The position numbers and the translations under genes are program-made. Positions 1 to 26,831 of a stretch of 26,831 nt of DNA are shown piece after piece. Position 1 is the first letter of the stretch. Each line of letters opens with the position of its first letter. This DNA is from Clostridia bacterium. Lineage in GTDB: Bacteria > Bacillota > Clostridia > Christensenellales > Aristaeellaceae. The stretch covers positions 1-26,831 of the forward strand of contig JAKSQG010000004.1 in the NCBI GenBank assembly GCA_024404275.1, given 5' to 3'. The notes beneath the pieces were generated by a model that saw only the letters and a program-made list of their open reading frames with translations, was not told the DNA's origin and did no database searches.

Positions 1-735
1 TTCCGTCAGAACCGCTCCCGTGAAACGGCCTTCAGCCGCGATTATGATGAGCTGGCGGCGCTTTTGCGCCATGAGAAGCAGCACGGCTATACCGTGTGGG
101 TGCTGGGTCCGGCTTTTTCTTTTGATATCGGTGCGCGGGAGGCTTTTTCCAAGCTGATCGCCGCGGGCTATGTGGATGCTGTGCTGGCGGGCAATGCGCT
201 GGTGACGCATGACCTGGAGGGGGCTTATCTGCATACCGCCCTCGGGCAGAACATCTACACGCAGGAAAATGTGCCCAATGGGCATTATCATCATCTGGAT
301 ACCATCAACCGGGTCAAGCTGCATGGTTCTATCCCCGCGTTCATTGAAAAAGAGCACATCGATAACGGCATCATCTACACCTGTGAAAAGTGCGGCGTGC
401 CCTATGTGCTGGGCGGCTCCATCCGTGATGACGGTCCGCTGCCGCCGGTATACGGCGATGTGTACGCGGCGCAGGACGCCATGCGCAATCAGCTGCGTAA
501 GGCGACCACGGTCATCGGCATGGCAACCATGCTGCACACCATTGCCGCGGGCAATATGACGCCTTCCTATCGCGTTCTGCCCGATGGCACGGTGCGGCAG
601 GTGTACTTCTACTGCGTGGATGCGGCGGAATTTACCGTCAACAAGCTGGCGGACCGCGGCAGCCTGTCAGCGCGCGGCATCGTCAGCAATGTGCAGGATT
701 TTATCACCCGTCTGTGCCATGAACTGGAGCTGTGA
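1..735 (+). CDS. C-terminal part of a TIGR00300 / LOR-SDH-type family protein (5' end upstream of window)
   Basis: Frame 1 is open from base 1 (FRQNRSRETAFSRDYDELAALL...) into the listed 64..735 ORF. Stop is TGA at 733-735. Family call rests on remembered motif resemblance (AGNALVTHDLE, GHYHHLDTIN) and was not searched. Confidence 0.45.
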   Translation, partial: FRQNRSRETAFSRDYDELAALLRHEKQHGYTVWVLGPAFSFDIGAREAFSKLIAAGYVDAVLAGNALVTHDLEGAYLHTALGQNIYTQENVPNGHYHHLDTINRVKLHGSIPAFIEKEHIDNGIIYTCEKCGVPYVLGGSIRDDGPLPPVYGDVYAAQDAMRNQLRKATTVIGMATMLHTIAAGNMTPSYRVLPDGTVRQVYFYCVDAAEFTVNKLADRGSLSARGIVSNVQDFITRLCHELEL

Positions 736-737
736 CG

Positions 738-1190
738 ATGAGAGCGACCGAGGCAACGGAGTGGACCAATGTGTGCCTGATTCAGGATGGCACACGCGTG
801 CTGGTGGAAAATAAAAAGGGCCGCGGCGTGGTATTTCCCGGCGGACATGTGGAGCCGGGGGAAGCACTGACCGACGCCGTGGTTCGTGAAATACGTGAAG
901 AAACCGGGCTGACCGTGCATGATGTAAAGCTTTGCGGCATCAAGGACGCCGCGTGGGAAAACGGTACGCGCTTTGTGGTGCTTTTATACAAGGCAGGCAG
1001 CTTCGAAGGAAAAATGAAGTCTTCCGAGGAAGGGGAAGTGTTCTGGGCGGAGCTGAATGAGCTTGAACACCTGAACCTCATCTGGAACATGAAGGAAATG
1101 ACCGACATTATTCTGAATAAAAACGGTCTGGAATATTATCTGCAGTCGGACGGCAACGGCGGCTATATAGGTGAACTGAAGGAGATGTAA
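738..1190 (+). CDS. NUDIX hydrolase (MutT-like)
   Basis: Complete Nudix box GGHVEPGEALTDAVVREIREETGL (GX5EX7REUXEEXGU). ATG 738 lies 8 nt after GGAG; GTG 732 is an alternative start. Stop TAA. Confidence 0.85.
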   Translation: MRATEATEWTNVCLIQDGTRVLVENKKGRGVVFPGGHVEPGEALTDAVVREIREETGLTVHDVKLCGIKDAAWENGTRFVVLLYKAGSFEGKMKSSEEGEVFWAELNELEHLNLIWNMKEMTDIILNKNGLEYYLQSDGNGGYIGELKEM

Positions 1191-1193
1191 ACA

Positions 1194-1811
1194 ATGAAAG
1201 TGTTGATTTTGAACGGCAGCCCGCGCAAGGGCGGCAATACTGCTTTGGCGCTGGATGAAATGGTCAAGATCTTTGAAGCTGAAGGCGTTGAATGCGAAGT
1301 TGTGCAGGTGGGCGGACAGGAGATCCGCGGCTGCATGGCGTGCGGCGGCTGCTACAAGCAGGGCAAATGCGTGTTCAATGACCTTGTCAACGAGACGGCG
1401 CCCAAGCTGGAAGCGGCAGACGGTGTGGTGGTGGCTTCCCCGGTGTACTATGCTTCTGCCAACGGCACGCTGGTCAGCTTTCTGGACAGATTGTTCTACA
1501 GCACCAACTTCCCCAAGCGCATGAAGGTGGGGGCGGCGGTGGCGGTCGCCCGCCGCGGCGGCTGCTCGGCTACCTTTGATGAGCTGAACAAATACTTCAC
1601 CATCGCCGGCATGCCGGTGGCGTCCTCCTGCTACTGGAACAGCGTACACGGTACGCGTCCCGGTGAGGCGGAGCAGGATGCCGAGGGTCTGCGCACGGTG
1701 CGCGTATTGGCGCAGAACATGGTGTTTTTGATGAAGAGCATTGCACTCGGCAAGGAAAAATACGGCCTGCCCGAGTATGAACCGCATGTTTCCACCAACT
1801 TTATCCGCTGA
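1194..1811 (+). CDS. NADPH-dependent FMN reductase / iron-sulfur flavoprotein (Isf-like)
   Basis: N-terminal MKVLILNGSPRKGGNT flavodoxin-like motif. Compact cysteine cluster CMACGGCYKQGKC (CX2CX2CX5C) typical of Isf proteins. AAGGAG RBS upstream. Stop TGA. Confidence 0.75.
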   Translation: MKVLILNGSPRKGGNTALALDEMVKIFEAEGVECEVVQVGGQEIRGCMACGGCYKQGKCVFNDLVNETAPKLEAADGVVVASPVYYASANGTLVSFLDRLFYSTNFPKRMKVGAAVAVARRGGCSATFDELNKYFTIAGMPVASSCYWNSVHGTRPGEAEQDAEGLRTVRVLAQNMVFLMKSIALGKEKYGLPEYEPHVSTNFIR

Positions 1812-1830
1812 ATGATGAAAGGAGTCAACC

Positions 1831-3219
1831 ATGCTGAATGATTCTTTTGCCCGCTGCAAGTCGCTTTTTGCTGACAATGCGGACACCGTCCTGCGCGCGC
1901 AGGAAAACCGTTTGCGCCGGGTGGTGCTGCAGAAAGGCAACCTGGTCAGCAACGTCCGCATGAACAGCCGCGGCGTCAACGCCCGTGTGACCATTGAAGG
2001 CGTTGCCGGTCTTTCTTCCCTGGCGGAGTGCACGCCCGAAGCCGCCGAAACGGTGCTGAAGGCCGCTACCCGCGACGCCATGTTCCTTCACAACCATGCG
2101 CCCAAGAACAAGCCCATGCTGCCTTCTCCCTGCGCCGGACTGATCCTGCCGGAGGGAGCCATCGTGGACACGGAGCAGCAGCGCTGCATCGACCTGTGCC
2201 GGGCGGTGGATGAATACGTTGTGAAAAGCTGCCCCAAGCTGGTCAGCCGCACCGTGGTATATACCGAGGACTCGATGGACAAGATCATCTACACCTCGCA
2301 TGCCTGCGACGGCCATGTGGTTTATCCCCGCAGCTATGTGTATGTGATGATGACGGCGGAAGCACAGGACGGCGCTCCGGTGGAGCTGTTTCAGGCTTTC
2401 GGCGGTGCAGGCAGCTTCAACGATCATTTTGAATGTCTGGATGACATCAAAAAGGGCGTGGATGACCTGTATGAAAAAGTGCTGCAGAAGTGCGAGGGCG
2501 TTTATGCCGAAGCCGGTGCGCATACCGTGGTGCTGGGCGGCATGATGGCCGGCATGCTGGCGCATGAGGCTGTCGGCCATACTGTCGAGGCCGATCTGGT
2601 CATGGGCGGCTCTGTAGCCGGTCTGATGCTGGAGAAGCGTGTGGGTTCCGAACTGGTCAACCTGACCGACTTTGCCAACACCGCCTTTGGCAGCAGCAAG
2701 GGTCTGCTGCCCGTGTACATGGATGACGAGGGCGTGCGTGCCGAGGATGCCGTGCTGATCGAAAACGGAATCCTCAAGGGCTACATGAACAGCCGCGAAA
2801 CCGCCGAACGCTATGGTGTCAAACCTTGCGGCAACGCGAGAGGCTGGACCTTCTCGGATGAACCGCTCATCCGCATGCGCAATACCGCCGTACATCCCGG
2901 CAAAAATACGCTGGAAGAGCTGATTGCCTCGGTGGATAACGGTTATTATCTGATCGAGAGCGGCAACGGTCAGGCGGACCTGACGGGTGAGTTCATGTTT
3001 GGCGTGACCATGGGCTATGAAATCAAAAACGGACGTCTGGGCAAGGCGTTGAAGGATACGACAGTGTCCGGCATCGCCTTCGAAATGCTCAAGACTGTGG
3101 ATATGATTTCCTCGGAGATGACCTGGTCCTCCAGCGGCTTCTGCGGCAAAAAGCAGCCGATGGCCGTTGGCATGGGCGGACCGGCCATGCGCTGCCGTAT
3201 CAACATCGGCGGCCGCTGA
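1831..3219 (+). CDS. tldD: TldD-family metalloprotease
   Basis: 462 aa with HEAVGH (HExxxH) zinc motif. TldD/PmbA-type C-terminus (FCGKKQPMAVGMGGP). AAGGAG RBS. Stop TGA. Confidence 0.85.
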   Translation: MLNDSFARCKSLFADNADTVLRAQENRLRRVVLQKGNLVSNVRMNSRGVNARVTIEGVAGLSSLAECTPEAAETVLKAATRDAMFLHNHAPKNKPMLPSPCAGLILPEGAIVDTEQQRCIDLCRAVDEYVVKSCPKLVSRTVVYTEDSMDKIIYTSHACDGHVVYPRSYVYVMMTAEAQDGAPVELFQAFGGAGSFNDHFECLDDIKKGVDDLYEKVLQKCEGVYAEAGAHTVVLGGMMAGMLAHEAVGHTVEADLVMGGSVAGLMLEKRVGSELVNLTDFANTAFGSSKGLLPVYMDDEGVRAEDAVLIENGILKGYMNSRETAERYGVKPCGNARGWTFSDEPLIRMRNTAVHPGKNTLEELIASVDNGYYLIESGNGQADLTGEFMFGVTMGYEIKNGRLGKALKDTTVSGIAFEMLKTVDMISSEMTWSSSGFCGKKQPMAVGMGGPAMRCRINIGGR

Positions 3220-3236
3220 GAAGGGAGTGACGAACA

Positions 3237-4532
3237 ATGACCGATATTAAAAAGGCTTCCAACCTGATCGAAAAGGCGCTGAAGGACAATGGCATCACCA
3301 AGGCGGCGTGGAGCACGGGAATGAGCGAAACGAGCGAGTTCAATGCCGAAAATGAGGGCTTTAACCTGTACCGCACGCTGTATGATGTGCATTACAGTCT
3401 GTCTGTTTATGTGGATGGACGCAAGGGCAGTGTGGCCGGCAACGACCTGAGCGAGGAAGCTCTGGAAAACGCCGTCAAGGAGGCGGCGGCTTCCGCTGCC
3501 GCGGCTCCCGTGGATGAGGCGCATGACATCGCTCCCTTTGCCGGACGTGAGACCTTTATTCACGGAGCGGTCAGCTGCGATGAGGAAGCGCTGTTCAGCC
3601 GTACCAAGGAACTGTGTGACACCATTCGCGGTGAATATCCCAAGCTGCTGCTGGGCAGCACCATGGGTAAGCATGTGTATGAGCACAGTCTGTATCGAAA
3701 CACCAGCGGCACGGAGTTTGAGACCAAAGAGGGCAGCTACAGCCTGATGGCGGAGTTTGCGGGCAACGATAATGGCCGTACGACGGGCATTGATGGCGCG
3801 GGTATTGAGACCAATGACCTGTCCTCTCCCGTCATTGACAAGGGCAGCTTCCGTCAGCACCTGCAATCTGCCGTAGCGCAGCTGGATCAGACAGAGTTGA
3901 AGGGTAAGTTTACCGGCCCTGTGATCTTTTCGCCCGACTGCACGGCTCAGATGATGTATTTTGTACGCAGCTGCTTCCTTTCCGGCGCGGTGGTGCTGGA
4001 TGGCACGGGAATCTGGAATGACAAGCTGGGTCAGCAGGTAGCAGATCCTGCTGTGACACTGCGTATTGTGCCTGCCGATTCCCGCGTGGCGGGCGTTTGC
4101 GATTATACCGAGGAGGGCTTCCGTGCCCGGGAGCTGCCGCTGATTGAGAACGGCATCCTCAAAAATCAGATCATCGATCTGTATACTGCCAACAAGACGG
4201 GGCGTGAGCCCTCCCGCTGCGGCGGAGCCATGATCATGGAAGCCGGAAAGACGCCTGTGGCGGAGCTGATCCGCGGCATTGAACGCGGTCTGTTGGTGGG
4301 TGCGTTCTCCGGTGGTGAACCCGGCGCCAATGGCGAGCTCTCCGGCGTTGCCAAGAGCGCTTTTCTGATTGAAAACGGCCAGGTGACCGGAGCAGTCAGC
4401 GAAACAATGATCAGCACAAACATTGCCAATATGCTGATGAATGTGCGCGGCATCTCATCCGAGACCTGTGAAGACGGCGCAAGCGTGCTTCCCTATCTTG
4501 CTGTCAATGGCGTGACCATCTCCGGCAAGTAA
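3237..4532 (+). CDS. pmbA: PmbA/TldE-family protein, partner of TldD
   Basis: 431 aa located 17 nt after tldD. TldD/PmbA family-like sequence lacking HExxxH, which is the usual paired arrangement. Stop TAA. Confidence 0.75.
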   Translation: MTDIKKASNLIEKALKDNGITKAAWSTGMSETSEFNAENEGFNLYRTLYDVHYSLSVYVDGRKGSVAGNDLSEEALENAVKEAAASAAAAPVDEAHDIAPFAGRETFIHGAVSCDEEALFSRTKELCDTIRGEYPKLLLGSTMGKHVYEHSLYRNTSGTEFETKEGSYSLMAEFAGNDNGRTTGIDGAGIETNDLSSPVIDKGSFRQHLQSAVAQLDQTELKGKFTGPVIFSPDCTAQMMYFVRSCFLSGAVVLDGTGIWNDKLGQQVADPAVTLRIVPADSRVAGVCDYTEEGFRARELPLIENGILKNQIIDLYTANKTGREPSRCGGAMIMEAGKTPVAELIRGIERGLLVGAFSGGEPGANGELSGVAKSAFLIENGQVTGAVSETMISTNIANMLMNVRGISSETCEDGASVLPYLAVNGVTISGK

Positions 4533-4553
4533 GAGAAAGCTTCAACCAAACAA

Positions 4554-4594
4554 TACACCCCTGCGGGAACGGTTGTGACCGTCGCAGGGGTGTA
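4554..4594. terminator. Bidirectional stem-loop terminator between convergent pmbA and the ROK gene
   Basis: 12-bp stem TACACCCCTGCG / CGCAGGGGTGTA (4554-4565 / 4583-4594) with an inner ACGG/CCGT extension. T-rich flanks on both strands. Confidence 0.65.
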
Positions 4595-4620
4595 TTTGTA
4601 TGAATCCAGATTTGTTTTGT

Positions 4621-5769
4621 TTACAGCGTGATGCGGTCGACCCAGTCACGGCTCAGTACCTGCACGGCGCCGAGCAGCACGGAAGGACGGTCGAAATAGG
4701 GCAGCAGGATCTGCGGTGCTTTGCGGCAGGGACCCAGCTTGGCAGACAGATAATCGTTGACTGACTTGGTCAGATGCTCCCAGTCATAGGCGTGATAGGG
4801 GCAATCGAGAATGATCATGCCGGGATCGAGCAGGCAAACCACCTGATACAGCATTTCGGCAGTCAATCTGACTGCTTTTTCGATGGCGTTCTGCCACTGC
4901 TGGGGGTCGGCGTCGGCAGCTTGCTGAATGCTTTCCATCAGCGCCGGGGCGTTTAACTTGTCGGTGTTTTCCACTCCGCAGGATTTGGCAAGACCGCGCA
5001 GGGAAAGATAATCGCGGTACAATCCGCCGCCCATCACAGGCAGGGAAGCAGCGTTGCCCGCCGCTTCATTGCTGCCGTGCAGGATGTCACCATTCAAAAG
5101 CACAGCACCGGCATTTTCAGCACCGATATAGAAATAATACACCACGCGATGACCCAACTGGGCGGCACGGGGAGCAAAGGCACGCACGGAGTAATGGATG
5201 TCTGCGTCAATGTGGTAATGATAATCGCCCACTGTCTTTTTCAGTATGGACAAGAGCGGTACATTGGCCAACTCGCCGGCACGGGGGCCCATCACGACGT
5301 CCTTTACGGCATCGTAGGGACCGGGGACAACCACAGCCACACCCAGCACTTCATGCTCTGCTTTCAGCGCGGAAAGACGCTCTGCCGATTCTTTCAAAAA
5401 CGCGGTCAGGCTTTCGCAGAAGCAAAGTTCATCGCTCTTGGGAAAGGCATATTGATCGGGCAGGACGGTCAGATTGTGGGTGACGGCGCAATAATGGAAC
5501 TCGGTCAGATCCAGAATGGCAAATACCTGATCGCCTTCGCACAGATGGATGATATCCGCTTTACGGCCGATGGTGCGGGTGGCAGGGGATTCTTCAAACC
5601 GCAATGCGCCATGCTCGTTGAGAAGGTCCACCAGATTGGTGATGCTCATCAGGCTCAGTCCGGTATGGAGGGCAAGATGCTGACGGGTGATGCCGTTATG
5701 GGTATGAAGCTGCTCCAGCAGGCGCAGCAGATTCAGACGGCGGATGGACAGCTGATCGGGGTTTTTCAA
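4621..5769 (-). CDS. ROK-family transcriptional regulator
   Basis: N-terminal winged-HTH (RLNLLRLLEQLHTHNGITRQHLALHTGLSLMSITNLVDLL) plus an ROK sugar-kinase-like body. The CxCGxxGC zinc motif is not evident. TTG start 8 nt after GAGGAGG. Stop TAA. Confidence 0.8.
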   Translation of the reverse strand: MKNPDQLSIRRLNLLRLLEQLHTHNGITRQHLALHTGLSLMSITNLVDLLNEHGALRFEESPATRTIGRKADIIHLCEGDQVFAILDLTEFHYCAVTHNLTVLPDQYAFPKSDELCFCESLTAFLKESAERLSALKAEHEVLGVAVVVPGPYDAVKDVVMGPRAGELANVPLLSILKKTVGDYHYHIDADIHYSVRAFAPRAAQLGHRVVYYFYIGAENAGAVLLNGDILHGSNEAAGNAASLPVMGGGLYRDYLSLRGLAKSCGVENTDKLNAPALMESIQQAADADPQQWQNAIEKAVRLTAEMLYQVVCLLDPGMIILDCPYHAYDWEHLTKSVNDYLSAKLGPCRKAPQILLPYFDRPSVLLGAVQVLSRDWVDRITL

Positions 5770-5803
5770 GGCAAATTCCTCCTCAAGGCGGACTTCAACG
5801 CAT

Positions 5804-5833
5804 ATTATATAACAAATATCCGCTGCTTGTAAA
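5804..5833 (-). promoter_or_regulatory. Candidate sigma-A promoter for the ROK gene
   Basis: Minus-strand TTTACA (5833-5828), 18 nt spacer, TATAAT (5809-5804). Confidence 0.4.
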
Positions 5834-5861
5834 CAATATTTGGTGGAACAAATACTGCGGG

Positions 5862-5890
5862 TTGTGCCTTGGAGCGCAGGGGAGTATAAT
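5862..5890 (+). promoter_or_regulatory. Candidate sigma-A promoter for the polymerase operon
   Basis: TTGTGC (5862-5867), 17 nt spacer, TATAAT (5885-5890), about 30 nt upstream of the GGGGAGG RBS and ATG 5920. Confidence 0.45.
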
Positions 5891-5919
5891 AGATCAAAAG
5901 AGAAAGGGGAGGCGTAAGA

Positions 5920-7431
5920 ATGCTTTCGTACATTGCCATTGATCTGAAATCATTCTACGCCTCCGCGGAATGCGCTGCCCGGGGTCTGGACCCGCTGACC
6001 ACCCATCTGGTGGTGGCGGATGAGAGCCGTACCGAAAAGACCATTTGCCTGGCGGTCTCGCCGTCACTCAAGGCACTTGGCATTGGCGGACGTGCAAGGT
6101 TGTTTGAGGTCAATCAGAAGCTGGAGGAGGTCAACCGCCTGCGCATGAAGGCGGCAGGGGGCACGCTGAACGGCGCTTCTTCCAACGCACAAGAGCTTCT
6201 GGAGCACCCTGAATATGCCGTGAAGACCATCATTGCGCCGCCGCGCATGGCGCGCTATATGCAGCTGAGCACAAAGATCTACAGCATCTATACGCGTTAC
6301 GTTGCGCCGGAAGACATTGTGGTGTATTCCATCGATGAGGTTTTTATCCACGCTGAACCGTATCTCAAAATGTATCAGACGGATGCACGCGGGCTGGCCA
6401 TGCGCATGATTCGCGATGTGCTGAAGGAAACAGGCATTACCGCCACAGCGGGTATCGGTGAAAATCTGTATCTGTGCAAGGTGGCCATGGACATTGTCGC
6501 GAAGCATTGTGAGCCGGATGCAGATGGTGTGCGCATTGCGGAATTGACGGAGCAAAGCTATCGGGAACAGCTGTGGGAGCATCGACCGTTGACCGACTTT
6601 TGGCGTGTGGGACGCGGCATTGCAAGAAAACTGCAGGCCAACGGCATGCAATGTATGGGCGATGTGGCGCTGACCAGTCTGAAAGATGAGGACCTGTTGT
6701 ATCGGCTGTTTGGCGTCAATGCCGAGCTGCTGATCGATCATGCCTGGGGTTGGGAGCCATGCCGGGTCAGCGATATCCGTGCCTATAAGCCGGAAAGTAG
6801 CAGCCTGAGCAGCGGTCAGGTGCTGTCGATGCCCTATGAGCATGATACGGCGGCGGTCATCGTGCGTGAAATGGCGGAGGAGCTGGCGTTGGCACTGCTG
6901 GAAAAACAGCAGGTGACCAACCGCGCGGAGCTGGTCATTTGCTATGATACCGAAAACCTGACGCGGTCAGATATGGAGTATACAGGCCCTGTGCAGACCG
7001 ATCCTTATGGACGGAAGGCGCCAAAACCTGCGCACGGCTTTGAAAACCTGCCGTATACGGCTTCGGCACGGCTGATCAGCGAAGCCATGCTGAACATCTT
7101 TGAACGTGTAACCGATAAGCGTCTGCTGGTGCGCCGCGTGTATGTGATCGCCTGCAATCTGAAGGGGGCACAGGAGGAGCTTAACGAAACTGCCGTCACG
7201 GAGCAGATGGACATGTTTACCGATTATACCGCACTGGAAGCGAAAAGAGCGTAGGAAAAGGCGCGGCTGGAGCGGGAGCAGAAGGCACAGAATGCGCTGC
7301 TGCAGATTCGGCATCGGTTTGGCAAAAACGCCCTGCTCAAGGGCACCAGCCTGCAGAAAGGAGCCACGGGACGCGAAAGGCATCAGCAGATTGGCGGTCA
7401 CCGTGCGGAGACGGATGACGGAAAAATATAA
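5920..7431 (+). CDS. Y-family (UmuC/DinB-like) translesion DNA polymerase with one in-frame TAG at 7252-7254
   Basis: N-terminus IAIDLKSFYASAECAARGLDP is typical of Firmicutes ImpB/MucB/SamB-type polymerases. After the TAG the same frame continues EKARLEREQKAQNALLQIRHRFGKNALLKGTSLQKGATGRERHQQIGGHRA... to TAA 7429-7431. That is the conserved C-terminal tail of this family. The extension overlaps the next gene's ATG (7415). Confidence 0.75.
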
Positions 7432-7828
7432 AGCGATCCTGAACCTGCCGCATCCGGAATTGCGGCATCCGCGCATGAGCATGCTGAACCGTGCGGCGCA
7501 GTTTGCCTCCTTTGACGCGTTGGAGGGCTACGAGGAAGCCGTGCAGGAGGAAGCGCGGCTGACAGAACCGGAAAAAGGCATCGGCGAAGCGGAGGCGGAG
7601 GAGCTGGACCGCATGCTGCGTCGACTTTCCGAAAAGAAACAGCCGCCTGTGACGGCGCTGTGCTTTGTGCCCGATGAGCGCAAGGCGGGCGGCAGCTTTC
7701 AGACATTTACGGGGCGGCTGAAAAAGGTGGACTTGTTCAATGGTCAGCTGATCCTGACCGATGGAACGGTACTGCCGCTCGGGCGTATTCTGAAACTGGA
7801 CAGCCCGGAGGAAAAAGACGATGAATGA
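7415..7828 (+). CDS. YolD-like protein (accessory partner of Y-family polymerases)
   Basis: MTEKYKAILNLPHPELRHPRMSMLNRAAQFASFDALEGYEEAV matches the YolD-like pattern (RAxQFxxFxALxGYEEA). It sits downstream of a Y-family polymerase as in B. subtilis uvrX-yolD and yqjW-yqjX. The 7292 ORF start is rejected because it is out of frame with, and overlaps, the polymerase tail. Stop TGA. Confidence 0.65.
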   Translation: MTEKYKAILNLPHPELRHPRMSMLNRAAQFASFDALEGYEEAVQEEARLTEPEKGIGEAEAEELDRMLRRLSEKKQPPVTALCFVPDERKAGGSFQTFTGRLKKVDLFNGQLILTDGTVLPLGRILKLDSPEEKDDE

Positions 7829-8489
7829 AACGCTGATGATCGCGGGCAGGCACTTTCAGCTGCTCGGGGACGGACAGGGACCGGTGTTTCTGATGGGTGT
7901 GTTTGAGGGGGAAGCAGGCGAAAAGATCGTAAGCGAAACAAAAGCCCGCACCGCGAAGCCCTTTACGCTGGTGACCTTTGACACTGCAGACTGGGACAAT
8001 GATTTTTCCCCATGGGCTACGCCCGGTATGGAAGAGAATCGTCCCTTTGGCGGCGGCGGACCTGAAACACTGCAGATGCTCAGGAACGAAGCAATACCTT
8101 TGCTGAAGGAGCGCTTTGGAGAGACGCCTGTCATCACGGCAGGATATTCGCTGTCGGGGCTTTTTGCCCTGTGGGCACTTTATGAATGCGAAGCGTTTGC
8201 GGGCGCGGTGTGCTGCTCGGGTTCGCTGTGGGTGCAGGGCTTTATGGAATACGTGCAAAAAAAGGGGCTGCAGGCAGGGCAGAGCGTTTATCTGTCGTTG
8301 GGCGGCAAGGAAGAGAAGACTACCCATCCCATCGTCTGCACCATCGGTGACTGCACAAGGCAGATGGACCGCATATTGAAGGCGGACGCGGCTGCCCCGC
8401 GGCACACGCTGGAATGGAACAGCGGCGGACACTTTGCCGACAGCGCGAAGCGGCTGGCAAAAGGTCTTGCGTGGATGCTGGAAAAGTGA
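7821..8489 (+). CDS. Alpha/beta-hydrolase fold esterase
   Basis: GYSLSG nucleophile elbow (GxSxG). About 220 aa. ATG overlaps the yolD-like stop (ATGAATGA). Stop TGA. Confidence 0.65.
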   Translation: MNETLMIAGRHFQLLGDGQGPVFLMGVFEGEAGEKIVSETKARTAKPFTLVTFDTADWDNDFSPWATPGMEENRPFGGGGPETLQMLRNEAIPLLKERFGETPVITAGYSLSGLFALWALYECEAFAGAVCCSGSLWVQGFMEYVQKKGLQAGQSVYLSLGGKEEKTTHPIVCTIGDCTRQMDRILKADAAAPRHTLEWNSGGHFADSAKRLAKGLAWMLEK

Positions 8490-8491
8490 AT

Positions 8492-8537
8492 AAAAAAGGA
8501 GCGGGTACGCCTTTGAAAGCGTATCCGCTCTGTTTTA
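8492..8537. terminator. Bidirectional rho-independent terminator (esterase / fba convergent)
   Basis: 12-bp stem GAGCGGGTACGC / GCGTATCCGCTC (8499-8510 / 8519-8530, one G-U pair). Flanked by an A-run upstream and TGTTTT downstream. Confidence 0.7.
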
Positions 8538-8545
8538 TGGAATCA

Positions 8546-9511
8546 TCAGGCCTTGCCGTTGCAGCCCAGAACGTTGACCAGCTTGTGCTCAACGATCTGC
8601 TGGATGGCGGCACGGGCATCCGTCAGGTACTGACGGGGATCGAAGTGATCGGGATGCTCGTTGAAGTGCTTGCGCACCATGGCGGTGAAGGCCAGACGCA
8701 GGTCGGAGTCGATGTTGATCTTGCAGACAGCCATGGAAGCGGCCTTGCGCAGCTGCTCCTCGGGGATGCCGACGGCGTCGGGCATCTTGCCGCCCTGCTC
8801 GTTGATGATCTTCACAAACTGCTGGGGCACGGAAGAGGCGCCATGCAGCACGATGGGGAAGCCGGGCAGCTTCTTGGCCACTTCGTCCAGAATGTCAAAG
8901 CGGAGGGGCGGGGGAACCAGAATGCCCTCGGCGTTGCGGGTGCACTGGGCGGGGGTGAACTTGTAGGCGCCGTGGCTGGTGCCGATGGCGATGGCCAGGG
9001 AGTCGCAGCCGGTGGCGGTGGCGAACTCGATGACTTCTTCGGGACGGGTGTAGCTGCTGTCGGCGGCAGAGACGTTCACTTCGTCTTCCACGCCGGCCAG
9101 ACGGCCCAGCTCGGCCTCGACGGTCACGTTGTACTTGTGGGCATATTCGACGACCTTGCGGGTCTCTTCGATGTTCTTTTCGAAGGGCAGGCTGCTCTTA
9201 TCGATCATGACAGAGGTGAAGCCGCCATCGATGCAGGCCTTGCAGGTCTCAAAATCGGGGCCGTGGTCCAGATGCAGGGCGATGGGCAGACCGGTGGTGG
9301 CCACAGCGGCCTCGACCAGCTTGACCAGATAGGTGTGGTTGGCATAGGCACGGGCGCCCTTGGACACCTGCAGAATCAGGGGAGCATTCTGAGCCTTACC
9401 GGCTTCAACGATACCCTGAATGATTTCCATGTTATTGACATTGAAAGCGCCGACGGCGTAGCCGCCCTCGTAGGCCTTCTTGAACATTTCGCGCGTGTTG
9501 ACAAGAGCCAT
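8546..9511 (-). CDS. fba: Class II fructose-1,6-bisphosphate aldolase
   Basis: MALVNTREMFKKAYEGGYAVGAFNVNNME... and LHLDHG / HGASS motifs of class II FBA. AAGGAGG RBS. Stop TGA. Confidence 0.93.
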   Translation of the reverse strand: MALVNTREMFKKAYEGGYAVGAFNVNNMEIIQGIVEAGKAQNAPLILQVSKGARAYANHTYLVKLVEAAVATTGLPIALHLDHGPDFETCKACIDGGFTSVMIDKSSLPFEKNIEETRKVVEYAHKYNVTVEAELGRLAGVEDEVNVSAADSSYTRPEEVIEFATATGCDSLAIAIGTSHGAYKFTPAQCTRNAEGILVPPPLRFDILDEVAKKLPGFPIVLHGASSVPQQFVKIINEQGGKMPDAVGIPEEQLRKAASMAVCKINIDSDLRLAFTAMVRKHFNEHPDHFDPRQYLTDARAAIQQIVEHKLVNVLGCNGKA

Positions 9512-9545
9512 TGGAAGAAATCCTCCTTACGGTAATTTTCGGTTT

Positions 9546-9574
9546 ATTATAGCATCAAAAAGGACAGTATGCAA
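9546..9574 (-). promoter_or_regulatory. Near-consensus sigma-A promoter for fba
   Basis: Minus-strand TTGCAT (9574-9569), 17 nt spacer, TATAAT (9551-9546). Confidence 0.6.
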
Positions 9575-10045
9575 TCACTTTTTGAAAACGACCCATTTGC
9601 TGGCAGCGTAATTGAAGATGACCACCAGCACGTTGGTGATGAGCTTGACCCAAAGGTCAGCCGAGGGGATGGCCTTCATCAGCATGACCAGCAGGTTGAA
9701 CGCGGCGATGTCAAACACCACCCAGCCCAAGATGCGGGCGGCGGTAAAAAGCCACAGCTCCCGCCAGAAGCCGTTTTCGCGTGTGGCGGTGCTGTTGAAC
9801 ACGTAGCGGCGGTTGGTGAAAAAGGCAAACAGTACGGACAGCACAAAAGCCAGCACCTGACCGGAGTTGGCGATCAGCGCGTAGGAGGCACTGCCGGGCT
9901 CCATGCTGCCCAGACCAAACAGCTGACGCCACACAAAGTACACGACCCAGCTGACGGCGGTGGTCAGCACGCCGAAGATGAGATACATGATGATCTCACG
10001 CAGCTTTGCGCGGTCCTGCAGCAGGGCTTTGATTTTATTGATCAT
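9575..10045 (-). CDS. GtrA-family membrane protein
   Basis: 156 aa with four hydrophobic segments. GtrA-like pattern (YLIFGVLTTAVSWVVYFV..., C-terminal NYAASKWVVFKK). Stop TGA. Confidence 0.75.
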   Translation of the reverse strand: MINKIKALLQDRAKLREIIMYLIFGVLTTAVSWVVYFVWRQLFGLGSMEPGSASYALIANSGQVLAFVLSVLFAFFTNRRYVFNSTATRENGFWRELWLFTAARILGWVVFDIAAFNLLVMLMKAIPSADLWVKLITNVLVVIFNYAASKWVVFKK

Positions 10046-10289
10046 TGAGGATACGCTCCATTTCGTTTTTCAAAGTATCGCCCTCGTCACCGCGGGCATA
10101 GCCGGCGGAAAGGATGTCGGAAAGCGGCAGCGAGAAGGGACGTCCCTTTTGCCCGGTACGGCACTGTACGGCGTCTTCCCTGATCTCCAGCACGTGCACG
10201 TTGATGCGGCGCAGCCCTTTTGCATCGTTGACAAACAGGCATACGCTGCGCCCGCTTTCTAAGGAGTAGCGAAGAAAACGGTCAATCAT
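10035..10289 (-). CDS. Small hypothetical protein (84 aa)
   Basis: The ORF is translationally coupled on both sides. Its ATG overlaps the upstream stop (ATGATTGA), and its TAA overlaps the gtrA-like ATG by 11 nt. No family recognised. Confidence 0.5.
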   Translation of the reverse strand: MIDRFLRYSLESGRSVCLFVNDAKGLRRINVHVLEIREDAVQCRTGQKGRPFSLPLSDILSAGYARGDEGDTLKNEMERILNDQ

Positions 10290-12264
10290 GGCTCTTCACC
10301 TGATAGATGCGGATGCCGCCCCATGCGCTTTCAAATATCAGCTCATGCTGCTCCGCAATGGCGTTTTCGTTGACGTAGGTGTTGTTTCTTTCGTGGTCGC
10401 TGATGTAGATGTAATCCACATCGTATTTTTGCAAAATGCTTTCATTCAGCACGGGATCGGCATAGAAATCGATGATATCGTACTGCCGCTCCATCAGGTC
10501 ATAGCCGTGCCAGTGGAGCCACAGGCTGGGACCGCAGACGATATTGCGTCCTGCAAGGGAGGAGACGGGGTTGATGTGATCGGTCCAGCACATGAAGGTG
10601 GCATGCTGCGGGGTGTTTTTTTCGATAAACTCTGCCGCCTCGACATCATGGCTGGAGAACATCATGTAGCTGCTTTTGCATTCGCGGGCGATGGAGAGCG
10701 TGCCCGTTGCAAAGCAGCAGATGGCGACCATCACCGCCAGCACCGAACGGGAGCGAAGCCCCTTGAGACGGTCAAAAACATCGACGGCATAATCCGCGGC
10801 GATGGGGGTCACCAGTGCCCACCAGACATAGAACAGCTTGTTGTTGTCGTATTCGTTGGGCTGGAAGATGATAAACTCCGCCACGACAAAGATGACAAAG
10901 GCACCGCAGGCCAGCTTTTTGCGCCAGGCGTTGCGGTCAAAGAGCGCCAGAATGAGGAAAATGGCGGGCAGACCGATGTTTTTGATCCAGAACCACAAAT
11001 AGCCGTCCCGCAGCCCCATGTTGCCGGAGTTGTTGACCCAGTTGAACTGCAGGTAGACAAAGCCGCTGTTGCCATCAGTATGGCGGAAGGTCCAGCCAAA
11101 AAGCTGCGGCGCGGCGAGCAGACAGGCGATGCCGCCATACAGTGCCCACAGAAGAAGGCGCTTGCGGAAGGGCGTTTCACTGCGATGGAGAAGGTCGTAT
11201 ACGAGCCAGCCGGCGCTCATCAGCCCCAGCGCGAGGAAGGAGTGCGTGTGCACCAGCGGCAGCCCGCCTGCCATGATGCCCAGCAGTACAAACTGCCGAG
11301 CCTGCCGCTCCTTGACGGTAAAGGCGTCCCACAGCAGGTAAATGCAGGGCAGCAGCAGGCACCAGCCGCCCAGGAACGTGCGCTGCGGCACCAGCATATC
11401 GACAATGATGTTGCTCCAGCGCAGGTTATAATAGCTTTGCTCGGCATGGTTGGCGGGGGTCATGTAGTAGCCATCCATGATGGTGTCAAGCCTCTCCAGC
11501 CACGTGCCTGCCTGCAGGGAGTTGTAGTTCGCGGTGCCGTTGCTGACGCCCAGCGTGTCAATGCTGTACAGAAAGCCGAGACCGCCGTTGATGAACAGAA
11601 ACAGTACGGACAGGAACAGCACAGAGCGGCGGGAGGCGGCAAGGCGGTCGACCAGCAGGATATAGCCGATAAAGACCATGGCCATCATGAAGGTGCCGGG
11701 AATGATGACGCTTTGACGCAGTGTCATGCCAAAGAGCATAAAGCTTGTGGAAAAGCTGTCCGCCAGGAAGGGATAAGTGAGCAGCTCCCCGGGGAGAATG
11801 CTGTAATCGGCGGGGAAAGCGGCATCCCGCAGGCTGGAAATGATGGCCAGATGCAGCGGCAGGTCACCGTACGTGCTCTGACCGCAGAAAAGCATGCCCT
11901 CAATGTCGTTCAAACAGTGAGTATACTGCAGATAGCCGCCAAGTACGGTCAGCGGCAGGGCGATGAGCAGCATCGGCAGGATAAGGCGCTTATCCTCGGC
12001 ACAAATACCCTTGGGTTTTGGTCCCTTGCGGCATACAAACAGGATCAGTCCCGTGATGATCAACAGCGGTATCAGCGCCAGCAGATGACCCTTGACGCTG
12101 AAGCGCACAAAAAAAGCCATCAGCGCAGGCAGCCACATCATCATCAGTGTGCCCAGCGCGCAGCCCAGCCAAAGGCGGATGGGCAGCCTTTTTTGCGGCA
12201 GCAGTGAACGGATGATGAGCATGCCGCAGAGCAGATATACGGCAGAATAACAAACGGACAGCAC
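10282..12264 (-). CDS. Large polytopic membrane protein, possibly a GT-C-type glycosyltransferase
   Basis: 660 aa with many hydrophobic helices followed by a soluble C-terminal domain. GTG start 6 nt after AAGGAGG. Function is inferred only from architecture and GtrA linkage. Stop TGA. Confidence 0.45.
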   Translation of the reverse strand: MLSVCYSAVYLLCGMLIIRSLLPQKRLPIRLWLGCALGTLMMMWLPALMAFFVRFSVKGHLLALIPLLIITGLILFVCRKGPKPKGICAEDKRLILPMLLIALPLTVLGGYLQYTHCLNDIEGMLFCGQSTYGDLPLHLAIISSLRDAAFPADYSILPGELLTYPFLADSFSTSFMLFGMTLRQSVIIPGTFMMAMVFIGYILLVDRLAASRRSVLFLSVLFLFINGGLGFLYSIDTLGVSNGTANYNSLQAGTWLERLDTIMDGYYMTPANHAEQSYYNLRWSNIIVDMLVPQRTFLGGWCLLLPCIYLLWDAFTVKERQARQFVLLGIMAGGLPLVHTHSFLALGLMSAGWLVYDLLHRSETPFRKRLLLWALYGGIACLLAAPQLFGWTFRHTDGNSGFVYLQFNWVNNSGNMGLRDGYLWFWIKNIGLPAIFLILALFDRNAWRKKLACGAFVIFVVAEFIIFQPNEYDNNKLFYVWWALVTPIAADYAVDVFDRLKGLRSRSVLAVMVAICCFATGTLSIARECKSSYMMFSSHDVEAAEFIEKNTPQHATFMCWTDHINPVSSLAGRNIVCGPSLWLHWHGYDLMERQYDIIDFYADPVLNESILQKYDVDYIYISDHERNNTYVNENAIAEQHELIFESAWGGIRIYQVKSHD

Positions 12265-12422
12265 GAATTGCCTCCTTGATAGGAATCATAAAGGCCATCA
12301 AAGGCCATATAGGGCCATGTGAAAAACAGGGGAAATTTGCTATGATGCTTTTCACCGCCGGCACCATTATACGCTTTTGCGGCGGGGCAAAACAAGCGGA
12401 AGAACTGAAATTTACAATCCTG

Positions 12423-13736
12423 TTACAGTGTCTTTTTGAAGCGGGTGCAGAGCAGCTGCCAGATGGGCAGCAGAATCAGATAAAAGGCAAACAGCACCGA
12501 GGCGGAAGGCGCTTCCACCGAGGAGAGCGGTACGCTGCAGGCGATGCACCAGGGGATGAGGGGAGAGATGACCACGGCGGAGTTTTCCAGATACTGCGCG
12601 CGCAGCAGGGGGTCTTCCGTTAGTTCTGCCGTCATCTGATCGGTCAACATGATGGCCAGCGTCTGGTTGCAGCTGACCATGGCCGAAAATACCGAGGCCG
12701 CCAACATGGAGGCAAAACTGCCGCCTTTTCTGGCCAGACGGCGCAGGGGAACGATCAGAAAATCAAGCAGCCCCGTGGCCTTGAAGATGCCGCTGTAGCA
12801 GGCGGCAATGAGAATGATGCAGGTGGTGCGTACCATCGAGGTGAGACCGCCGCCGCCCAGCACGGCCAAGAGCTGCGGGTCCTCCGGAACAAAGCCGTTG
12901 AGTAGCAGGGATGGCAGCTGCACAAGGGGAAAGCGCTGCACAAACAGTGTGACGGGCACGGAAATGGCAATACTGAGCAGCAGCAGCGGGCGCACCGGCA
13001 CACGGAAGAAGGCGGGAATCAGAATGGCCAGAGCGGGCAGAAAGCACCACAGATTCAGCGTGAAGGAGTTCCGCAGCAGCTCCGTGGTGGTGTTGGTGAC
13101 GGAGGCGGAGCCGGCGCCGAGGCTGAGCAGCAGATAGAGCACCAGACTCACACAGAAGGGCACGATGCAGGTGCGGATCATGCGGCCGATGTTCTGATAA
13201 ATGTCGGTCTTTGTCAGCGTCGCCACCAGCAGGGCAGAGGTGGAAACGGGGGAGCAGCGGTCGCCGAAGAAGCAGCCCGCCAGGATGGCGCCGCCAGTCC
13301 AGAGGGGAGAAAAATCCATCGAACGGGCAATGCTCATGCAGATGACGCCCATGGTGGCGGCCGTGCCGAAGGCAGTGCCGGTCAGAACCGAGATGAGCCC
13401 GCAAAGCATAAATGTCAGCGGCAAAAACAGCGCGGGACGGATAAGCCCCGAGACGGCAGATACGATGGCCGGGATGCAGCCGGAGGCTCGCCACAGGGCA
13501 GTCAGCACGCCGATGAGCAGCAGCGTGATCAGAATGTTCTTGACGGTCTTGATGCCGGACAGGCCCATTTCAAGCATCTGACGGGGTTTGAAGCCCTTCA
13601 GGGCGGCGTCGAATAAAAAGAGCGCCAGCCCGAAAAGCAGGGCCGGCACCACCGACAGGCCGCCCAGCACACAGCCAATCAGCGCGGCGCAGAACAGAAA
13701 CAGGATCAGCCCATTGCGGGCAGCGGTGTTGTTCAT
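12423..13736 (-). CDS. NhaC-family transporter (Na+/H+ antiporter-like)
   Basis: 437 aa polytopic protein with NhaC-like sequence character. AGGAG RBS. Lies 18 nt downstream of the kinase gene. Stop TAA. Confidence 0.7.
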   Translation of the reverse strand: MNNTAARNGLILFLFCAALIGCVLGGLSVVPALLFGLALFLFDAALKGFKPRQMLEMGLSGIKTVKNILITLLLIGVLTALWRASGCIPAIVSAVSGLIRPALFLPLTFMLCGLISVLTGTAFGTAATMGVICMSIARSMDFSPLWTGGAILAGCFFGDRCSPVSTSALLVATLTKTDIYQNIGRMIRTCIVPFCVSLVLYLLLSLGAGSASVTNTTTELLRNSFTLNLWCFLPALAILIPAFFRVPVRPLLLLSIAISVPVTLFVQRFPLVQLPSLLLNGFVPEDPQLLAVLGGGGLTSMVRTTCIILIAACYSGIFKATGLLDFLIVPLRRLARKGGSFASMLAASVFSAMVSCNQTLAIMLTDQMTAELTEDPLLRAQYLENSAVVISPLIPWCIACSVPLSSVEAPSASVLFAFYLILLPIWQLLCTRFKKTL

Positions 13737-13754
13737 TTTATGCTCCTGAAATAA

Positions 13755-14687
13755 TCAGTTTGCCATAGCATCATAATCGGTCATGAAGCGGCGGCGGAAT
13801 TCCTCTCCGCAGGCAAGACCGGCAGCGCGGGCGGCGGCGAATGCCCCGCCGTACACGGGCGGTACCGTGCCCATGATCATCTGTGCCCGGGGATCGGCCG
13901 CGGCACGCAGACGTTTTTCATATTCGGGAAAATGGCGGATGACGCCGCCGTTGAGCACGAGCGGGAAGGGCGTGCCGAACGATTCGGCAGCGGCATGGAT
14001 CATCAGGCACAGCTCTTTGACGCAGCCATCCACGATCTCTTCGGCATAGGGGTCACCCATATCAAGTGCCTCAAACACCACGCCGCACAGCGAGGCAATG
14101 TAGGCACGGCCTCCGGCATACACCTGCGACAGGTGGCTGATCAATTCGCCGCCGAGGCGCTTTTCAATCAGCTCCTTCATGGGGGTATAGCCGATGCGTC
14201 CGTCGTTCATTTTGACCGCGCGGTTGAGGGCGTCACGCCCGAGAATGTAGCCGCTGGAGCAGCCGTCCACCAGCCAGCCGCAGCCGCCGATATAGCGGAC
14301 CTTGCCATCGACACGGATAGTCAGCGAACTGCCGGTGCCGCAGATGAGGGCGGCGCCGTCTTTTTCTCCCAGCATACCGTAAAGCAGGCAGGGACCGTCT
14401 CCCTCCGCCGTCAGATGGCGGCAGGTGACCATTTCTTTTATGCGTTCGCCGATGCTGCCGCCAAAATAGTCGTAGCAGGCGATGCCGGCATACAGGGCGT
14501 CAATGGGGGTATCCGCCCCAATGCCCAGGGCGCGGATGCTGTTTTCATAGCGTTTGCAGGCTTCTTCCAGACCGCAGTCCAGCGGATTGGCCCCTGCAGT
14601 CACCGAACGGCACAGAATATGCCCCGTCTCGTCAAACAGTACGGCATCCGTCTTGGTGCCGCCCACATCCAGTGCAGCCAGCAGCAT
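13755..14687 (-). CDS. BadF/BadG/BcrA/BcrD-type ATPase (N-acetylglucosamine-kinase-like ASKHA kinase)
   Basis: N-terminal LAALDVGGTKTD phosphate-1 motif, then ICGTGS and GGCGWLVDGCSSGY motifs. AAGGAG RBS 15 nt after the tyrA stop. Stop TGA. Confidence 0.75.
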   Translation of the reverse strand: MLLAALDVGGTKTDAVLFDETGHILCRSVTAGANPLDCGLEEACKRYENSIRALGIGADTPIDALYAGIACYDYFGGSIGERIKEMVTCRHLTAEGDGPCLLYGMLGEKDGAALICGTGSSLTIRVDGKVRYIGGCGWLVDGCSSGYILGRDALNRAVKMNDGRIGYTPMKELIEKRLGGELISHLSQVYAGGRAYIASLCGVVFEALDMGDPYAEEIVDGCVKELCLMIHAAAESFGTPFPLVLNGGVIRHFPEYEKRLRAAADPRAQMIMGTVPPVYGGAFAAARAAGLACGEEFRRRFMTDYDAMAN

Positions 14688-14702
14688 GATATTGTTCTCC
14701 TT

Positions 14703-15557
14703 TTATTTGTTGAACAGCGCGCGGCGGGCGGTAGAAAGGCGCATCTTTTCCCGAAGACCTTCCTTGTCCTCTGCTTCCAGCATACCGCGCAGGGTATGCA
14801 TCTCATCGATGAAGGTGTCCATCTGTTCCAGCAGCGGTGCTTTGTTCATCAAGAACAGCTCGCTCCACATGGCGTCGTTGATACGGGCAATGCGGGTCAG
14901 GTCACGGAAACTGTCACCGGTATAGTCGACCAGATGGGTGCTGTCGCTGCAGGTCATCAGCGCCACGGCGATGACGTGGGTCAGCTGCGATACAAAGCCG
15001 ATCATGCGGTCATGCTCTTCGGGGCTGAGCACGCTGATGCGGGCAAAGCCCAGCAGACGCCCCAATTCCTTGCTCCATTCGATGCCTTCGAGGGTGTTTT
15101 TATCGGTGGGCACCACAATGTAGTTGGCGTCCCGGAAGATGCGGTCATCGGCGTTTTCCACGCCGTATACCTCACGACCGGCCATGGGATGGGAGGCGAT
15201 GAATTCAACGCCCGCGGGCAGCAGCTGCTGTACCTCTTCCACAATGCCGGATTTGACGCCTGTCACATCGGTCACCATGGCGCCCCAGCGGATCAGATGA
15301 CCCCACTGGCGGATCCAGTCGACAAACACATGGGGATACACGGCAAAGATGAGCACCCCGGCACGGCGGATGGCGTCCTCGGTGGGTTCGGTATAGCCGC
15401 AGTCGATGATGCCATGCTCCACGGCGTAGGTGATGGCTTCGGGGCGGGTATCGATCGCTTCCACGTGATAGCCCAGGGAGCGCAGACGCTTGGCATAGCT
15501 GCCGCCCATCAGACCCAGACCTACAATCAGAATATCGTTATCAGAGATCCATCTCAT
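14703..15557 (-). CDS. tyrA: Prephenate dehydrogenase
   Basis: ILIVGLGLMGGSYAKRL Rossmann motif plus SHPMAG and a prephenate-dehydrogenase-like C-terminal half. Overlaps the aroA stop by 17 nt. Stop TAA. Confidence 0.85.
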   Translation of the reverse strand: MRWISDNDILIVGLGLMGGSYAKRLRSLGYHVEAIDTRPEAITYAVEHGIIDCGYTEPTEDAIRRAGVLIFAVYPHVFVDWIRQWGHLIRWGAMVTDVTGVKSGIVEEVQQLLPAGVEFIASHPMAGREVYGVENADDRIFRDANYIVVPTDKNTLEGIEWSKELGRLLGFARISVLSPEEHDRMIGFVSQLTHVIAVALMTCSDSTHLVDYTGDSFRDLTRIARINDAMWSELFLMNKAPLLEQMDTFIDEMHTLRGMLEAEDKEGLREKMRLSTARRALFNK

Positions 15558-16743
15558 CGGTTGTTACCTCAATTCCCAGCGCCCTGAGACGCTCAAAATA
15601 ATCGGGCAGGCTCTTGCGTACTGCCTGCGCCCCGTAAATCGTACCGCCGATGGTGGTCAGAAGTGTACTCATGGCCATCACGATGCGGTGATCGTTGTGT
15701 CCGCTGACCGGCTCCGAAGGCGCATGGGGCGTGCCGGGGCACACGGTCAGTTCATTTTCATCCAATTCGACGGTGATGCCGCATTTGTGCAGCTCTTCGC
15801 CCATGGCACGACCGCGGTCGCTCTCCTTGATGGCCAGGCGCCTTGTACCGGTGAAGCGTGCGCCGTGATGCATCGCGGCAAACGCCATCTCGACGGGTCC
15901 CAGGTCGGGGCAGTCGCTCAGGTCGATACTGCAAAAGCCTTTCTTCAACGCCGCAAAATGCTCACGGTACACTTTGTCGCCCTGCAGGCTGTCTGCCTTG
16001 AGACCGGTCAGGGGCACCCCCAGCGCTTCAAAGAAGGCGGCGTTGGAATAATCGCCCTCCACAGTGACCTCGGCTGCGGCATAATGCTGCCCGCCGGGGA
16101 TGACAAAGGTGTTTTCATCGGGGCGGGTCAGGCGGATGCCGAAGGTTTCCAGCGCTTCCACCGTCATATCAATATAGGGGCGGCTTTCCACGGGCGGCAG
16201 CAGGCGCAGCGTGCTGTCTTCCCTGAGCAGCGGCAGTGTGAACAGAAGACCCGTGATAAACTGGCTGCTGACGGCACCGCTGACGGCGATATCACCGCCG
16301 TGAAGCTGCCCTTCCACCTCGGCAGCACCCTTTTCGGTGCGAAGCAGGATGCCCTGATCTTTGCACAGCTCCTCATAAACAGAAAGCGGACGGCTGAACA
16401 GTTTTTCACTGCCCTCCAGGCGGGCATGCCTGCCGTCAATCAGGCACAAAGGCAAAAAGAAGCGCAGCGTGCTGCCGCTTTCCCGGCATAAAAGCGTCTC
16501 CCGGGGGATAGGGCGTCCGTTGCCTGTGATGGTCACGGTGCTGCCGACCCTTTCAAGCGCTGCACCCAGCGCACGCAGACAGTCCATGGAAGCCAGAATG
16601 TCCTCGCTGTATTCCAGACCGTGTACCACACTGCGGCCCTCGCTCAGACCGGCGGCGATCAGCAGGCGGTGTGCCATTGACTTGGAAGGCGGTGCCGCCA
16701 TCGTTCCCTTCGCTGCGGAGGGGGTAAATACTGCACGCATCAT
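15541..16743 (-). CDS. aroA: 3-phosphoshikimate 1-carboxyvinyltransferase (EPSP synthase)
   Basis: PPSKSMAHRLLIAA and LRxxxSDR-type motifs (IKESDRGRAM). ATGA overlap with the aroQ stop. Stop TGA. Confidence 0.9.
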   Translation of the reverse strand: MMRAVFTPSAAKGTMAAPPSKSMAHRLLIAAGLSEGRSVVHGLEYSEDILASMDCLRALGAALERVGSTVTITGNGRPIPRETLLCRESGSTLRFFLPLCLIDGRHARLEGSEKLFSRPLSVYEELCKDQGILLRTEKGAAEVEGQLHGGDIAVSGAVSSQFITGLLFTLPLLREDSTLRLLPPVESRPYIDMTVEALETFGIRLTRPDENTFVIPGGQHYAAAEVTVEGDYSNAAFFEALGVPLTGLKADSLQGDKVYREHFAALKKGFCSIDLSDCPDLGPVEMAFAAMHHGARFTGTRRLAIKESDRGRAMGEELHKCGITVELDENELTVCPGTPHAPSEPVSGHNDHRIVMAMSTLLTTIGGTIYGAQAVRKSLPDYFERLRALGIEVTTDEMDL

Positions 16744-17171
16744 ACGCCCTTCACCAGATAGTCCATGGCTTCCAGATAGCCGTTCAGCCCGTGACCGCTG
16801 ATGGTCTTGACGCAGGCGGCACGCACATAGCTGATCTGACGAAAATCCTCACGCTTGCTCACATCGCTGATGTGCACTTCCACCGTGGGGATGCCAATGG
16901 CCTTGACAGCATCCAGAATGGCGACGGAGGTGTGGGTGTAGGCGGCGGGGTTGAACACGATGCCGTCCATTACGCCGTAGGCGGCCTGCAGCTCGTCCAC
17001 CAGGGCGCCTTCATGATTGCTCTGAAAGATCTTGACCTCCACGCCCAATTCTTCTGCATGGGTGCGGATCATGCCGCATAGTGCCTCATAAGAGTTGCCG
17101 CCATAAATGGAAGGTTCACGGATGCCCAGAAAATTGAGGTTGGGTCCGTTCAGAATAAGCAGCTTTTTCAT
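16740..17171 (-). CDS. aroQ: Type II 3-dehydroquinate dehydratase
   Basis: MKKLLILNGPNLNFLGIREPSIYG, FQSNHEG and NPAAYTHTSVA are hallmark type II DHQase motifs. Stop TGA. Confidence 0.92.
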   Translation of the reverse strand: MKKLLILNGPNLNFLGIREPSIYGGNSYEALCGMIRTHAEELGVEVKIFQSNHEGALVDELQAAYGVMDGIVFNPAAYTHTSVAILDAVKAIGIPTVEVHISDVSKREDFRQISYVRAACVKTISGHGLNGYLEAMDYLVKGV

Positions 17172-17182
17172 GGAAAATTGCC

Positions 17183-18283
17183 TTATTTCCTTTCGTCCGC
17201 AAGATAGTCGGTGCCGTAGCGGCCGGCCAGCAGGTCGGCAATGACCAGCGCGGTCATGCTGTCCGCCACCACGCGTGCGCGGTGCAATATGGCGGGGTCA
17301 TGCCGTCCGGCAATGGCGATGGGCTTGTTTTCACCGGTCAGAAAATCAACGGTCTTCTGCTCCTTATAGATAGAGGGGGTCGGCTTGACCGCCAGACGGA
17401 AGCATACGGGCATGCCGTTGGTGATGCCGCCGTTGATGCCGCCATTGCGGTTGGTCTCGGTGATGACCGTGCCGTTTTCCATACGGAAGGCGTCGTTGTA
17501 TTCGCTGCCGCGCAGACGGACGCCGTCAAAACCGATGCCAAAGTCAATGCCCTTGATGCCGGGAATGGAAAGCATCGCGTGCGCCAGCAGGCTTTCCACC
17601 GTGTCAAACCACGGTTCGCCAAGGCCCGCGGGCAACCCGGTCACGGCAGTCTCGAGAATGCCGCCCACGCTGTCGCCTTCGGCCCCCGCCGCTTCAATGA
17701 CGGCGCGCATGCTTTCGCCGGCAGCGTCGTCCAGAACGGCAAACACCTGCCCGTTCAGATGGGTGATGTCCTCATTCAGGTTTCCAAAGGCGCGGTCGCG
17801 AACGCCGCCGCATTCCTGCACGTGCGTACCGATCAGAATGCCCTTTTGCTTCAGAGCACCTGCCAGAATGGCGCAGGAGGCGACCAGTGCCGCCGTGATA
17901 CGGCCAGAAAAATGTCCGCCGCCGCGGGCATCCTGAAAGCCGTGATATTTGCACTGCGCCGTATAATCGGCATGCCCGGGGCGGGCGAGACCACTCAGAG
18001 CGGCATAATCACCGCTTCTTTGATTGCTGTTGGGAATGAGCAGACACAGCGGTGTGCCGGTGGTCTTGCCGTTCACCATGCCCGATACGATGCGGAAGGG
18101 GTCTTCCTCACGTCTTGCCGTACCCGTCTTTCCCGCGGGGCGGCGCAGCAGCAGCTGATGGGCGATCAGATCGGTATCCACCGTGATGCCGGGAGCCAGA
18201 CCATCCAATACGGCGCCAATCTATGCTCCATGGCTTTCCCCAAACAGCGTCAGCGTGATGTTTTGTCCAAAGCTGTTTTTCAT
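17183..18283 (-). CDS. aroC: Chorismate synthase with one in-frame TAG (plus-strand CTA at 18221-18223)
   Basis: The listed ORF (17183..18208) begins mid-domain at LDGLAPG. Reading on upstream gives MKNSFGQNITLTLFGESHGA-TAG-IGAVLDGLAPG..., which contains the conserved FGESHG N-terminus. ATG 18283-18281 overlaps the aroB stop as ATGA. Read this way the protein is 366 aa, normal for AroC. Stop TAA. Confidence 0.85.
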
Positions 18284-19287
18284 TGTGCCGCCTCCAGAAT
18301 GCCGCGAAGCTCTTTGGTGGTGATATCCCGGGCCTGCCAGGAACCGATTTCAGGCACGGTGATAACGGTCACCTTGCCGTTGCGGAACTTTTTATCATGC
18401 AGCATGGCGTCAAACACTTTGTCCGCATCGACATCGCAATGTGTGGGAAGCCCCAGCCGTTCCAGAACGCGGAGCAGCCTTTCTCTGACATTGCCTTCGC
18501 ACATGGGGATCATGCCCAGTGCCACGCACTCGCCGTGATACAAGCCGAGTCCCTGCGCCTCATAGCCATGACCGATGGTGTGACCGAGGTTCAGGATCTT
18601 CCGCAGTCCCTGTTCCTTTTCATCCTGCTCCACCACGTCCTTTTTGATCTGCAGGGCACGGGTGATAATGGCTTCGATGTTTTCGGCAATGTCCGCGGTC
18701 TCAAACATTTCAAACAGCACCTTGTCGCTGGTCATGCCCATTTTGACGGCCTCGGCAAGGCCGCTCGCGTACTGCCGCTTGTCCTGCGTCAGCGGCAGGT
18801 CGGGGTCTACGATGACGGCTTTCGGCTGCCAGAAAGCGCCCACGATGTTTTTGATGCCGCCGAAATTGATGGCCGTCTTGCCGCCGATGGAGGAGTCCAC
18901 CTGCGACAGCGTGGTCGTGGGAATATTATAGAAATCAATACCGCGCATATAGGCGGAGGCGGCAAAGCCCGTCAGGTCACCCGCCATGCCGCCGCCGACG
19001 GCCACACAGCAGTCGCCGCGGGTAAAGCTGTTTTCCAGCATTGCGGTCAAAAGGCGCTGCCAGCCGTCCACGCTCTTGCTTTTTTCGCCCTGCGGCAGTG
19101 TCACGATAACGGGGCTTTTGCACTGCGCGGCGACCCTGCGGGCATAGTCCTCGGGCACGCCGTCATCTGTCACCACCAGCACGCGGCGGTTCAAATTCAT
19201 CAGTTTTCCGGCCTGGTCGATCAGCCCGCGGCCGATGTGAATATCATAGCTGTTTTCACCCAGGTTCATGTGCAGCATGTCGGTCAC
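18280..19287 (-). CDS. aroB: 3-dehydroquinate synthase
   Basis: GGGMAGDLTGFAASAYMRGIDFYNIPTT and GHTIGH motifs of AroB. The start is either GTG 19287 or, more likely, ATG 19278, which lies 6 nt after GAGGTG. Stop TGA. Confidence 0.9.
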   Translation of the reverse strand: MTDMLHMNLGENSYDIHIGRGLIDQAGKLMNLNRRVLVVTDDGVPEDYARRVAAQCKSPVIVTLPQGEKSKSVDGWQRLLTAMLENSFTRGDCCVAVGGGMAGDLTGFAASAYMRGIDFYNIPTTTLSQVDSSIGGKTAINFGGIKNIVGAFWQPKAVIVDPDLPLTQDKRQYASGLAEAVKMGMTSDKVLFEMFETADIAENIEAIITRALQIKKDVVEQDEKEQGLRKILNLGHTIGHGYEAQGLGLYHGECVALGMIPMCEGNVRERLLRVLERLGLPTHCDVDADKVFDAMLHDKKFRNGKVTVITVPEIGSWQARDITTKELRGILEAAQ

Positions 19288-19315
19288 CTCATATCTTTAC
19301 AAAAAACCATTATGT

Positions 19316-19344
19316 ATTATACGTGTGACGCCCTTTTTCGTCAA
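19316..19344 (-). promoter_or_regulatory. Near-consensus sigma-A promoter for the aro operon
   Basis: Minus-strand TTGACG (19344-19339), 17 nt spacer, TATAAT (19321-19316). Confidence 0.6.
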
Positions 19345-19377
19345 GGCAACGGGTTTTGTATTTCTGTTGTACTACGC

Positions 19378-19406
19378 TTGACAGATCATACAGGCCGTGC
19401 TAAATT
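19378..19406 (+). promoter_or_regulatory. Sigma-A promoter for the T-box leader
   Basis: TTGACA (19378-19383), 17 nt spacer, TAAATT (19401-19406) preceded by an extended TGn. Confidence 0.55.
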
Positions 19407-19418
19407 GTATACACAAAC

Positions 19419-19668
19419 CGACGACGCAGAGAAAAGCCGGAGAGGTCTGATTCAGCGAGGGAAGGACAGTGCAAGCTTCCAGCAGACGGCCGGGTAATAT
19501 GGACTGCGGAGGGCAGCCATGAATAGGCTGACGGCAGACGCCCGTTACAGCGCCGCGGATATGATGGTATCCGGCTGAGGGGTTTTGTCATAAAACCCAA
19601 AGACAAGGTGGCACCGAGAACAATGATTTGTTCGCCCTTGATTACACAAAGTAATCAGGGGCGTTTTT
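19419..19668 (+). promoter_or_regulatory. T-box riboswitch leader, tryptophan specifier (UGG)
   Basis: Stem I lower helix is CGCAG (19425-19429) / CUGCG (19504-19508). The specifier loop 3' side is GUAAUA-UGG-A, with UGG at 19500-19502. An AGAGG bulge and an AGUGCAAG distal loop are present. Stem III is GGGUUUU..AAAACCC (19579-19597). The T-box sequence is CAAGGUGGCACCGAG, with a UGGC bulge at 19609-19612; C matches the G73 discriminator of bacterial tRNA-Trp. The antiterminator (19604-19608/19636-19640 and 19618-19623/19628-19633) competes with a 13-bp terminator (19633-19645/19651-19663) followed by TTTTT. Confidence 0.85.
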
Positions 19669-19685
19669 CTTTGGAGGCAAGAGCA

Positions 19686-20612
19686 ATGAAGCGTAAAACC
19701 GTCATCCTCGGCGCGGGGCATGTGGGCAGCCATGTGGCGTCCATGCTCGCCGCCCGGAATGTGTGTGAGGAGATCGTACTGGTCGATCTCATACCCGAAA
19801 AAGCCGCGGCACAGGCACTGGATGTGGCGGACAGCGTATCCTCCCTTCCGGGAAGCGCTATTGTGAGGGCGGGAGAGCATGCCGAATGCGCGGATGCTGA
19901 CCTTATCATCTGCGCCATCGGCGAGCCCCGCAAGCCCGGTCAGACACGGCTGGACCTGCTCGACCGTTCGGTGGTGCTGTGCGGCGCGCTGATCGAACAG
20001 CTCAAAAGCATTACGATCACTTGCCCCGTGATGACCATCACGAACCCCGCGGACATCGTCGCCCACCTGATGCGTAAGGGGCTTGGACTTCCCAGAGAAA
20101 AATGCTTTGGTACAGGCACCTTGCTGGACACTGCCCGCCTCAGACGCATCACGGCGGAAAAGCTCGGCATCGACCGCCGCAGCGTGCAGGTATTCGCCCT
20201 TGGCGAGCACGGTGACAGCTCGGTGGCGGCACTCTCCTGCGGCACGGCGATGGGACAGCCGCTGGAAGCCTTCTCCCTCCCGGCGGAGGAGATGGAAAAT
20301 GCCATGCGGATGGCGGGGATGGACATCATCAACGGCAAAGGCTCCACGGAGTTTGGCATCGGCGCGGCGGCGGCGGATATGGCACTCGCCATCCTGCGGG
20401 ATGAAAAGCGTGTGATGCCCGCCAGCGTACAGCTGATGGGCGAATACGGAGCCCGCGATATCCACTGCGGCGTGCCCTGCATCATCGGTGCAAACGGCAT
20501 TGAAAAGATCATCGAACTGCCGCTTAACGAAAGAGAACAGACCGCCCTGAAGCATTCGCTTCAGGTCATCCAAACCCACACGCAAAAAGCCCTGTGCGCT
20601 TACGGCTCTTAA
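19686..20612 (+). CDS. LDH/MDH-superfamily L-2-hydroxyacid dehydrogenase
   Basis: ILGAGHVGS Rossmann motif, GEPRKPGQTRLDL loop, TNPADIV, LDTARLR and GEHGDS catalytic motifs. ATG 19686 lies 8 nt after GGAGG. The 19608 ORF start is rejected because it lies inside the T-box terminator. Stop TAA. Confidence 0.8.
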   Translation: MKRKTVILGAGHVGSHVASMLAARNVCEEIVLVDLIPEKAAAQALDVADSVSSLPGSAIVRAGEHAECADADLIICAIGEPRKPGQTRLDLLDRSVVLCGALIEQLKSITITCPVMTITNPADIVAHLMRKGLGLPREKCFGTGTLLDTARLRRITAEKLGIDRRSVQVFALGEHGDSSVAALSCGTAMGQPLEAFSLPAEEMENAMRMAGMDIINGKGSTEFGIGAAAADMALAILRDEKRVMPASVQLMGEYGARDIHCGVPCIIGANGIEKIIELPLNEREQTALKHSLQVIQTHTQKALCAYGS

Positions 20613-20662
20613 AAAGAGCGTAACGATAAAAAAGAAACCCAAATAATAAGGAGGAACAAACC

Positions 20663-21640
20663 ATGAAAAAGCTGCTTTCCGTCATCCTGACCCTCGCTCT
20701 GCTGCTCTCCTGCACCGCCGCGCTGGCGGACACCTACCGCATCGCCATCGTGCAGCCTTTGACCCACACCTCCCTTGACCAGATCCGTGAAACCATCGTA
20801 AAAGAACTGAATGCCTCCGGTGATAAAGACATCGAGATCCTGACCGCCAACGCCAACGGCGACGGCTCCGCCCTGTACAACATCATCAGCAAGTATCAGG
20901 CTGAAAGCGTTGACATGATCATTGCCATCGCCACCTCCACCGCCCAGACGGCCAAGTCCGTGTACATCGGTACCGATACCCCCGTCATCTTCTCCGCTGT
21001 TTCCGACCCCAATGCCGCCGGCATGGTGGGCGATGACTGCGCCAACATCACGGGCGTGAGCAACAACATTCCCGCTGCCGAGATCGTCAAGCTGATCTTC
21101 AACTTCCAGCCCGATTGCAAAAAGATCGGTTTCGTCTACACCTCCAGCGAGGCCAACTCCGTCAGCACCATCCGTGCCGCCAAGGCCTACTGCGAAGCCG
21201 AAAACATCGCTTATGAAGAAGTTTCCATCTCCAACCTGAGCGAACTGCAGACCGCCGTTGAGACCCTCATCACCAAGGGTGTCGATGCCCTGTACACCGG
21301 CAACGACAACTCCATCGCTTCCGCCATGGCGACCTACACCGATGTGGCCTATACCGCCGGCATCCCCGTGTACTGCGGCGCTGACTCCATGGTCGCGGAC
21401 GGCGGCTTTGCCACCATCGGCGTCAACTATGTCCAGCTGGGTGAGCAGACCGCCGCGATGGCGCTGCGCATCAAGAACGGTGCTGCCATTGCCGACAATC
21501 CCTATGAGACCTTGACCAACTATGCCAAGTTCGTCAACATGCAGGCCGTTGAACGCTTTGGCGGCAACTTTGCCGAAAGCGCTTATGAAGGCTATACCGT
21601 GCTGGTCGAAGCCGACGGCACCAACCATTTCGGCGAGTAA
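20663..21640 (+). CDS. ABC transporter substrate-binding lipoprotein (ABC_sub_bind / TrpX-like family)
   Basis: Signal peptide with lipobox LLLSC. IAIVQPLTHTSLDQ motif typical of the COG2984 family. AAGGAGG RBS. Stop TAA. Confidence 0.8.
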   Translation: MKKLLSVILTLALLLSCTAALADTYRIAIVQPLTHTSLDQIRETIVKELNASGDKDIEILTANANGDGSALYNIISKYQAESVDMIIAIATSTAQTAKSVYIGTDTPVIFSAVSDPNAAGMVGDDCANITGVSNNIPAAEIVKLIFNFQPDCKKIGFVYTSSEANSVSTIRAAKAYCEAENIAYEEVSISNLSELQTAVETLITKGVDALYTGNDNSIASAMATYTDVAYTAGIPVYCGADSMVADGGFATIGVNYVQLGEQTAAMALRIKNGAAIADNPYETLTNYAKFVNMQAVERFGGNFAESAYEGYTVLVEADGTNHFGE

Positions 21641-21658
21641 GCAAAAGCGGATAACTGA

Positions 21659-21680
21659 CCGGAAGCCCTCGGGCTTCCGG
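21659..21680 (+). other. Intra-operon GC-rich hairpin after the binding-protein gene
   Basis: CCGGAAGCC-CTCG-GGCTTCCGG, a 9-bp stem, with only a weak T tract after it. Likely an mRNA stabiliser or partial attenuator, as is common after ABC binding-protein genes. Confidence 0.4.
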
Positions 21681-21709
21681 ATTTCCGCTGTTCCGAAGGA
21701 GGAAAAACC

Positions 21710-22663
21710 GTGGTTCTGATCAATATGCTGATCTCCGCCATCAGTCAGGGACTTTTGTATGCTCCCATGGCGCTGGGCGTATTTGTCACCTTCAAAATTC
21801 TGAAAACGCCCGACCTGACCGTGGATGGCAGCTTTGTTGTGGGTATGACCGTCTGCGCTGCCGTGACCATTGCGGGCTACCCCGTGCTGGCACTGTTTGC
21901 AGCCCTTGCGGCGGGAGCCATCGCCGGTCTTTGTACGGCACTGCTGCAGACCAGGCTCAAGATCGAACCCATTCTGTGCGGCATTCTCGTGGCGACCGGT
22001 CTGTATACGGTCAATTATGCTGTATTGGGCGGTCAGAGCAACCTTTATCTGCAGCGTCAGGTGATGAATGCCGCAGGCTATCCCGTCAATCAGGCGGCGG
22101 ATACGGTCTACAAAAGCTTTGGTCAGCTGCTCAATCCTTTGGGCGGTCAGTGGAAAAACACCAACACGCAGGTTATGCTGCTGACGCTGGGCATCGTGCT
22201 GGTGCTGGTCGTGCTCCTTGGTATCTTCTTCTTCACCCGTCCCGGCATGGCCATTCGCGGCACCGGCGACAATGAAGAAATGGTGCGTTCCTCCTCCATC
22301 AATGCCGATCTGACGCGTACCGCCGGCATCATGCTGGCCAACGCGCTGGTGGCCTTCAGCGGCGGTCTGCTCTGTCAGCAGCAGCGCTATGCCGATCTGA
22401 ACTGCGGCAGCGGCATGCTGGTCATGGGTCTGGCTTCCGTCATCATCGGTCAGGTGCTGGGCGGCAACCGCGGCCTGATCGTGGGTCTGATTTCTGCGGC
22501 AGGCGGCTCCATCCTGTACCGCATCGTGCTGCAGCTGGCTTACAGCATCGATCTGCCGTCCTATTCCGTTAAGCTCCTGTCCACGCTCATCGTCATCGTG
22601 GCGCTGGGTGTGCCGCTGCTCAAAAAGCACGGTTTCAAGCTTCCGGGAGGGAAAAAGGCATGA
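21710..22663 (+). CDS. ABC transporter permease (COG4120 / TrpY-like)
   Basis: 317 aa polytopic protein. GTG start 8 nt after GGAGG. Stop TGA overlaps the ATPase ATG (ATGA). Confidence 0.8.
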   Translation: MVLINMLISAISQGLLYAPMALGVFVTFKILKTPDLTVDGSFVVGMTVCAAVTIAGYPVLALFAALAAGAIAGLCTALLQTRLKIEPILCGILVATGLYTVNYAVLGGQSNLYLQRQVMNAAGYPVNQAADTVYKSFGQLLNPLGGQWKNTNTQVMLLTLGIVLVLVVLLGIFFFTRPGMAIRGTGDNEEMVRSSSINADLTRTAGIMLANALVAFSGGLLCQQQRYADLNCGSGMLVMGLASVIIGQVLGGNRGLIVGLISAAGGSILYRIVLQLAYSIDLPSYSVKLLSTLIVIVALGVPLLKKHGFKLPGGKKA

Positions 22664-23445
22664 ACGACTGTGAATTGAACATTCAAAACCTGACCAAATG
22701 CTTCGAAAAAGGCACCGCCAATGAAAAGGTTGCGCTTGACCATCTGAATCTGATGGTTCCTGCCGGACAGTTTGTTACTGTGCTGGGCACCAACGGCAGC
22801 GGCAAAAGCACGCTGTTCAATGCCATTCTGGGCAAGCTGCGTCCCGATGAGGGCACCATTCTGCTGGGCGGTGAGGATATCACCCGACAGAAGGATTACA
22901 AACGTGCCCTGAACATCGGCTGTCTGTACCAGAATCCCCTGCGCGGCACGGCGCCCGATATGACCATTGAGGAAAACCTCGCCCTGGCCTATACCCGCAA
23001 ATCCTCGCGTTCCTTTTTTGCCGTCAACCGTCGGGACAGCGCTTACTTCCGTGAACTGTTGGCTACCCTGAATATGGGCCTGTAGGACCGTATGAAGACC
23101 CGCATGGGACTGCTCTCCGGCGGACAGCGACAGGCAGCGTCGCTCCTGATGGCGACCATCGCCAAACCGCGACTGCTGCTGCTCGATGAGCACACCGCTG
23201 CCCTTGACCCCGGCGCGGCGGACAAGGTGATGGAACTGACCAAACGCATCACAGCGGAGCAGGGCATCACCACCCTGATGGTCACGCATGATATGGATTA
23301 CGCGCTCAGCATTGGTACCCGTACCATTATGCTGTCCGCGGGAAAAGTGGTCATGGATATCAGCGGGGAAGAGCGTGAGCAGATGACCTCCGGTCATCTG
23401 GCAGAGCTGTTCTACACTGCCCGTCAGAAAAAGCTCGGACAATAA
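22660..23445 (+). CDS. ABC transporter ATP-binding protein (COG1101 / TrpZ-like) with one in-frame TAG at 23083-23085
   Basis: Walker A GTNGSGKST and the Q-loop lie before the TAG. The LSGGQRQA signature, Walker B LLLLDEHTAALD and H-loop MVTHDM follow in the same frame (...LATLNMGL-TAG-DRMKTRMGLLSGGQRQA...). Read through, the protein is 261 aa, normal for this family. Stop TAA. Confidence 0.85.
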
Positions 23446-23466
23446 CACAGCAATATACGAAAAAGC

Positions 23467-23496
23467 AACACTCCGGCTTTGTCGGAGTGTTGTTTT
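23467..23496. terminator. Rho-independent terminator (ABC operon / azlD convergent)
   Basis: AACACTCCG / CGGAGTGTT 9-bp stem (23467-23475 / 23483-23491) followed by GTTTT. An A-run lies upstream. Confidence 0.7.
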
Positions 23497-23512
23497 ATAA
23501 TAGGTAAAACGA

Positions 23513-23809
23513 TCAGATGAGCCCTACCAGAAAGGCGACGGCGCAGGCGGCGACAGCCACGGTCAGCAGCTTTTGTTTGCACAGTGCCAGCACGATGGCG
23601 GCGGCAAAGGCGGCGATGCCGGCAGCATCATTGCCCGTTGCGTGGATCATGGCGGGAAAGGTCATGGCGGCCAGCGTCACATAGGGCACATAATACAGAA
23701 AAGAACGGATAAAACGGTTGGTGATGGGGCGGCGGATCAGTGTGAGCGGCAGCACACGCAGTGCGTAGGTCACAAGCGCGATCAGAAAGATATAGCCGAG
23801 ATTGCTCAT
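23513..23809 (-). CDS. azlD: AzlD-family branched-chain amino acid transport protein
   Basis: 98 aa hydrophobic protein. ATGA overlap with the azlC stop. Stop TGA. Confidence 0.8.
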   Translation of the reverse strand: MSNLGYIFLIALVTYALRVLPLTLIRRPITNRFIRSFLYYVPYVTLAAMTFPAMIHATGNDAAGIAAFAAAIVLALCKQKLLTVAVAACAVAFLVGLI

Positions 23810-24513
23810 GCTTTTTCTTCCTCCTTTACGGGAAACAGCAGCGCGGCGGCAGCGGAGAGCCCCACAGTGATCAGCAGCACGCTCATGGCGTCGGTCATGA
23901 AGGAAAGATGGGAGGCAATAAAGCTGAGCAGCATTGCCAGAATCACTACACCTGCGACCACGCGATTTTCTTTTGCCGGCGGTACGATGATGGCAATGAA
24001 CATACCGTACAGTCCCACGCCAAGAGCATTGACGACATTCGCGGGAAGCACATTGCCCATGACCACGCCCAGCAGCGTACCCAACGCCCAGCCGGGGCTG
24101 GCGACGCTGAAGGCACCGTAGCTGTACACGGGGTTCAGGGAGCCGGGATAGGCAGCGGAAATGGCAAAGATCTCATCCGTCACACAGTCGCCCAGCAGCA
24201 GCCGCTGCCACAGCGGCACAGAAGGGGAAAGCTTCTGACAAAGGGCGCAGCTCATCAGCAGATAGCGTGCGTTAATGACTGCCGTCATCAGGATGACCAT
24301 CCACACCGAGGATTGGGCGGCGATCATTTTGAAACCCTGATATTCGCCGGCGGAGGCATTGGTCAGCAGGGAAGAAAGCGTGGCCTCAGCTGCGGTCAGG
24401 CCGCACTGGCGGGCGTAGATACCCAACGCAAAGGAGACGGCAAAATAACCGGCCGCGATGGGCAGCCCGTCCCTGATGCCGCGCAGATACGCGGCTTTGT
24501 TTCCATTGCTCAT
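23806..24513 (-). CDS. azlC: AzlC-family amino acid exporter/permease subunit
   Basis: 235 aa. The N-terminus (YLRGIRDGLPIAAGYFAVSFALG) is typical of AzlC. GGAGGG RBS. Stop TGA. Confidence 0.85.
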   Translation of the reverse strand: MSNGNKAAYLRGIRDGLPIAAGYFAVSFALGIYARQCGLTAAEATLSSLLTNASAGEYQGFKMIAAQSSVWMVILMTAVINARYLLMSCALCQKLSPSVPLWQRLLLGDCVTDEIFAISAAYPGSLNPVYSYGAFSVASPGWALGTLLGVVMGNVLPANVVNALGVGLYGMFIAIIVPPAKENRVVAGVVILAMLLSFIASHLSFMTDAMSVLLITVGLSAAAALLFPVKEEEKA

Positions 24514-24552
24514 ACATACCCTCCACGGGAAAAAATCAGACAGCGCCTATTG

Positions 24553-24593
24553 TAAAACAAACCTCCGCCGTTGTAAAGCACAATCGGCGGAGA
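24553..24593 (-). terminator. Rho-independent terminator after the histidine kinase gene
   Basis: Minus-strand CTCCGCCG..CGGCGGAG stem (plus coordinates 24563-24570 / 24585-24592) followed by GTTTGTTTT. Confidence 0.6.
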
Positions 24594-24598
24594 AAGGG

Positions 24599-25657
24599 TT
24601 ATTTTGCCGCGCTGTCAAGCGGCAGACAGACCGAAAATGTGCTGCCTTTACCGGGAACACTCTCGGCATGGATGGTGCCGCCCGAAAGCTTGATGATGCG
24701 CTGCACCATGGTCAGCCCCAGACCGTTGCCTTCCCCATGATGCGCTTTGTCACCCTGATAGAATTTTTCAAAAATATGCGCCAGTGTCTCCTCTGTCATG
24801 CCGATGCCCGTGTCGCCAAAGCGGATGATCGCCTGCCGCCCTTCGACTTTCAGGGAGACCGAGATGGTACCGCCCTCTGGCGTGAACTTGATGGCGTTGT
24901 TCAAAAGATTGATCCACGCCTGCTCCAGCATCTGCTTGTTGCCGCGGCAGCGAAGCTCGACAAGGTCGATGTCGAGCATCAGCTCTTTGGCCTCCCATTG
25001 CTTTTCAAGCAGCAGTATGCAGGAGCGCAGCTGTTCATCGAGGGAGAACTCGGTCTTTTCTGTCACAATCTATTGCGCTTCCAGCTTCGAAAGCAAAAGG
25101 ATGTTGGTGGCAAGGCTTGCCAGCCGCTCGGATTCATCGGCAATAATGGTAGCGTATTCCCGCCGCTCCGCATCGGTCAGGTCCTCCCTCTGCAGCTGGC
25201 GGGCAAAACCGCGGATGGAAACGATGGGCGTTTTGAACTCGTGGGAAAAACTGTTGATAAAGTCGTTGCGGAACATTTCGATGCCGCTCAGCTCCTGCGT
25301 CATGCGGTTGAAGGAGCGGATCAGATCGTTCATTTCATCCGAGTCTTCTCCTTCATTTTCGGGCAGCTTGACCGAAAAATCTCCCTTTGCAACGCGCTCG
25401 GTGGCGTCCTTGATCTGCATGATGGGACTCAGAAAGTATTTGCCGATCCACGCGGTGATGACGGTGGCGATGATGCCGGAAATCAGCACCAGCCGCACAG
25501 GGGACAAGACCTGTGTCAAAAGCATTGCCGCGTAGGGCGTGCCGGGGAACAACTGCGCCGAAAAATACAGCGCGCTGGTCAGAAAGTTGGAGAGCAGCAT
25601 GATAAAGAACACATACAGCACCAGGCGCATGCGCAGGCTGCCCATACGGTTTCTCAT
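24599..25657 (-). CDS. Sensor histidine kinase with one in-frame TAG (plus-strand CTA at 25070-25072)
   Basis: The two listed ORFs (25070..25657 and 24599..25066) share one frame and are separated only by TAG plus one codon. The junction reads ...LLLSKLEAQ-TAG-IVTEKTEFSLDEQLR... The upstream half has two TM segments, HAMP and the H-box SHEFKTP. The downstream half has the N (LLNNAIKF), G1 (FGDTGIG) and G2 (GNGLGL) boxes. There is no RBS or ATG for the downstream half. Stop TAA. Confidence 0.85.
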
Positions 25658-26328
25658 TGCTTCAGCACCGCCTTATACCCCAGTCCGCGCACGGTAACGA
25701 TCTCAAAATCGTTGCTGTCACGGAATTTGTCACGCAGACGGTTGATGTGCACATCCACAGTGCGCTCGTCCGATTCGCTGTCCATGTCCCAGATCTCATC
25801 CATCAACTGGCGGCGGGTAAAGATGCGTCCGGGATAGGAGAGGAGCTTAAACAGCAGCAAAAACTCCTTCTTGGGCAGCGCCTCTGTTTCGCCGCTGACG
25901 ATGACGGAAAGTGAGGTAAAATTCAGTTCCGTACTGCCGATGGTCAGCTTGCGGTCGGCGGCGATGCGGCTGCGGCGCAGCAGGGCGGCAATGCGCAGCA
26001 GCATCTCTTCTTCGTCCACGGGTTTGACCATGTAGTCGTCTGTGCCAATCAAAAAGCCCTTGTGCTTATCCTGCGGGGCTTCACGGGCCGTGACCATCAG
26101 AATGGGAATCTCACTGCCGCTCTCACGCAGGGTGCGGGTAAACTCATAGCCGTCCATGCGCGGCATCATAATATCCAGAACGATCAGGTCCACATGGTGG
26201 CTGTCCATCATTTCCAGCGCTTCAACGCCGTCGCGCGCGCAGACGGGCTCGTAACCGTTCTGCCGCAGCACCGTCGCCATCAGGCGGCGGGTGTTGTTGT
26301 CATCCTCCACAACCATGATCTGAAACAT
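25654..26328 (-). CDS. OmpR-family response regulator
   Basis: MFQIMVVEDD receiver start 7 nt after GGGAGGG. The C-terminal winged-helix shows VDVHINRLRDKF and RGLGYK motifs. Stop TGA overlaps the kinase ATG (ATGA). The longer 26523 ORF start is rejected. Confidence 0.9.
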   Translation of the reverse strand: MFQIMVVEDDNNTRRLMATVLRQNGYEPVCARDGVEALEMMDSHHVDLIVLDIMMPRMDGYEFTRTLRESGSEIPILMVTAREAPQDKHKGFLIGTDDYMVKPVDEEEMLLRIAALLRRSRIAADRKLTIGSTELNFTSLSVIVSGETEALPKKEFLLLFKLLSYPGRIFTRRQLMDEIWDMDSESDERTVDVHINRLRDKFRDSNDFEIVTVRGLGYKAVLKQ

Positions 26329-26461
26329 GTGCAATCCCTCCCTTTGTACAACTGGTATTGTAGCATATAAATATGAAGTTGAGTTAAACAATCCGAATCG
26401 TTTTTTGTATTCTTTGACAGTTTGCACAATAAACGTGAGCAATCTTTGTGTATTCTGCGCC

Positions 26462-26490
26462 TGTTCAATCTGGTGGTTTTTTAGTATAAT
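26462..26490 (+). promoter_or_regulatory. Candidate promoter for the downstream ABC ATPase gene
   Basis: TGTTCA (26462-26467), 17 nt spacer, TATAAT (26485-26490). Confidence 0.35.
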
Positions 26491-26552
26491 TACAGCATCG
26501 TAAATCATGCTCATCCTGAGCAAAGAGGATATATTTAAGGAGGATCTGTATT

Positions 26553-26831
26553 ATGGCAAGCTTGACCCTGAATCACATTTACAAGATCTACGCCGGCGGC
26601 GTGACCGCTGTAAGCGACTTCTGCCTGGACATCGAGGATAAGGAGTTTATCGTTCTGGTCGGTCCTTCCGGCTGCGGTAAGTCCACCACCCTGCGCATGG
26701 TCGCCGGTCTGGAAGAAATCTCCGACGGCGAACTGTACATCGGCGACAAGCTGGTCAACGATGTGGCCCCCAAGGATCGCGACATCGCCATGGTGTTCCA
26801 GAACTACGCTCTGTATCCCCACATGACCGTG
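26553..26831 (+). CDS. Sugar ABC transporter ATP-binding protein (MsmK/MalK/UgpC-like), 3' end beyond window
   Basis: Not in the ORF track because no stop is reached. ATG 26553 lies 9 nt after AAGGAGG. Translation is [93 protein letters not shown]. Confidence 0.88.

What the first reader, a model, noticed from the sequence alone, without database searches (positions are those of the whole stretch)
5920..25657. UAG behaves as a sense codon: four conserved genes carry an in-frame TAG, and none of 28 gene ends uses TAG
Seen directly in the sequence: the Y-family polymerase (TAG 7252-7254), chorismate synthase (CTA 18221-18223, minus strand), an ABC ATPase (TAG 23083-23085) and a histidine kinase (CTA 25070-25072, minus strand) each have exactly one in-frame TAG. 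After each TAG the same frame continues with family-conserved sequence. There are no frameshifts or other stops, and no RBS or start codon precedes any downstream piece. Reading through restores normal protein lengths (503, 366, 261 and 352 aa). It also restores operon coupling: the aroB stop and aroC start form ATGA, and the polymerase tail overlaps the yolD-like ATG. I checked all 28 visible gene termini by hand and found 16 TGA, 12 TAA and 0 TAG. Four independent amber-only pseudogenes in 27 kb seems unlikely, particularly one in aroC inside an otherwise intact aro operon. The better explanation is that UAG is translated in this organism, by codon reassignment or constitutive suppression. 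Chromosomal UAG reassignment in a free-living bacterium would be unusual. Known bacterial stop changes involve UGA. UAG recoding is known from pyrrolysine users (restricted to methyltransferase genes) and from some phages (UAG to Gln). The equivalent columns in homologues, as I remember them, are polar or small. For example, the ABC family reads LGLE[DN]R here and kinases read LENQ[EQ]I, so Gln or Glu fit best. The encoded residue cannot be settled from four sites. The four sites share only a purine at +4, with no obvious common downstream hairpin.
Basis: partly seen in the sequence, partly recalled or inferred. Interest (0 to 1): 0.92.

Follow-up and report, generated by a model that had tools for sequence, protein, structure and literature searches.

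The report
Gut bacterium reads UAG as glutamate
In this uncultured gut or rumen Clostridia bacterium and its sister species, the stop codon UAG sits inside many intact, conserved genes where relatives have glutamate, so it is almost certainly translated as an amino acid, a change not previously reported for a bacterial chromosome.

Summary
The window is the whole 26.8-kb contig of NCBI MAG GCA_024500545.1 ('Clostridia bacterium', Oscillospirales-like). It has exactly four in-frame TAGs, in polY, aroC, an ABC ATPase and a histidine kinase. All 28 gene ends are TGA or TAA.

The TAGs are real. The ABC, kinase and aroC TAGs recur in 10, 6 and 1 independently assembled contigs from other samples (95-99% DNA identity). 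Substitutions after them are almost all synonymous.

A strain contig extending 6.8 kb past the window adds two TAG-interrupted genes (DegV, DUF1836) and a polymorphic one (nhaC).

The sister species GCA_045599485.1 (87-91% DNA identity) shares the aroC TAG and has its own in NUDIX, badF and LDH.

In 5 of 7 informative comparisons the TAG partner is Glu (four GAG, one GAA). These include a position that is Glu in 120 of 120 ABC homologues and the Nudix-box 'RE' glutamate.

No interruption uses TAA or TGA, and no RNA structure follows the TAGs.

Best reading: UAG is a sense codon, most likely Glu, in this genus-level lineage.

Not testable here: a tRNA(CUA) gene, RF1 status, whole-genome statistics. 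The absence of TAG stops is weak evidence alone (relatives use 6.6% TAG).

The parts
7252..7254 (+). In-frame TAG, codon 445 of the Y-family DNA polymerase
   Evidence: It lies in a variable charged linker: homologue column A92/E7/Q7/K4. The sister species has CGG, Arg. The conserved C-terminal motif follows it. This TAG was seen only in GCA_024500545.1.
5920..7431 (+). Y-family polymerase gene read through the TAG (503 aa); its end overlaps the yolD-like ATG at 7415
   Evidence: Pfam IMS, IMS_HHH and IMS_C. Homologues are modally 503 aa and cover 98% of the query. The sister orthologue is an uninterrupted 500 aa.
18221..18223 (-). In-frame TAG, codon 21 of chorismate synthase (aroC), directly after the conserved FGESHG motif
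   Evidence: The same TAG is present in strain contig L179 and in sister species L181. The column in 80 relatives is variable: Y22 A16 E11 M10 Q7, and none has TAG.
17183..18283 (-). aroC read through the TAG (366 aa); its ATG overlaps the aroB stop (ATGA), with GGAGG upstream
   Evidence: Pfam Chorismate_synt positions 2-326 of 327 in one stretch. Against strain L179 it has 29 synonymous and 5 nonsynonymous differences.
23083..23085 (+). In-frame TAG, codon 142 of the ABC transporter ATPase (motif NMGL-x-DRM)
   Evidence: The TAG is shared by 10 other-sample contigs, L169-L177. The sister species has GAG. The column is Glu in 120 of 120 homologues.
22660..23445 (+). ABC ATPase gene read through the TAG (261 aa)
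   Evidence: Pfam ABC_tran 26-180 spans the TAG. Homologues are 257-265 aa. Synonymous:nonsynonymous differences are 19-23:0-2.
25070..25072 (-). In-frame TAG, codon 196 of the histidine kinase (LSKLEAQ-x-IV)
   Evidence: The TAG is shared by L084-L088 and L169. The sister species has GAG. The column in 145 representatives is E48 Q24 S13 T9 D9.
24599..25657 (-). Histidine kinase gene read through the TAG (352 aa)
   Evidence: Pfam HAMP, HisKA and HATPase_c. Homologues align in one stretch, 1-348. Across the strain contigs, about 12 distinct synonymous and 1 nonsynonymous change lie after the TAG.
12882..12884 (-). GAG (Glu), codon 285 of the Na+/H+ antiporter; this codon is TAG in another strain of the same species
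   Evidence: L179 has TAG here, in a contig 96.2% identical to the window. Two other samples carry C-terminal pieces that start just after this codon.
14013..14015 (-). GAG (Glu), codon 225 of the BadF-type ATPase; TAG in the sister species and in one strain close to the window's species
   Evidence: P0388 ends exactly at codon 224.
888..890 (+). GAA (Glu), the 'RE' glutamate of the Nudix box; TAG in the sister species
   Evidence: The Pfam NUDIX match spans the sister's TAG.
19869..19871 (+). GCG (Ala), codon 88 of lactate dehydrogenase; TAG in the sister species (a non-Glu partner)
   Evidence: The Ldh_1_N match 4-142 spans the sister's TAG.

Best explanation
UAG is decoded as an amino acid, most probably glutamate, throughout the genome of this Oscillospirales-like bacterium (MAG GCA_024500545.1) and its sister species (GCA_045599485.1).

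Shown here:
- TAG occurs inside about one gene in five.
- The TAGs are stable across strains.
- The reading frame continues under purifying selection.
- Interruptions are exclusively TAG.
- TAG is never seen as a terminator in 35 gene ends.
- TAG and GAG (Glu) replace each other between strains and species, including at functionally invariant glutamates.

Inferred mechanism:
- A tRNA with anticodon CUA is charged with Glu. It is most simply a tRNA-Glu copy whose anticodon changed from CUC to CUA.
- This is plausible if, like most bacteria lacking GlnRS, this lineage uses a non-discriminating GluRS. That enzyme already accepts different bases at anticodon position 36.
- RF1 is either lost or weakened.

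Evolutionary reading (inferred): TAG was already the rarest stop in this order (6.6%). Once it became readable, GAG-to-TAG transversions became nearly neutral and are now accumulating independently in each lineage. One TAG site is shared by the two species and three are private to each. So this looks like a young reassignment that is still spreading.
For: 1. The TAGs are real and old.
- The ABC TAG is in 10 other-sample contigs, the kinase TAG in 6, and the aroC TAG in 1.
- The aroC TAG is also in the sister species.

2. There is selection after the TAG. Synonymous:nonsynonymous counts match those of intact neighbours.

3. The phenomenon extends beyond the four sites.
- nhaC is TAG in strain L179 where the window has GAG.
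- DegV codon 192 and DUF1836 codon 23 are TAG in L182, with Pfam matches spanning them.
- The sister species has TAG in NUDIX, badF and LDH, again with Pfam matches spanning them.

4. Only TAG interrupts genes. There are 0 internal TAA or TGA among at least 8 interruptions. P is about 0.005 under random nonsense mutation. It is lower still under a G-to-T bias, which would also turn the abundant GAA codons into TAA.

5. The residue is Glu.
- Partner codons are GAG x4, GAA x1, CGG x1 and GCG x1. Five Glu out of 7 has P = 1.6e-5 by amino-acid composition.
- The ABC column is Glu in 120 of 120 homologues.
- The NUDIX site is the Nudix-box 'RE' glutamate.
- Glu is the commonest residue in the kinase column.
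- A rough log-odds over the family columns gives E +4.5, against A +0.7 and Q +0.6.

6. No TAG terminator is seen in 35 gene ends of the species.

7. There is no downstream RNA structure. z-scores are -0.69, +1.56, -1.41 and +0.21. There are no Rfam hits.

8. The trait is confined to a clade. About 340 aro-operon orthologues in 80 other Oscillospirales genomes have no in-frame TAG, and those genomes do end genes with TAG.

9. A non-discriminating GluRS distinguishes tRNA-Glu from tRNA-Gln only at anticodon position 36 and accepts both (PMC2978374).
Against: - No tRNA gene lies in any of the roughly 60 kb read from the two species. So no tRNA(CUA) has been seen.
- prfA (RF1) status is unknown.
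- Only about 35 kb of the species and about 36 kb of its sister were examined, not whole genomes.
- The absence of TAG stops is not significant by itself (P about 0.09).
- Two partner codons are not Glu: Arg in polY and Ala in LDH. Both lie in variable positions.
- Three TAGs are followed within 2-5 codons by an in-frame start codon, so split translation cannot be excluded for each gene taken alone.
- One sister-species gene (a GNAT acetyltransferase) has a TAG 12 codons before a TAA. It could be either a real stop or a sense codon.
- A 2026 screen of about 2.7 million assemblies listed no bacterial TAG reassignment. The trait was either missed or scored as uncertain there.
- There is no protein-level evidence.
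Confidence: 0.8

Rival explanations
1. UAG is translated, but not specifically as glutamate. It could be Gln from a supE-like tRNA-Gln(CUA). It could also be a mixture inserted by near-cognate or ambiguous decoding while RF1 is still active (leaky or constitutive suppression rather than reassignment).
For: - Gln is the second commonest residue in the kinase column and occurs in the aroC and polY columns.
- TAG-to-Gln is the usual outcome in recoded phages and in many eukaryotes.
- RF1 and tRNA status are unknown.
- TAG is still rare: 4 codons against 233 GAG. That would fit incomplete or costly decoding.
Against: - No partner codon is CAG or CAA, although CAG-to-TAG is a transition and CAG is as common as GAG.
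- The ABC position is Glu in 120 of 120 homologues, and the NUDIX position is a motif glutamate.
- The rough log-odds favour E over Q by about 4 nats from family columns alone, and by far more once the orthologue pairs are added.
Confidence: 0.09
2. The TAGs terminate translation. The genes are then either recent pseudogenes, or split genes whose downstream halves are made separately by reinitiation at the nearby ATG, GTG or TTG.
For: - In-frame starts lie 2-5 codons after three of the TAGs, and a weak AGGA precedes the ABC ATG.
- Public gene callers report the pieces as separate genes.
- Gaps in the accession numbering suggest that NCBI gives polY and aroC no protein accession (an inference from the numbering).
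Against: - The breaks fall inside single domains. aroC would lose its conserved N-terminal FGESHG. The ABC ATPase would have Walker A and the signature motif on separate chains. The Nudix box, Ldh_1_N and DegV would each be cut.
- At least 9 interruptions are all TAG, with no TAA, TGA or frameshift.
- The TAGs are conserved across strains, with normal purifying selection on both sides.
- The short aroC upstream piece (20 codons) keeps its strong Shine-Dalgarno and its ATGA coupling to aroB.
- About one gene in five being broken, in two species that persist in many samples, is implausible.
Confidence: 0.05
3. UAG encodes pyrrolysine or another non-canonical residue genome-wide, as recently proposed for some archaea.
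For: - UAG is the Pyl codon.
- Genome-wide UAG-to-Pyl codes have been reported in archaea.
- The presence or absence of pylTSBCD could not be checked.
Against: - No methylamine methyltransferase gene or pyl gene lies in about 60 kb.
- TAG aligns with invariant or catalytic glutamates and exchanges with GAG. A bulky lysine derivative would not be tolerated at such positions.
Confidence: 0.02
4. The TAGs are an artefact: assembly or sequencing error, a modified base miscalled as T, or contamination of the bin by an organism with a known recoded nuclear code.
For: - The source is a metagenome-assembled genome.
- Stop-codon inferences in MAGs are known to be prone to contamination artefacts.
Against: - The same TAGs occur in more than 15 contigs assembled independently from different runs and projects. 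Those contigs differ from the window by 1-5% elsewhere.
- The TAGs share no sequence motif around them.
- The contig is typically bacterial: operons, Shine-Dalgarno sites, Clostridia-like proteins and synteny with the sister MAG.
Confidence: 0.01

Closest known systems
Bacterial UGA reassignments: table 4 (UGA to Trp in Mycoplasmatales, insect endosymbionts and some Eggerthellaceae) and table 25 (UGA to Gly in Absconditabacteria and Gracilibacteria)
   Same: - A stop codon becomes a sense codon across a bacterial chromosome.
- It is recognised by in-frame stops in conserved genes at positions of one amino acid.
- It is confined to a clade.
- It is expected to involve a new tRNA anticodon and loss of one release factor.
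   Different: - The codon here is UAG, read by RF1, not UGA, read by RF2.
- The amino acid is Glu.
- The genome is neither AT-rich nor visibly reduced: the window is 58% G+C.
- The change is shallow, at about genus level, and TAG is still rare.
- All bacterial stop reassignments in the literature searched involve UGA.
TAG-recoded gut bacteriophages (code 15, TAG to Gln; crAss-like, Lak and others)
   Same: The same codon is recoded, and the setting is also gut microbiomes. Decoding is by suppressor tRNA(CUA) (PMC9523058 and 10.1101/2021.08.26.457843).
   Different: - Those are phage genomes in standard-code hosts, and the amino acid is Gln.
- Here the genes are chromosomal housekeeping genes (aro operon, LDH, kinase), and the aligned residue is Glu, never Gln.
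Genome-wide UAG-to-pyrrolysine code in some archaea (10.1101/2024.09.30.615893), and classical Pyl use in bacteria such as Desulfitobacterium and Acetohalobium
   Same: This is the only reported genome-wide UAG reassignment in prokaryotes. TAG occurs in ordinary genes, and coding density under table 11 is little affected.
   Different: - It is archaeal, and the residue is Pyl, made and charged by pylBCD/pylS/pylT.
- Here TAG replaces invariant Glu and exchanges with GAG.
- No pyl or methyltransferase genes were seen in the sequence read.
Eukaryotic UAR-to-Glu codes (Blastocrithidia nonstop; peritrich ciliates)
   Same: The same amino acid is assigned to UAG (PMC12153298).
   Different: - These are eukaryotic nuclear codes in which UAA is reassigned as well, with eRF1 changes.
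- Here UAA remains a normal stop: 12 of 28 gene ends.
Laboratory amber suppressors and the RF1-deleted recoded E. coli (C321.deltaA and later strains)
   Same: Mechanistically this is the closest model. A tRNA(CUA) reads UAG, and RF1 can be removed once TAG stops are rare or absent (PMC11903333).
   Different: Those strains are engineered. The present case is natural and is polymorphic between wild strains.

Membership tests
Genome-wide stop-codon reassignment (alternative genetic code) | In-frame occurrences of the codon in many conserved genes, with the frame conserved on both sides | tested here: met
   There are 4 sites in the window, 3 more in other strains of the species and 4 in the sister species. 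Pfam matches span them, and selection after them is purifying.
Genome-wide stop-codon reassignment (alternative genetic code) | The codon aligns consistently with one amino acid in homologues | tested here: met
   Glu is the partner at 5 of 7 orthologous sites. The ABC column is Glu in 120 of 120 homologues, and the NUDIX site is the Nudix-box Glu. The log-odds favour E.
Genome-wide stop-codon reassignment (alternative genetic code) | The codon is no longer used as a terminator | tested here: inconclusive
   0 of 35 gene ends in the species use TAG, but relatives use TAG at only 6.6%, so P is about 0.09. The sister species has one ambiguous case, a GNAT gene.
Genome-wide stop-codon reassignment (alternative genetic code) | A tRNA whose anticodon (CUA) reads the codon | not testable with these tools
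   No tRNA gene lies in the window or in L169, L178-L182. The rest of the MAG could not be fetched.
Genome-wide stop-codon reassignment (alternative genetic code) | Loss or alteration of the cognate release factor (RF1, prfA) | not testable with these tools
   prfA is not in the sequence available.
Genome-wide stop-codon reassignment (alternative genetic code) | Phylogenetically coherent distribution | tested here: met
   The trait is present in the species (many strains) and in its sister (87-91% DNA identity). There is no in-frame TAG in about 340 aro-operon orthologues from 80 other Oscillospirales genomes.
Pyrrolysine decoding | pylTSBCD genes, and TAG in methylamine methyltransferase genes | tested here: inconclusive
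   Neither was seen in about 60 kb. Absence from the whole genome cannot be shown.
Pyrrolysine decoding | TAG positions compatible with a Pyl or lysine-like residue | tested here: not met
   TAG replaces invariant or catalytic Glu and exchanges with GAG.
Phage code 15 (TAG to Gln) | Phage genome context, and TAG aligned with Gln | tested here: not met
   The genes are chromosomal housekeeping genes. No partner codon is CAG or CAA.
Pseudogenes by nonsense mutation | Relaxed selection after the stop, a mixture of stop types and frameshifts, and no conservation between strains | tested here: not met
   Synonymous:nonsynonymous counts after the TAGs match those of intact neighbouring genes. All interruptions are TAG. 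The TAGs are shared by up to 10 strains.
Structure-dependent recoding (SECIS- or PYLIS-like) | A conserved RNA structure downstream of the recoded stop | tested here: not met
   The 100 nt after each TAG fold no better than shuffled sequence (z from -1.41 to +1.56). There are no Rfam hits.

The most novel reading that the evidence does not exclude
This is the first natural bacterial lineage with a complete UAG-to-glutamate reassignment, meaning a Glu-type tRNA(CUA) is present and RF1 is lost or disabled. It arose recently, at about genus level, in a free-living gut or rumen Clostridia bacterium with ordinary G+C content. It has been caught while new TAG codons are still being created from GAG independently in each species and strain.
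Probability: 0.5. Interest if true: 0.95.

Novelty: new variant of a known kind. Interest (0 to 1): 0.9.

Why it matters
Every bacterial stop-codon reassignment reported so far involves UGA. UAG reassignment is known from phages, eukaryotes, organelles, Pyl users and engineered E. coli.

A natural chromosomal UAG sense codon, apparently Glu, would add a new bacterial genetic code. It would show that RF1-dependent termination can be given up in the wild.

It would also be unusually informative about how codes change:
- The reassignment is shallow, in two sister species.
- TAG sites are polymorphic between strains.
- The ancestral TAG stop usage was already low.

The codon-capture and ambiguous-intermediate models could therefore be tested directly on population data.

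There are practical consequences too:
- About one gene in five in these genomes is split or annotated as a pseudogene under table 11. This lowers apparent MAG quality and pollutes protein databases with fragments.
- A natural Glu-charging tRNA(CUA) and its synthetase would interest people working on genetic-code engineering.
- Such a host would also change expectations for TAG-recoded phages in the same habitats.

Tried and rejected
- Exact look-ups of aroB (start at 19278), of the 141-aa ABC piece and of FBA returned nothing, or only the source MAG without DNA.
- The genome-contig scan with aroC found only relatives at 70% identity or less. The metagenome scan with ArgZ found only relatives at 82% or less, with no synteny. 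Neither gave more of this organism's genome.
- DNA of GCA_024500545.1 itself could not be fetched because its file is too large. So tRNA(CUA), prfA and pyl genes could not be searched.
- I tried an all-against-all six-frame scan for conserved in-frame TAGs across 182 loci. It was swamped by conserved off-frame and antisense alignments. An amino-acid-composition classifier did not separate true frames well enough (10 true positives against 9 false positives on the test locus). Both were abandoned.
- The sister's GNAT gene (TAG, then 12 codons, then TAA) could not be resolved. It has no PDB homologue, and the Pfam and NCBIfam matches end before the TAG.

Explanations considered and rejected:
- A-to-I mRNA editing by TadA. 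From my own knowledge it needs a UACG-type loop, and it would turn UAG into a Trp codon; neither fits.
- A modified base miscalled as T. The sites share no motif and recur in independent assemblies.
- A purine at +4 as a signal. It is seen at 8 of 9 sites, but the first codon position is purine-rich anyway.
- Contamination by a recoded eukaryote or phage. The operon structure and the synteny with the sister MAG are bacterial.

Full report
**What the window is**

The window is 26,831 bases at about 58% G+C. It carries 28 tightly packed bacterial genes (Pfam):
- an ArgZ-like enzyme, NUDIX, an FMN reductase, TldD/PmbA and a ROK regulator;
- a Y-family polymerase with a yolD-like gene and an esterase;
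- class II aldolase, GtrA, a large membrane protein, an Na+/H+ antiporter and a BadF-type ATPase;
- the aro operon (prephenate dehydrogenase, aroA, aroQ, aroC, aroB);
- LDH, an ABC transporter (binding protein, permease, ATPase), AzlCD and a two-component system.

Exact-sequence look-ups show that the window is the whole 26,832-bp contig of NCBI MAG GCA_024500545.1, 'Clostridia bacterium' (proteins MCQ2453051-068). The nearest named relatives are Oscillospirales from rumen and gut, such as Lawsonibacter, Ventricola and Acutalibacteraceae. aroC identity to them is 70% or less.

**Checking the observation**

The four TAGs, the four read-through ORFs and the count of 16 TGA, 12 TAA and 0 TAG are exactly as described.
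- Pfam profiles run through or on both sides of the TAGs.
- Read-through lengths equal those of the homologues.
- The polymerase tail after its TAG carries the family's conserved C-terminal motif.
- aroC starts at an ATG that overlaps the aroB stop, behind a GGAGG. Twenty conserved codons (MKNxFG...FGESHG) then precede the TAG.

- In-frame start codons do follow three of the TAGs within 2-5 codons, and public gene callers call those pieces. Only poor Shine-Dalgarno matches precede them.
- The lack of TAG stops is not significant alone. Orthologues in 160 related loci end in TAG in only 29 of 438 cases, or 6.6%. Four amber-only interruptions would have P about 0.07 under random nonsense mutation.

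**Are the TAGs real?**

The table-11 gene fragments that the TAGs create are on record in many independent assemblies.
- The 195-aa kinase piece is in five other-sample contigs.
- The 117-aa ABC piece is in nine.
- The 341-aa aroC piece is in one.

These contigs are 94.9-99.4% identical to the window, so they are different strains. A codon-by-codon comparison shows the ABC TAG in 10 contigs, the kinase TAG in 6 and the aroC TAG in 1. The polymerase TAG was seen only in the source MAG. Assembly error and in-silico artefact are excluded for three of the four sites.

**Are the genes alive?**

Between strains, substitutions are overwhelmingly synonymous on both sides of the TAGs (synonymous:nonsynonymous per strain contig):
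- kinase 16:0-1, with about 12 distinct synonymous and 1 nonsynonymous change after the TAG;
- ABC ATPase 19-23:0-2;
- aroC 29:5;
- for comparison, intact aroA 41:9 and pdh 28:4.

These are not decaying pseudogenes.

**The phenomenon extends beyond the window**
- Strain contig L179 (96.2% identity) has an extra in-frame TAG in the antiporter, where the window has GAG.
- Strain contig L182 reaches 6.8 kb to the left of the window. There, DegV carries a TAG at codon 192 (Pfam DegV 4-270 in one stretch). DUF1836 carries one at codon 23 (Pfam 20-115). All eight new gene ends are TAA or TGA.
- A homologue search with the ABC protein found a 97%-identical full-length protein from a second NCBI MAG, GCA_045599485.1. 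Three loci from that genome (L178, L180, L181) are syntenic with the whole window at 87-91% DNA identity, so it is a sister species.
- The sister shares the aroC TAG.
- It has sense codons at the other three window sites.
- It has its own in-frame TAGs in NUDIX, badF and LDH, each spanned by a Pfam match.
- The badF TAG also seems to occur in a strain close to the window's species, and the nhaC split in two more samples.

So roughly one gene in five carries a TAG in both species. None carries an internal TAA, TGA or frameshift.

**Which amino acid?**

The partner codon in the other species or strain is:

| Site | Partner codon |
|---|---|
| ABC 142 | GAG (Glu) |
| Kinase 196 | GAG (Glu) |
| nhaC 285 | GAG (Glu) |
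| badF 225 | GAG (Glu) |
| NUDIX 53 | GAA (Glu) |
| polY 445 | CGG (Arg) |
| LDH 88 | GCG (Ala) |

- Five Glu out of seven has P = 1.6e-5 given 6.1% Glu in these proteins. Four GAG out of seven has P = 0.04 even against the set of one-step TAG precursors.
- The ABC position is Glu in 120 of 120 homologues, between invariant M-G-L and R-M.
- The NUDIX position is the 'RE' glutamate of the Nudix box GX5EX7REUXEEXGU. The motif definition comes from established knowledge of that family.
- The kinase column is E48, Q24, S13 among 145 representatives.
- The aroC and polymerase columns are variable but do include E.
- A rough Codetta-style log-odds puts E at +4.5, against A +0.7 and Q +0.6, from the four family columns. 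The gap is far larger once orthologue pairs are added.
- No partner codon is CAG or CAA, although CAG-to-TAG is a transition and CAG is as frequent as GAG. Gln, the usual outcome of TAG recoding elsewhere, is therefore disfavoured.
- A bulky Pyl at catalytic or invariant glutamates is implausible.

**Other tests**
- The 100 nt after each TAG fold no better than shuffled sequence.
- Rfam finds nothing in the window or in two related loci.
- No tRNA gene lies in any locus of the two species.
- About 340 aro-operon orthologues from 80 other Oscillospirales genomes have no in-frame TAG, and they use TAG as a stop at a low rate. The trait is therefore confined to this small clade.

**How it most likely works**

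Shown: UAG does not behave as a terminator in these genes, it is tolerated only as TAG, and it is interchangeable with GAG.

Inferred:
- A tRNA with anticodon CUA is charged with Glu. It most simply derives from tRNA-Glu(CUC) by one anticodon change.
- From my own knowledge, most bacteria that lack GlnRS, including most Clostridia, use a non-discriminating GluRS.
- That enzyme must accept both YUC and YUG anticodons, so it does not read position 36 strictly (PMC2978374). This would make a CUA anticodon chargeable.
- Because the tRNA body would be of the Glu type, the amidotransferase would leave the Glu in place.
- RF1 would then be dispensable, or under selection to weaken.

The evolutionary picture:
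- The order already used TAG for only about 7% of stops, which lowers the cost of capturing the codon.
- One TAG site is shared by the two species and three are private to each. Other sites are polymorphic within the species.
- This indicates that the decoding ability predates the species split, and that GAG-to-TAG changes are now drifting in.
- TAG is still rare: 4 TAG against 233 GAG codons in the window. That suggests either recency or a residual cost.

**Comparison with what is known**

In the literature held here, every bacterial stop reassignment involves UGA (tables 4 and 25). This holds through the 2021 Codetta screen, a 2026 paper on Actinomycetota, a 2026 k-mer screen of about 2.7 million assemblies, and the 2026 gTranslate preprint.

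UAG recoding is known in four other settings:
- gut phages (to Gln);
- archaea with a genome-wide Pyl code;
- eukaryotes (UAR to Gln or Glu);
- engineered E. coli.

The present case works like a classical stop-codon reassignment. It meets the criteria that could be tested here: many conserved in-frame sites, one consistent amino acid, and clade coherence. The two molecular hallmarks, tRNA(CUA) and RF1 loss, could not be tested. I therefore file it as a new variant of a known kind. It would be a candidate new bacterial genetic code, UAG = Glu.

**Verdict**
- Confidence is about 0.9 that UAG is translated in this lineage.
- Confidence is about 0.8 for the combined statement that the residue is glutamate and the effect is genome-wide.
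- Interest is 0.9.

Noticed in passing
window 1-26831: The tetranucleotide CTAG is completely absent, against about 9 expected from trinucleotide frequencies. CTAG avoidance is common in bacteria, but here it also means that no TAG codon is ever preceded by C.
   Followed up: partly
window 1825-3237 (-), 8414-9535 (+), 10288-12207 (+), 19545-20642 (-), 20609-22630 (-): Very long antisense 'shadow' ORFs (up to 673 aa) lie opposite real genes. Some are longer than the true gene: 470 aa opposite the 462-aa TldD. The two I scanned have no Pfam hit. They defeat longest-ORF gene calling, and they made a six-frame TAG scan unusable.
   Followed up: partly
window 5920-7431, 17183-18283 (NCBI record of GCA_024500545.1): The NCBI protein accessions run MCQ2453051 to MCQ2453068 across the contig, with numbering gaps that fit polY and aroC having no protein. 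PGAP has presumably annotated them as pseudogenes. Public protein collections hold the table-11 fragments (444, 341, 141+117 and 195+155 aa) as separate proteins.
   Followed up: partly
L178 8448-8933 (-), sister species: A GNAT acetyltransferase 'ends' at TAG, but the frame continues for 12 codons (EGRITQRYWIQL) to a TAA. This is either the only TAG terminator seen in the two species or one more sense TAG. The Pfam, NCBIfam and PDB searches could not decide.
   Followed up: partly
window 10035-10289 (-): A small 84-aa ORF lies between gtrA and the large membrane protein and overlaps both neighbours. It is conserved in the sister species (91 aa, L180 12578-12853). It is called as a gene there but has no Pfam family.
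   Followed up: no
window 7415-7431 and 7821-7828: The polymerase, the yolD-like gene and the esterase form a chain of overlapping genes: a 17-nt overlap and then an 8-nt overlap. The yolD-like protein has no Pfam match at E <= 0.001 and is only 77% identical to the sister's copy. It is the least conserved gene of the block.
   Followed up: no
P0241-P0247 (homologues of the polymerase): The top-scoring polymerase homologues are 554-692 aa long because they contain internal tandem duplications of 50-100 residues. These look like assembly chimeras in public metagenome contigs, not real variants.
   Followed up: no
L078 (JAMPAJ010000001.1, 1.49-Mb scaffold labelled 'Alistipes sp.'): A scaffold labelled as a Bacteroidota genus carries an aroC 63% identical to this Clostridia gene, ranking among Oscillospirales hits. 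The taxonomic label of that MAG may be wrong.
   Followed up: no
window 26553-26831 (+): A MalK-like sugar ABC ATPase starts at about 26553 and runs off the right end of the contig. In strain L169 and sister L178 it is complete (373 aa) and ends in TGA.
   Followed up: partly

What the first reader, a model, noticed from the sequence alone, without database searches (positions are those of the whole stretch)
18208..18283. Chorismate synthase N-terminus (FGESHG motif) is separated from the rest of the enzyme by a single TAG
The minus strand reads ATG AAA AAC AGC TTT GGA CAA AAC ATC ACG CTG ACG CTG TTT GGG GAA AGC CAT GGA GCA TAG ATT GGC GCC GTA TTG GAT GGT. This translates as MKNSFGQNITLTLFGESHGA*IGAVLDG. 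The FGESHG segment is a conserved N-terminal motif of AroC, and the ATG overlaps the aroB TGA as ATGA. The enzyme sits mid-operon between intact aroB and aroQ/aroA/tyrA, so a dead aroC would make the whole operon pointless. This is the strongest single-gene argument for UAG read-through.
Basis: seen in the sequence. Interest (0 to 1): 0.7.

Follow-up and report, generated by a model that had tools for sequence, protein, structure and literature searches.

The report
Bacterium reads UAG stop as glutamate
The stop codon inside this chorismate synthase gene is real and is kept in four independent assemblies of an uncultured Clostridia lineage; it is one of at least eleven in-frame UAGs that mostly sit where close relatives have glutamate, so this lineage most likely translates UAG as glutamate, a genetic-code change not yet described for bacteria.

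Summary
aroC (17183-18283, minus strand) has one in-frame TAG at 18221-18223 (codon 21), just after FGESHG. It matches chorismate synthase models as one unbroken stretch.

The TAG is not an error or gene decay. It is present in four independent assemblies (88-96% DNA identity). dN/dS is 0.02-0.05 on both sides of it.

It is part of a lineage-wide pattern:
- There are 11 in-frame TAG sites in real genes and no in-frame TAA or TGA. Three more are in this window: Y-family polymerase 7252, ABC ATPase 23083, histidine kinase 25070.
- No gene truly ends in TAG.
- Outgroups have intact genes and do use TAG stops.

At 6 of the 8 sites that vary, the nearest relative has a Glu codon (GAG or GAA). Two of these are functionally conserved glutamates: one invariant in 120/120 ABC homologues, the other the Glu of the Nudix box REUXEE. 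CAG, AAG, TAY and TGG never partner TAG between window and sister.

Best explanation: UAG has been reassigned from stop to glutamate in this clade. I infer a tRNA with anticodon CUA and loss of RF1, but could reach neither gene. The papers searched report no UAG reassignment in Bacteria.

The parts
17183..18283 (-). aroC (chorismate synthase), 366 codons including one in-frame TAG; ends in TAA
   Evidence: single collinear match to PF01264, TIGR00033 and NF003793 across the TAG. dN/dS is 0.047 against the sister species.
18221..18223 (-). In-frame TAG, codon 21 of aroC (the finding)
   Evidence: The same TAG is in L001 (ENA ERZ27247129), L084 (Logan SRR27361835) and L003 (GCA_045599485.1), with synonymous changes around it.
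18280..19278 (-). aroB (3-dehydroquinate synthase); its TGA overlaps the aroC ATG as ATGA (18280-18283)
   Evidence: PF01761 DHQ_synthase. dN/dS 0.06-0.08.
14703..17171 (-). Rest of the operon: aroQ (16740-17171), aroA (15541-16743), tyrA/prephenate dehydrogenase (14703-15557). All are intact.
   Evidence: PF01220, PF00275, PF02153.
5920..7431 (+). Y-family DNA polymerase gene with in-frame TAG at 7252-7254, 59 codons before its TAA
   Evidence: The sister species has CGG at this codon and a 500-aa product. dN/dS downstream of the TAG is 0.13.
22660..23445 (+). ABC transporter ATPase with in-frame TAG at 23083-23085 (GL-x-DR, just before LSGGQ)
   Evidence: The column is Glu in 120/120 homologues. 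The sister species has GAG. L084 shares the TAG.
24599..25657 (-). Sensor histidine kinase with in-frame TAG at 25070-25072 (SKLEAQ-x-IVTEK)
   Evidence: The sister species has GAG. In 149 homologues the column is E 48 and Q 25. L084 shares the TAG.
888..890 (+). GAA (Glu of the Nudix box REUXEE) in the window's NUDIX gene; the sister species has TAG at this codon
26008..26010 (-). GAA in the response-regulator gene; strain L084 has TAG at this codon
12882..12884 (-). GAG in the Na+/H+ antiporter-family gene; strain L001 has TAG at this codon and the sister species has CAG
14013..14015 (-). GAG in the BadF/BcrA-type ATPase gene; the sister species has TAG at this codon
19869..19871 (+). GCG (Ala) in ldh; the sister species has TAG at this codon

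Best explanation
The window is a whole contig of the MAG GCA_024500545.1, an uncultured Clostridia (Oscillospirales-like) bacterium. In its small clade UAG is no longer a stop codon. It is translated as an amino acid, most likely glutamate.

Shown here:
- The aroC TAG and at least ten other TAGs lie inside intact genes that are under purifying selection.
- TAG interchanges with GAG or GAA between close relatives.
- Two TAGs occupy functionally conserved glutamates.
- No gene in about 100 kb of lineage DNA truly ends in TAG.
- Outgroups have intact genes and use TAG as a stop.
- There is no local recoding structure downstream of the TAGs.

Inferred, not shown:
- Decoding is done by a tRNA with anticodon CUA. 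One route is a one-base change, C36 to A36, in a duplicated tRNA-Glu(CUC), charged by GluRS. The non-discriminating GluRS typical of Firmicutes already tolerates C or G at position 36.
- RF1 has been lost or disabled, leaving RF2 to terminate at UAA and UGA.
- TAG makes up only about 0.8% of Glu codons and turns over quickly (1 of 7 sites is conserved between the two species). This suggests a recent reassignment, inefficient decoding, or both.
For: 1. The TAG is real and heritable. aroC codon 21 is TAG in the window, L001, L084 and L003, which are four assemblies from different samples and pipelines at 88-96% DNA identity.
2. Selection acts on both sides. aroC omega is 0.023 upstream and 0.049 downstream of the TAG at dS 0.43. 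ABC is 0.03, the histidine kinase 0.08 and the polymerase C-terminus 0.13.
3. Single domains and homologues span the TAGs: aroC, ABC, histidine kinase and polymerase, DegV against PDB 3fdj as one stretch 3-273, and NUDIX.
4. There are 11 distinct in-frame TAG sites and no in-frame TAA or TGA. Under random nonsense mutation, P(8/8 TAG) is 0.005-0.015; this was computed when 8 sites were known.
5. Amino acid identity. At 6 of 8 variable sites the nearest relative has GAG or GAA. Over 7118 codons aligned between window and sister, TAG pairs with GAG 3 times, GAA once, and CGG, GCG and TAG once each. It never pairs with CAG (193 sites) or AAG (229 sites). P(4/4 GAG by chance) is 2e-4 to 2e-3. The ABC column is Glu in 120/120 homologues. 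The NUDIX TAG aligns with the Glu of REUXEE in 4/4 PDB alignments. Glu is the most common residue in the histidine kinase column.
6. Termination. The window's 27 complete genes end in TGA (16) or TAA (11) and never TAG. Every 'TAG stop' called in relatives' contigs continues into the rest of the same protein.
7. Outgroups. About 94,000 aligned codons of aro genes from up to 79 related genomes have no internal stops. TAG accounts for 8.6% of their stops. The nearest outgroups L088 and L089 have TAG stops and no split genes.
8. No downstream RNA structure is shared or unusual.
Against: - No tRNA(CUA) gene and no information on prfA (RF1) could be obtained. About 100 kb of lineage DNA holds no tRNA at all, and the rest of the genomes could not be reached.
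- Two of eight variable sites pair with non-Glu codons (CGG and GCG). At the antiporter site the more distant sister has CAG.
- aroC's own column is variable, so it does not discriminate.
- The absence of TAG terminators is only moderately significant, because outgroups use TAG rarely: about 4 expected in about 46 gene families, P about 0.01-0.03.
- Only 1 of 7 TAG sites is conserved between the two species, against about half of GAG and GAA sites. TAG may therefore be mildly deleterious, which also fits partial suppression.
- A 2026 screen of 2.7 million assemblies did not highlight this clade.
- There is no protein-level evidence.
Confidence: 0.7

Rival explanations
1. Partial natural amber suppression. 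The lineage carries a suppressor tRNA(CUA), chromosomal or on a prophage, but keeps RF1. UAG is then ambiguous (stop and Glu), in-frame TAGs are tolerated leaky nonsense codons, and there is no full code change.
For: TAG sites turn over fast: 1 of 7 is conserved between species, against about 50% for GAG and GAA. TAG is rare, about 0.05% of codons. The lack of TAG terminators is only weakly significant. No T follows any sense TAG, which could reflect avoidance of strong termination contexts.
Against: The aroC TAG has been kept across dS 0.43, in the catalytic N-terminus of an operon gene under strong constraint. About one gene in six carries a TAG, including at catalytic or invariant glutamates, which would be costly if termination competed efficiently. 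None of about 46 gene families ends in TAG.
Confidence: 0.17
2. UAG is a sense codon but encodes something other than Glu: Gln (as in TAG-recoded phages and supE strains), pyrrolysine, or another residue.
For: TAG to Gln is the common reassignment in gut phages. In Firmicutes, tRNA-Gln is first charged with Glu. Gln is the second most common residue in the kinase column (25/149). The sister species has CAG at the antiporter site.
Against: Between window and sister, none of 193 CAG sites pairs with TAG. That change would be a synonymous C-to-T transition if TAG meant Gln, so it should be the commonest partner. None of 229 AAG sites pairs with TAG, which argues against a Lys-like Pyl. One TAG sits at the Nudix-box Glu, where, from my own recollection of the MutT mutagenesis literature, Glu to Gln abolishes activity. 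Another sits at an ABC position that is Glu in 120/120 homologues.
Confidence: 0.08
3. The TAGs are ordinary nonsense mutations (pseudogenes in a decaying genome, population polymorphisms) or sequencing or assembly errors such as G-to-T artefacts.
For: Each TAG other than those in aroC, ABC and the kinase is seen in only one genome. GAG to TAG is the G-to-T change typical of oxidative damage artefacts.
Against: Four independent assemblies share the aroC TAG and two share the ABC and kinase TAGs. Omega is 0.02-0.13 on both sides of the TAGs. All 11 interruptions are TAG and none is TAA or TGA, although GAA is commoner than GAG. Outgroup orthologues have no internal stops in about 94,000 codons.
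Confidence: 0.03
4. Local programmed recoding, or a split enzyme. A cis RNA element might drive read-through at aroC only, or AroC might be made from the internal TTG (Leu26) without the N-terminus.
For: Gene callers do find a TTG start five codons after the TAG (P0001, 341 aa).
Against: The 120 nt after the TAG fold no better than shuffled sequence (z = +1.0), and the four window sites share no structure. TAGs occur in many unrelated genes. The 20 upstream codons are under purifying selection (7 synonymous to 1 non-synonymous change). They contain the GESHG motif present in 119/119 homologues.
Confidence: 0.02

Closest known systems
Bacterial UGA reassignments (translation tables 4 and 25: UGA to Trp in Mycoplasmatales and others, UGA to Gly in Gracilibacteria/Absconditabacteria)
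   Same: A stop codon becomes a sense codon genome-wide in a bacterial clade. In-frame stops sit at conserved positions of housekeeping genes. Standard gene callers split the genes.
   Different: The codon is different (UAG, not UGA), so the release factor expected to be lost is RF1 rather than RF2. The amino acid is different (Glu). Those codes occur in AT-rich or reduced genomes; this one is a 57% GC, free-living-type Clostridia. According, every stop-codon change described in Bacteria involves UGA.
Archaeal 'Pyl code' (all TAG read as pyrrolysine; Kivenson et al.)
   Same: The same codon (UAG) is reassigned genome-wide in a prokaryote. TAG is rare and the change has little effect on coding density, so it is easy to miss.
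   Different: That code is in Archaea, encodes pyrrolysine, and is tied to the pyl genes and methylamine metabolism. Here TAG aligns with Glu, including a Nudix-box Glu that is catalytic in MutT-type enzymes, and never with Lys codons.
TAG-recoded bacteriophages (code 15, TAG to Gln; crAss-like, Lak and jumbo phages with suppressor tRNA arrays)
   Same: UAG is read as sense by a tRNA(CUA) in gut and rumen ecosystems. Such tRNA(CUA) genes were found in AT-rich tRNA arrays (L093-L099).
   Different: Those are phage genomes and the amino acid is usually Gln. Here the TAGs are in chromosomal housekeeping genes of the bacterium (aro operon, ldh, ABC transporter, two-component system) and pair with Glu codons.
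Eukaryotic UAR to Glu codes (peritrich ciliates, table 30; Blastocrithidia, table 31)
   Same: The outcome is the same: UAG is read as glutamate, by tRNA-Glu with a mutated anticodon.
   Different: Those are eukaryotic nuclear codes in which UAA is reassigned as well, with eRF1 changes. Here UAA remains a stop (11 of 27 genes end in TAA).
Laboratory amber suppressors and RF1-deleted recoded E. coli (supE, C321.deltaA)
   Same: They are mechanistic models: a tRNA(CUA) plus reduced or absent RF1 lets UAG be read as sense, and RF2 covers UAA and UGA.
   Different: Those are engineered or laboratory-selected strains. This is a natural lineage in which TAG has spread into roughly one gene in six.

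Membership tests
Chorismate synthase (AroC; PF01264, TIGR00033, NF003793) | Full-length collinear match to the family model, including the N-terminal GESHG motif | tested here: met
   one stretch across the TAG, above the curated cut-offs; 1e-70 to yeast AroC (1r52); 119/119 homologues share the N-terminus.
Genome-wide stop-codon reassignment (alternative genetic code) | The codon occurs in frame inside conserved domains of many unrelated, otherwise intact genes | tested here: met
   11 sites in aroC, ABC ATPase, histidine kinase, response regulator, NUDIX, DegV, ldh, BadF-type ATPase, antiporter, GNAT and Y-family polymerase. Omega is 0.02-0.13.
Genome-wide stop-codon reassignment (alternative genetic code) | The codon aligns consistently with one amino acid in orthologues and homologues | tested here: met
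   The nearest relative has a Glu codon at 6 of 8 variable sites. The column is Glu in 120/120 ABC homologues, Glu of the Nudix box in 4/4 PDB alignments, and Glu is the modal residue in the kinase column.
Genome-wide stop-codon reassignment (alternative genetic code) | The codon is no longer used to terminate genes | tested here: inconclusive
   There is no true TAG stop among the window's 27 genes or about 46 gene families of the lineage. Outgroups use TAG for only about 9% of stops, so P is only about 0.01-0.03.
Genome-wide stop-codon reassignment (alternative genetic code) | Phylogenetic coherence: shared by a clade and absent from outgroups | tested here: met
   In-frame TAGs are in all four lineage genomes. 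There are none in about 94,000 outgroup codons. L088 and L089 have TAG stops and no split genes.
Genome-wide stop-codon reassignment (alternative genetic code) | A cognate tRNA with the complementary anticodon (CUA) | not testable with these tools
   There are no tRNA genes in the window or in L001-L003 and L083-L087. The rest of the genomes could not be reached. The JGI scan returned only unrelated AT-rich arrays.
Genome-wide stop-codon reassignment (alternative genetic code) | Loss or alteration of the release factor that reads the codon (RF1, prfA) | not testable with these tools
   I had no access to the whole genomes.
Pyrrolysine decoding of UAG | UAG at Pyl sites of methylamine methyltransferases, or aligned with Lys-like positions; pylTSBCD genes present | tested here: not met
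   The TAGs are in unrelated housekeeping genes and pair with Glu codons. None of 229 AAG sites pairs with TAG. The pyl genes could not be searched.
Phage-type code 15 (TAG to Gln) | TAG aligns with Gln and interchanges with CAG; phage genome context | tested here: not met
   None of 193 CAG sites pairs with TAG between window and sister. The context is a chromosomal aro operon and other cellular genes.
Local recoding element (SECIS- or PYLIS-like) | A stable, conserved RNA structure just downstream of the recoded codon | tested here: not met
   z-scores are +1.0, -1.7, -1.4 and -0.1 and no structure is shared; no Rfam family.
Pseudogene | Relaxed selection, mixed types of disabling mutations, not conserved in relatives | tested here: not met

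The most novel reading that the evidence does not exclude
This Oscillospirales-like clade (GCA_024500545.1, GCA_045599485.1 and strains in ERZ27247129 and SRR27361835) uses a natural bacterial genetic code in which UAG encodes glutamate, RF1 has been lost, and only UAA and UGA terminate. It would be the first UAG sense reassignment in Bacteria and the first stop-to-Glu code in any prokaryote. It is young enough that TAG gain and loss can still be seen between strains 94-96% identical in DNA.
Probability: 0.55. Interest if true: 0.92.

Novelty: new variant of a known kind. Interest (0 to 1): 0.86.

Why it matters
- According to the papers searched, which include screens of 250,000 and 2.7 million genomes, every stop-codon reassignment known in Bacteria involves UGA. 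UAG was thought to be touched only by pyrrolysine and by phages.
- A free-living-type, GC-rich bacterium that reads UAG as Glu would add a new bacterial code. It would imply natural loss or bypass of RF1, and it offers a very young case: TAG and GAG still interchange between strains. That makes it possible to test codon-capture against ambiguous-intermediate models.
- It could supply a natural Glu-inserting tRNA(CUA) and synthetase pair, and it is a natural counterpart of RF1-deleted recoded E. coli.
- Standard annotation truncates or marks as pseudogenes about one gene in six in these MAGs. Examples are the truncated database proteins P0001 and P0367. This distorts metabolic reconstructions such as aromatic amino-acid prototrophy.
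- It bears on phage-host biology, because a host that reads TAG as sense changes which phages can replicate in it.

Tried and rejected
- Finding the decoding tRNA. ARAGORN on the window and on all lineage loci found none. Rfam at gathering thresholds on 77 kb found nothing.
- A JGI metagenome scan for a tRNA-Glu-like gene with anticodon CUA gave 7 hits. All are AT-rich (27-38% GC) tRNA arrays that look like phage and are unrelated to this 57% GC lineage, so I rejected them as evidence.
- The single GTDB scan went on aroC relatives, so I could not search the genomes for prfA or tRNA.
- Walking out from the window. The window is a complete contig of GCA_024500545.1 and that record's DNA was not retrievable. 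I extended through the sister species and two other assemblies instead.
- Using the length of the open frame after a TAG as a control failed. In outgroups, adjacent genes in the same frame (for example spoIIIAF/AG/AH in L014 and L017, and phage genes in L032) and GC-rich shadow frames also give long extensions. I replaced it with homology continuity and internal-stop counts in orthologues.
- PDB and NCBIfam searches for the GNAT protein gave nothing useful, so its TAG column is uncharacterised.
- The DegV and aroC columns are variable and do not identify the amino acid.
- TAGs in the stop-to-stop frames upstream of ldh (19404-19685) and azlC lie before the likely start codons. I did not count them.
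- Absence of TAG stops in the window alone is weak (P about 0.09), because relatives rarely use TAG.

Full report
**Observation.** It gives ATG...GGA GCA TAG ATT GGC..., which translates as MKNSFGQNITLTLFGESHGA*IGAVLDG. The TAG is at 18223..18221 (codon 21) and the frame stays open to a TAA at 17185..17183, 366 codons in all. The ATG overlaps the TGA of the upstream gene as ATGA.

With the TAG masked, the product matches Pfam Chorismate_synt as one stretch (residues 10-352, profile 2-326 of 327, E 1e-116). It passes the NCBIfam equivalog cut-offs for chorismate synthase and aligns end to end with solved AroC structures. All 119 full-length homologues retrieved start MKN..FGESHG. The column under the TAG is variable: A 41, Y 28, E 23, M 12. 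The neighbours are aroB upstream and aroQ, aroA and tyrA downstream.

**Not an error and not decay.** The window is a complete 26.8-kb contig of the NCBI MAG GCA_024500545.1, 'Clostridia bacterium'. I recovered three other assemblies of the same lineage:
- ENA ERZ27247129 (L001, L086), 96% DNA identity.
- Logan SRR27361835 (L084, L087), 94%.
- GCA_045599485.1 (L002, L003, L083, L085), the sister species, 88-91%.

All four have TAG at aroC codon 21, with different synonymous codons around it. One example is GGA GCG TAG ATC GGT in the sister.

Between window and sister, aroC has dS 0.43 and dN/dS 0.047. The ratio is 0.023 for the 20 codons before the TAG and 0.049 after it. That is indistinguishable from the intact neighbour aroB (0.06-0.08). 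The N-terminal 20 residues, which carry the invariant GESHG motif, are therefore translated and matter. That only makes sense if the ribosome continues through the TAG. The 120 nt downstream fold no better than shuffled sequence (z = +1.0), so a local recoding element is unlikely.

**A lineage-wide pattern.** I re-read the window with only TAA and TGA as stops. Three more genes have one in-frame TAG each:
- A Y-family polymerase, TAG at 7252.
- An ABC ATPase, TAG at 23083.
- A histidine kinase, TAG at 25072..25070.

Each matches its Pfam domains on both sides of the TAG. Relatives' contigs add TAGs in a response regulator, an antiporter-family gene, a BadF-type ATPase, ldh, NUDIX, a GNAT and DegV. 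The DegV product matches PDB 3fdj as one stretch 3-273 across its TAG.

That makes 11 distinct sites, about one gene in six, and not one in-frame TAA or TGA. dN/dS is 0.03-0.13 on both sides of the TAGs in the ABC, kinase and polymerase genes.

All 27 complete genes of the window end in TGA (16) or TAA (11). Every 'TAG stop' that gene callers placed in relatives' contigs runs on into the rest of the same protein.

Outgroups look standard:
- Up to 79 related Oscillospirales genomes have no internal stops in about 94,000 aligned aro-gene codons. The only stops inside the alignments are natural TAA or TGA termini.
- TAG makes up 8.6% of their stops.
- The nearest outgroups I could fetch have TAG stops and no split genes. 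These are L088 (ABC 79% identical) and L089 (aldolase 92% identical).

Because TAG stops are rare even in outgroups, their absence in the lineage is only moderately significant (P about 0.01-0.03).

**Which amino acid.** Eight sites differ among the four genomes. At six of them the nearest relative has a glutamate codon:

| Gene | Codon in nearest relative |
|---|---|
| ABC ATPase | GAG |
| Histidine kinase | GAG |
| BadF-type ATPase | GAG |
| Antiporter | GAG |
| Response regulator | GAA |
| NUDIX | GAA or GAG |
| Y-family polymerase | CGG |
| ldh | GCG |

Over 7118 codons aligned between window and sister, TAG pairs with GAG 3 times, GAA once, and CGG, GCG and TAG once each. It never pairs with CAG (193 sites) or AAG (229 sites). 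If TAG meant Gln, the synonymous C/T transition with CAG should be the commonest partner. If it meant pyrrolysine, Lys codons would be expected.

Given the window's codon usage, four of four single-step partners being GAG has P = 2e-4 to 2e-3.

Two sites are functionally telling. The ABC position (GL-x-DR, before LSGGQ) is Glu in 120 of 120 homologues. The NUDIX TAG aligns with the Glu of the Nudix box REUXEE in all four PDB alignments shown. From my recollection of the MutT literature, Glu to Gln at that residue destroys activity. Glu is also the most common residue in the kinase column (48 of 149, with Gln 25) and is found in 23 of 119 aroC homologues. Glutamate is therefore the best-supported reading.

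**Mechanism (inferred).** Global decoding by a tRNA with anticodon CUA is the simplest explanation. A C36-to-A36 change in a duplicated tRNA-Glu(CUC) mirrors the GAG-to-UAG codon change. The non-discriminating GluRS typical of Firmicutes already accepts C or G at position 36 (established knowledge, not tested here). Loss or weakening of RF1 would be expected, with RF2 serving UAA and UGA.

I could not verify either component. No tRNA gene lies in about 100 kb of lineage DNA. The JGI scan for a tRNA-Glu-like CUA gene returned only AT-rich tRNA arrays that look like phage.

TAG is rare, at 4 against 472 GAR codons in the window. It also turns over fast: 1 of 7 sites is conserved between the species, against about half of GAG and GAA sites. 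This fits a recent capture with inefficient decoding, and it keeps partial suppression with RF1 retained alive as the main rival.

**Comparison with what is known.** The papers searched state that all known stop reassignments in Bacteria involve UGA (Shulgina and Eddy 2021; 2026 papers). They describe genome-wide UAG reassignment only for the archaeal Pyl code and for phages. A 2026 k-mer screen of 2.7 million assemblies lists no bacterial TAG change, and it treats TAA/TAG-to-Glu calls in archaeal assemblies as contamination. UAR to Glu is known in peritrich ciliates and Blastocrithidia.

The present case behaves like a table-4-type stop reassignment, but with a different codon, release factor and amino acid. 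I therefore rate it a new variant of a known kind.

**Verdict.** The broader phenomenon is probable UAG = Glu decoding in a small Clostridia clade. My confidence breaks down as follows:
- UAG is translated in this lineage: about 0.9.
- The residue is Glu: about 0.75.
- The full package of UAG = Glu with complete reassignment: about 0.55 to 0.7.

The decisive missing pieces are the tRNA(CUA), the status of prfA, and peptide evidence.

Noticed in passing
window 7252-7254 (+), 23083-23085 (+), 25070-25072 (-): Three further in-frame TAGs lie in a Y-family polymerase, an ABC ATPase and a histidine kinase. Each gene is otherwise intact and under purifying selection.
   Followed up: yes
Database proteins P0001, P0364, P0365 (aroC, 341-342 aa) and P0367 (kinase, 195 aa): Public protein collections hold truncated versions of these genes, because gene callers stop or restart at the TAG. 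About one gene in six of these MAGs is probably mis-annotated or marked as a pseudogene.
   Followed up: partly
All 11 sense-TAG sites (contexts): The base after the TAG is G six times, A four times, C once and never T. UAGU is the strongest RF1 context in E. coli (from my own knowledge). The sample is too small to separate this from normal first-position purine richness.
   Followed up: no
window versus sister species, 7118 aligned codons: TAG sites turn over much faster than other Glu codons. Only 1 of 7 is conserved, against 136/277 for GAG and 168/302 for GAA. This suggests TAG is mildly disfavoured or was captured very recently.
   Followed up: partly
L004-L082, L088, L089 (outgroup Oscillospirales loci): Related genomes already use TAG for only about 9% of stops. 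A low baseline like this would ease loss of TAG as a terminator.
   Followed up: partly
L014 3179-3646 and L017 2390-3379 (minus strand): In these outgroups spoIIIAF, spoIIIAG and spoIIIAH follow each other in the same frame, separated only by TAG. This mimics in-frame TAGs and is a false-positive trap for recoding screens.
   Followed up: yes
L093-L099 (JGI and ENA metagenome contigs, 27-38% GC): These are AT-rich tRNA arrays carrying tRNA(CUA) suppressors, and they look like TAG-recoded phages. L094 has two different tRNA(CUA) genes. L098 has a tRNA-like gene with a four-base anticodon (taaa).
   Followed up: no
window 19404-19685 (+), upstream of ldh: The frame stays open for about 94 codons ahead of the ldh ATG and contains a TAG that is also present in L001 and L084. 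It lies in the divergent aroB-ldh intergenic region and shows no sign of coding. I did not count it as a sense TAG.
   Followed up: partly
Preprint 10.64898/2026.04.02.715157: A screen of 2.7 million assemblies attributes TAA/TAG-to-Glu inferences in archaeal assemblies to contamination. Its full candidate table could be checked for this clade.
   Followed up: no
L090 about 2160-2200: A run of N masks part of ruvX in this outgroup contig, which explains the shorter gene call (123 aa against 148 aa).
   Followed up: yes
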